Source of the DNA: Parcubacteria group bacterium
GTDB taxonomy: Bacteria > Patescibacteriota > Patescibacteriia > Buchananbacterales > UBA6539
Direction of reading: 5' to 3'
Length of the DNA: 64,000 nt
Assembly: GCA_002687175.1 (NCBI GenBank)
Contig: NYZP01000002.1
Coordinates: 1,171-65,170 of the forward strand
This document shows, piece after piece, positions 1 to 64,000 of this stretch; position 1 is the stretch's first letter, and every line of letters begins with the position of its first letter. The position numbers and the translations under genes are program-made. The notes below the pieces were generated by a model. It searched no databases and was not told the DNA's origin. It saw only the letters and a program-made list of their open reading frames with translations.

Positions 1-435
1 GAAAAAGAACTGATTGAATTTATCAAAGAAACAATCGGTAATTTAGAGCAAAAATACAAAGAAGTATATCTTTTGAGAAATGAAGAAGTTTACAAGATAT
101 ATGATTTTGAACAAGGTAGAGGCTTCCAACCTGACTTTATTCTCTTCGTAAAAACAAAAGATAAAAAAGAAGTAAAGAACGGATTCAAAGCAGAGTTATA
201 CTATCAAATATTTATTGAGCCAAAAGGAAATGAATATATTGGAGAGGATGGAACTTTTAAAACTGGAAAAGAAGGCTGGAAGGAACAATTTTTAGAAGAA
301 ATATCTGAGAAATACGGATTTGAAAAAATCATAAAAGCGGAAAATCCAAATTATAGACTTGTTGGATTACCATTCTTTAATAAGGATCATAATTCTAACT
401 TTAAGAATGAATATGAATTAGTCGTAAATGAATAA
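1..435 (+). CDS. Type III restriction enzyme Res subunit, C-terminal nuclease domain (5' end outside window)
   Basis: Frame open from base 1 (EKELIEFIKE...); PD-(D/E)xK-type motif GFQPDFILF...IFIEPKG typical of Res C-termini. Confidence 0.7.
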   Translation, partial: EKELIEFIKETIGNLEQKYKEVYLLRNEEVYKIYDFEQGRGFQPDFILFVKTKDKKEVKNGFKAELYYQIFIEPKGNEYIGEDGTFKTGKEGWKEQFLEEISEKYGFEKIIKAENPNYRLVGLPFFNKDHNSNFKNEYELVVNE

Positions 436-603
436 GGAGTTTTAAATTTTTGGCATTCACCCCTTAACCCCCTCTGCCAAAAATTCAAAACAAAAACAAA
501 TTTATACTTTTAAGATAAAGCCTATCAAAATGATATTGATTGAAAAATATTTTTTGAACTCAAGCCACGTTGCACTCTCGCTTCACTGCGTTCCGCTCGG
601 GGC

Positions 604-701
604 GTATAACACAGTATATGCGGTTCGCTCGTTGCACTTCGCTCTCTCATATTTTGCTCCGCTCCGCTCCGCAAAACATCGCATATACTGGAACGTTGTA
701 C
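604..701 (+). repeat. attC-like integron cassette recombination site
   Basis: GTATAAC (604-610) and GTTGTAC (695-701) core-like ends; perfect inner inverted repeat CAGTATATGCG (612-622) / CGCATATACTG (680-690). Confidence 0.6.
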
Positions 702-723
702 GAAGTTAATTATTTATAAATAT

Positions 724-1143
724 ATGTTCAAAAAATCAAGGATTAAATTAATCTTAAAAATCTTATGGCCTTTATTACCAATCATCTTATTCCCTTTAAT
801 TGTAATTATGGTTGATTTCATTATGTGGAGTGATTATGGTTACAGCGAAACCTACGAAACAATCAAAAAAATATCAAGCCCGATTCTGATTTTTTATTTT
901 CTCCTTATAATTCTATATATTCCATTTGCACCAATCTTAAATTTTTTTGATTTCACTCTCATAGAAAAAACTGGGTCAGGGCTGGCTACTGCTGGTGATA
1001 TTGTACCTCATTTAACTGCACCCGGTGCCTTAATTGTAGGGATATTTTACTCAATAACAATATATATAATCTTCTTTATTCTTAAGGCATTAATAAGAGA
1101 TATTAAGGAGCGTAGACATAATAATAAATCAACAACTGAATAA
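724..1143 (+). CDS. Hypothetical membrane protein, probable gene cassette ORF
   Basis: Three hydrophobic segments; bounded by attC-like core sites. Confidence 0.75.
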   Translation: MFKKSRIKLILKILWPLLPIILFPLIVIMVDFIMWSDYGYSETYETIKKISSPILIFYFLLIILYIPFAPILNFFDFTLIEKTGSGLATAGDIVPHLTAPGALIVGIFYSITIYIIFFILKALIRDIKERRHNNKSTTE

Positions 1144-1183
1144 TTAACTTCGCATAACACCGGCTATACAGTTCGCTTCCGGT
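1141..1183 (+). repeat. Truncated second attC-like site (5' part only)
   Basis: TAATTAACTTCGCATAAC is the near-perfect reverse complement of the cassette start GTTGTACGAAGTTAATTA (695-712); followed by GTTCGCT as in the first site. Confidence 0.5.
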
Positions 1184-1207
1184 AAATAACATATTCCTTA
1201 ACTAATT

Positions 1208-1235
1208 CCGCCAATATCAATAAGGCGGGTTTTTT
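1208..1235 (+). terminator. Intrinsic terminator candidate
   Basis: CCGCC...GGCGG stem followed by T run. Confidence 0.5.
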
Positions 1236-1389
1236 GTTATAATTGCTAAAGAGGGATAAATAAACACTTGTGTTTATTTAGACCGAACGACGTAATTTCA
1301 ATTTAATTAAACTATTATTCTTTAAAAATATAGTTAAAAAACCAGAATTGGTTTACTTGATATACGACAAAATTAAATGGAGGTTTGTC

Positions 1390-1563
1390 ATGTTGCCTGA
1401 CGGTTCAGATCCTTGGTATACGATTCCAGCTATGCTTCTGCTTATAGGAACAGCATACCTTACTAACGGTTGGGGTATTATTCCAACCCTGCTCATTATG
1501 CTCATTGGGGCATACTACTACGAGAAACGGAGAGAACAAAAAGAAACTGACAAAAGTCAATGA
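1390..1563 (+). CDS. Small hypothetical membrane protein
   Basis: GGAGG upstream of ATG 1390; two hydrophobic helices and a charged tail. Confidence 0.6.
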   Translation: MLPDGSDPWYTIPAMLLLIGTAYLTNGWGIIPTLLIMLIGAYYYEKRREQKETDKSQ

Positions 1564-1628
1564 AGATCTTTTGCGAGAGCGTAAAACGCGCTCTCTCCCA
1601 ATTCTGATTTTTTAACTAAAATTATGTT

Positions 1629-2516
1629 ATGAAGTATTACATTGGCCTTGATATTGGTGCTACAAAAATCGCGGCGGCCTTGGTATCAGGCAAAAAAATA
1701 ATCAAAAAAGCTAGGGTGGAAACTCAGGTTAAAAAAGGCCGGCAACGGGTTTTGAAAAATATAAACTTAGCCGTAAATACTGTTTGGTCACCAAAGGTAA
1801 AAGGCATTGGCATTGGTATTGCCGGAAAAGTTGATCGAAAAAAAGGCATATTTGTTAAAGGACCAAATTTTGACAAAAATTTTAAAAATGTTAACCTAAG
1901 AAACTATTTACAAACTGCCTTTAAAGTACCGCTAAAAATAGAAAATGACGCCAACTGTTTTGTTTTAGCCGAGGCAATTCACGGTATAGCTAAAAATTAT
2001 AATCATGTTGTGGGTCTAACCTTAGGCACTGGCGTTGGTGGCGGCATTGTGATTAATAAACAGGTTTATCACGGCAGCACCGGCTCAGCTGGTGAGTTGG
2101 GTCACATTACTATTCAAAACAGCGGCTTAAAATGTAGCTGTGGTCATCGCGGTCATTTGGAAGCTTATGCCTCGGGCAAAGCGACGTCTAATTTGTATAA
2201 AAAACTTTCCGGTCGCCGCTTGCATCCCCTGGAAATTGAGGCCAATGCCAAAAAAGGTAATAAAAAAGCCCTGACAGTTTTTAATACCATGAGCGACTCC
2301 TTGGCCGCCGGTCTAAGTAGCATCATTTATAGCTTAAATCCTGATATCATAGTATTGGGTGGTGGGCTGGCAAAGGTAAAAATTTATATTTCACCGGCAA
2401 TAAAATTGGCGAAAAAAAAATTAGTATATAGTTCGCTCAACAAAACAAAAATTGTAACCAATCCCAACAGTAGCAACATGGCAATTTTGGGTGCCACGTT
2501 ATTATTTAAAAAGTAG
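1629..2516 (+). CDS. ROK family sugar kinase (glucokinase-like)
   Basis: GLDIGATK, ENDAN, GTGVGGG, GELGH, CSCGxxGxLE motifs. Confidence 0.92.
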   Translation: MKYYIGLDIGATKIAAALVSGKKIIKKARVETQVKKGRQRVLKNINLAVNTVWSPKVKGIGIGIAGKVDRKKGIFVKGPNFDKNFKNVNLRNYLQTAFKVPLKIENDANCFVLAEAIHGIAKNYNHVVGLTLGTGVGGGIVINKQVYHGSTGSAGELGHITIQNSGLKCSCGHRGHLEAYASGKATSNLYKKLSGRRLHPLEIEANAKKGNKKALTVFNTMSDSLAAGLSSIIYSLNPDIIVLGGGLAKVKIYISPAIKLAKKKLVYSSLNKTKIVTNPNSSNMAILGATLLFKK

Positions 2517-2527
2517 TAATACAATTC

Positions 2528-5455
2528 ATGCCAATCCCCGGACTATCAACTAAAACTAAATCTCCCCAAGACTGGAGAAAAAAAAGTCCTGTTCGTCGTC
2601 GTAAATCGTCGGGATCTTTTAGCAAAAAACCAATTTATACCGGGGGTAAGAAAAAGAAATTTAAATTACCTTCCAATATAAGTAAAGGTGTTATAACCTT
2701 AATTGGTTTAGCTATTGCCATTGGCGGAATTTTAAGTATTATTATGTTGGCCTGGATCGCTAAAGATTTACCAAATCCCAACCGAATCATTGAACGATCA
2801 GTAGCCCAAAGTACTAAAATTTTTGATAGTACTGGCGAAAGTTTACTTTACGATGTTCATGGTGCTGAGAAAAGAACAGTGGTGGAGCTGTCTGACATCC
2901 CTCAATTTGTTCAACAAGCAACATTAATAGCCGAAGATAAAAAATTCTACGAGCATGGAGGCATCAGTTTTACTGGTATTCTTAGATCCGTGATCGTTAA
3001 TTTTTTAAAGGGCGGTAAGGTACAAGGTGGTTCAACCTTAACCCAGCAGTTAGTTAAAAATGCCGTATTAACTCCCGAAAAAACTTACACTCGAAAAATC
3101 AAAGAAATTATTTTATCCTATCAAATAGAAAAAAAGTTTTCTAAAGACGAAATATTAAAACTTTACTTTAATGAAATCCCTTACGGTTCAGTGGCTTATG
3201 GTGTTGAAGCCGCAGCTCAAACCTATTTTGGCAAAGGAATCACAGAGATTACTCTAGCCGAGGCTGCAATTTTAGCATCACTACCCAAAGCGCCAACTTA
3301 CTACTCCCCTTACGGTAGCCACCAAGACGATCTTTTAGGTCGACAACAATTTATTTTAAATGGCATGGCCGATGCTGGTTATATTACTCAAGAAGATGCC
3401 GACAAGGCTGCTGAAGAAGAACTGGAGTTTAAGAAACGAACTGAAAACATTGTTGCGCCTCATTTTATAATGTATGTTCGAGAATACCTAACCGAAAAAT
3501 ATGGTGAATTGGTTGTTGAACAAGGCGGATTACAAGTTAAAACCACGCTGGATCTTTATAAGCAAGGATTGGCTGAAGAAGTAATAACTGAAATAGCTGA
3601 AACAAACGCTGAAAACTGGGACGCTAATAATGCAGCCCTAGTAGCGATTGATACTAAAACTGGACAAATTGAAGCCATGGTTGGTTCCAAAGATTATTTT
3701 GCTGATCCAGCCCCCGAAGACTGTAATCCAGGTATTGATTGCGTATTTGATCCACAGGTGAATACTTCGATACGCTTAAGACAACCCGGTTCATCATTCA
3801 AACCAATTGTTTTTACTGCCGCTTTTAAAAAAGGCTATACTCCGGAAACAGTCTTATATGACGTAAATACTGTCTTTCAAAACTATGATCTTAAGGACTA
3901 CGAGCCTAAGAACTACGACTTAGTTGAACATGGCCCGGTTACTATTAGAAAATCCCTGCAGGGTTCTTTAAATATTCCAGCGGTCAAAGCGATTTTTTTA
4001 ACCGGCGTTGATAACGTTATTGATCTGGCCGAAGATTTGGGCTATACCAGTTTAAGCAACCGAAGCCGGTTTGGTTTATCTCTGGTTTTGGGCGGCGGTG
4101 AAGTCAAACTACTGGAACACACTAATGCTTTTGCGGTGTTAGCTCGTGAGGGTGAATGGCACCCACCGGTGGCAATTTTAGAAGTTAAAGATAAAGATGG
4201 AAATATCTTAGAAGAGTACGAGAAAAAGGATAAAAAGGTTTTGAGCACCGAGTTAGCTCGGCAAATCAATAATGTTTTATCAGATAATAGCGCACGAGCC
4301 TATGTTTTTGGAGAAAACAATTACCTAACTCTTGGTGGGCGTGATGTTGCCGCTAAAACCGGAACAACCGATGATTATCGTGATGCCTGGACTATTGGCT
4401 ATACTCCTTCTTTAGCGGTTGGCGTTTGGGTCGGTAATAATAATAACGAAACCATGCGTCGCGGCGCCGCCGGTGGCGTGGTTGCCGCTCCAATTTGGAA
4501 TGGCTTTATGAGGCGTGTTCTAGGTGACACGCCATTTGAAAGCTTTAAAGGCCCCAAAGAAATCACCACTGACAAACCAGTATTAAATGGCAGTATTACC
4601 GAGGGGATTAAAGTTAAAATTGACAAAATCACTGGTAAGCTGGCCACCAGCTTAACTCCGGAGAATCAAGTTGAAGAAAAAATATTTAGACAAACTCACT
4701 CTATTTTACATTACATTAACAAAGATGACCCCCAAGGCAGTTCCGGACCAAACTTAAATAGCGAACAGTACACCCGCTGGGAAGATGCTGTTCAACTTTG
4801 GGCCGAAAAAAATAATTATGTTTCCGAAGAACCACCAACCGAATTTGATGATATTCACACCACCGCTGACCGACCAACCATTAAAATTACCTCTCCCAAT
4901 CAAAACCAAACAATCACTGACCGCAGTTTAACCGCCGAAGTTAGTGCCTCCGCTCCCCGTGGTGTCAAGCTAGTTGAGTACTACATTAACGACCGACTAT
5001 TAAAAGAAGTAGCTTCTCCGCCATTTAACTTAAATGTCTTTATTGAAGATCCAAATATCACTGCTGGCTTTTATCAATTTACCGCCATTGCTTATGATGA
5101 TATTGGTAATAATAAAAGCGTTACCATTAACCTTAATATGCAGCTACCAGCCTTACCGTCGGCATTGGTTTGGACAGTACCGACTGATAATGATTCATTA
5201 ACGGAAAGTGACTTCCCTTTGATCATAACTGCTGATTTAGGAAATCCAACAGGAATTCAAAAAATTGATCTCTACTATGAAAATTCCGAGGGTGCTGTTA
5301 ACTATATTAATACTGCCCGTCAATTCCCGGGTGATAAACTGATTGCTCAGTGGTCTACTCCACCATCAGCTGGTAGTTACTCAGTCTATGCTGAAATTAC
5401 AAATCAGGATGGTTATAGTTACGATAGCGAGAAGATTAGGGTTGAAATAAAATAA
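2528..5455 (+). CDS. Class A penicillin-binding protein (transglycosylase/transpeptidase) with C-terminal Ig-like domains
   Basis: EDKKFYEHGG, GGSTLTQQLVKN, SSFK, SLN, KTGT motifs; N-terminal TM anchor. Confidence 0.95.
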   Translation: MPIPGLSTKTKSPQDWRKKSPVRRRKSSGSFSKKPIYTGGKKKKFKLPSNISKGVITLIGLAIAIGGILSIIMLAWIAKDLPNPNRIIERSVAQSTKIFDSTGESLLYDVHGAEKRTVVELSDIPQFVQQATLIAEDKKFYEHGGISFTGILRSVIVNFLKGGKVQGGSTLTQQLVKNAVLTPEKTYTRKIKEIILSYQIEKKFSKDEILKLYFNEIPYGSVAYGVEAAAQTYFGKGITEITLAEAAILASLPKAPTYYSPYGSHQDDLLGRQQFILNGMADAGYITQEDADKAAEEELEFKKRTENIVAPHFIMYVREYLTEKYGELVVEQGGLQVKTTLDLYKQGLAEEVITEIAETNAENWDANNAALVAIDTKTGQIEAMVGSKDYFADPAPEDCNPGIDCVFDPQVNTSIRLRQPGSSFKPIVFTAAFKKGYTPETVLYDVNTVFQNYDLKDYEPKNYDLVEHGPVTIRKSLQGSLNIPAVKAIFLTGVDNVIDLAEDLGYTSLSNRSRFGLSLVLGGGEVKLLEHTNAFAVLAREGEWHPPVAILEVKDKDGNILEEYEKKDKKVLSTELARQINNVLSDNSARAYVFGENNYLTLGGRDVAAKTGTTDDYRDAWTIGYTPSLAVGVWVGNNNNETMRRGAAGGVVAAPIWNGFMRRVLGDTPFESFKGPKEITTDKPVLNGSITEGIKVKIDKITGKLATSLTPENQVEEKIFRQTHSILHYINKDDPQGSSGPNLNSEQYTRWEDAVQLWAEKNNYVSEEPPTEFDDIHTTADRPTIKITSPNQNQTITDRSLTAEVSASAPRGVKLVEYYINDRLLKEVASPPFNLNVFIEDPNITAGFYQFTAIAYDDIGNNKSVTINLNMQLPALPSALVWTVPTDNDSLTESDFPLIITADLGNPTGIQKIDLYYENSEGAVNYINTARQFPGDKLIAQWSTPPSAGSYSVYAEITNQDGYSYDSEKIRVEIK

Positions 5456-5530
5456 ACAGATTGCCCTAGCGCTTGAAAAAGGTTACAATTTATACAAGAG
5501 GAGAGGCTGAGTATTAATAAAATTAAACCT

Positions 5531-6201
5531 ATGACAAAAACCAATACCGCAGAAAAGCAAAATAAAAATAGTGATGGAAGCTATGCTGTTTCTTCAAAAA
5601 ATAAAAATTCGGTATAGCTTTAATAATTGGGCCCTTTATAGGCCTACTATTTGTTTTTATATCTTATGACATTGCTACTTTTACCATAGCCCAGGTGTAT
5701 GGTCTGTCAACTGAAGCTTCCTTAAATACTCCATCCAACGAAATTGGATCCGGAGTATTAAGTATAATTAATGTGCTCTTAGGATTCATTGGTATTTTCT
5801 GTTCTATAGGAATTATTATCGGAATTCCGCTTGGTATTATTTTGCTCAACAAAAAAGTGTTGGTATCAGGAACCTTTGACGATAGATCAGGCAATGGTAA
5901 AAATTCAACTGTCCCAGAGGAAATAAAAGGTTGGAATTGGGGCGCCGCTGGCTTACACTGGATTTAGGGAGTTTGGCATGGAGTTTGGATATCGCTGCTG
6001 GTTTTTATCCCGGTGGTTAACTTGGTGATGGTTATAGTTTTGGGGATAAAAGGAAATGAATGGGCCTGGAGAGCACAAAAATGGGAAAGTGTAGAAAAAT
6101 TTCAGACTTCTCAAAACAAATGGAAACCCTGGGGTATTGTATTTTTTGTCTTAATACTGCTGAGTATAATATCAAATATTCTGTTGCCAGATACTTCATA
6201 G
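5531..6201 (+). pseudogene. Disrupted membrane protein of the WNWGA...GNEWAW type
   Basis: Frameshift in A-rich run near 5600-5610 and in-frame TAG at 5965-5967 (WNWGAAGLHWI*GVWHGVW) joining the ORF-track fragments 5695-5967 and 6013-6201. Confidence 0.75.
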
Positions 6202-6245
6202 ATTCAATAAAAATTTAATTAAATAATAATTTATATATTTAGATC

Positions 6246-6461
6246 ATAAAAGAGACCCACGCCAGAAGTATTTTCAAAACTATCAGCTGGCGAGTTATTG
6301 CGACCCTAACTACTACCATACTGGTTTACCTTTTTACGGGCAGTTTTAAAATCGCTCTAGGCATTGGATTTTTTGAAGCCAGCCTAAAACTTTTATTTTA
6401 TTACTTACATGAACGCGCTTGGGACAAAATTAATTGGGGAACAGCTTTAACAAAAAAATAG
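6246..6461 (+). pseudogene. DUF2061-type small membrane protein lacking a canonical start codon
   Basis: Manual translation KETHARSIFKTISWRVIATLTT...LFYYLHERAWDKINWG; in-frame TAG at 6240 then ATC ATA, no ATG. Confidence 0.7.
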
Positions 6462-6691
6462 AGTTGTATTTTAAAAATTACTACTTGTTTGACAAAACAG
6501 CTAACTGTAGTATTATTGAGTAACAAAGAGCCTAAAAAACCGTGCTAACGGTTCTTTTTTAAGCTACTAAAATCTTTTTTAAATAAACTTGCAATAGTCC
6601 ATAAAATCAAAAGCCGATATTTCATCGGGGGTGTTTTTTTAAATAAAAAAAGACCCCGGGAACTAAAAGCTCCTGGGGTATAGAAAATTTC

Positions 6692-8863
6692 TTAAGATGC
6701 AACTGACCTAGTATGACTACCTGCTAGGGGTTGCCTTTTTTGTAGTTCCTCCAACTGGTCAATGACCTGGGACACAAAACTTTCAGAGCCTATGGCGTGA
6801 ACTCTAATAGCCAAAGCACGATACTCTTTGAGGGCATTCTCAACGGAATGGTTGCTCAAAATGACATGAATAAACAAGGTGTTGGCTGAGGCACTCTTAA
6901 CAGCATCAGATACCTGGCGTTTCTTGTCAGACTCAATAAACGCTACTTTCTTGGCACCAAGGCTACGAATATCCTGAAGCAGTCTGGTCTTGTGTGGAGC
7001 CACCTTCCTGCCACCGATAATCACTACCTTAGAAAAGATAGACAACGGAGGTTGCTCAACAGGCTCAATCTCAGGCTCTGCTGCTGGCGCCGGTACACCC
7101 TGAATATCCAGAATTCTGATAATACCTGCTGAATCTTTAGCTCTGACTGAAACAATCAGAGGAGAGTCAGGAGCCAGCAAGGCCTTCAAGGAATCAGGTT
7201 TAGAAAACAGGGATTGAGCAATGTTTAAGCCCATCTGTTTGCAGACATTAGCGATCTCTTGAAGTCGCAGAAGGTCTCTCCGGGAAAAAGAGTTCCAAAA
7301 CTTTTCACTGTCACTGTCACTAAAGACTGGTAGTGTCTCGCGGATTTCAGCAATCAGTACCCCTCTGGTTGATACGTACTCCTCGTCCCCTTCAGGTCCT
7401 GTTGCTTGAGTAATCCGAGCACTTTCTGCTTGTTTACTTAAGAATCTGTTATATAGATCCTCAAGACCCTTAAGGGCTTGGCAACGTACTGAGAGTTTAC
7501 CGGCACTCATTGCCTTGGTATACATTCCCTTAACGGCCCGCTTGGCATCACCCTGAAGTCTTTGCCCCAAATAACTCCAATACTGCTCGGCTTCATCCTC
7601 TATCTCCTGAGCTATCCAAAGATCCTTTTCCTTCTTGCATAAAGGTCCCAGCAGTCCACGAACAGTCTTCTGACCACGGTCATAAAACGGCAGGGGCTGC
7701 CACAACAGTCTCCCAGGATAATTACGATAGAATACCCAGGTGGTTCTCCTGACTGATTTCTTTGTGGGATAAGCATTCATTTTACTTTCCAGCTCTTCCC
7801 TAACAATCCGCGACATGGACATAGGCAGTATCTGAAGACCAAGACCAAGCGCCAAAACGACAATTCCCCAAAATACCGGTTTACCCCAGTGGCTTAACCA
7901 GACTTCTTGAGCGACCGCATCAGCTATTCTTTGCTGTTCCGGCAAACGATGGGTGTTGAAGTAGTACGAACCGTAAGCCAAAGGCCAGCTGAGCGCAATG
8001 CTATTAGCTTTTTGCTGAATCGTCGTCATCATCAGCTGTCTGGTGCTACGGGCGACGGTTGGTGTGCCTGGCCTGGTTGGCCTCAACCGTTCTGGCATTA
8101 CCCCACTTTCAAGCTGTTTATTCACTTCGGGGGAGAGTGAACGAACACCGACTCCTCGTACATCTTTTTCAACTGTCCTTTGGGCCATAGAATATAACAC
8201 CAGGCACGGACCAACCATTGACCGTAGTTCTCGAACCTGGCTCCTGGAAAAAACAAAATTATAGGACTCGTACGGTTTAGACTCAAACATAAAACCCTGG
8301 TCATCGTTTGAGCTGTAATTATCAATGGTCTTCTGAAGATTAAGAGCAGCCTGCTCCGCCTCTTGTCGCGCCGGGACTGAATTCATCAGAGCTTCATATT
8401 GCCCAACCCGCTGCTCATGACTCTTGGGCATCTGGAAAAATGAGCCCATACTCAATATGGCCGGGCTAAAACGAATGGTTGTGACAATTCGTAACATTTC
8501 ACCTTCTTGCTCAACTTCCTCGTAGTAAAAGTTGATCAAGTCTCCGGTGTAGCTTCGATCCCAATCAATCAATCCTTCAGACTCAATATTGGCCACTGGT
8601 TGAAGGATTTGGCCCAGACTCATCCTTAAAGTTTCGGCAATATGCTTTTTGCCGGAAATCATAAGGGCGTCTGTCATCTTCCTAACTTCGTCAGCTTGGT
8701 GCATAATCTCGAAAGCTGACACCTGCTGGTTCGCCAAAATGTTGATACGCTTTAGTTCAATCTCTGCTTCGATTTGCTTATTACTGGTGAAACCCTCCTG
8801 TCTAAACGAAAAAGCGATGGCCACCGAGCATGCAAGCAACACAAAAAGCAATACTTGTCTCAT
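6692..8863 (-). CDS. Large hypothetical membrane protein with signal peptide, central TM helix and C-terminal DUF2325-like domain
   Basis: GGGAG upstream of ATG 8863; hydrophobic N-terminus; TM near residue 335; C-terminal KVVIIGGR...SNHS alpha/beta pattern. Confidence 0.7.
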   Translation of the reverse strand: MRQVLLFVLLACSVAIAFSFRQEGFTSNKQIEAEIELKRINILANQQVSAFEIMHQADEVRKMTDALMISGKKHIAETLRMSLGQILQPVANIESEGLIDWDRSYTGDLINFYYEEVEQEGEMLRIVTTIRFSPAILSMGSFFQMPKSHEQRVGQYEALMNSVPARQEAEQAALNLQKTIDNYSSNDDQGFMFESKPYESYNFVFSRSQVRELRSMVGPCLVLYSMAQRTVEKDVRGVGVRSLSPEVNKQLESGVMPERLRPTRPGTPTVARSTRQLMMTTIQQKANSIALSWPLAYGSYYFNTHRLPEQQRIADAVAQEVWLSHWGKPVFWGIVVLALGLGLQILPMSMSRIVREELESKMNAYPTKKSVRRTTWVFYRNYPGRLLWQPLPFYDRGQKTVRGLLGPLCKKEKDLWIAQEIEDEAEQYWSYLGQRLQGDAKRAVKGMYTKAMSAGKLSVRCQALKGLEDLYNRFLSKQAESARITQATGPEGDEEYVSTRGVLIAEIRETLPVFSDSDSEKFWNSFSRRDLLRLQEIANVCKQMGLNIAQSLFSKPDSLKALLAPDSPLIVSVRAKDSAGIIRILDIQGVPAPAAEPEIEPVEQPPLSIFSKVVIIGGRKVAPHKTRLLQDIRSLGAKKVAFIESDKKRQVSDAVKSASANTLFIHVILSNHSVENALKEYRALAIRVHAIGSESFVSQVIDQLEELQKRQPLAGSHTRSVAS

Positions 8864-9039
8864 CTCTTCTTCTCCCAATTTTTGGACCTAGTTGGTCCGT
8901 TTGTTGTCAACGATCTATTATCTATATAAAACAAGTATAGTCTAGACCATACTTGTGTATCTAATTTAATATTAAACCTTTTTTGTTTAGCTGTCTACCT
9001 GATTAATAGACTGACTAACGAAAAATTCTCAACATTTAT

Positions 9040-10200
9040 TTACTGCTTGATCGGCATGATGATATATAAATAATCAGCATCTTTTTTTGCCGGTTTTAAA
9101 ACACAGGGGCTATTGCTATCAATCAAACTAACTTCGGCCTGTTCAGTATTAATGTTTTGTAGTCCGTCAAGCAAGTAACGATAGTTAATAACAATACTGT
9201 TGCTGTCACCGGAAACTTCGCCGCTCATCCGGGATATATTTTCTCCTAGCTGATTGTTGGCCGAAGAGACAACTGTCTCTTTCTTGTCTGGTAAAAATTC
9301 TAAACTAACATCATAGATACCGCTTCTGGTAAACAAGCTGGTGGTCTTGGTGGCATTGATAAATTCAGAAACATTCAAGGTGGCGGTGGTGTTTTGTTGC
9401 TGAGGAATAATTTGTTGGTAATCTGGATACTGTCCTTCAACCAAGCGTGAAATTAATTCAATATTACCAAGGACAAATAAAATCTGATTTTCTGCTAAAT
9501 AAATTTCAACCTCATTAATATCTGAGATAGCGGCCGGATCTTTAAAACTTCCTAAAATCCGTTGGAGTTCTTGAAGGGTTCTGGTTGGGACAATTACTTT
9601 TTGGGGGACACTTGTTGATTTTTTTCCAAGGGCAACTGATTTTTCTGCCAAGCGATAGCTGTCAGTAGCTGCTAAGGTTAGCTTACCGTCAGCAAAGTTA
9701 AACAAAACTCCATTTATTTCTGGTCGTGTCTCGCTAGTAGAAACAGCAAAAATTGTTTGGCTTACGGCCTGGTGAAAATCTTGATAATCTAGGGCGTAAA
9801 CATTTTTTTTATCAATTTGAGGAATTAATGGAAAGTCGGTAGCCGGGTGCCCCTTAACCTTAGTAGAATTATTCTTGCAACTAACTCCAAGAACTTGGTC
9901 CTTGCTTTCTTTGGGGTCGCTGTTTTTAGCAATTGACAAATCAACACGTTCTTTTGGTAATAGCCCGACGTAGTCGGCCAGTAATCGTGACTGAACAGTA
10001 AAATCTCCCTCTTCCTCAACCTTGCCCCGAACAATACAGCTTACTCCAATCTCTAAATTTGTGGCTGAAAGTTTTATGGTGTTTTCTGAAGCTTGAATTA
10101 AAACATTATTTAAAATTTGTAGAGCAGTATTTTTCGAAGCGATGTGACTAACAACAAATAACCCCTGATTTAAGTTCTCTTGCGTACACGATATCTTCAT
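9040..10200 (-). CDS. dnaN: DNA polymerase III beta clamp
   Basis: ATNLE, ATDSYRLA, SRLVEGQYPDY, IIMPIK; downstream of dnaA. Confidence 0.98.
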   Translation of the reverse strand: MKISCTQENLNQGLFVVSHIASKNTALQILNNVLIQASENTIKLSATNLEIGVSCIVRGKVEEEGDFTVQSRLLADYVGLLPKERVDLSIAKNSDPKESKDQVLGVSCKNNSTKVKGHPATDFPLIPQIDKKNVYALDYQDFHQAVSQTIFAVSTSETRPEINGVLFNFADGKLTLAATDSYRLAEKSVALGKKSTSVPQKVIVPTRTLQELQRILGSFKDPAAISDINEVEIYLAENQILFVLGNIELISRLVEGQYPDYQQIIPQQQNTTATLNVSEFINATKTTSLFTRSGIYDVSLEFLPDKKETVVSSANNQLGENISRMSGEVSGDSNSIVINYRYLLDGLQNINTEQAEVSLIDSNSPCVLKPAKKDADYLYIIMPIKQ

Positions 10201-10497
10201 AAACAGTTATTAATTATTAAGTTATATATTTAATTAATAGTATATAGTAATAGGGTGGATAAGTAGGATAACTATATAATTTACTTTAGCTAAGCAATTT
10301 TTAAGTACCTTGGTATGTTAGTCTTATGTGGACTAATCTGTCAACAAAAGCTTAATAATTTTTAGTAGTAATTTAGTGGTAACCTTGTACTCAGTTCATA
10401 CCTATTTTATCCAGCCAGTTTTGCTAAATTATTTCCCCGTATTTTGATTTCTTTTCAACACCTTTTCCAAATTATAAAAAGGTGGTTGTGGGAAACT
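10201..10497. other. oriC unwinding region (DnaA boxes, DnaA-trio-like repeats, AT-rich DUE)
   Basis: Minus strand reads TTATCCTAC-TTATCCACC-CTATTACTATATACTATTA then an AT-rich run into dnaN; further degenerate boxes (TTATCCAGC, TTTTCAACA, TTTCCCACA). Confidence 0.75.
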
Positions 10498-11853
10498 TTA
10501 ATTGTAAAGTCGCTCCTTAATCAACTTAACATCTTGGTTGATTTTCTCGTCTTCATCTAAAATTTTGGTAATTTTTAGATGAGCATGCATCGCGGTGGTG
10601 TGATCACGGTTTCCGATCTCTTGACCAATTGAGGGAAAAGAACTTTTTAATTCTACCCTCATTAAATACATGACAATTTGACGAGGCACCGCTAAATTCT
10701 TTTTTCGGCAGGAACCTAATAGGTCATCAATTTTAATATCAAAGAATTCAGCTACAATGTTAATTATTTGTTTAGGGGTTACTGATTTTTTACGCTGGGC
10801 CGAATAGATTGAAGACAAAATTTTTTTTACATTTTCTAAAATAGGTGCCGTACCATTTAATTGATGGTAGGCAATAATTTTATTTAAAGCACCTTCTAGC
10901 TCACGAACGTTGTTTTGCACATTAGTGGCGACATAAGCGATAGTTTCCTCATCAAGCTGGCAGTTCTTTTCCTTACATTTTGCTTTTAAAATAGCGGCCC
11001 TGGTTTCTAGATCTGGAGCAGAGATGTCAGCGATCATCCCCCACTCAAAACGTGAGATTAATCGACTTTCCATGGCTGGGATAGCCTTTGGTGCACGATC
11101 AGCAGTCATCACCACTTGTTTGTTGTTTTGGTGAAGGGCATTAAAGGTGTGAAAAAATTCTTCTTGAGTACTTTCTTTGCCTGCTAAAAATTGAACATCA
11201 TCAACTAACCAAACATCAGCTGAGCGATAAATATTTTTAAACTTATCAACTTTGTTAGTAGATATTGATTTTATGAAATCGTTGGTAAATTTTTCACAAG
11301 AGACATAAAGCACTCTTTTGTTAGGGGAACTTTCTAAGATTTTATTACCAATAGCCTGGGCTAAGTGAGTTTTACCAAGACCAACACCGCCATAAATAAA
11401 TAATGGGTTGTAAACTGCGCCTGGTTTCTCTGATATAGCTATGCTGGCAGCCTGAGCCAGCTCATTTCCTTTACCAATTACAAAATTATTAAACCCGTAG
11501 CGTTTATTAAGGCCAAATTCATTAATTCGGGGAGTTTCGGCAACAAATGTCTTGGCAATTTTCTCTTCAGCCTTTTTAATAATGATGTCGGCTTGATTTT
11601 TACCCTTAGTTTCCACCTGATAAGTAATAACCTTAACCTGATTATCAGTAATTTTCTGCAAGGCCTTGAGAATGGCGGAGTGGTACTTTTTTTCTAACCA
11701 GGCTTTAGTGAAAGTATTGGGTACACCAATGGTAATATTTTCACTATTGTAGGTATAGATAAAAGTATTTTTGAACCAAGTGGTAAAATTGGCTCGACTT
11801 AGGGTCAGCTCAAGCTCTCCTAGAGCTGCTTGCCAAATTTTTTGCTCCTCCAT
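10498..11853 (-). CDS. dnaA: Chromosomal replication initiator
   Basis: YNPLFIYGGVGLGKTHL, DDVQF, NVRELEGAL, RDHTT. Confidence 0.99.
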   Translation of the reverse strand: MEEQKIWQAALGELELTLSRANFTTWFKNTFIYTYNSENITIGVPNTFTKAWLEKKYHSAILKALQKITDNQVKVITYQVETKGKNQADIIIKKAEEKIAKTFVAETPRINEFGLNKRYGFNNFVIGKGNELAQAASIAISEKPGAVYNPLFIYGGVGLGKTHLAQAIGNKILESSPNKRVLYVSCEKFTNDFIKSISTNKVDKFKNIYRSADVWLVDDVQFLAGKESTQEEFFHTFNALHQNNKQVVMTADRAPKAIPAMESRLISRFEWGMIADISAPDLETRAAILKAKCKEKNCQLDEETIAYVATNVQNNVRELEGALNKIIAYHQLNGTAPILENVKKILSSIYSAQRKKSVTPKQIINIVAEFFDIKIDDLLGSCRKKNLAVPRQIVMYLMRVELKSSFPSIGQEIGNRDHTTAMHAHLKITKILDEDEKINQDVKLIKERLYN

Positions 11854-11939
11854 AAGTTTATGAGATGTTTATCGCATTGTCCCGCAAAAAGCGGGACGAT
11901 GAAGTAGTTTAAATTTAGTGACCACCCTATTATAGCACA

Positions 11940-12010
11940 ATGAGGTTATCCCCAAAACAGCTTTTAGTTAAATAAAATGTTAATAAATTGTTGATGAAGT
12001 GTGTATAATA
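11940..12010. promoter_or_regulatory. DnaA-box cluster upstream of dnaA
   Basis: TGTGTATAA at 12000-12008 (= TTATACACA), plus TTATCCCCA, TGTTAATAA, TGTTGATGA. Confidence 0.65.
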
Positions 12011-12092
12011 ATTTAACCCTTTTCTATATTTTGGTCAAGACCTTTGACTAAAGGATTGAAGCCTGATATCATATATTAGTAATTGCTAATAT

Positions 12093-12230
12093 ATGCCAAA
12101 AAGAACTTATCAACCAAAAAAACGTAAGCAAAAAAGAAAGCACGGCTTTATGGCGCGCTCTTCTAGCGTTGGTGGTAAAAATATTTTAAAACGCCGAAGA
12201 CAAAAGAAGCGAACTAAGTTATCAGCTTAA
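12093..12230 (+). CDS. rpmH: 50S ribosomal protein L34 (not in ORF track)
   Basis: Manual translation [45 protein letters not shown]. Confidence 0.97.
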
Positions 12231-12231
12231 T

Positions 12232-12573
12232 ATGTTGCCGGCTAGCAAGCGTCTAACCAAAGACAAGGATATAAAAAGAGTTAATAAAGCTGGACAGTCA
12301 TATTTTTCTCCACTTTTCAAACTAAAATACCTTGCCAATGATAAAAGTTTAAGCCGCTTTACGGTAGTGGTTTCTAATAAGGTTAGTAAGAAAGCTGTTT
12401 TGCGGAATCGTTTAAGACGACAGCTTAGAGAAATAATTAGGTTAAATTTAAAGAAAATTAAATCTGGCCATGACATTATCGTCTCTGTCAAAAGCCAATC
12501 ATTAGGCAAGACTTATCAGGATTTAGAAAATAGCCTTAACCTAGCTTTAAAAAAATCTAAATTATTAAAATGA
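12232..12573 (+). CDS. rnpA: RNase P protein component
   Basis: [17 protein letters not shown] motif; synteny. Confidence 0.96.
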
Positions 12574-12824
12574 TTAAAATATTTAATCCCGCTAAACTTC
12601 TCGTCCTTAAATTAATAAGGATTTATCAAAAGACAATGTCTTTTGACCATGGTGCCATGAGGCACTTTTTTCCTTATGGCTATTGTCGTTTTTATCCAAC
12701 CTGTTCTGAGTACGGACATCAAGCAGTCTCCAAGTACGGAGTCATTAAAGGTGGGTTAATTACTGCTTGGCGAATTTTACGGTGTAATCCTTGGAATAGC
12801 GGTGGCCACGACGAAGTATTATAA
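12570..12824 (+). CDS. yidD: Membrane protein insertion efficiency factor
   Basis: [18 protein letters not shown]. Confidence 0.96.
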
Positions 12825-13328
12825 TGCTAATTACAAATGTATGCGAATGCTGCGAATGGTACTAATAAACTGATTTACAATATAGTCAACATGGCGTTAA
12901 CTACTCATAAATGCTATGTTGCAAAAAGTAATCTATCCTGAGTTATCCTATCAAATTATTGGCACCTGTTTTCAAGTACATAATGAGCTGGGTCGCTTTT
13001 GTAAGGAAAAGCAATATGCTGATAGATTAGAACAATTATTGAGAGCTAATCAGCTAAGGTATAGCCGAGAAATAAAAATACCATTTGAATTTAGTGAAGG
13101 ACAAGTTGGTGGTAATATAGCCGACTTCTTAATAGCTAATAAAATAATTTTAGAATGTAAAGCTAAAAAATTTGTTACTAAAGATGACTATCATCAGGTG
13201 CAAAGGTACCTGAAAGCGACAAAAATAAAATTGGGTTTAATTGTAAATTTTAGAACTGTCTATTTAAGTCCAAAGAGAGTCATTAATTATTATTTGTAGT
13301 ATTCGTATAAATTCGTAAATTAGTATTA
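12822..13328 (+). mobile_element. Inverted-repeat-bounded element carrying the GxxExxY gene
   Basis: Arms 12822-12858 and 13291-13328 are imperfect reverse complements; interrupts the conserved yidD-yidC adjacency. Confidence 0.6.
12916..13299 (+). CDS. GxxExxY protein (PD-(D/E)xK-like)
   Basis: VHNELGRFCKEKQY, ADFLI, IILECKA, QVQRYL, LGLIVNF. Confidence 0.92.
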   Translation: MLQKVIYPELSYQIIGTCFQVHNELGRFCKEKQYADRLEQLLRANQLRYSREIKIPFEFSEGQVGGNIADFLIANKIILECKAKKFVTKDDYHQVQRYLKATKIKLGLIVNFRTVYLSPKRVINYYL

Positions 13329-13335
13329 TATTTTT

Positions 13336-14106
13336 ATGATTGAGCTATTTAACACATTTCTGGTAGTACCATTACTTAACCTTCTAGTATTTTTTTATAA
13401 TGTTATTCCAGGCCAAGATCTAGGAGTAGCGATTATTTTTTTAACCGTGGCCATTAAATTAGCTTTATATCCCCTGTCTCATCAATCAATCAAGTCACAA
13501 AAAGCTCTTCAGGATCTTCAGCCTAAAATGGAAGCGATAAAGAAACAGTTTAAGAATGACAAGGAAAGGCTGGCCAAAGAAATGATGGCGCTGTATAAAT
13601 CGGAAAAGGTTAATCCCCTATCTTCCTGTTTACCACTTTTAATTCAGTTACCTTTCTTGATCGCGGTGTTTCATGTATTTCGTACCGGAGTTGATTCAGC
13701 CAGCCTGGACTTACTATATTCATTCGTCGCAAATCCGGGAGAGTTAAATCCAATCGCTTTTGGTTTTTTAAATTTATCTAATCCTAATATAGTTCTGGCA
13801 GCTTTAACCGGTGGAGCTCAATTTTGGCAAACTAAGATGCTAATGTCTAAACGACAGCCAAAAGTCCCCGGGGCCAAGGATGAAGACATGATGGCAACCA
13901 TGAACAAACAGATGCTTTATTTTATGCCAATCATTACAGTAGTGATTGGGGCAACACTGCCAGCCGCCCTAATCTTATACTGGTTACTGACAACTGTTTT
14001 AACGGTGGCACAACAAAAATTGATGTTTTCCAAGAAGGGACAGAAGGAGAAAGACGATAATCAAGTAGAAATAATTGATAAACCTAATGAGAATCCTCAG
14101 CAGTGA
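13336..14106 (+). CDS. yidC: Membrane protein insertase YidC/Oxa1
   Basis: LQPKMEAIKK, NPLSSCLPLLIQLPFL, LYW. Confidence 0.96.
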   Translation: MIELFNTFLVVPLLNLLVFFYNVIPGQDLGVAIIFLTVAIKLALYPLSHQSIKSQKALQDLQPKMEAIKKQFKNDKERLAKEMMALYKSEKVNPLSSCLPLLIQLPFLIAVFHVFRTGVDSASLDLLYSFVANPGELNPIAFGFLNLSNPNIVLAALTGGAQFWQTKMLMSKRQPKVPGAKDEDMMATMNKQMLYFMPIITVVIGATLPAALILYWLLTTVLTVAQQKLMFSKKGQKEKDDNQVEIIDKPNENPQQ

Positions 14107-14371
14107 ATTAATCAATTTGCCAGTGTATGCCCAAAATGGACAAAATTTGGGTAGAATAGATTCTTTTGAGGTTGACGTTGATGCTCACACCATCTTACGT
14201 TATCATATTAAAACAGGCTTGATTAAGGGCTTATGGCATGAACAGTTAGTGGTTGCTCAAAGCCAAGTTATCTCTATTTCAAAAACTAAAATGGTGGTAA
14301 AGGACGGAGTTATTAAAAAACCGGCCCTTAGTCTTAAAAAGGCGAGGTTGGCATCTCCGGCTACTAAGTAA
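14087..14371 (+). CDS. PRC-barrel domain protein
   Basis: SELINLPVY...GQNLGRIDSFEVD pattern; ATG at 14087. Confidence 0.8.
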   Translation: MRILSSELINLPVYAQNGQNLGRIDSFEVDVDAHTILRYHIKTGLIKGLWHEQLVVAQSQVISISKTKMVVKDGVIKKPALSLKKARLASPATK

Positions 14372-14435
14372 CAGTTTACAAACAAAAAAGCCGAGACATT
14401 GAATTGTCTCGGCTTTTTCTATTCAGTTTTATGGG

Positions 14436-15200
14436 TTAAAACATTCGATTCTTGCCGACTATTACCCTTAATTTTTTAGGAACGATTTCAATTTTAACCG
14501 GAGTTTTTAGAATTTTTTGTCCATCGGTGACTACTGGCAATGAGTCTCTACTTCGTATGGAGATTTTTTTAAAAGGGATGACACTACTGTTGGCCGAAGT
14601 TGTTTTTTTAAATATTTGTGAAAAGCCAGAGGCTAGGGGTTTAATCAGAATTTCCAGTAGACCATCTTGGGGGTTGAAATAACTGCCCTGGCCTGGCGCG
14701 GCCACTAACAATGGACGGAGATTGCAAATACTAATTTCATTATGGTTCTGCGGAGTAACTTTAAATTTATCTTCACACTCGATAGTTACTTGCCCGCCAG
14801 AAACTGTTATGCTGGACAGAAAATAAGTATTATTAACTTTGCCCAAGTCAATTTTTTCAATAATTCTGGCCGCTAAAACGTTGCAGGCATCCTCTTGGGA
14901 TGGAATACCCAGTATGGTGGCTATTTTATTTTCTGCCCCGACTGGAATATAACCAACAGCGGTATTAAACTGCGCAGCCAGATTGATGATCTGACTAAAT
15001 GTTTTGTCATTGCCTACTACCACTATAGTTTTAATACCGTTTCTCACCTCTTCAGTTAATAGCTCGCCAATGTTTCTTAATGGCGACAGGCGAAATATTT
15101 TGCCACCAATACCAAGATCAGTTAATCTGGTTTCTATTTTAGCCAGAAAGCTGTTGTATTTTTTATTATTTAAAAAGGAGTCGTAAAGATGCAAGTACAT
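14436..15200 (-). CDS. Diacylglycerol-kinase-like family protein
   Basis: VVVGNDKTF, GYIPVG..NKIA..LGI, IDLGKVN, DGLLEI. Confidence 0.8.
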   Translation of the reverse strand: MYLHLYDSFLNNKKYNSFLAKIETRLTDLGIGGKIFRLSPLRNIGELLTEEVRNGIKTIVVVGNDKTFSQIINLAAQFNTAVGYIPVGAENKIATILGIPSQEDACNVLAARIIEKIDLGKVNNTYFLSSITVSGGQVTIECEDKFKVTPQNHNEISICNLRPLLVAAPGQGSYFNPQDGLLEILIKPLASGFSQIFKKTTSANSSVIPFKKISIRSRDSLPVVTDGQKILKTPVKIEIVPKKLRVIVGKNRMF

Positions 15201-15222
15201 AAGATTTTTATATCACTAGAGG

Positions 15223-15657
15223 CTATTTTACTTTTACGGGAGTACTAATTGGAATTTCTTTAATTTTTTGCTTAACGATTTTTTCTTTATCATCAATTTT
15301 TTCCAATTTAGTTTTTTTGTCTTCGCCAGCAATGCATTTACCATTAACGCTGGCTCCTGGCGCTATGGTTAAAGTTTTGGTTTTAATATCACCAAATACC
15401 CTGGCCGTATTAGTCAGCTCTAGACTCTCTTTTATCTTTACGTTGCCTTGGATTTCTCCAGCGACCATGGCGTTAGTCGCCGAGATCTTGGCGTATACTT
15501 TAGCGTCCTTACCGATATGTAAATTTTTCTCGGTTTTAATGCTTCCCGACACTACCCCCTCAACGATGATATCTCCATTAGCCACGAAGTTACCCTCGAC
15601 ATGTACTGAGGGACCTATCATTGTTTCGACGCTATCGCCTTCTTTTTCTTTAAACAT
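15223..15657 (-). CDS. Bactofilin (polymer-forming cytoskeletal protein)
   Basis: ETMIGPSVHVEG...IIVEGVVSGSI...VFGDIKTKTLTIAPGA beta-helix pattern. Confidence 0.9.
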   Translation of the reverse strand: MFKEKEGDSVETMIGPSVHVEGNFVANGDIIVEGVVSGSIKTEKNLHIGKDAKVYAKISATNAMVAGEIQGNVKIKESLELTNTARVFGDIKTKTLTIAPGASVNGKCIAGEDKKTKLEKIDDKEKIVKQKIKEIPISTPVKVK

Positions 15658-15799
15658 AGTTTTTAGGTTATTTTTAAAATATTTGTTTATTTACTTTTCT
15701 ATTTTAGTTTCTTTTATGGTAATTGTCAAAGCCTTGATTTTTTGAGATTAATCTGCTAGACTAGATTAATCAATAAAATTAAATCACCATTAATATTCT

Positions 15800-16069
15800 A
15801 TGCCAATAAAAAAGTCAGCTTTTAAAGCCCTGACTCAATCGAATAAAAAACAGCAACTGAACAAAAAGGTTAAAAGTGACCTGTCGGCTTTGGTTAGAAA
15901 AGTTCGTAAATCAGTTGATGCCAAGGACAGTGCTAAAGCCGCAGACTGGCTAAAGCAAACGGTAAAGAAGATTGATCGAGCTGCTCAAAAAGGGATTATT
16001 AAAAAAAATACCGCTGCTCGGAAAAAATCTAGATTATCCAAGGTGGTTAATAATTTAGCAAAAAAGTAA
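15800..16069 (+). CDS. rpsT: 30S ribosomal protein S20
   Basis: MPIKKSAFK, IDRAAQKGIIKKNTAARKKSRL. Confidence 0.97.
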   Translation: MPIKKSAFKALTQSNKKQQLNKKVKSDLSALVRKVRKSVDAKDSAKAADWLKQTVKKIDRAAQKGIIKKNTAARKKSRLSKVVNNLAKK

Positions 16070-16101
16070 ACCAGTGGCAACAGGGCGTTGTCCTGCCTCC
16101 C

Positions 16102-17097
16102 CTACTGTTTTATAACAAGCAAGTCAAATAACACCTCAGGATTAGTTTGACTTGTTTTTATTTTATAATCAATGGTCATCAAGTGATGATAAATTTTTTT
16201 CAGGTCGGCGACTTGATGGTTTCTGACCTGGGCAACAGTTTTTTTAATAACAAAAGGATGTAGGCCTAATTGATAGGTTAATCTGTTGGAGACATAGCCA
16301 CTACCGTTCTCTTCAACAAAATTTTTGACTAAAAGTAGATTTTTGAACTGCCAAATAATTTTAGATAGTAGCTCGGTTGGACTGGTACCGCTCTTCAGCT
16401 GGTCAGATATCAATTTTAAGGCCAGATGTTTATTTTTTTGGCCCAAGGCTTCGGTCAATCTAAAAATATCATCATCAAGCTTAGTTTTAACTAACTGCTC
16501 AACATCCTCTACGGTAATTTGTTTGTCTGGTGAGTAGGCTATCAGTTTATTGATCTCCGAATTCATCTGCCACAAGTTATTGCCCACTAGATCAGTAAGT
16601 AGTCTGGCGGCTCGTGGTTCAATTTCTCCGCCTCGGCTTTGAATTTCATTTGCCGTAAAACGATAAACCTCGGTTTCATCAAGTAGCTTAAACTCTTGGG
16701 CAAATTTTTCTTTTTGTAGTCGAGCTAAAAGCAGACCACTGCTTTTAGTACCAGCCTTGGACCTAGCTTTTTTGGTCTTGTCATTACCCAGCCCCCCTTC
16801 CCAAAAAACAATAACAGTATCCTTTGAACCATCTTTGTCCAAGACCTCCAGGACTTCTTCCTGGATTTTTTTCTTTTTGTTTTTGGAAATTAAGTCCTCC
16901 ACTATTATTAACCGTTTTTTGGCTAAAAATGGTGGAGCGGCGACTGATGTAGCAAATTGAGCAGTATCCAGTTTTGGACCATCAAGCGTTTCAATATTTA
17001 AAGCTGACTTATCAATATCAGCAATAAATTTGCCCTTAATGGCTTTAAGTTTTTGTCGTGATCTAAAGGTATCAGGGCCGTAAAGAAAGATAATCAT
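16102..17097 (-). CDS. holA: DNA polymerase III delta subunit
   Basis: IIFLYGPD, PFLAKKRLII, EINKL, HPFVIKK, DYKIKT; next to rpsT. Confidence 0.92.
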   Translation of the reverse strand: MIIFLYGPDTFRSRQKLKAIKGKFIADIDKSALNIETLDGPKLDTAQFATSVAAPPFLAKKRLIIVEDLISKNKKKKIQEEVLEVLDKDGSKDTVIVFWEGGLGNDKTKKARSKAGTKSSGLLLARLQKEKFAQEFKLLDETEVYRFTANEIQSRGGEIEPRAARLLTDLVGNNLWQMNSEINKLIAYSPDKQITVEDVEQLVKTKLDDDIFRLTEALGQKNKHLALKLISDQLKSGTSPTELLSKIIWQFKNLLLVKNFVEENGSGYVSNRLTYQLGLHPFVIKKTVAQVRNHQVADLKKIYHHLMTIDYKIKTSQTNPEVLFDLLVIKQ

Positions 17098-17184
17098 AGT
17101 AGATCTATTTTAGCAAAATTTATTATAAAATTACAGGGTAACTAATTTTGGCTAGTAATTGATTAATGGTAAAATGATTGTATT

Positions 17185-18597
17185 ATGACAGATTTAATAA
17201 AGTTATATACCGATGAGCAGGATAAACTGAAAAAATACCAGGAAAAAGATCCTGGTCTGGTAACCCCTCAAAGGAATTTTAGTTATCAAGAGATTTTAAG
17301 TTATATTGGCATTAATGTTGATTTTGGTTTTTTACCCCAGGGGTATCTTAATTTTTATCATCAAGATTTTATAGTTGAAGAGGTTGATAGTAAAGGTGAG
17401 GCAATTACCATTGAGCCAGGCAGTCTTGATTTAGTTACTGCTAAACCAGGTGATAAAACATTATATGCCCAGATGGTTAAGGTTGGCCTGTCAACCCTGG
17501 AAGCCAGAGAAAATTTAGCTCAAGCTTTAGGGGTACCCGTTAAACAGATCAATTATGGCGGAATTAAAGACAAGGTAGCTATTACCTCCCAGCAGATTTC
17601 TCTGAGGGGTATAAACCCAGAAAAAGGTGAGGAGATAGTTAAAGGACTTAAAGTTTCAGGTCTTTATTTAAAAAATTTATCCTGGGGCAAAGGTATTATC
17701 GAAAAAGGTAAAATTAGAGGTAATCGGTTTATCATTACGGTGAGAACGCCATCAACTCTTGGTCAAGGTTGGCTTGATCAAGCTCTAGATCGAGTTAAAG
17801 ACGGGTTTAATAATTTTTATTATTTGCAACGTTTTGGTTCTCCTCGGTTATTAAGCCATACCTTAGGTAAGCTGATCCTTCAGCAAGAATATGAAGCGGT
17901 GGTTAAAACTTTTTTAACAAGCACCGGAGTGCAAGATGTGCCACTGTTAAGCCGTATCAGAGAACAAGCAGTTAATGATTTTGGCAATTGGCAAAAGTTA
18001 GAAGAACTGTTCTCTGAATTACCCTATACTTTTCGTTTAGAATTAGGCTTGATCAGATATTTAGCCAAGAAGCCCGATGATTATTTAGGGGCCTTGAAAA
18101 GTATTGAGGACCAAACAACCTTATGGGTTTATGCCTATGCCAGTTATTTATTTAATCTGCATTTATCCAGCTCAGTTACTAAGGGAGAAACTTTGGTAGC
18201 AGAATTGCCCTTATTATTAAATCCTCAGCATACGGCGATCAAAACTTACGCTCAGAAATTAAGTGAGGACAATATTTTGGATCTAAAGAAATCAGCCCAG
18301 GCCTTTTTTGGTCGTGATGTTTTACATCAGAAAAATGTGTGTTTAACCAAGGTACCAGTTAAAGTTATTAATACTAAAATTATTGAAAAAGGAGTGGTCA
18401 TTGCTTTTGAGTTACCAGTTGGTGCTTATGCCACCACCTTTTTAACTCATTTATTTTCCCTTTATCGAGGATTGCCAATTCCCGAGTGGTTGGACAAGAC
18501 TAAGCATGACGGTAAAAAAATATTAAACCTTGGTTCAGTGGCACCAGTTGAAGAAGTTTTAGGAGAATACATATTTAGTCAGGACAAAGGCCAATAA
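17185..18597 (+). CDS. truD: tRNA pseudouridine(13) synthase family
   Basis: DFIVEE, GIKDKVAITSQ, GNRFIIT, NFYYLQRFG, FELPVGAYAT. Confidence 0.9.
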   Translation: MTDLIKLYTDEQDKLKKYQEKDPGLVTPQRNFSYQEILSYIGINVDFGFLPQGYLNFYHQDFIVEEVDSKGEAITIEPGSLDLVTAKPGDKTLYAQMVKVGLSTLEARENLAQALGVPVKQINYGGIKDKVAITSQQISLRGINPEKGEEIVKGLKVSGLYLKNLSWGKGIIEKGKIRGNRFIITVRTPSTLGQGWLDQALDRVKDGFNNFYYLQRFGSPRLLSHTLGKLILQQEYEAVVKTFLTSTGVQDVPLLSRIREQAVNDFGNWQKLEELFSELPYTFRLELGLIRYLAKKPDDYLGALKSIEDQTTLWVYAYASYLFNLHLSSSVTKGETLVAELPLLLNPQHTAIKTYAQKLSEDNILDLKKSAQAFFGRDVLHQKNVCLTKVPVKVINTKIIEKGVVIAFELPVGAYATTFLTHLFSLYRGLPIPEWLDKTKHDGKKILNLGSVAPVEEVLGEYIFSQDKGQ

Positions 18598-18678
18598 AAA
18601 TTTTATAATTTATTTTTTACAAAGAGAAGAGCCGACCTACAACATTGTTGCAAGTCGGCTCTTTTTGTTCTTTTCGGG

Positions 18679-19368
18679 TTATTCGGTCTCGTTTTCTTCG
18701 TCTTCAGAGACCGAGGTTTCCACGGCAATTGCCTTGAGGGTTTTGTCCCTCACTACGATCGCGTTTTGAGGAGTGTCGTAACACTGCTCCTTGTCATTCC
18801 AGCTACGGCCAACCATGTTGACTGTCGCACAGCCGTCGGGGTTGTTCCAGACGTGGCAGTACTTCCATGTCGTGTTGGCCAATTCGCGGAGCGCTTCAAC
18901 CGTTTTTCGCAGCAGTTTCGGAATTTTTTCCGAAGGCTCAACTGCCCGATAGGTCAGACAAACCACGAATTTCGGTTTCGGCGAATGCGATTGGCCGGCC
19001 CGTTTGTTAGGCTGATGCCTAAACCAATGGGCGTCGGCGATGACGAAATCATTGTTGGCAAAACCGCTTCGCAGGGCCGCGACCTGGACGTTGAGGAGAT
19101 TGTCAATGACATGTTCTCCCGAGTCCACTCGCTCTTCACGCTTTCTGCTAACCTGAGCCTTCTCCGCCATTCCGTTAACCGCGGCCCAAATGGCGTGTTG
19201 GGAATCAACTTCCTTGTCGCCTTCCCTGGCCTTTTCCGGAATGCCGGCCGGGATGTGCTTGGGGTTAGTGAAGTTAAACTTCACTAGGACACGGTCGGGC
19301 GCTCCTTTGACTGCGCTAAGGCTTACCGTTCCGGTTCCTTCATCCTGCTGCATGGCTGTCGCCTCCAT
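18679..19368 (-). CDS. Hypothetical protein (GC-richer than surroundings)
   Basis: 229-aa ORF with AAGGAG upstream, TTGACA-17-TATTCT promoter candidate near 19543 and a downstream terminator. Confidence 0.75.
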   Translation of the reverse strand: MEATAMQQDEGTGTVSLSAVKGAPDRVLVKFNFTNPKHIPAGIPEKAREGDKEVDSQHAIWAAVNGMAEKAQVSRKREERVDSGEHVIDNLLNVQVAALRSGFANNDFVIADAHWFRHQPNKRAGQSHSPKPKFVVCLTYRAVEPSEKIPKLLRKTVEALRELANTTWKYCHVWNNPDGCATVNMVGRSWNDKEQCYDTPQNAIVVRDKTLKAIAVETSVSEDEENETE

Positions 19369-19647
19369 TTCAGATCTCCTTCGTTGTTTTTCAGTAATGG
19401 TTGGATTTTGAGTTTTCCGTGAACCACAGTAACTAACACATTTTTAGCACAAAAATTGAATTACCTGCCAAAAATGTGTTAGTTAAGTAAGATAAATTTT
19501 AACGAACAATACATTAGAATAGCATATTCTGGTAATTTTGTCAATCCCCCCACCTTTTAGTTAAAAGGTGGGGGACTAAAAAAATAGCTAGAATTAGCTA
19601 TTTTTAATACTTAGGCTAGAGGTATTTTTATTGGATAATTAGATTGG

Positions 19648-22419
19648 TTATTGAATTGGGTTAAGACTGCCCCAATTGTTCCCTACTTCTATATGGGTCT
19701 CTACCGGAGTTTTTAGTTTATAAACTTCTTCCATTTTAGTTTCAACAAATTTGGCTACCTTTTTAAGGTCTTGGTCAGGCACTTCAAAAACCAGTTCATC
19801 ATGCACCTGGAGAATCATTTTAGTTTTTTCTGATATTTCTGGTAAACCTTTATCTATTTCAATCATCGCTAACTTCATCAAGTCAGCGGCAGTTCCTTGA
19901 ATGGGATGATTAATGGCTGCTCGCTCGGCTCCAGCCCTAACTTGTTGAATATTAGAATTTATTTCTGGTAAATAACGACGACGACCAAAAAAAGTTTCAA
20001 CATAACCTTTTTCGGTCGCTAGATCTTTAACATCTTCTAGGTAGTCGTTAATTTTAGAGTGAACATCAAAGTAACGACTAATAAAATCTCGGGCGTCTTG
20101 ATAGCTGATGTCAGCGGTTTGGGCTAGACCATGAGGACCCTGGCCATAAATAATTCCAAAATTAATTGCCTTGGCGGCATAGCGCATTGGTTTAGTAACT
20201 TTTTCTAAAGGCACCTCATTAATTTCAGCGGCGGTACGGCTGTGAATGTCTTCACCTTTTTTAAAACTATCAATCATTCTTTTGTCATTAGCCAGCGAAG
20301 CAATTATTCGTAGTTCAATTTGTGAATAGTCAGCCGACAGCAGTTTGAATCCTTTGGGAGCAATAAAACCTTTTCTAATTTGTTGTCCCAGCTCAGTTCT
20401 GATAGGGATATTTTGTAGATTTGGGTCTGATGAAGATAACCGACCAGTGGCAGCGACGGTTTGATTAAAGCTGGTGTGGATTCGATTGTTTGAATCAACC
20501 AGCTTTGGTAGAGCATCTAGGTAAGTTGATTTTAATTTAGCCAGCTCACGAAATTTTATAATGTGATCAACAATCTTATGTTCGCCCTGGAGTTTAATGA
20601 GCTCTGAAGCAGCAGTAGAGATACCAGTCTTGGTACGGGCCAGACCCTCGGTTGGAATTTTAAGTTTATCAAATAAAACCTCCTTAAGTTGTAGCGGTGA
20701 TGCAATGTTAAATTTGGTTTTGGCCAGTTTATGAATTTTGTTTTCTAAGGCTATTATGTCCTTGCCAACCTGGATACCCATTTTGTTGAGGAAAGCTGTA
20801 TCAATGAGTACACCATTTTTTTCGGTGTTAGCCAGCGCAGTAATCAGTGGGACTTCAATTTTTTCCAGTAAGCCCAAGTTATTTTTACTTTTTAATTCCT
20901 TGGTTAAACCAGCAACTAAACGCCAGGTAAAGTCCGCGTCTTCGCAAGCATAGTCGGCTACTTTATCAAGTGGTACTTCCTTCAAAGTAATTTGGTCTTT
21001 ACCCTTACCGATAAGATCAGTAATTGGTTGCATTTCATGCCCCAGTTCAGTAAACACTAGACCATCCAGGTTATGCTGTCTACTACCCGGATTAATTAGG
21101 TAAGAAGCAATCATGGTATCAAAAGATATCCCTTTTAATTCCAGCCCTGCGCTATTTAAGACTTCCAAATCAAATTTTATATTATGACCAATTTTTTTTA
21201 TTTTCTCATCAGCTAAAATGGGGCTGATTATTTCTAGCCAGGGTTTCTGAGCCGGTTCGCCTTGGCTCGCGCTCGGCGAGACAGGTAAATAATAAGCCGT
21301 ACCATTTTGCCAACAAAAACTGAGGCCTAAAAGTTCTGAATTAAATGGATCAAGACCGGAAGTTTCTGTATCAACAGCAAAAACCTTCTGGCTTTTTAGA
21401 TCATTAACAAATTTGGTAAAGTCAGCCTCTGTCTTGATCAGTGTATATTTTTCATTTTTTACAATTTTTGATTCAGCAGGTTTAGCAGTAGAGCCAAAGT
21501 TAAAACTGTCTTGAGCTTTAGTTTTGCCAGTTTGTAAATCTTTGGGTAACTTGGCAATGAGTGTCCGAAATTCTAACTCCTGAAATAGTGGCATTACTTT
21601 ACCAATATCATACTTTTCTATTTTGGCGTCAGACAACTTAAATTTAATTGGCACATCATCAACCAAGATGACTAATTTTTTTGACATCATTGCTTCTTTT
21701 TTTTGATCCTTTAGTAAACCACGATATCGATCAGATATTTTTTCAGAGTCAATGTTTTTATAAATATTGTCCAAAGTCTTAAACTCACTAAGTAAGTTAA
21801 TTGCCCCCTTGTCACCAATACCGCGAATCCCAGGAATATTGTCTGATGGGTCGCCCCGCAAAGCCTTGTAGTCAATCATTTGTTCCGGACCCAGGCCACC
21901 ATAACGACGCTTCACCGCCGCAATATCATAGGTAATGGTGTCGGACATCCCTTGGCGCATAGTAAAAACCTCGGTGTTATTATCAACTAGCTGTAAAGCA
22001 TCCATATCACCAGTCACAATAACCGACTTTATTTTTTCAACATCTTTGTCTTTAACTAAAGTAGCAATGACGTCATCAGCTTCATAACCTTTCTTTTCAT
22101 AAATTGGTATATTAAAAACAGAAATTATCTCCTTCACTCGAGGCAGTTGATCATAAAGCTCGTCTACTTGTTCAGCTCGGTGAGCCTTATAGTCTTCAAA
22201 CTGTTTATGGCGAAACGTTGGCGCCGCCAAATCAAAAGCCACGGCCATGTAATCTGGTTTCAAATCTTTTAAAACCTTAACCATGATCATTGTAAAACCA
22301 TAGACAGCATTTACTATCTCCCCAGATTTCGTGGAAAGGGTTGGCGGAATGGCATGCCAGGCGCGATGAAGTAAAGCATTCCCGTCTATTACTATAAATT
22401 TTTCTTTATTTTTTGACAT
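19648..22419 (-). CDS. polA: DNA polymerase I
   Basis: 5'-3' exonuclease (IDGN..HRA, GDPSDNIPG), 3'-5' exonuclease (DTET), polymerase (ADYSQIELR, QVHDEL). Confidence 0.99.
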   Translation of the reverse strand: MSKNKEKFIVIDGNALLHRAWHAIPPTLSTKSGEIVNAVYGFTMIMVKVLKDLKPDYMAVAFDLAAPTFRHKQFEDYKAHRAEQVDELYDQLPRVKEIISVFNIPIYEKKGYEADDVIATLVKDKDVEKIKSVIVTGDMDALQLVDNNTEVFTMRQGMSDTITYDIAAVKRRYGGLGPEQMIDYKALRGDPSDNIPGIRGIGDKGAINLLSEFKTLDNIYKNIDSEKISDRYRGLLKDQKKEAMMSKKLVILVDDVPIKFKLSDAKIEKYDIGKVMPLFQELEFRTLIAKLPKDLQTGKTKAQDSFNFGSTAKPAESKIVKNEKYTLIKTEADFTKFVNDLKSQKVFAVDTETSGLDPFNSELLGLSFCWQNGTAYYLPVSPSASQGEPAQKPWLEIISPILADEKIKKIGHNIKFDLEVLNSAGLELKGISFDTMIASYLINPGSRQHNLDGLVFTELGHEMQPITDLIGKGKDQITLKEVPLDKVADYACEDADFTWRLVAGLTKELKSKNNLGLLEKIEVPLITALANTEKNGVLIDTAFLNKMGIQVGKDIIALENKIHKLAKTKFNIASPLQLKEVLFDKLKIPTEGLARTKTGISTAASELIKLQGEHKIVDHIIKFRELAKLKSTYLDALPKLVDSNNRIHTSFNQTVAATGRLSSSDPNLQNIPIRTELGQQIRKGFIAPKGFKLLSADYSQIELRIIASLANDKRMIDSFKKGEDIHSRTAAEINEVPLEKVTKPMRYAAKAINFGIIYGQGPHGLAQTADISYQDARDFISRYFDVHSKINDYLEDVKDLATEKGYVETFFGRRRYLPEINSNIQQVRAGAERAAINHPIQGTAADLMKLAMIEIDKGLPEISEKTKMILQVHDELVFEVPDQDLKKVAKFVETKMEEVYKLKTPVETHIEVGNNWGSLNPIQ

Positions 22420-22494
22420 GGTTTAGGTTCTTAGGTTTTTAGCTCTTTAGTTTATTAATCAAATCCCTAAGAAGCTAAAAAGCTACTACCTAGC
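22420..22494 (-). repeat. Gene-less 8-mer tandem/inverted repeat hairpin abutting the polA start codon
   Basis: 22421-22442 GTTTAGGTTCTTAGGTTTTTAG identical to 54033-54054; opposite arm 22465-22494. Confidence 0.8.
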
Positions 22495-22546
22495 ATTATA
22501 ACATTCTTCGGAGATTCAAGCCTATTTATAGGGTAGTTATAGGTAT

Positions 22547-22575
22547 TTGACACTATAGTATGGTATAGGTATAAT
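22547..22575 (+). promoter_or_regulatory. Sigma70 promoter of the suf operon
   Basis: TTGACA-17 nt-TATAAT. Confidence 0.8.
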
Positions 22576-22602
22576 TAAAATACTAGTAATTTAATAGGAT
22601 TT

Positions 22603-23025
22603 ATGTCTTACCTAGGAACAATTTCATCTAGAGAATATAATGGATTAAAGCTGGCCATGCAGTTAGCTCAGACTTATTATGACCAAAAATCAATTTCTTT
22701 GGCTGATATAAGTAAATCTGAAAACATTTCTTTTAAATATTTGGAACAGTTAATTACCCCTTTTCGTCAGGCTGGCTGGATTAAAGCTCAGCGTGGACGA
22801 GGTGGTGGCTATGTTATGACCAAGGATCCTAAGACCATTTCTTTAAAGGAAATTATGAAGATGTTAAATGATGAGCCCAGGATGTTAGTTTGCCTGGAAG
22901 ATAATTATAAACATGATTGTCCATTAGATAGTGATTGTTCCTCTCAGTTAGTTTGGAAAGAAATTAAAAGTTCAATTGATAATTCATTAGAAAAAATTAC
23001 TTTGTCTAAAGTTTTAAAAAAATAA
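22603..23025 (+). CDS. Rrf2 family transcriptional regulator
   Basis: ISFKYLEQL, RGRGGGY, three C-terminal Cys; heads suf operon. Confidence 0.92.
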   Translation: MSYLGTISSREYNGLKLAMQLAQTYYDQKSISLADISKSENISFKYLEQLITPFRQAGWIKAQRGRGGGYVMTKDPKTISLKEIMKMLNDEPRMLVCLEDNYKHDCPLDSDCSSQLVWKEIKSSIDNSLEKITLSKVLKK

Positions 23026-23088
23026 TTCATTAAGATAATAAAGTTGGTCACTATTACGTTGGCCAGCTTAAATTAGTGGCAACAATTT

Positions 23089-23847
23089 ATGGCAAAATCA
23101 GTAAAAATAGTAAAGAAGAATTTAACCATTCAAAAGTTAAAGACCAGCATTAGCGGGAAATCAATTTTGCAAGGAGTCGATCTAGTCATTAGGCCAGGCA
23201 AGGTAGTGGCTTTGATGGGTACTAACGGTTCCGGCAAATCAACTCTGGCTCAAGTCTTAATGGGAAACCCAGAATATAAAATTGATTCTGGAAAAGTAAC
23301 CTGGCAGGGAAAAAATATATTAAAGTTAACTCCTGGAGATCGGGCCAAAATGGGACTGTTCATGTCATTTCAGTATCCTCATGAATTACCGGGAGTAAAC
23401 ATGTACGAATTTTTATCAACTTCTTATAAATCTATTTTTGGTGAAAAGATTCATCAAGCCAAATTTGAGACTGAGCTTAAAAAGGAAATGAAGACCTTAA
23501 AGTTATCAGATAAATATCTTGATCGTTCAGTTAACGATGGATTCTCTGGCGGGGAAAAGAAAAAGTCAGAAATTTTGCAGTTAAAATTGTTGCAGCCAAA
23601 AATGGCTATCTTGGACGAAACCGATTCTGGATTAGACATTGATGCTTTAAAATTAATTGCAAAAAATATTACTGCTCTGAGATCAAGCAGCCGAGGTTTT
23701 TTGGTAATTACTCATTATCAAAGATTGTTAAACTATATTAAACCTGATTATGTTCACGTAATGATGGATGGCAAGATTGTTAAAAGTGGTGGCCCAGGGC
23801 TTGCCAAAGTGTTAGAAAAAAAAGGGTACCATTGGTTAAAAAAATAG
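23089..23847 (+). CDS. sufC: Fe-S assembly ATPase
   Basis: GTNGSGKST, FSGGEKK, LDETDSGLDIDAL, ITHYQRLL. Confidence 0.96.
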   Translation: MAKSVKIVKKNLTIQKLKTSISGKSILQGVDLVIRPGKVVALMGTNGSGKSTLAQVLMGNPEYKIDSGKVTWQGKNILKLTPGDRAKMGLFMSFQYPHELPGVNMYEFLSTSYKSIFGEKIHQAKFETELKKEMKTLKLSDKYLDRSVNDGFSGGEKKKSEILQLKLLQPKMAILDETDSGLDIDALKLIAKNITALRSSSRGFLVITHYQRLLNYIKPDYVHVMMDGKIVKSGGPGLAKVLEKKGYHWLKK

Positions 23848-23859
23848 AAATTTAGATAT

Positions 23860-25257
23860 ATGCAAACAAAGACAATTAACATCAATCAAGCTAAATACAG
23901 TTTTAAAGACCCTCAAAATTATGTCTTTAAAACACCAAAGGGTTTAAATGAAAAAGTGATTAGACAGATTTCCAAACAAAAAAAAGAACCCAGCTGGATG
24001 CTAGATATTAGACTTAAAGCTTTTAAGGCATTTTTGAAAAAACCAATGCCTGAATGGGGTGGTAATTTGAAAGATATTGATTTTGATAATATTACTTATT
24101 ATATAAAACCATCAGATAAATCAGCCACCAGTTGGAATAAAGTACCCAAAAAAATTAAGAATACATTTGAACGTTTAGGAATCCCTCAAGCCGAACGTAA
24201 GTTTTTGGCCGGGGTTGGAGCTCAATATGAATCAGAGGTTATCTATCACAGTTTAAAAAAACGTTGGACTAAATTAGGTGTTATTTTTGCTGATATGTCC
24301 GAAGCCCCCAAACTTTATCCGGAGTTGGTTAAAAAGTATTTTGGTTCCTCTGTCCCCTATAATGACAATAAGTTTGCGGCTTTAAACACGGCGGCTTGGT
24401 CTGGTGGTTCATTTATTTATGTTCCAAAAGGTGTTCATGTTGAGGCGCCACTGCAAGCTTATTTCAGAATTAATGCCCCATCAATGGGACAGTTTGAGCG
24501 AACCCTTATCTTAGTTGATGAAGGAGCTTCAGTTCACTATATTGAAGGTTGCACTGCCCCAACTTATTCTAAAGATTCTTTGCACGCTGCCGTTGTAGAA
24601 TTAGTAGCAATGAAGAATTCTAAGGTTAGGTATACTACCATTCAGAATTGGTCCAGCAATGTTTACAATTTAGTGACTAAACGAGCCATTGCTCACGAAG
24701 GAGCTTTAGTAGAATGGGTTGATGGTAATCTGGGTTCAAAGCTAACTATGAAATACCCAGCAGTAATTTTGAAAGGTGAAGGATCTAAAGCTGACATACT
24801 ATCAATTGCCTTTGCCGGAGATAAACAACACCAGGATACGGGAGCCAAGGTAATTCATTTAGCTTCTAACACCACTTCTAATATTGTATCTAAATCAATT
24901 TCTAAAGATGGTGGAAGATCTTCTTATCGTGGGTTGGTTCAGGTTGCTAAACAGGCAAACAATTGTAAGGTAAAAGTAAATTGTGATGCCCTGCTAGTAG
25001 ATAAAAAATCTAGATCCGACACTTACCCGCTTATGAAAATTAATAACAAAAAAGTAACCGTTGAACATGAAGCTAGTGTTTCCAAGGTTAACGAAGAGCA
25101 GTTATTTTATCTAATGTCCCGTGGTTTATCACAGGAAGAAGCAGAAAGAATGATTGTCACCGGGTTTTTAGAAATTTTTGCCAAAGAATTACCCTTGGAG
25201 TATGCTGTTGAATTAAATAGACTTATTGAAATGGAGATGGAGGGCAGTGTTGGTTAA
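23860..25257 (+). CDS. sufB: Fe-S assembly scaffold
   Basis: [31 protein letters not shown]. Confidence 0.97.
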
Positions 25258-25262
25258 AAATT

Positions 25263-26234
25263 ATGCCTACAAAGACCAAGTCAAAGACCTTAAAATTTAC
25301 ACCACATGATCTGATACAACAGATTGAAGGGTATGAACAGCTTAAAGCCAAAGGGTTAACGGTGAACAGTTTAACCAAGGCCTCGGTTTTAGCTAAGAAA
25401 AAAATTGACAGATTTTTACCTAAGAAGCTGAAGTCTGTTTTGGTTATTGAAGTACCGGCCGAAACCGAAGCGGTTATTAAATTTACCAATCCCATTTTTT
25501 CTCTTAAAATTAATCTTTGTTTTGTGGTTGGTGCCAGAGCCAAAGTAACTATTTTTGATAATCAGCAACCAGCCCAAGATGCTAGCAATGAAGGCGGTGT
25601 ATATGCTATAGCAGACAAGGACAGTTTGGTTGACTATCTGATCGTCAACAGTAAGCAACCCAATACCCAGATGTTTTACGCTGCCTACCCCAGCCAAGGT
25701 ACTAAGTTTAACTGGTATTTAGTGGGTAAGCTTAACGGTGAAAAACATGATATTACGGTGGTAATTAATCATCTATTAGATAAGAGTTGGGGAACCATAA
25801 CTTCAGCCATTGATTTTGGTAAAAATTCAAAATCAATTGTTAAATTAATTAACAATCATCAAAGTAAAGGGAGTCAGGGTGATATTGTTTTTAAAGGCCT
25901 AGGAAAAGATAATGCTCGGGCCAGGATTGACGGCTTAATAGAAATTGGTAAAAAGGCAATTGATACCAATTCTTATTTACAAGAGGATGTTTTATTGGTT
26001 TCGCCAGGTAGTAATATTGATGCTCAACCAAATTTAGAGATTTTAAATAATGAAGTAAAGGCCTCTCATGGTGCAACTTTGGGAAGTGTTGATCCTAAGG
26101 TTTTGTTTTACTTAATGTCTCGAGGCCTTTCTGCCAGTCAAGCCGAGAAGCTTATCATCGGTGGTTTTTTAGGGAATATTACTCGTGATATTGAAAATGA
26201 GTTAGTGGCTGAACAGTTTAAAAATAGCTTGTAG
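25263..26234 (+). CDS. sufD: SufD-family Fe-S assembly protein
   Basis: PNLEI..EVKASHGAT, FYLMSRG; operon position. Confidence 0.88.
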   Translation: MPTKTKSKTLKFTPHDLIQQIEGYEQLKAKGLTVNSLTKASVLAKKKIDRFLPKKLKSVLVIEVPAETEAVIKFTNPIFSLKINLCFVVGARAKVTIFDNQQPAQDASNEGGVYAIADKDSLVDYLIVNSKQPNTQMFYAAYPSQGTKFNWYLVGKLNGEKHDITVVINHLLDKSWGTITSAIDFGKNSKSIVKLINNHQSKGSQGDIVFKGLGKDNARARIDGLIEIGKKAIDTNSYLQEDVLLVSPGSNIDAQPNLEILNNEVKASHGATLGSVDPKVLFYLMSRGLSASQAEKLIIGGFLGNITRDIENELVAEQFKNSL

Positions 26235-26262
26235 CTTGTAGCTTGTAGCTTGTAGCTTGTAG
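26225..26262 (+). repeat. Heptamer tandem repeat (TAGCTTG)x5
   Basis: Five exact units plus TAG; contains the sufD stop and ends 7 nt before the sufS ATG. Confidence 0.95.
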
Positions 26263-26269
26263 GAATTTT

Positions 26270-27511
26270 ATGGCTAAGAAAAATATTAAAAATATCAAAA
26301 AGGATTTCCCAATTTTTAAGAATGTTAAAGTTCATGGCAAGGCATTTATTTATCTTGATTCAGGAGCCACCAGTCAGAAACCTAAAATGGTGGTTGAAGC
26401 CGAAGCCAACTGGTACAAAAAACATAACTCTAATATTCATCGGGGAGCCTACCAACTGGCTGAAGAAGCGACTGAGCTGTTTGAATCAACTAGGTCTAAA
26501 GTAGCTTCTTTCATAAAATCTAAAAGTCACGAGAATATTGTTTTTACCAAAGGGACTACTGATGGTATTAACTTAGTAGCTCAGTCGTGGGTTAAGCATA
26601 ATTTGAAACGTGGTGATACCATTTTAATTAGTGAGATGGAACATCATTCAAACATTGTACCTTGGCAACTGCTAGCCAAAGAAAAAGGCTTTAAGTTAAA
26701 GTTTTGGCCAGTGACTTCTGATGGTAAACTGGACATGACAAATATGAATAGTCTTTTTCGGGAAGTTAAATTTTTAAGCCTTATTCATGTCTCTAATGTT
26801 TTAGGGACAATTAATCCGGTGGAAGAGATTATTAAGAAAGCTCATCGTAAAAATATCAAAGTGTTGATTGATGCCGCCCAAAGTGTTCCCCACCGGCCAA
26901 TTGATGTTAGTAAGATGGATCCAGATTTTTTAGTGTTTTCATCCCACAAGATGCTGGGACCAACCGGTATTGGTGCTTTATACATTAAGCCAGCTCGCCA
27001 TAAAGAGGTTCGACCCTACCAAAGTGGCGGTGACATGATTTTAGAAGTTAAGCAGCAAGGTTCAACGTTTAAACCAGTGCCGGGAATATTTGAAGCCGGA
27101 ACACCAGCCTTAGCTCAAGTTTTTGCTTTTGGCAAAGCCATAGATTATTTAAATAGCGTGGGGATGCAAAATGTTTTACGTCACGAAAAGTCTTTGGTAC
27201 AATATGCTTATCAGAAGCTGTCAGCCATTCCGGAAGTAACTATTTATGGCCCTAAACCAGCAAATCGTTCTGGTCTGGTCAGTTTTACGGTCAAAGGCAT
27301 TCATGCTCATGACTTAGCAACGTTTTTAGACAAAGAAGGTGTTGCTATTCGAGCTGGTCACCACTGTGCCATGCCGCTGCATCATAAATTAAAAATTGAT
27401 GCTACAGCTAGAGCCAGTTTTTATATCTATAACACTAAACAAGACGTTGATAAGTTAGCTAAGGCATTACAATTAATTCTCAAACAATGGCAGAGCTCTA
27501 TAAACAAGTAG
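26270..27511 (+). CDS. sufS: Cysteine desulfurase
   Basis: YLDSGATSQKP, EHHSN, SSHKM, RAGHHCA. Confidence 0.97.
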   Translation: MAKKNIKNIKKDFPIFKNVKVHGKAFIYLDSGATSQKPKMVVEAEANWYKKHNSNIHRGAYQLAEEATELFESTRSKVASFIKSKSHENIVFTKGTTDGINLVAQSWVKHNLKRGDTILISEMEHHSNIVPWQLLAKEKGFKLKFWPVTSDGKLDMTNMNSLFREVKFLSLIHVSNVLGTINPVEEIIKKAHRKNIKVLIDAAQSVPHRPIDVSKMDPDFLVFSSHKMLGPTGIGALYIKPARHKEVRPYQSGGDMILEVKQQGSTFKPVPGIFEAGTPALAQVFAFGKAIDYLNSVGMQNVLRHEKSLVQYAYQKLSAIPEVTIYGPKPANRSGLVSFTVKGIHAHDLATFLDKEGVAIRAGHHCAMPLHHKLKIDATARASFYIYNTKQDVDKLAKALQLILKQWQSSINK

Positions 27512-27867
27512 TTTTTCGACACTACAAAAGTCCGTTGAATAAACGTAAATTGATCAAACCATCTAAGAAATTTAGAGGGGTTAATCCTTTTTGTGGTGAC
27601 AGTCTGGAAATTTTTGTTAAGTTAGATAAGAGTAAAAAGATTAAAGAAATTGGCTGGGAGGGCAAAGGCTGTACCATTTCTCAAGCCTCGGCTTCTATTT
27701 TAACTGAAATGATGAAAGGTAAATCTTTGGAGCAAATTAAAAAGATTAAAAGTGGTCAGTTTTTAAAGAATTTAAATATGAATTTATCACCATCCCGTCG
27801 CAAGTGTGCTTTACTTTCTTTGTATACCATTAAAGAACTGGACATTACTGATCAGGAAGCAGTTTAA
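27487..27867 (+). CDS. sufU: SufU/IscU-type scaffold
   Basis: NPFCGD, GCTISQASAS, RRKCALL. Confidence 0.92.
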   Translation: MAELYKQVVFRHYKSPLNKRKLIKPSKKFRGVNPFCGDSLEIFVKLDKSKKIKEIGWEGKGCTISQASASILTEMMKGKSLEQIKKIKSGQFLKNLNMNLSPSRRKCALLSLYTIKELDITDQEAV

Positions 27868-27995
27868 TTAAGTTTATTATAATTCAGGTTTGATTAACCT
27901 GTTTTTTATTAAATAAAAAAGCGCGAGTTGATTGTTCTCAAAACGCGCTGTGTATGTCCTGTTGGACAAGACTCTGATTAAGCGTAGAGTCTTTT

Positions 27996-28331
27996 CTATT
28001 CTTCCTCGACCGTAAAGGCCAGTGCTTTTACCATTGCTATGGCCTGGTCAGGGTTTATCCTGGTGCCCTGTACATTTGCAAAAGCTAGGTTCGCTCCCTC
28101 CAGATTTGCTCCTCTGAGATCCGCTGAAACAAGACTAACATTTCTTAGATCCGCGTCTCTTAGATCCGCGTCTCTCAGATCTGCGCCCCGCATGGATGGT
28201 ATCCACCTACGGTCTTTCTTTCTCAAACCTGCATTTCGAGCAGCGTTAAACCGCGGAACGTCCTTTCTCAGTTCGTCAGCCAATTCTTGATATCCAAGAT
28301 TAACCCAATCTACTTCTGTCGCGGTACCCAT
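27996..28331 (-). CDS. Pentapeptide repeat protein
   Basis: ADLRD ADLRD ADLRN...ANLEG ANLAF repeats; AAGGAG upstream. Confidence 0.88.
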   Translation of the reverse strand: MGTATEVDWVNLGYQELADELRKDVPRFNAARNAGLRKKDRRWIPSMRGADLRDADLRDADLRNVSLVSADLRGANLEGANLAFANVQGTRINPDQAIAMVKALAFTVEEE

Positions 28332-28380
28332 TTTTATCAGTCTCCTTTTCCGTTATTTGTTTTAGTTTTCTGAAAAGAGC

Positions 28381-29448
28381 TTAGGCGCAAAGTTCACTCC
28401 AGATACGGTGATCCATCAGACGTTTGGCAATATCCACTTCGTAGAACTCCTCAATTGGCTGAAGGATTTCCGGGCTTTCGGTCCAGACAATGTTCAAAGC
28501 ACCGCAAACCCTATCAACGGCTGACACGGACATCTTGCCAAGGGGCATTCGGAGAAACCCGGTGTCCATTCCCAGTCCGGCCATCATCGTTTGGATTGGA
28601 CAGGGGTTAGGGAATTTGTCTTCCACCATGACTTTTTGACCGTGGAATTCTACTTCTCGCTGCACACTCACCCCCACTAAACCGAACAGTGGTTTAAGCT
28701 GGCCGGCCAATTTTTGACCTGTTTGACTGTCACCAGATTGAAAGGCCGCCACCATCTTAGCCACTGCTGCTGGGGCAATGTTACTGATAACCGAGACAAC
28801 ACCGTTACCGTTGATGAGTGGGTCAGTCATCATTGATCCAGTGATTGAATCATCGCCACTCATAATGGAAAACTGTCGTCCGTCGATCATGTTTACGAAA
28901 CGTCGGGTTTCTTGCATGTTTGATAAACTACCAGTGGCTTCTTTGACTCCAATAACATTTGGCCACTGCTCTGCCAAAATTGCCAGATCAACTGGCATAA
29001 GCTGGCAGTTGGTTCGTCCCGGTATGGCATATACTACGTAGCCAACATCGGGGTAAGCGTCGGCCAATGTTCCGGCAATCGGACTGTGGTACTGGTCTCG
29101 CAGTTGTATTGAGGCTGGTTTGTTATAATAACAATCAACCAACAGTACCACATCGGCTCCGTCTCTGGCAGCCGCAGTTGCCATTTCCATGGCCTCCAAA
29201 GTTGAATTTGATCCAGCACCGGCCCAGGCTTGAATTTGCTTGGACGTAATCTCCGCGACAAGCCGGTTTAACTTGATGTGCATTCCTGGATCAACCGTTG
29301 GAGAACAAAACGTTGTCCCTAAAGACAGAACTCCAGTGACACCTTGCGCCATTTGAAACTCAACGTTTCTTTCCAGCTGCTTGCAGTCTTCTTTGCCCTC
29401 AAGATTCAGTGGACCAATCAAGGCAGTTACTGCTCCATTACAGATCAT
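28381..29448 (-). CDS. dapA: Dihydrodipicolinate synthase family protein
   Basis: GTT, GAGSNST, YYNKP, YAIPGRT, GVKEA (Schiff-base Lys), SGDD; AGGAGG upstream of ATG 29448. Confidence 0.85.
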   Translation of the reverse strand: MICNGAVTALIGPLNLEGKEDCKQLERNVEFQMAQGVTGVLSLGTTFCSPTVDPGMHIKLNRLVAEITSKQIQAWAGAGSNSTLEAMEMATAAARDGADVVLLVDCYYNKPASIQLRDQYHSPIAGTLADAYPDVGYVVYAIPGRTNCQLMPVDLAILAEQWPNVIGVKEATGSLSNMQETRRFVNMIDGRQFSIMSGDDSITGSMMTDPLINGNGVVSVISNIAPAAVAKMVAAFQSGDSQTGQKLAGQLKPLFGLVGVSVQREVEFHGQKVMVEDKFPNPCPIQTMMAGLGMDTGFLRMPLGKMSVSAVDRVCGALNIVWTESPEILQPIEEFYEVDIAKRLMDHRIWSELCA

Positions 29449-29616
29449 AACTATAACCTCCTGTTGAATTCTCAACGTTTTTTATTCCTGATGGAATGAT
29501 TTACCTTAGTTCAAATATGACCTTTTGTCAACCACAGTCGCTCGAGAGCGACGTGGTCAATATCCTTGTAATTTAATGAGTAAACCCGCCACCTTCTACA
29601 ATGTGACGAGGTAAAC

Positions 29617-29757
29617 AAAAAACTGCCTGTCCAAGCAGATTATTTTGTACCAACTTAGTAAAAAGGTAATCAACCTGGACTAGAAGTCCGGTTTCCTAAC
29701 CTTTCCGTCGGAGACGAGATGCGCCTTCGGCGATTTGTTGTTAGCACAGTAATTCAT
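29617..29757 (-). promoter_or_regulatory. Candidate structured leader / attenuator upstream of dapA
   Basis: TTGACG-17-TAATCT promoter, multi-stem GC-rich segment, terminator CTGCTT-GGAC-AGGCAG-TTTTTT and a competing antiterminator pairing. Confidence 0.5.
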
Positions 29758-29818
29758 ATAATTAGATTATCATTACCCTAGTTTTTCGTCAATATAAATG
29801 TTAAAATATGAGTAAATT

Positions 29819-32188
29819 ATGTATTTGCACAAGATAGAAATCCAGGGATTTAAATCATTTGCCCAAAAAACTACTTTAGAATTTCCACGGCCTGGAGCAG
29901 GCTGTGCTTTAATTATAAACGGTGAAACAACCAACAAAGGCACTCAACTAAAAGACGGAACTTGTGGCATTGCCTGTGTCGTTGGCCCTAACGGTGCTGG
30001 TAAATCAAACATTGTTGATGCCATTCGCTGGGTTTTGGGTGAACAAAGTTTAAAAAGCCTCCGTGGTAAAAAAGCGGAGGATGTTATTTTTTCTGGTTCA
30101 GAGCAGAAGTCTCGTTTAGGTATGGCTCAGGTATCAATGTATATTAACAATGAAGATGGGGCGATGCCCGTTGATTATAAAGAAGTGACAATTTCTCGAA
30201 AGGTATTTCGTAATGGAGAAAGTGAATACCGAATTAACAAAAGTAAAGTCCGTTTGGCTGATGTGTTGTTGCTAGTAGCCAAATCAAACTTTGGCCAGAA
30301 AAGTTACAGTATTGTTTCTCAAGGGTCGATTGATCAAGTGATTATGGCTAACCCCCACGAACGTAAAGATTATTTCGATGAAGCTGTTGGAGTTAAACAG
30401 TTTCAGTTGCAACGTGATCAGTCTCTCAATAAATTAGAAAGTGCTTGGAATAATTTACGTCAGGTTGATGCCTTATTGACGGAAATCAAACCTCGGCTTA
30501 ATTCTTTAACTCGTCAGGTAAAACGTTTAGAAAAAAGAGAGAAGGTAGAGGCCGAGCTGAAAGATGTTCAACAAAAATATTATGGTTGGCAGTGGCAGAA
30601 ATTGAGCCAAGAGATTAAAAAATTAAAGCCCGATCTAGACGAAGGTGAGAAGAACTTGTCCGACCGAACTAAGGAACTCAAAGACTTACAAAAGCAGCTA
30701 CAGTCTTTAGAGAAAGAAGATTCTCGTAGTAAAGTATTTAATGATTTACAACAAAAATATCAAAAGGTTTTAGATCAAAGGAATAAGCTTAAAGAAGAGC
30801 AATTAATTTTACAAAACAAGATTGAGCTGGCTAAACAACGCTTAACCGAAAAAGCCGTTCCCATGGCATTACCGGAGATTGTCAGCAGCCTAAAAGATAT
30901 CGATAAGCTGGAACAAAAAATAATTAGTAGTTTAGATTCGAAAGATTTAGCTAAGCAATCTCAACTTAAAGAAGATGTTAAAGAGCTGGGTCGGTTAATT
31001 AAAGATATTCTGGATAAGTTAGAAAACCCAAAAGTTAAACAACAGGTTAAAGCTGACCTTGATAAAGATTTGGTAAATGATCTTAAAGAAGTAGAAAAAG
31101 ATTTTACAACGATTGAACATCAGTTGGATCAGGCCAGAAAGGCCGTTGATAATTTTAACCAGCAAGAAGAGCAGAAAAAGGGAAAGTTTTTTGATATCCA
31201 GCACAAAATTAACAGTAAGCAAAATCAGTACAATAAATTAGCCGGTGAAGTTTCAGAAATGCGGGTGGAGATGGCTAAGCTGGAAACTCATCAACAAGAT
31301 TTAAAGCGAGAGATTCGAGAAGAAATGAATAGTACCAGTTGGCTAGAGGGCAATAAAGCTGAAAGAGTGAATGAAGAAGAACAGCACTCAGAAATGATTA
31401 GACTAAAACGTCAGCTAGAGCTTATTGGAGGGGTTGATCCGGAAACAATAAAAGAACACAAAGAAACCAAGGAACGACATGATTTTTTGGATGAACAGGC
31501 CGAAGATCTGCGCAAGTCCATTAACTCACTGGAGAAAATTATTAACGAACTTGATGATAAAATTCAGGTTCAGTTTGATCACGCTTTTAAAAGTATTAAT
31601 AAAGAGTTCTCCAAGTTTTTCAAAATATTATTTGGCGGTGGTAAGGCTGAACTGATGTTGATTAAAGAAGAAAATAAACCAGAAGAGAAGTCTCAGCTAG
31701 TTAATGAGGGAGAAGAAGGGGTTGAAGGAGATCCTGAAACAAGTTCAGGATCAATTTTACAAACTTTAACTGAGGCTGAAGATAATTTAAGTCCTAAGAG
31801 ACTTTTAAAGAAAAAAACCGGCAAGGTTATTGCTGGCATTGATATTATTGCCACGCCTCCGGGCAAGAAGGTATCGTCAATCAGCATGCTTTCAGGTGGT
31901 GAACGGTCATTGTCTTCGATTGCTTTGATCTGTGCAGTGATTGCTAATAACCCGTCACCATTTGTTATTTTAGACGAAGTTGATGCCGCTTTAGACGAAG
32001 CCAACTCGCAGAGGTTTGCTAAGATATTAAATGAACTGGCTCATAAAACTCAATTCATTGTTATTACCCACAACCGGGCCACTATGCACCAGGCCGATAT
32101 TTTGTATGGGGTAACTATTGGCGATGATGGTATTTCTAAATTAATTGGTTTAAAACTTGAACAGGCCAAGCAGATTGTGAGGCAATAA
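29819..32188 (+). CDS. smc: SMC-family chromosome segregation ATPase (short form)
   Basis: [32 protein letters not shown]; coiled coils between the head halves. Confidence 0.92.
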
Positions 32189-32230
32189 AGAATTTAATTT
32201 TATTTAATAACTAATTTCATAATTAAATAT

Positions 32231-32662
32231 ATGACTAAACAATCAAAAAGTATTCTAATTTTTCTTGCAGTTGTTTTAATAATTGTAGCAGCAGTTTATA
32301 GTTTTTATTTAGCGCCAAACCGGCAACAAGCGAATAATCAAGTTGAAACGGAAGTAATTCTAGACCCCGTCAGAATTAGTCAGGAAGTTGCTGAGGGAAG
32401 TGCGGTATTGCTAGATGTTCGTACAGCATTGGAGCTTCAGGAAGATGGTTTTGCAGTAAGCTCAACTCATTTTGATTTAGTTCGGTTGCAAAATGGTGAG
32501 TTACCAAATATTAGTAAAGAGATAAAAATTTATACTTATTGTAAAGCCGGAGGTAGAGCTGGAAAAGCTGAAATTATTTTGGAAGAAAATGGATTTATCG
32601 ATGTTGTTAACATCGGAGGCCTCGTTGATTGGATTGATAGTGGAGGACAAATTATAAAATAA
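32231..32662 (+). CDS. Rhodanese-like domain protein, membrane anchored
   Basis: LLDVRT, YCKAGGRA, GGLVDW. Confidence 0.88.
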   Translation: MTKQSKSILIFLAVVLIIVAAVYSFYLAPNRQQANNQVETEVILDPVRISQEVAEGSAVLLDVRTALELQEDGFAVSSTHFDLVRLQNGELPNISKEIKIYTYCKAGGRAGKAEIILEENGFIDVVNIGGLVDWIDSGGQIIK

Positions 32663-32716
32663 TTTATTTTACAACCTAAACTCCCCTCCCGAGAGTTTTT
32701 AGGTTATAATAAGTTA

Positions 32717-33220
32717 ATGAAAAAAGTATTGGTTATTGGTTCAAATGGATCAGGAAAATCTACCTTTGCTAACAAGCTTAGCCGGAAGATAAGACTTCCT
32801 TTAATTCATCTTGATCAGCACTACTGGAAACCGGGTTGGCAGAGAACATCTAAGGAGGAGTGGCGCACAAAAGTCACCAGATTACTTCAAAAAGATTCCT
32901 GGATCATGGATGGCAACTACCAAAGCTCGCTTGATATTAGGATACCTGCCAGTGATACAATCATTTGGCTTGATTTGAATCGCTTTGTCTGTTTATGGCG
33001 AGTCCTGAAAAGAAAATTGTTGCAAGATAGAGTTGATAAGCTAAATGGTTGCCAGGAAAGAGTTGACATTCATTTTATAAAGTGGATTTTATGGAATTAC
33101 CCCAGACACGATAAACCAGAAATTAGAAGATTAATAGCAAAACATAAACATAAACAAATCTTTGTCCTAAAGTCACAGCAGAACACTAAGAATCTGCTTG
33201 ACTCCCTTAGTAATAATTAA
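32717..33220 (+). CDS. Adenylate-kinase-like P-loop protein (topology modulation/FlaR family)
   Basis: GSNGSGKST, HLDQHYWKPGW, WIMDGNY. Confidence 0.85.
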   Translation: MKKVLVIGSNGSGKSTFANKLSRKIRLPLIHLDQHYWKPGWQRTSKEEWRTKVTRLLQKDSWIMDGNYQSSLDIRIPASDTIIWLDLNRFVCLWRVLKRKLLQDRVDKLNGCQERVDIHFIKWILWNYPRHDKPEIRRLIAKHKHKQIFVLKSQQNTKNLLDSLSNN

Positions 33221-33222
33221 CT

Positions 33223-35007
33223 ATGTCATTTAAAGATAGTCCAGTAATATTTTTAACCCGCAAGACTTGGCAATACTCCAAGGGCAACCGACGTAACGTC
33301 GTGCTGTACATGGGGCTTTTTTTGATTGCCAACAGCATAAACTTTTTTGAACCTTTACTAGTTGGCCGATTACTTAATATTATTCAAGAACAAGGTGTCA
33401 ACAGCGAGAGTTTGCCAAGCTTAATAGGTACTATTTCATTATTTCTGGCTATTACGGTGGGCTTTTGGATGTTTCATGGTCCGGCTAGAGTGATTGAACT
33501 TAAAAATGCTTTCCTCGTTCGTGCCAACTTCAAGAAATATTTGTTAGACGGGACCATGGATCTACCTACTGAATGGCACACTGATCACCATTCCGGAGAT
33601 ACTATTGATAAGGTAGAAAAAGCCACCACCGCTCTCTATGAATATGCCGGGGATACGTTTGAAGTGATAGACACCATCATTAGGCTACTGGGTTCTTACA
33701 TTGTTTTAAGCTATTTTAATCTTCATTCCAGCTACATTGTTGCCTTCATGGTAGTGTTTACGGTTATTTTAATTTTTAAGTTTGATAAGACTCTGGTTAA
33801 ACAGTACAGTGAACTTTATAAAGCGGAAAATAGAATTGCTGCCAAGATTTTTGATGTTATCAGCAACATCTCAACTGTTATTATTCTACGAATTGAAAGT
33901 TTAGTTTCCAAATCAATTTATCAAAAAGTAATGCAGCCGTTTAGACTTTATTCTAAAAACACCATCCTTAGCGAATCAAAATGGTTATTGGTGTCGGTCA
34001 GTAGTTCAGTAATGATATTTTTGGTGTTGTCATCTTATTTATATTTTAATGTCACTGCCGGTACGACAATTATGATTGGCACAGTCTACATATTATATGG
34101 CTATGTCCAGAGGGTGAACGGTATTTTCTTTAGAGTGGCTTATTTATATAATCGGATTGTTAGACAAAGGACAGCTGTTTATAATGTAGAGGAAATTAGT
34201 AGTAGATTTGAAAATAGAGCCGAACGTACGGCTGGAAATTTAAACAAACAATGGTCAGAACTGCAAATCAAAGATTTGAATTTTTCTTACCACACCAAGG
34301 AAGGTGAAGATCTTCACTTAGATAATGTTAAGTTAGGCATAAAGCGTAATAGTCACACCGCTTTGGTTGGTGAAAGTGGTAGCGGTAAAACAACCTTACT
34401 GAAAATTATTCGAGAATTATATAAAGCCAAGAATGTTAAAGTTTATCTAGATGGTCAAAAGCTTAAAGATGGTTTTAGTTCAATTAGTTCAGACATAACA
34501 TTGATTCCTCAAGATCCGGAAATTTTTACTACCACTATTTTAGAAAATATCACGGTCGGTGTTGAACACAAGTTGTCCTACGTCAAAAAATTTACTGACA
34601 TGGCTCGCTTTACCGAGGTGGCTGAAAGTTTGCCTAAAAAATTTAATTCTTCCATTGTTGAAAGAGGGGTTAATTTAAGTGGTGGTGAGAAACAGCGCCT
34701 GGCATTGGCTCGTGGACTAATGGCTGGTGATGATAAACAAATTATATTGCTCGATGAACCTACCAGTAGTGTTGATTTTGCTAATGAGTGGGAGATTTTT
34801 CAAAATATTTTTGCCGGGTTTAAAGACAAGACCATTATTGCCTCGGTTCATCGTCTTCACCTGCTCCCCCTGTTTGATCAGATCTATTATTTTAAATCCG
34901 GTAAAATAATTGCTGCTGGTAGCTTTGATGAACTTATCAAAAATTCCAAGCCGTTCATTACAGCTTGGAATAAGTATGATAAGAACAAGAATAGCTCCAG
35001 TAATTAA
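33223..35007 (+). CDS. ABC transporter, fused permease/ATPase
   Basis: TM domain; GESGSGKT, LSGGEKQR, LLDEPT. Confidence 0.93.
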   Translation: MSFKDSPVIFLTRKTWQYSKGNRRNVVLYMGLFLIANSINFFEPLLVGRLLNIIQEQGVNSESLPSLIGTISLFLAITVGFWMFHGPARVIELKNAFLVRANFKKYLLDGTMDLPTEWHTDHHSGDTIDKVEKATTALYEYAGDTFEVIDTIIRLLGSYIVLSYFNLHSSYIVAFMVVFTVILIFKFDKTLVKQYSELYKAENRIAAKIFDVISNISTVIILRIESLVSKSIYQKVMQPFRLYSKNTILSESKWLLVSVSSSVMIFLVLSSYLYFNVTAGTTIMIGTVYILYGYVQRVNGIFFRVAYLYNRIVRQRTAVYNVEEISSRFENRAERTAGNLNKQWSELQIKDLNFSYHTKEGEDLHLDNVKLGIKRNSHTALVGESGSGKTTLLKIIRELYKAKNVKVYLDGQKLKDGFSSISSDITLIPQDPEIFTTTILENITVGVEHKLSYVKKFTDMARFTEVAESLPKKFNSSIVERGVNLSGGEKQRLALARGLMAGDDKQIILLDEPTSSVDFANEWEIFQNIFAGFKDKTIIASVHRLHLLPLFDQIYYFKSGKIIAAGSFDELIKNSKPFITAWNKYDKNKNSSSN

Positions 35008-35052
35008 CCAAAGAAAAAAGCTCGATACCTTATGGTGTTCGAGCTTGTGTGA

Positions 35053-36072
35053 TCAGGCTTGAATGTATAGGCCTGTTTTTTGGTCTTCTTCAACGCCGGG
35101 AGCTTCGATGATTTCACTTTCTTCAAGAAGCCAGTCAACTGCATCTTGAGTTTTATCGTCACAGTCATTTTGACTGACGTCGGACGACAAGGTCCATCTT
35201 TTGGTGCCTACTAAGTAGATCCGCTCAGAAATTTCGGTTACTCCGATGCCGTCAGGCATATTCTCTACTATAATGTCCAGGACAACCGCTTGCCACTCTT
35301 CTTCGGTTTCGATAATAAGTGATTTTCCGCTATAACCGCTGGCACCAGAGCTATCACTTGAAGCACCATTATCGTTGGTGCTTGTACCATAATCTTCAAC
35401 AGCAAAAGGATCAACTTCGTCTTCACCGTTGTCATTCCCGTCATCAAGAGCAAGGCGTTGCCAAACGGCAGGACCCCGGCCATAACTGTCAACCAACCCT
35501 TTTCCTTTAAGCACTTGTAAGAGGCTAGAAACTCGGGAACCAATGGTGAATTGTTTACCATTTTTTGGATGGAATGAATCATCGCCAGCCAACTGCTCTA
35601 CAATTTGAGCATTGGTAATTCCACTCCCATCACTTGGCATCAAGTAGTAAACCCTGGCTTCTTTGGAGTTTGGGTTCAGCCCAATGCCGTTCAAATCAGA
35701 CTGACCGTTTTTCTCGAGCTGCAGATACTTCTCCCAGGCCTTGGCTTCAGCCCACAAGGCTTGATTTTTACCCCGGCCATTACTTTGAACATCTCCAGCC
35801 CTTTTTAATCGTTGGAGGATGTAGTGAACACCGGATTTTAGATCTTCACGATCACCACCTTGAGAATTAAAGGCTTCATCGTCAACTGCCCAGTCGAGAA
35901 TTTGAGAGGTTGTAGTTTCCTTACCTAGATTGAAAAGAAATAAGTAAAGCAGAGCAGTTCGGTAGAGTTGTTTCCCTGGTTTGAATTTGACGTAGTAGGT
36001 CAATTTCTTTTCAGAGGCCCCTTCCTGTTCAGGGGCTAATGCTTTGTCAGTAGCTCCCTTTTCAGGTTGCAT
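35053..36072 (-). CDS. Hypothetical protein with repeated winged-helix-like modules
   Basis: Two similar segments (LQRLKRAGDVQSNGRG..ALW / LQVLKGKGLVDSYGRG.AVW), acidic linker and a third module. Confidence 0.65.
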   Translation of the reverse strand: MQPEKGATDKALAPEQEGASEKKLTYYVKFKPGKQLYRTALLYLFLFNLGKETTTSQILDWAVDDEAFNSQGGDREDLKSGVHYILQRLKRAGDVQSNGRGKNQALWAEAKAWEKYLQLEKNGQSDLNGIGLNPNSKEARVYYLMPSDGSGITNAQIVEQLAGDDSFHPKNGKQFTIGSRVSSLLQVLKGKGLVDSYGRGPAVWQRLALDDGNDNGEDEVDPFAVEDYGTSTNDNGASSDSSGASGYSGKSLIIETEEEWQAVVLDIIVENMPDGIGVTEISERIYLVGTKRWTLSSDVSQNDCDDKTQDAVDWLLEESEIIEAPGVEEDQKTGLYIQA

Positions 36073-36240
36073 AGTATGTTTCTCCCTGGTTGGTTGAGGG
36101 TAAATTGTTGAAGAGCTTATTTATTAAAGAATGAACTGGTTTTAATCTAGAACAATTATTTGGTTAAGTCAATCAACATAATTACTTACTGTATTTAAAA
36201 AACCCTGACCAATGTCAGGGTAGATGTTGTAAAACTTATT

Positions 36241-36645
36241 TTAGCCTGCTGATTTATTCAATTCAGTCATTATGCAGGGACCACCGTAAACGCAGTTTAT
36301 TTTTTTTTCGGCACAAAAATCAATCGCTTCTTGATTCTCGCTCCCCTCCTGTAACCAAACATTTTCAATGGTGCTGTCTTGGGCAACTTCTTTCAAGACT
36401 TTTAATGTTTGGTCTGGTGGCACGACAAAGACTACGACATTAACTATTACTGGTACATCTAAAACACTGGCATAACAATCTTCACCCAGAATTTCTGGCG
36501 TTTTTAGATTAATTGGAAAAACCATTCTTTTGCTTTCCAGAATGGCTTTAAACACCTTATGACCGTATTTCTCATCATTATTAGTAGCACCGACCACAGC
36601 AAAGGTGTTTCCTTTATTAATCATTTCTTTGATTAATTCTTCCAT
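36241..36645 (-). CDS. CoA-binding protein (YccU-like)
   Basis: FAVVGAT..KYG, VWLQEGS, CIM. Confidence 0.88.
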   Translation of the reverse strand: MEELIKEMINKGNTFAVVGATNNDEKYGHKVFKAILESKRMVFPINLKTPEILGEDCYASVLDVPVIVNVVVFVVPPDQTLKVLKEVAQDSTIENVWLQEGSENQEAIDFCAEKKINCVYGGPCIMTELNKSAG

Positions 36646-36682
36646 ATAAATAATTTATAGTTTTTTTTATCTTTTGTCTACA

Positions 36683-37903
36683 TTAAACAGTAAATTTTCC
36701 GTCCTTATATATTACTTTTTGTTTGCCATTTTTAAGAGTGGCGGTAACAGTTCGTTTAGAGGTGGAAATTATATCAGTATGAACTGAACTGTCATTAAAG
36801 CCCAGTTTTTTCCATTGAGCTTTAGTAGTTTTAGCAATGTTACCGGAATAGGCATCATTGTAAGAAGCGCCTAAAGCAATATGAGTATTACCATATGGTC
36901 CACCAATATTTTCGTCATATAATGTCTCGGCCATGAATTTGGAAATTTTAGAGAAACGTTTATCGGTTAAAGAAAATTCACCAACCTTGTTAGCATTAGG
37001 GGTGTCAATCATATGTTTTAAAACGGCATAATTTTTTTTAGCTTTACTGTTGACTACTTTGCCATTTTTAAATTCTAGTTCAATGCCCGTGATTAAATTA
37101 CCATAACGATATAATGGTTGATCAAATTTAATCCAACCATTAGTGCCCCGCCAATCAGGCGAGGTAAAAATTTCAAAGCTAGGAATGTTGGCCCCGCGGC
37201 CACCAAGGAACCTTCTTTTTTCTCCCAATTTAATATTTAGGTCAACGTCTGGTCCTTTGACATTAATGATGTCAATATTAAGGTTGTTCAACTTGGTAAT
37301 AGTTTTTTGAATTTGAGAGGTAACAGCTTTCCATTTTTTAACTGGCGCGCCATCTCGTAAAAAACAGGCTTTAATAATCTCATTCCAATATTCATTTAAA
37401 CTCAGTCCAGCCTCTTTGGCCATTTCCGGGGTACCATACAAAGCCAAGGTCCAAGTGAATCTACCTTTGTTTTCCTTATCCCGTCGCCAGTCCATGTAGG
37501 GTTTAAAGGCTTCGCCACGTTTCATTATTTTTTTAGGATCAACGCCTTTGAGGGCTTGTTTGTCTGTTTCGGAAATTATAAAAATAGAGTGATCAACTTC
37601 ATCAATTAATCCACGAAGATATTTTTTTGGGAAAAAAGATAACTGCTGGTCATTAGCATAATAATAAAATTCACGATCATAAGGATGTTTCTTGTCCGAG
37701 TCAGGCCGAAAGTCAGTAATGGCGTGACCACCAGCTTTAAGAATGGCTCGTCGTAAAGCCATTAACATTGGCTTGGCATATTCATAAACAATAACGTATA
37801 CCGTGTCGCCAGGTTTAATCCCCTTGCCACCGTTAAGGGCAAAGTTAACCAGGACGTCAGCATAGTTGTCTAATATTTTTTGAGAGGGGGAATAATTTTT
37901 CAT
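36683..37903 (-). CDS. Aminopeptidase, M29 (AmpS/aminopeptidase T) family
   Basis: NIPSFEIFTSP, GEFSL, LYDEN, HIALG, SSVHTD. Confidence 0.92.
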   Translation of the reverse strand: MKNYSPSQKILDNYADVLVNFALNGGKGIKPGDTVYVIVYEYAKPMLMALRRAILKAGGHAITDFRPDSDKKHPYDREFYYYANDQQLSFFPKKYLRGLIDEVDHSIFIISETDKQALKGVDPKKIMKRGEAFKPYMDWRRDKENKGRFTWTLALYGTPEMAKEAGLSLNEYWNEIIKACFLRDGAPVKKWKAVTSQIQKTITKLNNLNIDIINVKGPDVDLNIKLGEKRRFLGGRGANIPSFEIFTSPDWRGTNGWIKFDQPLYRYGNLITGIELEFKNGKVVNSKAKKNYAVLKHMIDTPNANKVGEFSLTDKRFSKISKFMAETLYDENIGGPYGNTHIALGASYNDAYSGNIAKTTKAQWKKLGFNDSSVHTDIISTSKRTVTATLKNGKQKVIYKDGKFTV

Positions 37904-38093
37904 GAGTACATTATAGCACAACTTTTACAGTGGGTTGACTTTATTAAGTATCTATGTAATACTACCTTTACTTTAGTACCTAGTACTAATAAGGAAAAGT
38001 CGTCGCTCGCGGTTCCGGCGAACCACCTTGACTGGCGAGTCAGGTAAAATGGAACCATTATTAATTCATTAGGTATTTTTTTATTATAAAATT

Positions 38094-38603
38094 ATGCTAA
38101 AAATACGATTAGCCCGAGTGGGCAAAAAGAAAAAACCTACTTATCGATTCATTGTTTCTGAATCTGCTCGAGATCCTTTTGGTAAAGCCTTAGAAATTTT
38201 AGGTCACTATAATCCTTTTTCCAAGGTGATTGATGTAAAAAAGGACAGAATTTTACACTGGATATCTAAAGGAGCTCAAGTTTCGCCAACGGTTCATAAT
38301 TTACTTGTTGACCAAAATGTTTTAGAGGGTGATAAAATTAGAGCTTCGAAATCAAAGAAAAAGAAAAAGGGCGGTACTGAAAAATCAGACAAACCTGCTG
38401 AAGGTGAGACTAAGCCAGAAGAATCAAAGGAAGAACCTAAAAAAGAGGAAAAGCCAGAAGAAAAGAAAGAAGAAGCTCCAAAGTTTGTGGAAGCTCCTGC
38501 GGAAACTAAGGACAAGGCAAAGGAAGAAGTTAAGGAAGATAAGGCTGATTCAAAACCTGCAGAGGTTAAGAATAAAGATAAAAAAGAAGATAAAACAGAG
38601 TAG
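38094..38603 (+). CDS. rpsP: 30S ribosomal protein S16 with K/E-rich C-terminal extension
   Basis: MLKIRLARVGKKKKPTYR, LGHYNP, WISKGAQ. Confidence 0.96.
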   Translation: MLKIRLARVGKKKKPTYRFIVSESARDPFGKALEILGHYNPFSKVIDVKKDRILHWISKGAQVSPTVHNLLVDQNVLEGDKIRASKSKKKKKGGTEKSDKPAEGETKPEESKEEPKKEEKPEEKKEEAPKFVEAPAETKDKAKEEVKEDKADSKPAEVKNKDKKEDKTE

Positions 38604-38766
38604 CAAACTTGACAAATTGATTATTTGTGATATAATGTTTCTATTCCTTGAAAACAGGAATTGGTACCACACTGTTTTTCTAAGCAACCACTTGGTTGTC
38701 TGGGAAGGTCGGCAGTGCTGGTTGTACTGTAAGTAATTTACCCTAACTTTTATAAGTTGAGGTAAT

Positions 38767-39105
38767 ATGGTGGATAGATCTATGGCTGCAAAGCATGACG
38801 ATCAAGAATTTGTCGAATACCTAGTCAGAGCCATCGTTGGCAATCCTGACGACGTAAAGACAGAGAGAGCCGTTGATGAGATGGGAGTATTAATTACTCT
38901 GCATCTAAACCCAGCTGACATGGGCTATGTCATTGGCCGACAAGGTCAAACAGCTCGTGCTATTCGAACCCTACTTAAGATTGTAGGTGCTAAGAATAAC
39001 GCCCGAGTAAATTTGAAGATCCATGAACCGGAAGGTTCACAGCGACCTTCAAAACCAACTGAAACTCAAGCTGATACTTCAGTTGTTGATGATCTTAAAA
39101 TCTAA
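38767..39105 (+). CDS. khpA: KH domain RNA-binding protein
   Basis: DMGYVIGRQGQTARAIRTLL; rpsP-khpA-trmD synteny. Confidence 0.9.
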   Translation: MVDRSMAAKHDDQEFVEYLVRAIVGNPDDVKTERAVDEMGVLITLHLNPADMGYVIGRQGQTARAIRTLLKIVGAKNNARVNLKIHEPEGSQRPSKPTETQADTSVVDDLKI

Positions 39106-39185
39106 CTTAGATTTTCAACAAAACCCCGCTACATGAGCGGGGTTTTGTTTTTGATAATTTATATGTATAATTCTTATTAGAGTAT

Positions 39186-39872
39186 ATGAAACAGTTCGAT
39201 ATTGTAACTATATTTCCAGGTATATTTTCCGCCAAGGGCGGACCCGCCTCTGGCGGGGATTCTTGTTGTTATTTTGACTATGGTATTATGCGACAGGCTA
39301 TTAAAAAGAAACTGATTAAAATTAATATTCATGATTTAAGAAAGTCTACCACTGATAAACATCATACTGTTGATGATCGACCTTATGGTGGTGGTCCCGG
39401 TATGATTTTAATGGTTGAACCTATTGTAAAGATGCTTAAGTCAATCAAGAAGAAAAAGAAAACTAGAGTTATCATGTTGGCTCCAGAGGGCAAAAAGTTT
39501 GATCAACGTCAAGCCGAACGTTTGGCCAAATATGATCAGTTGATATTATTGTGTGGGCGCTATGAAGGATTTGATGCTCGAGTAGAAAAGTATATTGATG
39601 AAAAAGTTTCCATTGGTGATTATGTTTTAGCCGGCGGTGAGTTAGCCGCGATGGTGGTAACCGAAGCCGTGGCTCGACACGTTCCCGGAGTGGTTGGTCA
39701 TGAACATGCTTTAGATGACGAGACATTTTCTCATGATTTAGATTATATTGAATATCCGCAGTACAGTCGGCCCGAGAGTTATAAAGGGCAGAAGGTGCCT
39801 AAAATTCTTTTGTCCGGCAATCATGCCGAAATTAAAAAGTGGCGTCAGAGCAAAAGGAAGAAGAGAAAGTGA
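39186..39872 (+). CDS. trmD: tRNA (guanine37-N1) methyltransferase
   Basis: VDDRPYGGGPGM, CGRYEGFD, SIGDYVLAGGE, YPQYSRP. Confidence 0.97.
   Translation: MKQFDIVTIFPGIFSAKGGPASGGDSCCYFDYGIMRQAIKKKLIKINIHDLRKSTTDKHHTVDDRPYGGGPGMILMVEPIVKMLKSIKKKKKTRVIMLAPEGKKFDQRQAERLAKYDQLILLCGRYEGFDARVEKYIDEKVSIGDYVLAGGELAAMVVTEAVARHVPGVVGHEHALDDETFSHDLDYIEYPQYSRPESYKGQKVPKILLSGNHAEIKKWRQSKRKKRK
39228..39257 (+). repeat. 30-bp double-hairpin palindromic element in frame within trmD
   Basis: TCCGCCAAGGGCGGACCCGCCTCTGGCGGG (SAKGGPASGG); related copy at 42532-42561. Confidence 0.85.
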
Positions 39873-39883
39873 ACCTTCTCTAT

Positions 39884-40025
39884 TTGTCATTCTGAGCGAA
39901 GCGAAGGATCTCTGAATAACTGACGAGGAGGATTTGTTTCTCAGATGATGATTACAGTATTCGAATGGTCAGAGATCCTTCGACTACGTCACTCTCTACG
40001 GTCGTGACTCCGCTCAGGATGACAA
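39884..40025. repeat. Gene-less REP-like inverted-repeat element
   Basis: TTGTCATTCTGAGCGAAGCGAAGGATCTCTGA ... TCAGAGATCCTTCG...CGCTCAGGATGACAA; same TGTCAT/ATGACA ends as the GIY-YIG flanks. Confidence 0.8.
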
Positions 40026-40174
40026 GGAGTGACGTACAAACCAATAAAAAAACAGCCACTAAATTCGGGGTTGTTTTTATGTACTCTCAGAAGCAACAAA
40101 CGCAATGTTCACGACTTCAGTTGAGTAGACTTCAGTTGAGTAGGAGAAGGAAGGTTTAAAGTTTCCTTCTCCGG

Positions 40175-40381
40175 TTAAAGGTTGCGGATCACGTTGTAAC
40201 CGCTGATTATTGCCCAGCGGCACAGACGATAGATACTTCTCATCACCCAAGTGATGAAATTCTCAACCTCCCGAGAGATGAATCGATTGATTCTTTGTCT
40301 CGTTTTTTCCCATCCCATGAAGGAGAGGCAAAAGTTGAGTCCGAAGACTAATACTACGATTGAAAGTACGAGCTCAAGCAT
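40175..40381 (-). CDS. Small hypothetical membrane protein
   Basis: GAGG upstream; hydrophobic N-terminus; downstream hairpin. Confidence 0.55.
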   Translation of the reverse strand: MLELVLSIVVLVFGLNFCLSFMGWEKTRQRINRFISREVENFITWVMRSIYRLCRWAIISGYNVIRNL

Positions 40382-40555
40382 TTTATTTCCTCTCTTTTGA
40401 TTTTTCTGTTTATTTTGGTTAAATATACTATATCATATATTATAGATATTGTCAAGTATAGTAATTGTATTTTCTCTAGTATTAGCTAAAATTTTGAGCT
40501 TTTATTTAAATAATCCCCTGTTTATATAGTGTGACTAAGTAAGTGCTAAAATATC

Positions 40556-40584
40556 TTGACACTACGGTAAAAAGGGTGTAATAT
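40556..40584 (+). promoter_or_regulatory. rRNA promoter candidate
   Basis: TTGACA-17-TAATAT; boxA-like GAACTTTGACAAC near 40787. Confidence 0.55.
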
Positions 40585-40950
40585 ATATAGTAGGATAAAT
40601 ATTAATTTTGAAAACGCGTATAACCACTTCTCAATAACAATATTGCGTTATCCCAACTGAACCAGTTTGGGATGAGAAAAAACAGTGGTGTCTAAAGGAC
40701 TTTGGATCCCTCTGTTTTTTCTTCTGCTAATATTGACTTAATTTGATGAAAGCCTCGCGGTGACTCAAACTAAGCAAGAAGGAAAAGAACTTTGACAACC
40801 AAAATGTGACAAAAACCACATATATATTTTCATTAATTCCAATAAATTCAATTCATGTCCTCATGAAAATGGGGATTAAGGTGGCAACTACCTTTCTATT
40901 TATTAGTTGTAAAATTTTTTAAGAAATTTACTCTGTAAAATTCTTAAATC

Positions 40951-42431
<1,481 letters not shown>

Positions 42432-42531
42432 AGGGAGATATAAGGATGGAGAGCCGGAATTCCGCTCTTCATCACTAGTCGCCATTCTGAGCAATCAGAG
42501 TGAGGGAATTAGTGTAAATATGAATTGGTTT

Positions 42532-42561
42532 TCCGCCAGAGGCGGACCAGCCTCTGGCTGG
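42532..42561 (+). repeat. Second copy of the 30-bp double-hairpin element
   Basis: TCCGCCAGAGGCGGACCAGCCTCTGGCTGG. Confidence 0.8.
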
Positions 42562-42763
42562 TTGTCACATTTTGTTTGTTAAATAAAAGAACCGTCTTAA
42601 CGGCGGTTTTTTTGTTTGTTAGTATTGACAAAATTGAGATCCTGTGATAAACATAGATTGCCTTTTGTGAGGAAAGGAAAACATGGTGCGTTGCAGTACC
42701 TTTCAAGTAGATAAATCAGCTAGGCCACTTACGGCCACGCAACACCTCACAGGAGGAAGCACC

Positions 42764-43177
42764 ATGGGAAGCTTCGGCGGCTGGTTAACACCAGGAGGTG
42801 GATCATCAGGCCCTGACCCGCGAGAGCAGGTCGAGCGATCCATCAAAGAGCATGGTTGGGTTTTGGAAGCGGCTCGTGTAGCCTTTAATTCCCAAGACCC
42901 ACTCCATTGCTACTACGGTGAAGACTGCAACCCTGACGAATATCTTGGTTACGCTGAGGAATTTGTCAAAATGTTCGAACTGACAGATGTATATGTCGAT
43001 ACCATGGAAACGGTACGCGACAGACATCCAATAACTTCTCTGGACTTTGTCCGGGAAATTGTCAGACGAACATTTGGCCCTTGTCAGTTTATCAGGGGTT
43101 GGGTTTCTTCGGAAGACATTGAAAACATCGCTCAGACTTTGGTCAATGGCGGTGTTAAGATGTCAGCTGAAGGATAG
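42764..43177 (+). CDS. Hypothetical protein
   Basis: AGGAGG upstream of ATG 42764; own TTGACA promoter candidate; DPL...DEY motif. Confidence 0.7.
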   Translation: MGSFGGWLTPGGGSSGPDPREQVERSIKEHGWVLEAARVAFNSQDPLHCYYGEDCNPDEYLGYAEEFVKMFELTDVYVDTMETVRDRHPITSLDFVREIVRRTFGPCQFIRGWVSSEDIENIAQTLVNGGVKMSAEG

Positions 43178-43319
43178 GAGGATGCCTCCTCCTAACATGC
43201 AGTCGATGCCCAACCGCATCTCACAACCGCTAGCGTATGTTTTTCGCCAGCGGTTATTTTTTAAAATAATATTGACTAAACAGACTTTTATTGTTATATT
43301 AGTTTATGTTTAAAATTAA

Positions 43320-43396
43320 GGGCGATTAGCTCAGTTGGTTAGAGCGCGTCACTGATAATGACGAGGTCCGAGGTTCAAATCCTCGATCGCCCACCA
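43320..43396 (+). tRNA. tRNA-Ile(GAT)
   Basis: Cloverleaf, anticodon loop CT-GAT-AA, encoded CCA. Confidence 0.96.
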
Positions 43397-43410
43397 TTAT
43401 ATATTAATAT

Positions 43411-43593
43411 GCCGAGTTAGCTCAGTGAGGTCCCAAACCTTCTGGTGAATCGGCCGAGTTAGCTCAGTGGTAGAGCGAAGGACTGAAAATCCTTGCGTCC
43501 CCAGTTCAATTCTGGGACTCGGCACCAGAAGGTTTGGGATAAACTCCGGACTGAAATTATTGTATCTCAATTCAGTTCCGGGACTTGGTACAA
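43411..43593 (+). pseudogene. Relic tRNA-Phe copy split around the intact tRNA-Phe
   Basis: 5' piece GCCGAGTTAGCTCAGTG (43411-43427); decayed 3' piece GGACTGAAA...CCGGGACTTGGTAC (43548-43591). Confidence 0.7.
43453..43527 (+). tRNA. tRNA-Phe(GAA)
   Basis: Cloverleaf, anticodon loop CT-GAA-AA, encoded CCA. Confidence 0.96.
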
Positions 43594-43624
43594 TATTTCT
43601 CTCCTAACGGAGTGAAAACATTGG

Positions 43625-43701
43625 CGGGGTGTGGCGCAGTTGGCTAGCGCGCGTCGTTTGGGACGATGAGGTCGTGGGTTCGAGTCCCACCACCCCGACC
43701 A
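43625..43701 (+). tRNA. tRNA-Pro(TGG)
   Basis: Cloverleaf, anticodon loop TT-TGG-GA, encoded CCA. Confidence 0.96.
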
Positions 43702-43744
43702 TCACAACATAGCGTATTTATTATTGTTTGGACAGTATTAAAAT

Positions 43745-44097
43745 TGTCATCCCTGCGAAAGCAGGGATCCAGAAACGCTATGATGACCTATTACGTTTAT
43801 ATACTTGCCAGTAAAAGAAATGGAACGCTCTATGTTGGTGTTACTAATGACTTGGCAAGAAGGGCCTATGAGCATAGAGCAGGCTTAATTAAAGGTTTTA
43901 CAAAAAAATACGGGGTTAAGGTGCTAGTTTATTTTGAAGAGTTTGACGATATTGGTTTTGCAATTCAGAGGGAGAGAAATTTAAAAAAATGGAAACGTGA
44001 CTGGAAATTAAATCTAATTGAGAGTTCTAATCCGGACTGGGAAGATTTATACTTTGAATTAGATTAATACTGGATCCCTGCTTTCGCAGGGATGACA
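43745..44097 (+). mobile_element. GIY-YIG gene bounded by perfect 28-bp REP-like inverted repeats
   Basis: TGTCATCCCTGCGAAAGCAGGGATCCAG (43745-43772) and its exact reverse complement (44070-44097). Confidence 0.75.
43780..44067 (+). CDS. GIY-YIG nuclease family protein
   Basis: YYVYILAS..NGTLYVGVTNDL.RR..EH, AIQRERNLKKWKR.WK, NPDWEDL. Confidence 0.93.
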   Translation: MMTYYVYILASKRNGTLYVGVTNDLARRAYEHRAGLIKGFTKKYGVKVLVYFEEFDDIGFAIQRERNLKKWKRDWKLNLIESSNPDWEDLYFELD

Positions 44098-44106
44098 GAA
44101 AAGTGT

Positions 44107-44181
44107 GCGGGTATAGTATAGTGGCTATTATGTCAGGTTTCCAACCTGAAGAGGCGGGTTCGATTCCCGCTACCCGCTCCA
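44107..44181 (+). tRNA. tRNA-Gly(TCC)
   Basis: Cloverleaf, anticodon loop TT-TCC-AA, encoded CCA. Confidence 0.95.
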
Positions 44182-44280
44182 AGAGTAAATCGCCTTCAGG
44201 CCCGCTTAGTCGCGAGACTAGCGGTTTTTTGATATAATTCAATCAGCAAAAATTCTAAAAAAGAAAGTAGCAACTAAAGC

Positions 44281-45201
44281 ATGAATGATAAGATAATCTT
44301 CGTAATAGGTCATCCTAGGTCGGGCACAACTTTATTAAATAAGGTGTTGTTAGCCCATCCTAAAATTAACTTTATTACTTTTGAGTTTAACGATTTATCT
44401 TATTTTTACTTTAATCAACATTTATATGAAAAATATGGTAAAGAAAAATATTTAATGATGACTAAAGATTTTTTTAAACATCCTTGGATTCAACTATCTT
44501 TGATTCAACAACCAGTAGAAAGCATCAAGACAAGTAATATCAATACAAATAATTTTCAACAGTTCGTCCATAGTTTTTTAAATGAATTTAGACTTCCAAA
44601 AGATAACAATCTAATTGGCATAAAGATATCTGATAATATTACCAATAATGTTTCGATGATCGCTCAAATTTTTAAGGATGCTCACTGTGTTCATATTATT
44701 CGTGATCCACGGGATATTTTTCTTTCAACGAAAAAAAACTTTGGAACAGTCAGCCCTTTTTATGGAGGAAAATCTTGGGCGGAAAATGTCAGCCAGATTA
44801 TGTCACTTAAGAATGAGTTGAAGCATTATTATGAATTACGATACGAACAATTTGTGACTAATTCAAAAGAAGAGTTAGAAAAACTGTGCTCTTTTTTAGG
44901 GGTAGATTTTGATAATCAAATGTTAGAGTTTTATAAAAAAATAATTAATCCTTCTAAGTCTCATTCTCTCCTGACAAAAAAAATTGTTACTAATAATTTT
45001 AACAAATGGCAAACAAATCTTAGTGATAAAAAGTTGGAATTACTCTATGCTGGAGCCGGTGCCAAGATTTTTCAGCTTGGATATTCTGACAAAGAACATA
45101 ATAGCAGAATAAGTTTCTTGGAAAGATTAAAGGAATTTATTTTGGAGAAAAGCAGATTGTCAGTGCCGCTGGTTTTAGTCCGGCAGAGTTTGCCCAGGTA
45201 A
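44281..45201 (+). CDS. Sulfotransferase family protein (3' end runs into unrelated sequence)
   Basis: GHPRSGTT PAPS loop, IIRDPRD..S, RYEQ; very AT-rich. Confidence 0.85.
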   Translation: MNDKIIFVIGHPRSGTTLLNKVLLAHPKINFITFEFNDLSYFYFNQHLYEKYGKEKYLMMTKDFFKHPWIQLSLIQQPVESIKTSNINTNNFQQFVHSFLNEFRLPKDNNLIGIKISDNITNNVSMIAQIFKDAHCVHIIRDPRDIFLSTKKNFGTVSPFYGGKSWAENVSQIMSLKNELKHYYELRYEQFVTNSKEELEKLCSFLGVDFDNQMLEFYKKIINPSKSHSLLTKKIVTNNFNKWQTNLSDKKLELLYAGAGAKIFQLGYSDKEHNSRISFLERLKEFILEKSRLSVPLVLVRQSLPR

Positions 45202-45779
45202 CGGGAGTAATTTTTAACGCCGGTGCCGACGTTGCTGAAGAGAACCTAGGCTGTCCCAACGTTTGGGATGGTGGTGCACAAAAAGGTATCGCCTCTTTTA
45301 GCCCCGTGGCGACTCACGAGATACTTGAAGCAGTCGAGAGAGAAGTTGGCGTTGATGCCAACATTTTGGTCAAGCTCTCGCCTTTTTCTAACCCGGCAGA
45401 CCTGAGCGAAGTTGCCTCAGTGCTTGGAGAGTCTAAGTTAGTCAAAGCGGTAGTTACCTGTAATACTTTTCCCAACGCTTTTGCCATTGACGGAGATGGC
45501 GATCCCTGGATTTCCCCTGGCGGTGGTTTGGCGGGAATGGCAGGACCGGCTCTTAAGCCAATTGGCATGGGTCAAGTTAAGCAGTTTCGGGCTCAGCTTC
45601 CAGAGCGTATTCAGATCGTTGGCGTTGGTGGAATTCGTTCAGGGCAGGATGTTCTTGATTATTTACGAGCCGGTGCGGACGCGGTGGCCATTGCCACCAG
45701 CTTAGTGGAGGAAGGTCCGGCGGTGTTCAGCAGAATACTTTCCGAGTATGTCGATTTGGTCGAATCGGGAGAAAATTAA
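45156..45779 (+). pseudogene. pyrD: 5'-truncated dihydroorotate dehydrogenase (class 1)
   Basis: In-frame IVSAAG...ENLGCPNV upstream of the track ORF; VKLSP, NT, AGMAG, GVGGI; N-terminal part and start codon absent. Confidence 0.8.
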
Positions 45780-45924
45780 TCCGGAGGAGTTGACAGTAGT
45801 TACTGTCGTTGGCTTGATTGACTGAAAATGGTTGATCAAGTTTTTTTTGTCACTATTGACAAAAAAGGTTATATATGCTAAGGTGTTTAACTTTCTCAAA
45901 AGGGAATTTTTTAATACTTTATCT

Positions 45925-46446
45925 ATGAAAACCATTAAATCACTGAGAAAAATTAGTAATCATAAACTTGAACTATTAGTGCTTTTTGCTCTGGTTTTTG
46001 AGTTTATTTTTCCTCGCTACAGTTTAGCGGTTGATCCAATTGAGCTGGATCAAAGCATTATGTTGCCCGAATTAGTCATCAAGTCTGTTATAGAGGAAAA
46101 TAGTGAGGTTTCTTTAATCGCTCCATCTAGAGAAGTTGAAATTTTAAATACTTATCACGTACCAATCACCGCTTATTCCTCAACTGTTGACCAAACTGAC
46201 AGCACTCCTTGTATTACCGCCAATGGTTTCGATTTGTGTGCGCACAATCAAGAAGATGTTATTGCTGCTAATTTTTTACCATTTGGTACTAAGGTCAGAA
46301 TTCCCGAATATTATGGTGATCGGATTTTTACTGTTCAGGACAGAATGAATGCTCGATATTACTACCGAGCTGATATCTGGATGAAGGTCAGAGCTGATGC
46401 TATCAAATGGGGCTTGATTTATACAACTATTGAAGTTGTTGACTAA
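45925..46446 (+). CDS. 3D-domain (cell-wall, MltA-like) protein
   Basis: TAYSS..QTDSTPCITANG, AANFLPFGT, VQDRMN, ADIW. Confidence 0.88.
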   Translation: MKTIKSLRKISNHKLELLVLFALVFEFIFPRYSLAVDPIELDQSIMLPELVIKSVIEENSEVSLIAPSREVEILNTYHVPITAYSSTVDQTDSTPCITANGFDLCAHNQEDVIAANFLPFGTKVRIPEYYGDRIFTVQDRMNARYYYRADIWMKVRADAIKWGLIYTTIEVVD

Positions 46447-46538
46447 ATTGAATAAAAAACATGGTGGCTTGTCGCCGAATCTTTTAGTAGAGGTTAGGTT
46501 GATTTAAAAGCCTTTTTTTGTTAGACTAATCTAGTCCT

Positions 46539-46612
<74 letters not shown>

Positions 46613-46709
46613 AATTAGCAAATGGCAAATAGCATTTTGCAAATCTGCTACAATCGATTAGCCATTAGCCATTAGCCATTAGCCATTAGCCATTAGCCAT
46701 TAGCCATTT
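46613..46709 (+). repeat. Heptamer repeat hairpin, (TTAGCCA)x7 arm abutting the infB ATG
   Basis: Seven exact units 46658-46706; short complementary arm TAGCAAATGGCAAATAGC upstream. Confidence 0.9.
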
Positions 46710-48701
46710 ATGAATGTAACCGAATTAGCTAGACGTTTAAAGATACCCAGCAAAGAACTGCTCGAAATTTTACCAGCAGTTGGTTTTGATATTGGTCGTC
46801 GAGCAATTAAAATTGACAACCGTCAAGCTCAACGAATTGTTGAACAGTGGCCTCGTCTTTATGCTAAGTATAAAGAATCAATTGATGAAGAAAAAGAGGA
46901 AGAAATTCTTGCCGAAGAAATACCGGCCGAGCAAAAACAGGTCACAATTCCTCAAACTGTCAGAGTCAAGGATTTTGCTGATATGCTAAAGTTACCTTTG
47001 CCAAAAGTTATGGCTGAGTTGATGAAAAATGGTGTGTTGTCTTCAATGAATGAGGAAATTGATTTTGACACTGCCGCTATTGTTGGTGAAGAGCTGGGCT
47101 ATGAAATATTGTCTGGATCCTCTAAAGGTGAGGAAAATGAAAAAACTACTTCTGAAAAACTGGAAACTTTATTAACCGAAGATGACAAAGCTAAGCTAGA
47201 ATCTCGACCGCCGGTAATCGTTATAATGGGTCATGTTGACCATGGTAAGACTAAGTTACTTGATGCCATTCGAACAACTAATGTGGTGGCTGGAGAAAGT
47301 GGTGGAATCACTCAGCACATTGGAGCCTATCAGGTGAAAAAAAATAATAAGTTAATTACGTTTATTGATACTCCCGGTCATGAAGCTTTTACCACTATGC
47401 GTTCTCGGGGAGCTAGAGTTGCCGATATTGCAATATTGGTGATTGCCGCTGATGACAGTATTCAACCTCAAACAAAAGAGTCAATTAAAATTATTAAATC
47501 GGCCGGACTACCAATGATTGTGGCGATTAATAAAATAGACAAACCAGACGCTAATCCAGAAAAAGTTAAGCAGGATTTAGCCAGCCTTAATTTAACTCCC
47601 GAAGAATGGGGTGGTAGCACAATTATCGTACCAATTTCCGCTAAGGAAGGTACTGGCCTTGATGATTTATTAGAAATGGTTTTATTGGTTGCTGAGACTG
47701 AAAAAGATCAAATTTTGGCTAATCCAAATAAATCGGCAGTCGGTACTATTATTGAATCCCATGTTAATCCAGGCGAAGGGCCAGTGGCCACTATTTTAGT
47801 ACAAAGTGGTACTTTAAAAACCGGTGATCAAGTTGAAGTGGCTGGCACGTTTTATGGCCGAATTAGAGTAATGAAAGATTATAATAACAAGAATATTGAT
47901 TCAGTAGGTCCTTCAGCGCCAGTTAAAATTTTAGGACTAAAGGCTGCTCCCAGTGTTGGTGATATTTTGCAGGTAACGTCAACCGGTGGTAAAAATAAAA
48001 AAGTAAAAAAATATGAACTGCGTCAACAAGCGGTGGCCTATAGTAAGTTAGCAGAAGTCAGCGAAAATGACAGCAAAGATTTAAAACCTTTAAATATAGT
48101 TTTAAAAGCCGATGTTTTAGGTTCTCTAGAGGCGATCATTGCTTCTTTAACTAAACTGGAACATCCAGAAGTTTTTTTAAATATTGTTAGCAAGGGCTTA
48201 GGTAATATTACCGAGGGAGACATTAATCGGGCTGAGGCAAGCCAGGCAATTATTATTGGTTTTCATACCAAGCCATCTCAACAAGTTGAAAATTTAGCCA
48301 AGGAAAAAAAGGTTACGATTGAACTTTATGAGGTTATCTATAAATTAATTGAAGAAGTTAAAGCTAAACTGGAACAATTGTTATCTCCAGAAGTTATCAA
48401 AACGGAACTCGGTAAATTGAAAGTTTTGGCAGTTTTTAATAAGGCTGACAAATCAATGGTAATTGGTGGTAGCGTCACTAAAGGAAAAATTATTTCCGGA
48501 GCAAAAGTAAATGTGTTACGCGACAAAAAAATAATGGCCAAAGGGGTCGTTACCCAAGTCCAAGTTAATAAGGTTGATGTCAATGAAGCAACAGCTGGTC
48601 AAGAATGTGGCCTTAAGTATGAAGGTAAGACAGTGATTACCGAAGGTGATACCTTGGAAGTGTATCAAGAGGAAATAAAGGATAAAAAATTAGACAGCTA
48701 A
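46710..48701 (+). CDS. infB: Translation initiation factor IF-2
   Basis: GHVDHGKT, GGITQHIGAY, DTPGHEAF, NKID. Confidence 0.98.
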   Translation: MNVTELARRLKIPSKELLEILPAVGFDIGRRAIKIDNRQAQRIVEQWPRLYAKYKESIDEEKEEEILAEEIPAEQKQVTIPQTVRVKDFADMLKLPLPKVMAELMKNGVLSSMNEEIDFDTAAIVGEELGYEILSGSSKGEENEKTTSEKLETLLTEDDKAKLESRPPVIVIMGHVDHGKTKLLDAIRTTNVVAGESGGITQHIGAYQVKKNNKLITFIDTPGHEAFTTMRSRGARVADIAILVIAADDSIQPQTKESIKIIKSAGLPMIVAINKIDKPDANPEKVKQDLASLNLTPEEWGGSTIIVPISAKEGTGLDDLLEMVLLVAETEKDQILANPNKSAVGTIIESHVNPGEGPVATILVQSGTLKTGDQVEVAGTFYGRIRVMKDYNNKNIDSVGPSAPVKILGLKAAPSVGDILQVTSTGGKNKKVKKYELRQQAVAYSKLAEVSENDSKDLKPLNIVLKADVLGSLEAIIASLTKLEHPEVFLNIVSKGLGNITEGDINRAEASQAIIIGFHTKPSQQVENLAKEKKVTIELYEVIYKLIEEVKAKLEQLLSPEVIKTELGKLKVLAVFNKADKSMVIGGSVTKGKIISGAKVNVLRDKKIMAKGVVTQVQVNKVDVNEATAGQECGLKYEGKTVITEGDTLEVYQEEIKDKKLDS

Positions 48702-48702
48702 A

Positions 48703-49044
48703 ATGTCTCATCGAATTTTACAGATTAATGAGCTAATTAGGCAAGAGCTTAATAACCTAATCTTAACTGAGATTGAATTGCCCAAGAATAGTTTAGCCAC
48801 TATTATAAAAGTTGAAACTTCTAAAGACTTGCGGCATGCCAAGGTTTGGTTAAGTATAATACCAACCAGTTACACTAAGAAAGTTTTAGATAGATTCAGG
48901 GGTAAAGCTGGACATTTACAATATCTGCTAAATAAAAAATTGACAATGAAGCCATTGCCTCGTTTAAGTTTTGATATTGATGAAACCGAAAGAAAAGCCG
49001 GAGGCATAGAAGAACTACTTGACCGAATTAGAGAAAAAGGTTAG
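48703..49044 (+). CDS. rbfA: Ribosome-binding factor A
   Basis: SKDLRHAKV, PRLSF; follows infB. Confidence 0.92.
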   Translation: MSHRILQINELIRQELNNLILTEIELPKNSLATIIKVETSKDLRHAKVWLSIIPTSYTKKVLDRFRGKAGHLQYLLNKKLTMKPLPRLSFDIDETERKAGGIEELLDRIREKG

Positions 49045-49055
49045 GATAGTTGGCT

Positions 49056-50027
49056 ATGGAAATTTCCGAAGTAAGTCAAAAAATTCATTCGCAAATAAAT
49101 AAAGCGGAACATATTTTACTAATTGCCCATCAAAATCCCGATGCTGACTGTTTGGGTAGTTTGGTGGTATTTAGTTCTTGGTTGGAATCTTTAAATAAGA
49201 ACCATACCAGATTTTGTTTACATCAACCACCACCAAATCTAACTTGGTTAGTTAATTTTGAACCTTTGGTTAATGACCCCGAATACTTGATCAAGCAGCC
49301 TTATGATTTGGTGATAGTTTTAGACTCTGGTGATTTAAAATATGCAGGTGTAGACAATATTTTACCAAAACTTAGTCCTCAGCCAAAAGTTATTAATATT
49401 GATCACCATGCCACTAACCAGAATTTTGGTGATATTAATCTAGTAAACACCCAATCAGTTTCGACGACCGAAATAGTTTACCAACTTTTTAAGACCTTAA
49501 AGATCAGGATTGATGCCAAGGTGGCCAGCGCGATGTTGGCAGGCATCATCTATGATACCTATAATTTTACCAACCCTAATACTAATCATCAATCATTGGA
49601 AACTGCTTCTCAGCTACTTTTGTCCGGTGCCCAGCTAGGCACTGTCAGTGATTCAATCCTAAAAACTAAAAGTATTGATACTTTAAAAATTTGGGGAGAA
49701 ATTTTAACACGCTTAAGTCACTGCCATAAATTTAATGTAGTCAGTACAGTTGTTACCCGTCAGGACTTAGCCGATAATTTAGCTGATAGTGAAGTAACCG
49801 AAGGAGTAGCTAATTTTTTAAATAATTTAACAGGCGTCAAGGCTGCGCTGATCTTACAAGAACAGGCAGACGGTTCTATCAAGGGTAGTTTTCGAACTAA
49901 TAATGACTTGATTGATGTCTCAAAATTAGCTAGAATATTAGGTGGTGGAGGCCACAAGAAGGCCGCCGGGTTTAAGATCAAAGGCCAGCTAAAAAAGACG
50001 AGAAGTGGAAGTTGGCAGATTGTGTAA
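49056..50027 (+). CDS. DHH/DHHA1 phosphoesterase (NrnA-like)
   Basis: HQNPDADCLGS, NIDHH, GGGGHKKAAG. Confidence 0.92.
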   Translation: MEISEVSQKIHSQINKAEHILLIAHQNPDADCLGSLVVFSSWLESLNKNHTRFCLHQPPPNLTWLVNFEPLVNDPEYLIKQPYDLVIVLDSGDLKYAGVDNILPKLSPQPKVINIDHHATNQNFGDINLVNTQSVSTTEIVYQLFKTLKIRIDAKVASAMLAGIIYDTYNFTNPNTNHQSLETASQLLLSGAQLGTVSDSILKTKSIDTLKIWGEILTRLSHCHKFNVVSTVVTRQDLADNLADSEVTEGVANFLNNLTGVKAALILQEQADGSIKGSFRTNNDLIDVSKLARILGGGGHKKAAGFKIKGQLKKTRSGSWQIV

Positions 50028-50030
50028 GTG

Positions 50031-50108
50031 AATATAGAATCTGGAATGTGGAATTAGGATAAAAGTCTAATCCCCTATTCCAGATTCCTAATTCCTAATT
50101 CCTATATT
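50031..50108 (+). repeat. Heptamer inverted-repeat hairpin abutting the clpP ATG
   Basis: Left TAGAATC-TGGAATG-TGGAATT, loop GGATAAAAG, right CTATTCC-AGATTCC-TAATTCC-TAATTCC. Confidence 0.85.
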
Positions 50109-50684
50109 ATGCATTTAATACCAACAGTTATCGAAAAATCAAATTACGGTGAGCGAGCCTATGATATCTATTCTCGTCTGCTTAAGGATAGAATTATTTT
50201 TCTAGGTTCACCAATTGACGACGTGGTCGCTAATACGGTTATTGCACAGCTTTTATTTTTAGAAAGCGAAGATGCTAAAAAAGATATTAAGCTTTATGTT
50301 AACAGTCCTGGTGGTTCGGTTACTTCAGGTTTAGCAATTTATGACACTATGGAATATGTTAAACCAGATATCATGACCATCTGTATCGGAACCGCTGCTT
50401 CTATGGGCGCTGTCTTATTAGCGGCTGGAGCTAAAGGAAAAAGAATAGCTTTACCCAATGCCGAAGTAATGCTACATCAGGTAATGGGTGGAGCAGAAGG
50501 TCAAGCCACTGACGTTAAGATTAGAGCGGAACATATTTTAAAAATCAAAGACCGGTTAAATTTGATTTTAGCAAAACATACCAGTCAACCGGTTAAGAAA
50601 ATTGAGGAAGATACAGATAGAGACAATTTTATGAATACCGAGCAAGCTAAAAGTTATGGTTTGGTTGACAAAATTATCAAGTAG
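50109..50684 (+). CDS. clpP: ATP-dependent Clp protease proteolytic subunit
   Basis: [29 protein letters not shown]. Confidence 0.98.
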
Positions 50685-50717
50685 TGCTAACATTGAATAA
50701 CTTTAACAACTTTAAAA

Positions 50718-51063
50718 TCTATGAACAGGAATAGTAGGTTTTGATCTGTAATAATAGAGAGCCGGGAATGGTGGAAGCCTGGCATTACCACAAAACTGAA
50801 ACGAGCCTGGGAGATGGTTTGGTGAACATTAATTAGCCAAACCCGGCAGCGTCCGTAATCAAGCGTTAACTATTATCGCTTTGTCATTCTGAACTTGATT
50901 CAGGATCTCATTGGACTGAGATAGTGAAAGCGAACAAAATTTACCGTTTACTTGACGGTTTTTTTGTTAATAAAGGTGGTACCGCGGACCTCTTGATTTA
51001 TTTTGAGATAGAATCCCGTCCTTTAGACACAATATTTATTGTGTTTAGAGGGTGGGATTTTTT
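50718..51063 (+). promoter_or_regulatory. T-box riboswitch, predicted Arg (CGA) specifier, with terminator
   Basis: AGTA and AGAGA/GGTGGAA stem I motifs; GAA-A-CGA-G (codon 50802-50804); T-box AAGGTGGTACCGCG near 50973; terminator 51012-51063. Confidence 0.88.
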
Positions 51064-51106
51064 CGTGCCCATATTAATCGTTCTTTTAAATAAGGAGAAG
51101 AGCTTT

Positions 51107-51577
51107 ATGTTTAAAGAAAAGAAAGAAGTGATTGAATTTTGTTCATTAGTTGAGAAAGATATTCCTAAGCTATATAGCCTTATGGAACCTGAGATGCGTC
51201 AAGGGAGACTTTTGCCTAGATCAATTAAAGATATAATTGGTATTACTAAGTCTATTGGTGTTCTAAGGTACAATGGTGTAATTGCCGGAACCATTGGCCT
51301 TGTTCCTTATGGACCTTGGGCTGAAATAATTATGTGGTGGGTCAACGTTAAATATCGAGGACGAAGTTTTAGTTCTCAACTACTTCATGCAGCTATTAAC
51401 GAAGCTAAGACCAAATTATTTGAATCTGTTTTTTTATGCACGACATCAGTTCGAATAAATGATTATTTGTTACTTAATGGTTTTAGTAAGATCCATAAAG
51501 ATAATGTACCCAAGGAGAAGTGGCAGGGCTATCCTGAAGGCAGAGATGCTCAAGTATTTATTACGAGACTTCTTTAG
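51107..51577 (+). CDS. GNAT acetyltransferase resembling the ArgA (N-acetylglutamate synthase) acetyltransferase domain
   Basis: G.LLPRS, AEI, YRGR, VFLCTT, GF; AAGGAG upstream; the longer track ORF only reads through the T-box. Confidence 0.7.
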   Translation: MFKEKKEVIEFCSLVEKDIPKLYSLMEPEMRQGRLLPRSIKDIIGITKSIGVLRYNGVIAGTIGLVPYGPWAEIIMWWVNVKYRGRSFSSQLLHAAINEAKTKLFESVFLCTTSVRINDYLLLNGFSKIHKDNVPKEKWQGYPEGRDAQVFITRLL

Positions 51578-51666
51578 TCTAATTTGAGGAGATTTAAAAC
51601 ACCTCCTCTTTTTCTTGACAAAAAATTTATTTGTGTTAGGATATATTTAACATTAAAAATTCAATA

Positions 51667-51777
51667 GTTATCATGAGTGCTACATGCTAAGGGTAATGGC
51701 CCAAGGGTAGCCGGCAACTCTCTCTAATTTATTTAGAGGTAGGAGTGCTAAATCCATCCCATTCTGGGGAAGATGAC
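51667..51777 (+). promoter_or_regulatory. SAM-I (S-box) riboswitch
   Basis: P1 GTTATC/GATGAC; ATGAG; AGGG..TGGCCC; GGCAACTC...GAGTGCTAAATCC; P4 CCCA-TTC-TGGG. Confidence 0.85.
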
Positions 51778-51781
51778 ATTT

Positions 51782-51810
51782 AAAAAAGCTCTTCGTCGAA
51801 GAGTTTTTTT
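51782..51810 (+). terminator. Terminator of the SAM-I expression platform
   Basis: GCTCTTC-GTC-GAAGAGT followed by T run. Confidence 0.8.
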
Positions 51811-51904
51811 GGTCTAAACGAGCCAATCTTCCCCCAAAGGTTGGCTTTTTTGGATCTTTGTTTAAACTAAGTCTTTTAACCACAACCAATAGGAGGGTTA
51901 TACT

Positions 51905-52120
51905 ATGGTGGTAGGTCCGGTAATGACGTCAGTGCAACCACTATTGAAAGAGAAACATAGACAGGCAATAGAAGCGGGGAAAATTCCTGAGGGTACCCCA
52001 TTTCGTATCAAATCTGTTCCGGCTAAGCCTAATGGAAGGAACTATCATTGCGCTGATCAAAACGGCGAAATAATTCCATGCATTGAACCAGAATGGGGCA
52101 TTCCAACTATTAGTGACTAG
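51905..52120 (+). CDS. Small hypothetical protein downstream of the SAM-I riboswitch
   Basis: AGGAGG upstream; 71 aa; terminator near 52150-52177. Confidence 0.65.
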   Translation: MVVGPVMTSVQPLLKEKHRQAIEAGKIPEGTPFRIKSVPAKPNGRNYHCADQNGEIIPCIEPEWGIPTISD

Positions 52121-52250
52121 CCTAGAAAAGGCAGTGTCACTCAATTTCGGGGACAAGATTTCTTGTTCCCTTTTTTTATTAAAAATGGCTGTCTCTTGCC
52201 AAAAATTAATAAATATGGTAGTGTATCAATGAACATAATAATTAACTGAT

Positions 52251-52479
52251 ATAGAGAATCATTCGATAGGAGATTCACTCAGAATAGGTTTAATTAAGCA
52301 GATTATTGTACTAAAACTCATTTTTCCTAACTATTTATCACCCAGGAATATCAAATTAACTTCAGGAAAAATTAGCTTCAATTACTTGACTGATGTTTTT
52401 AACATCATCTTAAAACATTTGGGTTAATCATTTTTGGTTAGCCAATCTCCTCTACAACTTAGATCGACTTGTTCTCTAT
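52251..52479 (+). ncRNA. Candidate long structured RNA (6S-like or rny leader)
   Basis: Nested long-range pairings ATAGAGAA/TTCTCTAT, TCGAT/ATCGA, AGGAGATT/AATCTCCT; no ORF; promoter candidate upstream. Confidence 0.45.
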
Positions 52480-52499
52480 CTCTTTGGAGATAGAAACGT

Positions 52500-54026
52500 A
52501 TGCAAACAATTTATTGGCTTATAGCGCTATCCTTAGGAATAATTAGTGGGATAGCTTTTGGTTATCAATTAAGAAAAATTTGGGCGGTAAAACGTCGTGA
52601 TACCATTGAAACCAAAGTTGAATCTTTACTTAATGAAGCCAAAGCAAGACAAAAAGAAATTTTGTTACAAGCTAACGACAAGGCTTTGGCAATTTTAGAT
52701 GAGTCTAAACAAGAAGGTAAAGAAAAGCAGCAAGAGTTAGTAAGATCACAACAGCGATTAGAAAAACGTGAAGGTCTTTTTGACCAACGTATCTTAGAAT
52801 TAGAAAATAAAAAGCAAGAATTAGTAGAAAAGGCAGAAAAAGTAGAAGCAGTGAAAGGTGAAATTGTTAAAATTAAAGAAGAGCAGATGGCTAAATTAGA
52901 AAAGGTTGCTAAGTTAACTAAAGAAGAGGCTAAAAATATTCTTCTAGAAAATACTGAAAAGGATATTAAGGACGATTTAGTAGGAAGAATTAAAAAACTT
53001 AACGATCAGTCATCTCTAGAGCTGGATCGTAAGGCTAGAGAATTAATGTCTTTGGCAATTCAGCGTTGCGCCGTGTCCCACGCGGCGGAAAGTACGACTA
53101 CTACTATTGATTTACCCTCAGATGAAATGAAGGGTCGAGTCATTGGTCGTGAAGGACGAAATATTAGAACGATTGAACGTTTAACCGGGGTGGAAATTAT
53201 TGTTGATGACACCCCTAACGCTATCACCGTTTCCGGGTTCTCCCCTATTAGACGGCATGTGGCCAAAAAAGCCTTGGATAAACTAGTGTTAGACGGCAGA
53301 ATTCATCCAGCTAAAATTGAAGATGCTATCGATGAAGCTAAAAAAGAATTGGCTAATGAAATTCAAGAAGCCGGCGAAAATGCTGTGTATGAATTAGGCA
53401 TAACTGGTTTAGATCCTAAATTGGTTCAAATTATTGGTCGGTTAAAATATCGAACAAGTTATGGACAGAATATTTTACAGCATTCAATTGAAATTGCTCA
53501 CCTAAGCACTCTCTTGGCAAAAGATTTGGGGGCTGATGTTACTATCGCCAGAAAGGGTGGATTGATGCATGATATTGGTAAAGCAGTTGACCATGAAGTT
53601 CAAGGGGGACATCCGGAAATTGGGTATGATATCTTAAAGAAATTTGGCGTACAGGAAGAAGTGGCTTACATTGCCAGAGGTCACCACGAGGATAATCCAA
53701 AAACCATTGAAGCTGTTATCGTAAAAGTTGCGGACGCCATTTCTGGTGCTAGACCAGGTGCCCGTAAAGATACTTACGAGCAGTATTTACAACGTCTAGA
53801 AGACCTAGAAAAAGTGGCTAACAGTTTTGACGGTGTTGAAAAAACTTATGCCATTCAAGCTGGCCGAGAAATTAGAATCTTTGTTGTGCCAAGTGAAGTT
53901 GATGATTTAGGAGCTCATAAATTGGCTAAAGAAGTGGTTAAAAAAATAGAAGCTGAATTAAAGTATCCAGGTGAAATTAAAGCAACAGTAATCCGTGAAA
54001 CTAGGATTATTGAATACGCTCGGTAG
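52500..54026 (+). CDS. rny: Ribonuclease Y
   Basis: TM, coiled coil, KH (MKGRVIGREGRNIR), HD (HDIGK), ADAISGARPGAR. Confidence 0.98.
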   Translation: MQTIYWLIALSLGIISGIAFGYQLRKIWAVKRRDTIETKVESLLNEAKARQKEILLQANDKALAILDESKQEGKEKQQELVRSQQRLEKREGLFDQRILELENKKQELVEKAEKVEAVKGEIVKIKEEQMAKLEKVAKLTKEEAKNILLENTEKDIKDDLVGRIKKLNDQSSLELDRKARELMSLAIQRCAVSHAAESTTTTIDLPSDEMKGRVIGREGRNIRTIERLTGVEIIVDDTPNAITVSGFSPIRRHVAKKALDKLVLDGRIHPAKIEDAIDEAKKELANEIQEAGENAVYELGITGLDPKLVQIIGRLKYRTSYGQNILQHSIEIAHLSTLLAKDLGADVTIARKGGLMHDIGKAVDHEVQGGHPEIGYDILKKFGVQEEVAYIARGHHEDNPKTIEAVIVKVADAISGARPGARKDTYEQYLQRLEDLEKVANSFDGVEKTYAIQAGREIRIFVVPSEVDDLGAHKLAKEVVKKIEAELKYPGEIKATVIRETRIIEYAR

Positions 54027-54493
54027 CTAGGTGTTTAGGTTCTTAGGTTTTTAGGGATTACTGCGTAATCAACATAGCGTTTTTATTCATAATAACAATG
54101 AAACGCTATGACAAAACTATTTTCTTATAAGGACTTAATTTATTGGCAACGATCAATGGATTTAGTAGTAGCTATTTATCAGTTAGCCAGCCATTTTCCT
54201 AAAACTGAAATTTATGGATTAGCATCTCAGATGAAACGATCATCAATTTCTATTCCCTCTAACGTTGCCGAAGGTAGAAGGAGAAGTAGCCGAAAAGAGT
54301 ACCGTCATTTTTTAAATATTGCTTATGCTTCTGGAGCAGAATTAGAGACCCAAATTGAGATAGTAAAAAGATTACCCTTTGGAAAAACTTTAAATTTTAA
54401 AATAGCTGATAGTTTGTTAGAAGAAGTAATGAAAATGTTAAATAAAACTTTTTCGACACTTGGCTCTAACAACCTAACAACCTAACAACCTAG
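54027..54493 (+). mobile_element. 8-mer tandem inverted-repeat element carrying the four-helix-bundle gene
   Basis: Arms 54027-54056 and 54464-54493 complementary at 25 of 30 positions; interrupts the rny-ymdB adjacency. Confidence 0.65.
54108..54485 (+). CDS. Four helix bundle protein (23S rRNA IVP-like family)
   Basis: YKDL..WQ, FPKTEIYGLASQMKRSSISIPSNVAEG, FLNIAYASGAELETQ. Confidence 0.94.
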   Translation: MTKLFSYKDLIYWQRSMDLVVAIYQLASHFPKTEIYGLASQMKRSSISIPSNVAEGRRRSSRKEYRHFLNIAYASGAELETQIEIVKRLPFGKTLNFKIADSLLEEVMKMLNKTFSTLGSNNLTT

Positions 54494-54496
54494 ACC

Positions 54497-55291
54497 ATGA
54501 AAATATTGTTTTTTGGTGACATCATCGGCAAGCTTGGTCGTAAAGCTTTCGTCAAGATACTCCCAGAACTTAAACAGGAGTATCAGCCAGATTTAGTTAT
54601 TGCTAATGTAGAAAATTTAGCCCATGGCGCTGGTGTAACAGCCAAAACGCTCAGTGAAATAGTTGAAGCCGGGGCAGATTTTTATACTTCAGGCAACCAT
54701 ATTTTCTCTAAGCCTGAAGCGGAGAGCCTGCTTAATGATCCAGCTTCAAATTTGATTAGGCCGGCTAACTATTTTGCTGATAAACCAGGAAAAGGATTCA
54801 AGGTTATCGAGGTTGGATCAAGATCACTTTTAGTGATTAATTTAATTGGTCAGGTTTTCATGAAAGATGAGGTTGATTCACCATTTGAAAAAATTGATGA
54901 GATTTTATCCGAAGTTGATCATAAAAATTTAGCTGGTATTATCGTTGATTTTCACGCTGAAGCTACCTCGGAAAAAAATGCTTTTGGTCATTATGTTGAT
55001 GGTCGGGTTAGTGCAGTTTTAGGAACACATACCCACATACCCACAGCTGATCAAAAAATATTGTCCAAAGGTACGGCCTACGTTACTGATATTGGTATGG
55101 TTGGTGAGTACGATTCAGTCATTGGAGATAAGAAGGAACCAATTATCGCCAGTTTTTTAGCTGGTGAAAAACCAAAGATTGAAGTTGCTGAAAGTGGTGA
55201 AGCCATAGTCTCGGCCATACTTTTGGAGATTGATCCTGATACCAAAAAGGCAACAGGGATTAGTCGCGTAGACAGAAAAATTAAAGTATAG
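54497..55291 (+). CDS. ymdB: YmdB-family metallophosphoesterase
   Basis: GDIIG..GR, NVEN, GNH, DFHAEATSEK, GTHTH. Confidence 0.93.
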   Translation: MKILFFGDIIGKLGRKAFVKILPELKQEYQPDLVIANVENLAHGAGVTAKTLSEIVEAGADFYTSGNHIFSKPEAESLLNDPASNLIRPANYFADKPGKGFKVIEVGSRSLLVINLIGQVFMKDEVDSPFEKIDEILSEVDHKNLAGIIVDFHAEATSEKNAFGHYVDGRVSAVLGTHTHIPTADQKILSKGTAYVTDIGMVGEYDSVIGDKKEPIIASFLAGEKPKIEVAESGEAIVSAILLEIDPDTKKATGISRVDRKIKV

Positions 55292-55364
55292 TATCATAAG
55301 GTAGTAATATATTTATCAACATTTATAAATTATTAATTGAAACAAAAGAAAGGAGATAACAACA

Positions 55365-55745
55365 ATGAACAAAGCCGAGTTAATAGATGTTATTAGTGAA
55401 AAAGTAGGTATTTCTAAAAAAGAAACTGAGGACGTGTTAGATACTCTAACTAACACTATTATAAAAAAATTACAGGATGGCGAGGAAGTAACACTAACTG
55501 GTTTTGGAGCCTTTTCCGCTCGAACTCGTAAAGGTAGGGTGGGAGTTAATCCACGCAACCCTTCTGAAAAAATAGATATTCCTTCGGTGGTTGTACCTAA
55601 GTTTAAAGCTGGTAAAAATTTGAAAGAGGCTTTAAAGGGTGGTAGCTCAAATAGTAATGAGCCTGAATCAACACCTGAACCAGTAGAAAATTCTGCTCAA
55701 GAATCAGAGTCGACTACTGAAGAAGATTCTAATACTGCAGAATAG
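55365..55745 (+). CDS. HU family DNA-binding protein with acidic tail
   Basis: MNKAELI, GFGAF, R.GVNP, PKFKAGKNLK. Confidence 0.95.
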   Translation: MNKAELIDVISEKVGISKKETEDVLDTLTNTIIKKLQDGEEVTLTGFGAFSARTRKGRVGVNPRNPSEKIDIPSVVVPKFKAGKNLKEALKGGSSNSNEPESTPEPVENSAQESESTTEEDSNTAE

Positions 55746-55869
55746 AATAATAAGCAAACTTTTAAAACAAAAAATCTCTACCCTCGTAGGGGTTTTTTAT
55801 TTTAAGTTAAATGATTGACAAAATTAGGTCAATGTAGTAAAATGCTCTAATCTGAATAATGAATATTTT

Positions 55870-56670
55870 ATGATAAATGACAATAAATTAATTAAAACTC
55901 TTAAGTTAAGCATATTTTTAATGCTTGCTCTTCTAGTGGTTACCGGCTGCGGTCGTGGTAATGGTGATGAAATAGAGGAGGTAGCCAAGAAGCAAGTAAA
56001 AATTCAAACAATCCAAAAGCAAAATCAAGTCACTACTGATTTAACTGTTTCTGGTACTATAATTCCCAAAGAATACACTTTGATCAGAAGTTTAACGCCG
56101 GGCACTGTTGAATATGTTGTGCCAGTTGGTTCACCTGTTTCAGTTGGAGAATCTTTATTCAGAATTCGTGATGAAAATATCGAAAATAATTATTTCAATT
56201 CATTACAAAATTTTAGACAAACTGAGATTTTAGCAAATCAAAGAGTTAATCAAGCAGAGTTAGCATTAAGTAGTACTCAAGCTAGATTTGACTTAGCTCA
56301 AAGAAATTTAGAAACAGCAGTTTTACAAAGTGAACAGAATCTTATCAATGCTCAAGATTCTGCTGTCATTGAGTATAATTCTACTTATAACACTTTGAAT
56401 CAGTTCTTTATTTTTGTCAGTGCTGGTGAATTAACTAATGATGAATTTGTTTATCGTAATGTTGGAACCTCTCAACTAGAACTTAGAGGGAACACCGAAC
56501 TTGCCTATCTGTCAGCAGTAAAGTCATTTTTAAAATTATCAAATTTGGTTAATTTTACTAATATAGACCAATCACTTAATGATATCACCCAAGTTCAGCA
56601 TAAGGCTCCCCTTACGACCGTTTGCTCCCGCTCGAGGCGGGCAAGATTGGCTTTTGGTTATTCTATTTAA
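55870..56670 (+). pseudogene. Probably 3'-truncated efflux membrane-fusion (HlyD/RND adaptor-like) lipoprotein
   Basis: Lipobox VTGC, first lipoyl half-motif and coiled coil only; composition changes near 56600 and the frame ends in unrelated sequence. Confidence 0.6.
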
Positions 56671-57646
56671 TTAAATAAGGTTCACCAAAACAAGGAATCT
56701 TGTAATTATCATAGTCCCAGACCTTGACTGCCTTGCATTTTAAATAAGAGTCAATAATATTATTGACTAGGTTTGGTGTTGCTCCAGGAAAAGAATGAAC
56801 CTCATCCTGAAAAATATTCTCTTGAAGAGTAGGTGAACCATGTAATACAACAACCGCGGCGTGTGAATTTTCAACTTTATTGTTTCTTATAATAGATTTT
56901 CCTCCAACATCAAAACCTTCATGGCCACAGTCTTGGGCTAAATTATTTTCAAATAAACCATTAGAGCCATCGATACTAAAACAGCCCCACATAGCGTGTC
57001 TAATTACACTATCTCTAATAATCATTCCTTTATCAGGTGAAGGAATGGACACTCCGTTACGAGAGTATTCTACTACTACATTTTCTAGAACCGAAGCCTT
57101 ACCAACCAAGTTAATCCCTCCCCAATCTGCATAATGAGGTTCTTTACTATCAGAAGTAAAAATTATTGGTTGTTCTTTTGTGCCTTTAGCAATTAAGGAA
57201 CCAACTACAAAAATACTTGAATGGGAGTCTGCGTATTCTTTTAGTCTAGTAGGGTCGTCATCATTAAAGCCATCAGCCTTAATTTCGATATCAAAACTTG
57301 AAGGCAAACTGTCTTGACCAGCAGCAAATGTTATAATAGTTCCTGGCTCAATCGTGAGAGTTGAAAGAATTATAACATCGCCTGTTATATAGACATCTCT
57401 TGACCAAGTTTGTTTGCCAGTAAAAGTTCCCTTAACATTGGATAAATCTTTTGCCTCTTTTTGGATAGATTTTTTTTCAATTTCCGAAAGAGTATTCCCA
57501 GTAAATTTTGCAACTTGGTTTTGATAAATTTTACTATAAATACCAGTATATACTTTTTTTGTTATAAATATAGCTACAATAATAAATATAACAATAAATA
57601 TAACAACAAAAATTATTATGAAAGGATTTTTCTTCTTTTTTTTCAT
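56663..57646 (-). CDS. Membrane-anchored right-handed parallel beta-helix protein
   Basis: TLTIEPGT, G.LIAKGT..PIIFTS, DWGGI, repeated ..ENN.. strands. Confidence 0.8.
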   Translation of the reverse strand: MKKKKKNPFIIIFVVIFIVIFIIVAIFITKKVYTGIYSKIYQNQVAKFTGNTLSEIEKKSIQKEAKDLSNVKGTFTGKQTWSRDVYITGDVIILSTLTIEPGTIITFAAGQDSLPSSFDIEIKADGFNDDDPTRLKEYADSHSSIFVVGSLIAKGTKEQPIIFTSDSKEPHYADWGGINLVGKASVLENVVVEYSRNGVSIPSPDKGMIIRDSVIRHAMWGCFSIDGSNGLFENNLAQDCGHEGFDVGGKSIIRNNKVENSHAAVVVLHGSPTLQENIFQDEVHSFPGATPNLVNNIIDSYLKCKAVKVWDYDNYKIPCFGEPYLIK

Positions 57647-57695
57647 ACATTCATTTTACCAAAAAACCACCTCTAATACGAGGCGATTTTAAAAG

Positions 57696-57768
57696 TGGGC
57701 GCAGAGGGACTCGAACCCCCGACCATCTCCTTAAGAGGGAGTTGCTCTACCAACTGAGCTATGCACCC
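57696..57768 (-). tRNA. tRNA-Lys(CTT)
   Basis: Cloverleaf on minus strand, loop CT-CTT-AA; CCA not encoded. Confidence 0.94.
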
Positions 57769-57789
57769 CAGTAAATTATAAATGTTAAA

Positions 57790-57865
57790 TGGTGCGCCCG
57801 GCAGGAGTCGAACCTGCAACCCCTTGGTCCGAAGCCAAGTGCTCTATCCATTGAGCTACGGACGC
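57790..57865 (-). tRNA. tRNA-Arg(TCG)
   Basis: Cloverleaf on minus strand, loop CT-TCG-GA, discriminator A, encoded CCA. Confidence 0.95.
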
Positions 57866-57886
57866 ATGTAATCTATTGTAAATTTT

Positions 57887-57975
57887 AGTGCTCCCCACCC
57901 CACACTAAAGTGTGGTTCGGACAGGTATCCTTTGAGCCCTGCCCGACTTGCTTTGCAAGGCGGGTACGGACGCAT
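57887..57975 (-). pseudogene. Relic copy of the tRNA-Arg 5' half with two palindromic insertions
   Basis: AGTGCTC[32 nt]TATCCTTTGAGC[27 nt]TACGGACGCAT versus intact AGTGCTCTATCCATTGAGCTACGGACGCAT (57838-57867). Confidence 0.85.
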
Positions 57976-58050
57976 ATAATAACTTCCCTAAGATAACATA
58001 AATGTAAAAAAAAATCAATCCTACGCCTATAAGATTGATTTTTTCATTTA

Positions 58051-59091
58051 TCAGTTGATCAGTTCTGGATTAGTCATGTGGGACTGAGCAGTTTCTTTAT
58101 TAATCGTACCCTCGTTAAACATATTGATTAAATTTTGATCCATGGTAATCATCCCCTCTTCGGCACTGGTTTGAATGACAGTTTTAATCTGGGCAATTTT
58201 ATTTTCCCGAACCAAGTTAGAAATAGCTGGAATATTAAGCATCACTTCCCTGGTAGCAATTCGTCCGCCTTTGGCTTTAGGAATTAACTGCTGGGAAATA
58301 ACAGCATTTAAGGTCATTGAAACCTGGAGTCTAATTTGTTGTTGTTGATGGGAAGGAAAAATATCTATAATACGGTCAATGGTTTGAGCGGCATTATGAG
58401 TGTGCAAGGTGGCTAAAACTAAATGACCAGTTTCCGCCAAAGTAATGGTGGCAGCGATTGTTTCCAAATTTCTCATCTCACCAACCATAATGACGTTGGG
58501 ATCTTGACGTAGAACATGGATCAGAGCGCTTTGAAAGGTGATCATGTCCGTGTGTAACTGTCGCTGTTTAATAATACTTTTATTTGGTTTAAACAAAAAT
58601 TCAATTGGATCTTCCAGGGTCATAATATGGGCGGAACGGTTGGCATTAATGAAATTAACCATTGCCGCTAAAGTGGTTGATTTACCACAACCAGTTGGAC
58701 CAGTGACCAAAATCAAGCCCTGCTTCATTTCTAACAGTTTATAAGCAATCTCTGGCATTAAAATATCTTCCATCGTTGGAATATTTGAAGAAATAACACG
58801 AGCCACTAAACCGAGATGATCTTTTTCCCAATGGAGATTAACCCTAAACCGATGCCCTGATTTTATTTCATAGGAAAGGTCTAACTCTTTTTCTTTTAAA
58901 TATATTTCTTTTTGTTTATCAGTAAGAATTGGATAAATTAATTCTTCAGCAATTTTTTGGGTAATACTACCCTGACCTTTGATTGGTCCTAGCTTTCCGT
59001 CAATTCTTAAAGTAGGAGACATACCAACGATCAGATGAAGGTCAGAAGCCTTGTTGTCCACGGCAATTTTAAATAAATCGCCTAATTTCAT
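58051..59091 (-). CDS. pilT: Type IV pilus retraction ATPase
   Basis: ASDLHL, GPTGCGKSTT, EDPIEF, LRQDPNVIMVGEMR, AETGHLVLATLH. Confidence 0.95.
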   Translation of the reverse strand: MKLGDLFKIAVDNKASDLHLIVGMSPTLRIDGKLGPIKGQGSITQKIAEELIYPILTDKQKEIYLKEKELDLSYEIKSGHRFRVNLHWEKDHLGLVARVISSNIPTMEDILMPEIAYKLLEMKQGLILVTGPTGCGKSTTLAAMVNFINANRSAHIMTLEDPIEFLFKPNKSIIKQRQLHTDMITFQSALIHVLRQDPNVIMVGEMRNLETIAATITLAETGHLVLATLHTHNAAQTIDRIIDIFPSHQQQQIRLQVSMTLNAVISQQLIPKAKGGRIATREVMLNIPAISNLVRENKIAQIKTVIQTSAEEGMITMDQNLINMFNEGTINKETAQSHMTNPELIN

Positions 59092-59113
59092 AGGATTAAA
59101 TATTTAAAATAAA

Positions 59114-59806
59114 TTAATTCCATTTTTTATTTTCTAAGGCTTTGCTAGCCGCATTAACTTGAGCCTCTTGTTTGCTAGAGCCGGTACTGGTTCCGATCAA
59201 TTCTTTTTCTAAGTATACACCGACTTGAAATTTTTTGTCATGATCGGGGCCACTCTCTTTTAATACTTTGTAACTTGGAGTAATACCTAATTTTTCCTGG
59301 GAGATCTCTTGAAATTTACTTTTGGGATCAAGGTACAATTCATTTGATAAGATGTGGGGTAGCTCCGGAATTAGATTTTCGTTAATAAATTTACTAGCTT
59401 GTTTGTAACCGCCATCAAGATGAATAGCACCAATTAAAGCTTCATAAGTATTTGCTAAAATATAATTTCTAGCCTTACCATTGGTATCCTTAGCTTCCCC
59501 CTTACTTAAATACAAATAATCCTCCAAATTAATTTTTCTGGCTAGTTTAGCCAACATTTGACTGTTTACAATACTGGCACGCCAGTTAGTAAGTTCACCT
59601 TCAGGATTAGGATAGTTTGAATAAAGATGCTCGGTGGTAACAAGTTCCAGAACAGCATCACCTAAAAATTCTAGCCGTTCATTATGACCTAACTTAAAAC
59701 CAGAGTTTTCGTTAATATAGGAACGATGGACAAAGGCTTGTTTAAGTAGATCTTTATTTTTAAAATTAACTTTTAGCTTTTTTTCAAGTTTAGAAAAATC
59801 CTTCAT
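59114..59806 (-). CDS. rnc: Ribonuclease III
   Basis: HRSY, NERLEFLGDAVL, dsRBD (DPKS..QE, GPDH); likely start ATG 59806. Confidence 0.97.
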   Translation of the reverse strand: MKDFSKLEKKLKVNFKNKDLLKQAFVHRSYINENSGFKLGHNERLEFLGDAVLELVTTEHLYSNYPNPEGELTNWRASIVNSQMLAKLARKINLEDYLYLSKGEAKDTNGKARNYILANTYEALIGAIHLDGGYKQASKFINENLIPELPHILSNELYLDPKSKFQEISQEKLGITPSYKVLKESGPDHDKKFQVGVYLEKELIGTSTGSSKQEAQVNAASKALENKKWN

Positions 59807-59817
59807 GGTAGAGATTA

Positions 59818-59874
59818 TAGCTGGTAGCTCGTAGCTTGTAAGTTTTATCCTTACCAGCAACCAGCTTCAAGCTA
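59818..59874 (-). repeat. Heptamer inverted-repeat hairpin upstream of rnc
   Basis: Minus strand TAGCTTG-AAGCTGG-TTGCTGG-TAAG, loop GATAAAA, CTTA-CAAGCTA-CGAGCTA-CCAGCTA. Confidence 0.85.
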
Positions 59875-59893
59875 GGTTATGTTAGTTAGAGTT

Positions 59894-60343
59894 TTACTTT
59901 TGAGTTTTATTCTGACTTGGTTCAGCGTCTTTGGTAATATCTTTATAGATAGTTCCTAAGACACCGTTAACAAATTTTCCTGATGACTCACCACCAAAGG
60001 TTTTGGCCAGCTCAATCGCTTCATTGATGGCTACTTTTTCTGGTATCTCATCATCATATTTCATTTCTTGAATGCCAATTCGTAAGACGTTTCGATCAAC
60101 CATAGTAATTTGTTCAATTGGCCACTCTGGAGCAAACTTGGTAATCAAGTCGTCAATTTCTTCCTTATTTTTTATGACACCTTTAACTAAGTTTTCAATA
60201 AATCCTTTATCGTCAAACTGTGGAGCAAATTCGTTTAAGTTACGTTGAATTGAAAAATCTAATTTGCTTGCATCTTTTTCGTTAAAATCCCATTGATAAA
60301 GTGTTTGCAAAGCGATGGTCCTGGCTAAATGGCGATTTGACAT
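59894..60343 (-). CDS. nusB: Transcription antitermination factor
   Basis: [36 protein letters not shown]. Confidence 0.97.
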
Positions 60344-60348
60344 AAAAA

Positions 60349-60549
60349 TTATTTACCCTCTTTCTTCTTTTTAATTTTAGGTTTTATAATTTCTTTGCCT
60401 TTGTAACTACCGCAAAATGAACAGACCTGGTGTGGCAAAGTTGCTTTTCCACATTTGGCACACTTAATTAGCTTGACTTTAGTTAAGGATTGATGTGAAC
60501 GTCCTCTTTTAGTTTTAGCACTACTTTTTCGTTTTTTGGAAACGGACAT
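60349..60549 (-). CDS. rpmF: 50S ribosomal protein L32
   Basis: CAKCG...[13 protein letters not shown]. Confidence 0.94.
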
Positions 60550-60592
60550 ATTAGTTACATTGTACGTTAAATTTTTAGTTAAATCAATTGAA

Positions 60593-63202
60593 TTAAATGA
60601 ATGTAGTTGAGGCTACTTTATCACCACTTTCTTTAAACTTCATTAGTCTAACCCCTTGGGTAGCTCGGCCTAGAATATTAACTGATTTAAGGGGTAATCG
60701 AATAACTTGTCCTTTAGCCGAAATAATAATCATATCTTCGTCAACGGCTTGGGAATTGACAACAGTAGCGGCAACTATATTACCAGTTTTTGAGGTAATT
60801 TTAGCTGTTTTAATGCCAGAACCACCACGTCCCTGGGTTTTATAGTTGGTTAGCGCACTACGCTTACCATAGCCGTTAGCCATAATGGTTAAAAGTTGAG
60901 CTACTTTAACCAGAGTAGAATCAACGACCTCCATACTGACTACCCGGTCGTCTCCTTTCAAACGGATACCTCTAACCCCAGAAGCTGCTCGGCCCATTGG
61001 TCTAACTTGACTTTCTTTAAATCTAATAGCTTGACCGTGGGAGGAAACTAAAATAATTTCATCTTTACCAGTAGACGGTTTAACCCATTCTAGCTCGTCA
61101 TTTTTGCGTAAGCGAATGGCAATTAATCCAGATCGACGAATATTATCAAAGTCAGTTAAATCAACTTTTTTAATGTTTCCTTTGGTGGTAACCATCATTA
61201 AAAATTTGTAGTCACCCAGCTCACTTAGTGGTAAAGCCGCTGAAATTTTTTCTTCTGGCGCTAACTGTAAGAAATTAACAATCGCTTGTCCCTTGGCAGT
61301 TCGGGAACCTTTAGGAATATCATAAGCCTTAAGTTGAAAAACTCGTCCCTTGGTGGTGAAAAATAAAATGTCAGAATGGGTGGTGGTGGTGAAAAAATGT
61401 TCGACCACGTCTTCTTCTTTGGTAGTTAAGCCAACTACTCCTTTGCCTCCCCGACTCTGAGTTTTGAAAGTCTCTGGCGGTAGTCGTTTAATGTAGCCAT
61501 CCTTCGTTACCGTAACAATAGTGTCTTCATCAGGAATAAGATCTTCAACTGAAAAACTTTTTGCACCATGGGCCACAATTTGTGTTCTTCTTTCATTAGA
61601 GAATTTATCTTTAATTTCCGTTAGTTCTTTTTTAATAATGGAAAGAATTTTTTTGGAAGATTTTAAAATTGCTTCTAAGTCTTTGATCAACGCTAATTTT
61701 TCCTTAAGCTCTTGCTCAATTTTCATTCTTTCTAAGTTAGCCAGTTGTTGTAATCGCATTTCTAAAATGGCAACAGCTTGACGATCTGACAGTTTGAATT
61801 TTTTGATTAAATTAACTTTAGCAATTTCCTTATCCTTAGAAGCCTTAATAGTTTTAATGATGGCATCGATTTTAGCCAGCGCCATTTTTAATCCTTGTAG
61901 GATGTGGGCTCGATTTTTGGCCTTGGTTAAATCAAATTGGGTTCTGGCCCGAACTACAACCTGTCGATGTTTAATGTATTCTTCTAAAATCATTTTCAAG
62001 GTTAGCACTCTTGGCTGAATGCCATCGATTAAGGCTAACATGTTTGAATGGAAAGTTGTTTGAAGATCAGTTAATTTAAATAAACTGTTTAAAATCTTTT
62101 TAGGATAAGCATCCTTTTTTAATTCAATGGCAATGCGGACACCTTCTTTTGAAGACTCATCTCGTAAATCTTTAATGCCATCCAGTTTCTTATCTTTAAC
62201 TAACTCGGCAATTTTTTCAACCACAGAAGCTTTGTTAACTTGATATGGTACTTCCGAAACGATAATTTTAAAAGTGCCACTTTTGGTTTCAATTATTTCG
62301 GTTTTAGCTCTAGTGACAACACCACCCTTACCAGTGGCATACATTTGTTTAATTTCTTTAACATCATAAATAATTCCACCGGTTGGAAAATCGGGTCCTT
62401 TAATTAATTCAAACAAATCGTCAATGGTAGCGTCTGGATTATCAATTAAATGAATTGTACCATCAACAATTTCTCCAAGGTTATGGGGGGCAATGCTGGT
62501 GGCCATACCAACCGCAATACCCATGGTGCCATTAATTAAGAGGTTGGGCAGTTTTGCCGGTAAGACAGTAGGTTCCTTATGACTACCATCATAATTTGGT
62601 ATAAAATCAACAGTCTCTTTTTCAATATCAGTTAAAAGTTCTTCGGAAACGTGGGCTAATTTAGCCTCAGTATAACGCATGGCAGCTGCTCGATCACCAT
62701 CCATTGAACCAAAGTTTCCTTGCCCTTTAACCAACGGATAACGCAAAGAAAAGTCCTGGGCCATTCGAACCATTGAGTCATATACTGCCACATCACCGTG
62801 AGGGTGGTATTTACCTAGCACTTCACCAACTACCGTGGCCGATTTTCTAAATTTAGCTGAAGGCCTTAAGCCTAAATTCCACATGGCATACAAAATTCGA
62901 CGGTGGACTGGTTTTAGACCATCGCGAACATCTGGCAAGGCTCGGGCAACAATTACTGACATCGCATAGTCAAGATAAGATTCTTTCATCTCCTCGACGA
63001 TTGGGCGCTTTACCAATTTACCAACTCCTTCTCTAGAGGACTCAGTAATTTCTGGTTTTACTGGAGGTTTAATCCCAGCTGAATCAGTATTCTTAAATTC
63101 GTCTTTTGCCTTACCTTCAGACTTACCTTTGTTCGTAGCCTTATTTTTTGAGCTAGATTTTTTAGGCTTAGAGGAATTTGATTTTTTTATCTTTTTTGCC
63201 AT
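60593..63202 (-). CDS. gyrA: DNA gyrase subunit A
   Basis: [29 protein letters not shown], GyrA-box QSRGGKG. Confidence 0.98.
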
Positions 63203-63205
63203 AGT

Positions 63206-63577
63206 TTAGTTAGATTTTTTTTCCAAAAGTTTTTCTTTAAGTAGTTCTATTTCTGCTTCAGAAATTTCAGTCGATGGTTCAGCGGTATCTGCTTCTAATT
63301 CAATTTGCTCAACGGTGTCTTTTATTGTTTGGATGCCAGTTCTAGTGGAATCAATTAATTGATTTAAATCTTGTTGAATAAGTTGTAGGTCTTCGTTGCT
63401 ACTGTCAGTTTGTTCGACATTTGATTTCAATGATACTTTTAATGATAAAAGCCAAAGTGAAATTATTGTTACCATTAAAACTATTAAAGTTACTTTAAAA
63501 ATTATTTTACGCGTACTTTCCGGAAGCTTCTCAATAGTTGATTTATTCTGATTTTTGTCTGGAGGTTCGGCCGACAT
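63206..63577 (-). CDS. Hypothetical single-TM protein
   Basis: One TM helix plus coiled coil; tightly packed in operon. Confidence 0.7.
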   Translation of the reverse strand: MSAEPPDKNQNKSTIEKLPESTRKIIFKVTLIVLMVTIISLWLLSLKVSLKSNVEQTDSSNEDLQLIQQDLNQLIDSTRTGIQTIKDTVEQIELEADTAEPSTEISEAEIELLKEKLLEKKSN

Positions 63578-63581
63578 AAAT

Positions 63582-64000
63582 TTATGGTTGCATAATCACC
63601 ACTTTTAATTCGCCACTAGGTAAATCTTTTTTTGTAATTTTAAATTTATTCAGCTCCTCGGTTGGGCAGGCACCAAATTCTTTACAAAACGTGCTAACTG
63701 GATCAATTTTTTTTGGTATCTTTAAACCTTTCAAATTGTAATGCATTGGAATAACTATTCGTGGCTCTAATTGAGCAATAATTTCAGTCGCTTGTTTGGC
63801 ATTAATGGTGTAAGTTCCACCAACTGGAATCATTAAAATGTCAGTACCTTCTAATTTTCCTGTCTGGCCATTAGCTAGAACATGACCCAAGTCTCCTAAA
63901 TGTGTGATACTGACACCATCAATATCAATCCGATAGATAATGTTAGGACCTCTTTCAGCACCTTCTTTATTATCATGCCATGATGGAATTCCTTGAATAA
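63582..64000 (-). CDS. MBL-fold metallo-hydrolase (5' end outside window)
   Basis: HLGDLGH, IPVGG.YTI, PRIVIPMHY; frame open to window end. Confidence 0.88.
   Translation of the reverse strand, partial: IQGIPSWHDNKEGAERGPNIIYRIDIDGVSITHLGDLGHVLANGQTGKLEGTDILMIPVGGTYTINAKQATEIIAQLEPRIVIPMHYNLKGLKIPKKIDPVSTFCKEFGACPTEELNKFKITKKDLPSGELKVVIMQP

Follow-up and report, generated by a model that had tools for sequence, protein, structure and literature searches.

RAYT/REPIN systems consist of a small enzyme gene that lies between inverted repeats together with gene-less hairpins of the same repeat, and the enzyme (RAYT) is an HUH tyrosine transposase. A different arrangement is found in the intervening sequences (IVSs) of 23S rRNA. 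In Coxiella, sections of one report describe an IVS with terminal inverted repeats and a 28-bp stem that is cut by RNase III, in which GACAGAT heptamers precede a four-helix-bundle ORF (PMC4990558). An excerpt of a study on CPR bacteria states that rRNA inserts sometimes encode this same four-helix-bundle (IVP) domain (PMC11270868). The features of MITEs (ERIC, RUP, Correia/NEMIS, and RPE) that are used for comparison below are taken from passages of a single article (PMC2229807). MacGregor described intergenic TAACTGA heptamers in Beggiatoaceae, Cyanobacteria, and Bacteroidetes, for which, according to parts of that paper, "no mechanism is evident" and horizontal spread is suspected (PMC4679880); its main text contains none of the words nuclease, four helix, or intervening. 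The PDDEXK_3/GxxExxY proteins have been tabulated as a family of unknown function with multiple transfers, in an entry that describes neither flanking arms nor mobility (PMC3424549), and the portion of another article that names the family mentions it incidentally (PMC8934634). No published description of GxxExxY cassettes was found among the open-access papers of PMC and bioRxiv, supplements aside.

The window analyzed here is a 64,000-nucleotide stretch of contig C2 of a 1.12-Mb genome of the Patescibacteria type with a GC content of 36.7%. The gene order in the region of interest is dnaA-rpmH-rnpA-yidD-yidC, in which rnpA, yidD, and yidC were confirmed by HMM and the genes that we take to be dnaA and rpmH were recognized from their sequences. 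At the junction between yidD (12570..12824, + strand; PF01809, E 8e-26; TIGR00278 above cut-off) and yidC (13336..14106, + strand; PF02096 and TIGR03592 above cut-off) lies a 511-bp unit with an intact ORF, the gene of a 127-residue GxxExxY PD-(D/E)XK nuclease (12916..13299, + strand; PF13366, E 7e-27; TIGR04256) whose stop codon is within the right arm of the unit. Sequence of the stretch, whole or in part, is present in seven DNA runs; one 747-nt contig among them matches positions 12700-13446 without differences and may come from the source sample. The genome has one GxxExxY gene, and five four-helix-bundle genes are enclosed in similar arms. The yidD-yidC locus is an unremarkable member of what is itself an unusual family.

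The original prediction described two arms, at 12822-12858 and 13291-13328, and these read as it gave them. Alignment by hand also returned the 8 substitutions (6 G:U, 1 A·C, and 1 G·A) and the single gap that it had counted, and the positions are correct: the yidD TAA marks the start of the left arm, with 7 nt between the end of the right arm (13328) and the yidC ATG (13336). The full stem is slightly longer, pairing 12820-12861 with 13288-13330 through 40 pairs (33 Watson-Crick and 7 G:U); as an RNA duplex it has an energy of -41.2 kcal/mol for the + strand versus -18.7 for the - strand. When only Watson-Crick pairs are scored, the stem reaches 46 versus 25.2±3.9 in dinucleotide shuffles (0 of 300 shuffles reach 46). 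Among 221 genes of similar size in the genome, 11 score at least 36, and five of these are GxxExxY or four-helix-bundle cassettes. Folding of the whole region gave z = -2.39, with 2 of 100 shuffles as good. In a search of Rfam no family was found over the element, and no self-splicing intron core was found at E<=1; a group I or group II intron was rejected on this ground and because the loop is almost wholly ORF.

The stem is closed at its outer end by a clamp, TATAA at 12820..12824 (+ strand), which includes the yidD TAA stop (12822-24) and pairs with TTATA at 13326..13330 (+ strand), 5 nt before the yidC ATG; the same clamp is found in the homologue L043, which is 71% identical. The left arm (12825..12866, + strand) consists of five degenerate TRCNAAT heptamers beginning at 12825, 12832, 12842, 12851, and 12860, and the right arm (13292..13325, - strand) of four inverted heptamers at 13292, 13301, 13311, and 13319. 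An inner hairpin at 12886..12921 (+ strand; z -2.6 on the + strand and -1.4 on the - strand) starts with a variant of the genome-wide motif TCAACATAGCG and buries the ATG of the GxxExxY gene. Since the motif is present inside only 8 of 189 GxxExxY cassettes, this hairpin is probably host-derived.

Rather than a perfect repeat that has decayed, each arm is an array of a degenerate heptamer. Across 87 related cassettes an arm has a median of four units; A and G are about equally frequent at position 2 of the heptamer, and position 4 is unconstrained, with 149 of 290 opposed units matching there when 133 are expected within elements. Opposed units match somewhat better than within-element chance, which suggests a role for some pairing or for copying from one arm to the other. 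Just outside the first unit, 2-4 bases vary between lineages and are mirrored within an element (83, 68, and 63% versus 36, 34, and 30% with arms swapped), and the distribution of the arm motif over a quick protein tree is clustered (14 changes versus 34 shuffled). Such arms are found around 107 of 128 GxxExxY loci from genomes and 57 of 61 from metagenomes versus 11 of 221 control genes. The genome set of 137 loci was reduced by 2 duplicates, 5 partial genes, and 2 loci with short flanks, and the 107 that pass the stem threshold include the window; the metagenome set of 80 was reduced by 14 near-duplicates and 5 short sequences.

The encoded protein belongs to the GxxExxY family with TIGR04256 and PF13366 scores of 90.9 and 94.5 bits versus cut-offs of 35 and 22 bits. 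In the window copy the first G of the motif that names the family is F28; the residues E31, D70, E80, K82, Q94, and Y98, which correspond to the catalytic E, D, (D/E)xK, and QxxxY, are intact. Among 188 copies, E31 is conserved in 187, D70 in 187, K82 in 185, Q94 in 184, and Y98 in 185, and 184 have E or D at position 80. The predicted model (pLDDT 95.7) has a minimal PD-(D/E)XK fold for which the nearest Foldseek matches are Cas4, AddAB, and lambda exonuclease, the best being the Cas4 protein SSO0001 (E 7e-4); the VIA-align Z scores of 8.1-7.7 are middling. No sequence match to the protein was found in the PDB and no homologue in viral contigs. Codon comparisons, with dN/dS values of 0.09-0.15 in the four unsaturated pairs out of six, show that the nuclease is under purifying selection. 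This includes copies that stayed at one site, such as L094/L158 (pS 0.24, pN 0.02), and in several same-site pairs the resident protein is conserved about as well as the flanks.

The excess of G:U pairs in the stem was the basis of the earlier proposal that selection acts on an RNA stem. For a comparison that favors neither strand, the arms were aligned by Watson-Crick pairs only and the mismatches were then counted on the coding strand. In the window copy alone the excess is not significant (6:1, p=0.125; 7:2, p=0.18). In genome copies (106 of 127 loci passing the stem threshold) the ratio of G:U to A·C is 229:208 (p 0.34), with 40 versus 38 elements and 63:58 among isolated mismatches; the duplex energy is better on the coding strand in 53 of these copies and on the opposite strand in 52, and a skew equal to that of the window is found in 1 of 106. 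Independent metagenome copies (57 of 61 loci) have a ratio of 98:123, and the pooled ratio in 163 GxxExxY cassettes is 327:331 (95% CI of the G:U share 0.46-0.54; L241, a duplicate of L054, is counted in both totals). The stems of 44 tRNAs of the window's genome, used as a positive control, give 34:3. A G:U bias across many elements, the lack of which the original prediction had named as its own refutation, is absent from the GxxExxY cassettes and from the four-helix-bundle cassettes as well (53:71; 28 of 33), and the inferred selection on an RNA stem did not hold up. Additionally, transversions exceed transitions among the mismatches of genome copies (801:437). Most of the wobbles in the window copy fall at free R/N positions of the heptamer; four of them arise at position 2, where the family-wide ratio is 25:27, and the right arm differs from that of its sister L043 by three C-to-T changes at this position. 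The G:U-rich stem is therefore a property of the window copy, an outlier, and not a family trait. C-to-T mutation on the non-template strand is well established, so even a family-wide excess of G:U would be confounded.

Empty sites had been suggested as a further check, and here the expected presence/absence polymorphism was confirmed: none of 19 genomes from the same family has a GxxExxY gene between yidD and yidC. The gap is 5-29 nt in ten of these relatives and 51-167 nt in nine. Repeat hairpins made of other units are seen by eye at this junction in 8 of the 19 (L009, L012, L013, L014, L019, L020, L021, and L322), so the junction looks like an insertion hot spot. The closest homologue fetched, L043, is from the same-family genome G005 (the Candidatus Buchananbacteria record L049 is identical to it) and has near-identical arms with the same ends, and it is located between a Mur-ligase-family gene and topA. 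This junction is empty in the window's genome, where it reads TAA-AT-ATG, and is 0-2 nt or overlapping in three other relatives; the fifth genome has other upstream genes. The topA match of the window's genome (G000:C34:1737-3186, - strand) is split over two frames and has a stop at about codon 100, which is possibly a frameshift or an assembly error. Genome G152 has two 87%-identical copies (L062/L116) at unrelated sites with common ends. Clean filled/empty pairs were found among congeners (L166/L194 and L175/L205), and in two cases the site is taken by another repeat remnant; L040 was left out of the comparison as its upstream flank did not align. In keeping with an insertion sequence, the same unit is present at unrelated sites and the orthologous sites are empty. 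These results demonstrate that a discrete unit of arms and gene changes its genomic address.

The 188 copies fall into about 167 junction clusters, which is an upper bound, and some junctions have been hit by other repeat families or by distant GxxExxY homologues (30-35% identity). The distribution is patchy (8 of 20 genomes in the family, 41 of 151 in the class, and 25 of 201 in the phylum), with up to 8 copies per genome, and broken copies occur. No circular or joined form was found in the contigs of 8 runs and no joint in 6 DNA runs. In metagenome contigs a degenerate pattern returned 0 empty alleles, and no near-identical empty allele was seen. The window copy begins and ends with TA; family-wide, TA is found at the end of 20 of 95 clamps versus 13 of 101 inner dinucleotides, and no consistent target-site duplication emerged. 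The direct repeat AGTATTATA at both ends was considered as a target duplication and rejected, since it is the palindromic TATAA/TTATA clamp and is not general.

The placement of the cassettes is strongly directional. The gene has the same orientation as both called neighbors in 83:0 cases; among the 163 cassettes the sense to antisense ratio is 108:3 for the upstream neighbor and 112:3 for the downstream neighbor, and by homology it is 103:3 upstream (one an artefact) and 121:2 downstream. The median position of the stem ends is -1 nt relative to the stop codon upstream (n=80) and +4 nt relative to the following ATG (n=96), as would be expected where the gaps between genes are already short (quartile 3 nt, median 36 nt). 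A promoter scan gave a result at chance level (9 versus 9.2). Cassettes L044 and L048 lie directly behind a leader that is T-box-like by its motif and upstream of thrS-like genes.

Whole cassettes, arms included, are translated in frame inside host genes at L078, L133, L112, L141, and L146. Flank homology confirmed the split genes for the first four, which are at two sites and are in frame and stop-free (both flanks were identified at 80 of 196 loci); the fifth, L146, is in frame by eye, which makes about three independent events in all. By their motifs we take the split hosts to be helicase (recG-like), lepA-like, and leuS-like genes. The two lepA-like inserts occupy one site in distant genomes, and read-through fusions are present in L060 and L134. 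In-frame intragenic copies argue against RNA splicing, as spliced units should tolerate out-of-frame insertion; with about three independent events this evidence is suggestive and not conclusive.

Gene-less relatives of the cassette are present in the same genome. Between two tandem minus-strand genes, at about 8577-8665 of contig C5 (G000:C5), lies a gene-less hairpin. Its right arm and clamp are nearly identical to those of the yidD-yidC cassette, and it is probably a deletion derivative; it is the only gene-less TRCNAAT hairpin in the genome. Short-period repeats occur in 39 of 984 gaps of the genome versus 10 of 594 shuffled gaps, and many are gene-less inverted heptamer hairpins. Gene-less arrays or hairpins of 7-8-nt repeats are found in intergenic regions of the window at 22419-22602, 26225-26262, 46657-46708, 50027-50108, and 59806-59893, the last being just upstream of an RNase III gene (59129-59788, - strand). 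At about 43700-43800 of the window a tRNA-like 3' end is followed by a variant of CAACATAGCG and a long palindrome with REP-like GGATCC cores. A four-helix-bundle (PF05635) gene between inverted TTAGG../CCTAA arrays (54023-54497, + strand) extends from the upstream stop to the next ATG and has the design of the GxxExxY cassette with a different gene, and four more such genes are located elsewhere in the genome. The motif TCAACATAGCG has 11 exact occurrences genome-wide versus 0.47 expected, and many of them precede a hairpin and a run of Ts. Its sites in the window are 12886-12896 and 54069-54079, and 21 of 33 four-helix-bundle genes have it in the 200 nt upstream.

We consider it somewhat probable that the cassette is a mobile element whose movement takes place at the DNA level and involves the action of its own predicted nuclease on the repeat arms. 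In this view a protein would recognize the heptamers as a repeated motif on strand-symmetric DNA, be it duplex, cruciform, or either single strand. Cleavage by the Cas4/RecB-like nuclease would occur in the arms or in gene-less hairpins that match them, and the recombination or repair machinery of the host would then insert a copy of the cassette. Most surviving copies would be those placed between a stop and a start codon, or in frame within a protein loop, and in sense orientation, since a cassette without an evident promoter remains part of the mRNA. The 40-bp stem is the predicted fold of the transcript, and, by analogy with the same design in 23S rRNA, host RNase III may cut it as a by-product without rejoining. 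Near-identical cassettes at different junctions, orthologous sites that are empty, the recurrence of the arm in gene-less hairpins, and the lack of G:U bias are consistent with this reading. Two features fit badly with it, the orientation and the purifying selection on resident copies; they suggest cycles of the homing type, coupling to transcription, or some benefit to the host. A near-absolute orientation is not given by a symmetric DNA mechanism alone and would need strong selection or a link to transcription. Purifying selection on same-site copies is unexpected for a purely selfish copy unless it is repeatedly re-homed, so a host benefit or addiction is conceivable. These features limit our confidence in movement at the DNA level, and since unrelated four-helix-bundle genes share the arm design, the nuclease may not be the mobilizer. 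The lack of circular or joined forms in the contigs, the lack of a consistent target-site duplication, and the slightly better than chance match of opposed units also weigh against this reading.

The same orientation could be explained by an RNA-level intervening sequence, in which an mRNA stem is selected for excision, with or without rejoining, or for translational coupling of yidD and yidC. The 40-bp stem favored on the + strand of the window copy, stem ends near the upstream stop (median -1 nt) and the downstream ATG (+4 nt), the RNase III gene, and the precedent of the Coxiella IVS, described in part of its report with a 28-bp stem, GACAGAT heptamers, and RNase III cutting (PMC4990558), agree with this idea. 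We regard it as quite unlikely, as the G:U bias is absent from 163 GxxExxY and 28 four-helix-bundle cassettes versus 34:3 in tRNAs, transversions outnumber transitions by 801:437, the split host genes found are all in frame and stop-free, and the stop and start distances may simply follow from short gaps. It is also conceivable, although unlikely, that the heptamer hairpins came first and spread alone or through a factor encoded elsewhere, serving as landing pads for GxxExxY and four-helix-bundle genes that are passengers, swapped by arm recombination and kept by homing-like cycles. Gene-less hairpins among the repeat-bearing gaps (39 of 984 versus 10 of 594 shuffled), the other hairpins seen by eye at yidD-yidC in 8 of 19 relatives, single junctions taken by distant GxxExxY genes (30-35% identity) or other repeat families, and an arm design common to two unrelated protein families argue for this order of events. 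Arms, clamp, and gene nevertheless travel together between unrelated sites with sharp common ends (the window cassette L001 with L043, and L062 with L116), the arm motif follows the protein tree, and the single gene-less TRCNAAT hairpin of the genome resembles a deletion derivative. Least probable, and in our opinion very doubtful, is a domesticated or addictive module whose nuclease aids the host (in repair, processing of incoming DNA, or defense) or punishes loss, with the arms as an autoregulatory operator. Purifying selection in situ, the similar conservation of protein and flanks in several same-site pairs, and a modeled fold that appears closest to the Cas4, AddAB, and lambda-exonuclease nucleases speak for such a role, against which stand the patchy presence, the up to 8 copies per genome, the approximately 167 sites, and the broken copies.

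A broader proposal, which we put forward tentatively, is that the GxxExxY and four-helix-bundle cassettes belong to a so far unrecognized class of mobile elements. Inverted heptamer arrays would be recognized by a minimal nuclease of the Cas4/RecB type, which would insert the unit in a strand-specific way where a stop and a start codon meet in transcribed DNA, and the 23S IVSs and the orphan heptamers between genes of many phyla would be stranded copies and remnants of it. If this is true, the GxxExxY and four-helix-bundle/IVP families, both large and of unknown function, and the unexplained intergenic heptamers would become one testable system. The origin and spread of rRNA intervening sequences would gain a candidate enzyme and substrate, and a 127-residue nuclease that places a 500-bp unit between stop and start in core operons would be an unusually compact insertion tool. 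The analysis yields a candidate substrate motif (TRCNAAT arrays plus the clamp) and reciprocal filled and empty sites, and the finding of stems without an RNA-type wobble signature is a negative result that counts.

Compared with the known systems, the cassette resembles RAYT/REPIN in having an enzyme gene, inverted repeats, and gene-less hairpins; its protein has a PD-(D/E)XK fold, which is assigned by Pfam and NCBIfam, and the HUH tyrosine transposase that defines RAYT was not found, so this class was rejected. MITEs, as described in passages of the article cited above, share with it inverted ends, long stem-loop transcripts, an intergenic and co-transcribed location, gene-less copies, and, for some families, in-frame fusions (PMC2229807). 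Unlike MITEs, the cassette carries its own gene, its arms are degenerate heptamer arrays and not one conserved TIR, and it has no IS630-type transposase. A unit of 511 bp with an intact ORF is not a MITE in the sense of a non-coding element under 200 bp, although the gene-less derivatives do fit. The TAACTGA arrays likewise end a few nucleotides before start codons and overlap stop codons, but in the parts of the paper that describe them they are mostly direct repeats with a regulatory role (PMC4679880).

The closest likeness is to the 23S IVSs of Coxiella and Leptospira (S23p/PF05635). In the partial accounts used here, these are about 450-500 nt, have terminal inverted repeats and a long stem, and share with the cassette 5' arm heptamers, one small ORF in the loop, and a patchy distribution; the GACAGAT heptamer of the IVS also fits the xxCxGAT class of arms seen among cassettes. 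The five PF05635 genes of the window's genome have the IVS design between protein genes. The cassette differs in that it lies between protein genes at many sites and its ORF is PD-(D/E)XK (PF13366) and not S23p; no rRNA was found beside the 20 loci checked, and there was no rRNA match at 11800-14500. IVSs are excised by RNase III, and the RNase III gene in the window makes cutting of the cassette transcript possible by analogy. Of the idea that the unit is cut out like an intervening sequence, one part thus stands, an insert with IVS anatomy (stem, heptamers, and small ORF); precise removal with rejoining is disfavored, as the intragenic copies are in frame. The cassette is built like a 23S rRNA IVS in its stem and heptamers, yet its location and its ORF place it outside that class.

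Follow-up and report, generated by a model that had tools for sequence, protein, structure and literature searches.

RNAs that open a hairpin hiding the start region of a message include RNAIII acting on hla, TfoR acting on tfoX and the synthetic toehold switches. Blocking of terminators by RNA is known chiefly as an engineered mechanism and, in a different form, from T-box riboswitches, in which the ligand is a tRNA and a large structured leader provides an antiterminator fold. In the RocR/RocC system of Legionella pneumophila, RocR represses and needs a ProQ/FinO-domain chaperone. Scattered small genes in inverted repeats are familiar as GIY-YIG genes with REP-like palindromes, RAYT/REPIN elements and rRNA intervening-sequence proteins, and we know of no description in which a common leader links such elements to a competence regulon. 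Our literature search, covering few subscription journals and no supplements, likewise returned nothing on a common leader tying small genes to competence. In the report on STARs (bioRxiv 10.1101/022772), read-through is permitted when a trans RNA binds an intrinsic terminator ahead of a gene at its 5′ stem, and sRNAs that activate transcription, whether natural or synthetic, are said to have been unknown before STARs (as of 2015). DsrA, RprA and ArcZ on rpoS are natural anti-antisense sRNAs, and the antitermination described in the review that covers them (PMC6582626) acts against Rho, which was not detected here.

The DNA analyzed here (the window) is a 64,000-nt stretch of Parcubacteria group bacterium GCA_002687175.1, contig NYZP01000002.1, positions 1,171-65,170 of the forward strand; the genome is labelled G000 in our genome counts. 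We propose, with a probability of about three in four, that a trans-encoded trigger RNA switches on the natural-transformation (competence) regulon by base pairing. As in STARs, a trans RNA is complementary to a terminator 5′ stem ahead of a gene, but STARs are engineered with one trigger per target, whereas the proposed system is natural and multi-target, with an 11-13 nt match in a loop. As in toehold switches and anti-antisense sRNAs, the start region is hidden in a hairpin that an RNA is proposed to open; unlike in those systems, the same trigger would serve terminators too, one box being shared by 15-37 sites per genome, with no Hfq or ProQ detected. T-boxes are comparable in their natural read-through of intrinsic terminators and in a trans RNA that pairs with many leaders, although a 12-nt box takes the place of the large leader here, and a dedicated RNA that of the tRNA. 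The Rfam T-box model matched none of the three window leaders discussed below and none of seven loci with trigger or long-complement sites. The window also contains one T-box riboswitch. Like RocR, the system would use one sRNA, a short seed and a shared box in leaders of DNA-uptake genes, but the position of the trigger RNA suits activation and no ProQ match was found. With E. coli queries, from which distant homologues could escape, tblastn gave no match to Hfq or ProQ at E <= 0.01 in this genome, and the controls rnc, era and trxA matched.

Three small genes in the window carry the box in a form that locks the start codon. The GxxExxY gene (PD-(D/E)XK-like, TIGR04256/PF13366; 127 aa, 12916..13299, + strand) lies between yidD and yidC. 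Its box, copy 1, is the 5′ arm of the lock (12886..12897, +) and differs by a single A-to-G change, at which a G:U pair with the trigger loop would form; the 3′ arm includes the start codon (12909..12921, +), and the enclosing inverted repeat has an imperfect left arm that begins at the yidD stop codon (12822..12866, +) and a right arm at 13296..13332 (+). The GIY-YIG gene (PF01541; 95 aa, 43780..44067, +) lies between tRNA-Pro (43625-43701) and tRNA-Gly. Box copy 2 (43704..43715, +) directly follows tRNA-Pro, external to the left 28-bp repeat of the element (43745..43772, unstranded), which forms a small hairpin by itself; the lock 3′ arm with the start codon is at 43772..43785 (+) and the right 28-bp repeat at 44070..44097 (unstranded). 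The four-helix-bundle gene (23S rRNA IVP family, TIGR02436/PF05635; 125 aa, 54108..54485, +), between rny and ymdB, has the canonical box, copy 3 (54069..54080, +), and a lock 3′ arm with the start codon (54100..54111, +). Its repeat has a left arm of short tandem units beginning at the rny stop codon (54024..54058, +) and a right arm at 54464..54495 (+).

A sequence-only reading had described six half-sites at these genes, with spacers of 10, 56 and 17 nt and start codons at 12916, 43780 and 54108, and all are where it placed them. The hairpins it drew are real, in that the AUG is paired in all three folded leaders (z = -4.4, -5.0 and -4.0) and 0/200 shuffles fold as well; as it also stated, the two-part pattern occurs three times in the window, ahead of no further gene. 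Its flanking repeats of 28-38 bp need correction: the GIY-YIG pair is a perfect 28 bp and the others are imperfect, about 28-30 bp with G:U pairs, but 38 bp was not seen. The repeats enclosing the GxxExxY and four-helix-bundle genes would form duplexes of -31 and -33 kcal/mol. By folding, almost the entire box is paired in the GxxExxY and comF leaders, which leaves little or no toehold; a toehold is present in others. Blocking the box in silico raised AUG unpairing only to 0.05-0.32.

The motif had been taken as bipartite, but only its 5′ half, the 11-12 nt box, is conserved; the 3′ half is whatever closes the hairpin, at other sites usually a terminator arm. The genome scan that the sequence-only reading had suggested found the two-part pattern four times and the box 16 times, versus 1 for the control. 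The 10-mer taken from the 5′ half is present in 12 copies, where 0.86 is expected from an order-4 Markov model. All 18 of 18 family genomes have the box (179 copies versus 7 for the control, summed by hand), a nine-genome scan gave 201 versus 19, and one box is common to 15-37 sites per genome. Further copies of the three gene families follow it in part: the box precedes all 5 four-helix-bundle genes of this genome and 60 of the 84 in the family (control windows, 0/84), but is absent before 21 of those 84 and before 4 of the 9 small GIY-YIG genes here. Four-helix-bundle genes beyond the family, and GxxExxY genes of other families in the class, mostly lack it. Among 19 variant boxes, 13 internal changes retain pairing by G:U and 5 break it (hand count), an argument weakened by the fact that transitions are common substitutions anyway.

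That the box belongs to the small-gene elements, as had been supposed, is not supported: host transformation genes carry the same box, mostly via terminators. In this genome, dprA, comEC, comM, comF and yraN each have a box no more than about 1.1 kb upstream, with a small gene or domain intervening in four of the five cases. Roles of YraN and ComM in transformation are described in PMC13663708. The competence-gene leaders compared were those of dprA, comEC, comF, comM, yraN and ssb, and because this shared cis element precedes all six, the box would mark a natural-transformation regulon. It is also found ahead of ssb, rpsF, ftsK and surface-protein genes, none of them competence-specific. Of the pth-dprA junctions visible in the family, 13 of 14 have a box (<=2 mismatches) over a terminator-like hairpin (hand count); in family f2 the count is 0/6.

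These positions also bear on two readings of the box as DNA. In one, the loop RNA serves as a guide for moving the small genes, with the box as its DNA target or joint, as with bridge RNAs or integrons, and regulation is secondary. The small genes are indeed patchy insertions beside the box (pth-dprA occurs with or without a four-helix-bundle gene), a tyrosine integrase gene bears the box in several genomes, and the f1 loop in part fits the integron core consensus. However, boxes precede dprA, comF, comEC, yraN and ssb without any insertion, each box stands alone, in a set orientation, at a terminator or a start codon, and the loop locus has no neighbouring recombinase gene. No closing core of the attC/attI kind accompanies the boxes, and the box of family f20 is unlike the integron core, which is missing from the f20 sequence. 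We regard this reading as improbable; of the alternatives that the sequence-only reading had offered, host-imposed control comes closer to the outcome. The other reading, which we consider very unlikely, is that an alternative sigma factor recognises the box as a promoter element, as in ComX/cin-box logic, so that transcripts start inside the hairpin and escape it. The box often lies 30-40 nt ahead of the AUG and this genome has two ECF sigma factors, yet no conserved second upstream element is evident in the sites compared, and complementary loops and their joint change in f20 would go unexplained.

The proposed base-pairing switch makes sense of two leader forms. Among 61 family four-helix-bundle leaders, 38 are locks, 16 are terminators and 7 are neither. 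In the 38 locks, opening the ribosome footprint costs 14.1 kcal/mol, versus 4.3 with the box blocked, and in terminator leaders 3.9 versus 3.5 (n = 13), a comparison confined to these leaders. By this measure, in the lock leaders the start region is sequestered and is freed when the box is blocked, as in toehold and anti-antisense control. In the terminator form, an intrinsic terminator is found between a promoter-bearing upstream gene and the target, as for STARs, with about 9 nt unpaired and 3-5 nt in the stem. The gene after the four-helix-bundle gene is comM, comEC, yraN or dprA in 10/16 terminator leaders versus 0/38 locks, and the genes next to locks that have a Pfam name (28 of 38) are mostly housekeeping. 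That the system is a start-codon lock as such is not supported; the lock is the form used inside housekeeping operons, terminators being used elsewhere; a terminator there would cut off the downstream genes, which may be why a lock replaces it. In the OFF state, demonstrated by sequence and folding models, the last box bases would pair either into an intrinsic terminator that separates a housekeeping gene from a transformation gene behind it, or into a hairpin that buries an AUG about 36 nt downstream.

The sequence-only reading had also proposed a search for a complementary RNA encoded in trans, and such a locus exists, separately promoted and with the box complement in a loop. On contig C7 of this genome (G000), outside the window and on the + strand, a promoter (about 4633-4660) is followed by operator-like sites (4676-4699 and 4786-4807) and the trigger loop (5169-5192). 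A sigma70-type promoter, accompanied by a pair of operator-like sites that lie about 110 bp from each other, would thus drive an RNA of one to three long stems, each with the box complement in its invariant loop; the locus is observed and its expression is what we infer. The stems are variable and covary (in 15 of the 22 pairs both sides have changed, and 0/500 shuffles reach the score), and promoter and spacing are conserved among genomes. The loop was found in 15 of 20 family genomes. The five without it are 87-98% complete, and four of them have many boxes. The trigger locus often ends at contig breaks, as it may in these five. Among metagenome loci having the promoter and operators, a loop can be recognised downstream in 23/33; the viral contigs searched contained none. 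Rfam 15 covariance models run on the seven loci with trigger or long-complement sites returned only rRNA, tRNA and two sub-threshold matches.

If instead the box were the site of an RNA-binding antiterminator protein, following BglG, ANTAR or CsrA logic, the complementary locus would be a decoy read from the other strand. The box does overlap terminator arms, and in about 12 genomes a short sigma70-driven unit has a sense box before a lamin-tail-domain operon. However, the loop hairpins fold better on the promoter strand in 25/25 cases, and G:U pairs in family f1 hairpins favour that strand by 139 to 35, which places the loop RNA antisense to the box. In f20 the box is wholly different and still complementary to the loop. 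No candidate protein was found, and we give this reading little credence. A pause site for a NusG paralogue was considered and rejected, as this genome has one NusG only.

The trigger RNA is complementary both to the linear region and to the terminator's 5′ stem, as STARs are. Its predicted duplexes with two window boxes, those of the GxxExxY and four-helix-bundle genes, have energies of -18.5 and -18.8 kcal/mol; the corresponding figures for the two locks are 9.7 and 8.9. A duplex is usually 11-13 bp long, and in some leaders the match to the loop extends to 23-25 nt. These longer matches, together with the long stems enclosing small genes, the little toehold that some locks offer and the RNase III encoded in this genome (59114..59860, - strand, a possible processor of long stems), could suggest that the trigger pairs with the box but acts via RNase III cleavage or decay and not by strand invasion during transcription. 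Cleavage fails to explain terminator read-through into untranscribed genes, and 11-13 bp is short for RNase III, so we hold this route to be doubtful at best.

Loop and leaders change together in other families. In f20 the loop was read first; its predicted complement was afterwards located over terminators upstream of yraN in 5 of 6 genomes, and also ahead of DUF559, Y1 and metallo-beta-lactamase genes. Each of the 12 exact 12-mer matches falls in a loop (6) or a leader (6). In family f3 a two-base variant of the loop is matched in the leaders; covariation is weak there, because three genomes outside f3 have leaders with the f3-type box too. Raw counts are near control (37 versus 26 for the f20 pattern, 19 versus 21 for f3), and context alone separates them; across the order, 30 f3-pattern loci were fetched and only that of the f3 genome was intergenic, which makes the count uninformative. 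A loop guessed for two further genomes (L248, L249) was discarded: the predicted leader motif occurred 36 times versus 35 for the control, and the stretch is a plain long hairpin.

Taken together, these observations leave the sequence-only interpretation partly supported: co-regulation of a structurally silenced class stands and a complementary RNA locus was found for the common trans factor it invoked. A shared trans RNA probably opens all box-bearing leaders together. In the ON state, the loop would first pair with those 5′ bases of the box that stay single-stranded on the nascent mRNA and then invade the stem, allowing terminator read-through or ribosome loading. Upstream control is less firm. 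The two genes of an adjoining operon encode an asparaginase-like protein and a protein of 204 aa whose nucleotide-binding domain is Rcl/DNPH1-like; the operon's products may bind the operators, and the operon may tie the switch to deoxynucleotide supply. The tail of the 204-aa protein is a probable ribbon-helix-helix, judged by eye from a strand-helix-helix pattern (best match HicB, E 0.06-0.09, not significant), and a search of the Atlas with this C-terminal part gave no usable match. In most of the families examined, the same operator-like site also stands ahead of the operon that encodes the regulator. Families f25 and f32 have a second ssb under the trigger promoter, and two genomes a Gre-like ORF, with no loop seen in either case.

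The small four-helix-bundle, GxxExxY, GIY-YIG, DUF559 and Y1-transposase-like genes would be passengers, placed behind an existing terminator switch or bringing their own lock into housekeeping operons, and thus produced only during DNA uptake. We lean, with less confidence than in the trigger itself, toward a fuller model: a chaperone-free, multi-target STAR/toehold system whose trigger is the master competence activator in several Patescibacteria families, whose seed and targets drift into orthogonal codes, and whose key was captured by small nuclease-type genes, which confines their expression to DNA uptake. Precedents exist for the building blocks, and the whole architecture is without a match in Rfam or the literature searched. 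If true, a natural RNA would here activate an entire regulon through the blocking of intrinsic terminators, and the model would be, within reach of our literature searches, the first concrete one of competence control in Patescibacteria and would offer a lead on the inducing signal. The loop-box pairs of separate families would be ready-made orthogonal switches. The model also offers a reason why four-helix-bundle, GxxExxY, GIY-YIG and DUF559 genes sit harmless in essential operons, and when they are active; expression only during DNA uptake may be how small nuclease-type genes spread.

The sequence-only reading had proposed that three unrelated small genes in the window share a two-part motif that locks their start codons. 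All six half-sites, the spacers and the start codons lie where claimed, in the yidD/yidC interval for the GxxExxY gene, the tRNA-Pro/tRNA-Gly interval for the GIY-YIG gene and the rny/ymdB interval for the four-helix-bundle gene. In each case the leader fold covers the AUG (z < -4 each) and inverted repeats enclose the gene; those of GIY-YIG match perfectly, and those of the other two are rich in G:U pairs. As a shared unit, the motif holds only in its 5' half, a conserved element of 11-12 nt that we call the box. The 3' half is one pairing solution of several, and the 1.12 Mb genome that contains the window (G000) has just 4 copies of the two-part pattern. Elsewhere in the window, a 139-aa membrane-type ORF without family match (724-1143) has a 20-bp inverted repeat at 695-714 and 1139-1158 and further repeats nearby (1326-1351 and 1598-1623), a weak box-like word sits within a hairpin at about 1218, and a T-box leader occupies 50712-51026 (Rfam RF00230, 126.7 bits).

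The 10-mer of the motif's 5' half occurs 12 times in G000 versus 0.86 expected. The 12-letter box pattern gives 16 matches versus 1 in the control, and 179 versus 7 over 18 of 18 genomes of the taxonomic family; it is rare among 12 more distant genomes. An 11-letter pattern gives 201 versus 19 in nine genomes, and 120 loci fetched from these matches hold 120 distinct sites, 97 of which a crude rule places outside long reading frames (both hand counts). In G000 the box precedes all five four-helix-bundle genes, the sole GxxExxY gene, a Y1-transposase-like gene and 5/9 small GIY-YIG genes. When four-helix-bundle genes were selected on protein family alone, a box with at most one mismatch was found within 260 nt upstream of 60/84 genes in the family, compared to 0/84 control windows, and of 1/32 genes in other families. 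A second insertion style is seen in G000 at C30:38873, C15:246 and C1:195905, where GIY-YIG genes that lack the box adjoin or lie inside duplicated ends of structural RNAs, namely tRNAs and what is by eye an RNase P-like RNA.

The host targets of the box in G000 are dprA, comEC, comM, comF and yraN, and in four of these five a small gene or domain intervenes between box and target. DprA, ComEC, ComFC, ComM and YraN are given as transformation proteins in PMC13663708. At the pth-dprA junction, a box with at most two mismatches overlies a terminator-like hairpin in 13 of 14 visible family cases, and the fourteenth has one within three mismatches (hand counts); family f2 has a box at 0/6 such junctions. 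Further targets are ssb, rpsF, ftsK and a lamin-tail-domain operon, and those outside competence count against the mechanism proposed below. In G000 contig C13 (L583:1623-2447, - strand), a 275-aa in-frame GIY-YIG-YraN fusion lies behind a box terminator, and at L111 a Y1-transposase-like domain is apparently fused to YraN; the small passenger genes can merge with the transformation nuclease. A 66-69 aa protein without Pfam match, a candidate new competence protein, recurs behind box terminators (L147, L153, L352, L378, L084). The box is also found with a tyrosine integrase whose N-terminal domain is SAM-like (L036, L090, L110, L117), which suggests that a recombinase is made during competence.

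The box occurs in two structural contexts, a lock, in which its hairpin buries the AUG, and a terminator form, in which it is the 5' arm of an intrinsic terminator. Among 63 family four-helix-bundle leaders with a box, the 61 with a called start comprise 38 locks, 16 terminators and 7 of neither kind, with the lamin-tail-domain operon's long leader making up six of the last. All three window genes are locks. In most locks the box lies about 36 nt upstream of the AUG, and more than one pairing register occurs. In locks, 14.1 kcal/mol is needed to open the ribosome footprint, or 4.3 with the box held unpaired; the 13 terminator leaders measured need 3.9 and 3.5 kcal/mol. The gene after the small gene is comM, comEC, yraN or dprA in 10/16 terminator cases (four others lead to one small uncharacterised protein and two lack assignment), compared to 0/38 locks. 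The 28 Pfam-named genes behind locks include ymdB, htpX, leuS, pheT, topA, nusA, guaB, metK, rplI, ruvA, recA and ssb. We infer that the translational form is used within housekeeping operons because a terminator there would do harm. At C23:18900-18990 of G000 (L592) and in about 11 relatives, the lamin-tail-domain operon lies behind a double attenuator: a sigma70 promoter, then 23-25 nt complementary to the trigger RNA described below, with a terminator, and then a second box terminator. The short terminated RNA could also serve as a sponge for the trigger.

Some apparent boxes ran opposite to their flanking genes. Read on the gene strand, these hold the box complement in a loop that does not vary, carried by long stems whose sequence is free (in G000, C7:5169-5192), a candidate gene for the trans-encoded complementary RNA whose search had been suggested. 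Ahead of them lies a promoter that fits the sigma70-type consensus. A quasi-palindromic site stands at a constant distance of 43-44 nt behind this promoter, with a second operator-like site about 110 bp beyond the first and a DnaA-box-like word. For all 25 distinct loop hairpins the better fold is on the promoter strand, and those of family f1 have 139 G:U pairs on that strand versus 35 on the other. Across 16 aligned copies, two-sided change occurs at 15/22 stem pairs, with a covariation score that no shuffle reached, although the tool cautions about relatedness of the copies. Loops are present in 15/20 family genomes; a 22-mer search matched 17, three of them through a sense long-complement leader only, one additional genome has a variant loop, and in five of the 20 no loop was detected. 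In metagenomes the promoter is present at 33/117 operator matches, leading to a known loop in 23, an ssb gene in 3 and short or unexplained sequence in the rest.

Between promoter and loop there may be a small ORF, either a four-helix-bundle gene or one that is GreA/B C-terminal-like. The stand-alone GreA/GreB C-terminal-like ORF is on the putative trigger transcript in many genomes (L216:1290-1570 region, L249:3828-4055, L211, L225), and two genomes have it at a locus without the loop. A genome of a distant family (L234 / L601; G166, family f27) has a full f1-type unit of promoter, operator and loop, possibly acquired by transfer, and nested partial copies interrupted by other hairpins (L165, L136, L206) point to trigger modules that were duplicated and have decayed. 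In family f85 (L609-L611, L617), the promoter with the operator lies ahead of long AT-rich leaders and lipoprotein-like genes, and no loop was identified there.

In family f3 a two-base loop change is matched in the terminator, long-complement and dprA leaders of the same genome and in one leader of a second f3 genome. This is weak evidence, because leaders of three other genomes also have the variant box and the pattern's raw counts equal the control. The real test of joint change between loop and box is family f20, whose loop differs and is present in 6/6 genomes. Its complement, predicted beforehand, lies over terminators directly before yraN in 5/6 genomes (yraN identified four times by Pfam, once by a near-identical leader), and also before DUF559, Y1 and metallo-beta-lactamase genes. 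All 12 exact matches of the f20 word are loops or leaders and G000 has none; with one mismatch allowed there are 37 versus 26 in the control, and 9/29 printed sites lie inside ORFs. An analogous guess for two other genomes was not borne out. Internal changes in 19 variant boxes keep pairing in 13 instances and break it in 5 (hand count). Some locks, in folded leaders, also have little toehold; this, the pair-breaking changes and the five genomes without a detected loop count against the proposed mechanism.

In the mechanism we propose, the trigger RNA would be transcribed from the loop locus, and its loop would pair with the box during transcription and so activate the target genes, a switch from which the passengers may gain some benefit. 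T-box, RocR and TfoR are precedents for its parts, and it would work like toehold and anti-antisense activators, and like a STAR (bioRxiv 10.1101/022772). The sRNA antitermination reviewed in PMC6582626 acts against Rho, whereas G000 has no match to E. coli Rho, Hfq or ProQ queries, which by these tests places the system outside the Hfq/ProQ class. G000 encodes RNase III. The trigger RNA has no match in Rfam and belongs to none of its families, and a literature search, with most subscription journals outside its reach, found no description of the system.

A two-gene operon, encoding an asparaginase-like and a 204-aa protein, usually precedes the loop locus, and most of the families examined have the operator-like site ahead of this operon as well. 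In its N-terminal part the 204-aa protein is similar to deoxynucleotide hydrolases of the Rcl/DNPH1 type (E 8.5e-4; in the Atlas, PF05014 is a lead for 11% of one cluster), and its tail is ribbon-helix-helix-like by eye, with no significant database match. Some match to it is found in 50/151 genomes of the class. A second ssb takes the place of the loop RNA behind the promoter in families f25 and f32. These bacteria may take up DNA when nucleotides are short, with the 204-aa protein as the putative sensor of the shortage and regulator of the trigger locus.
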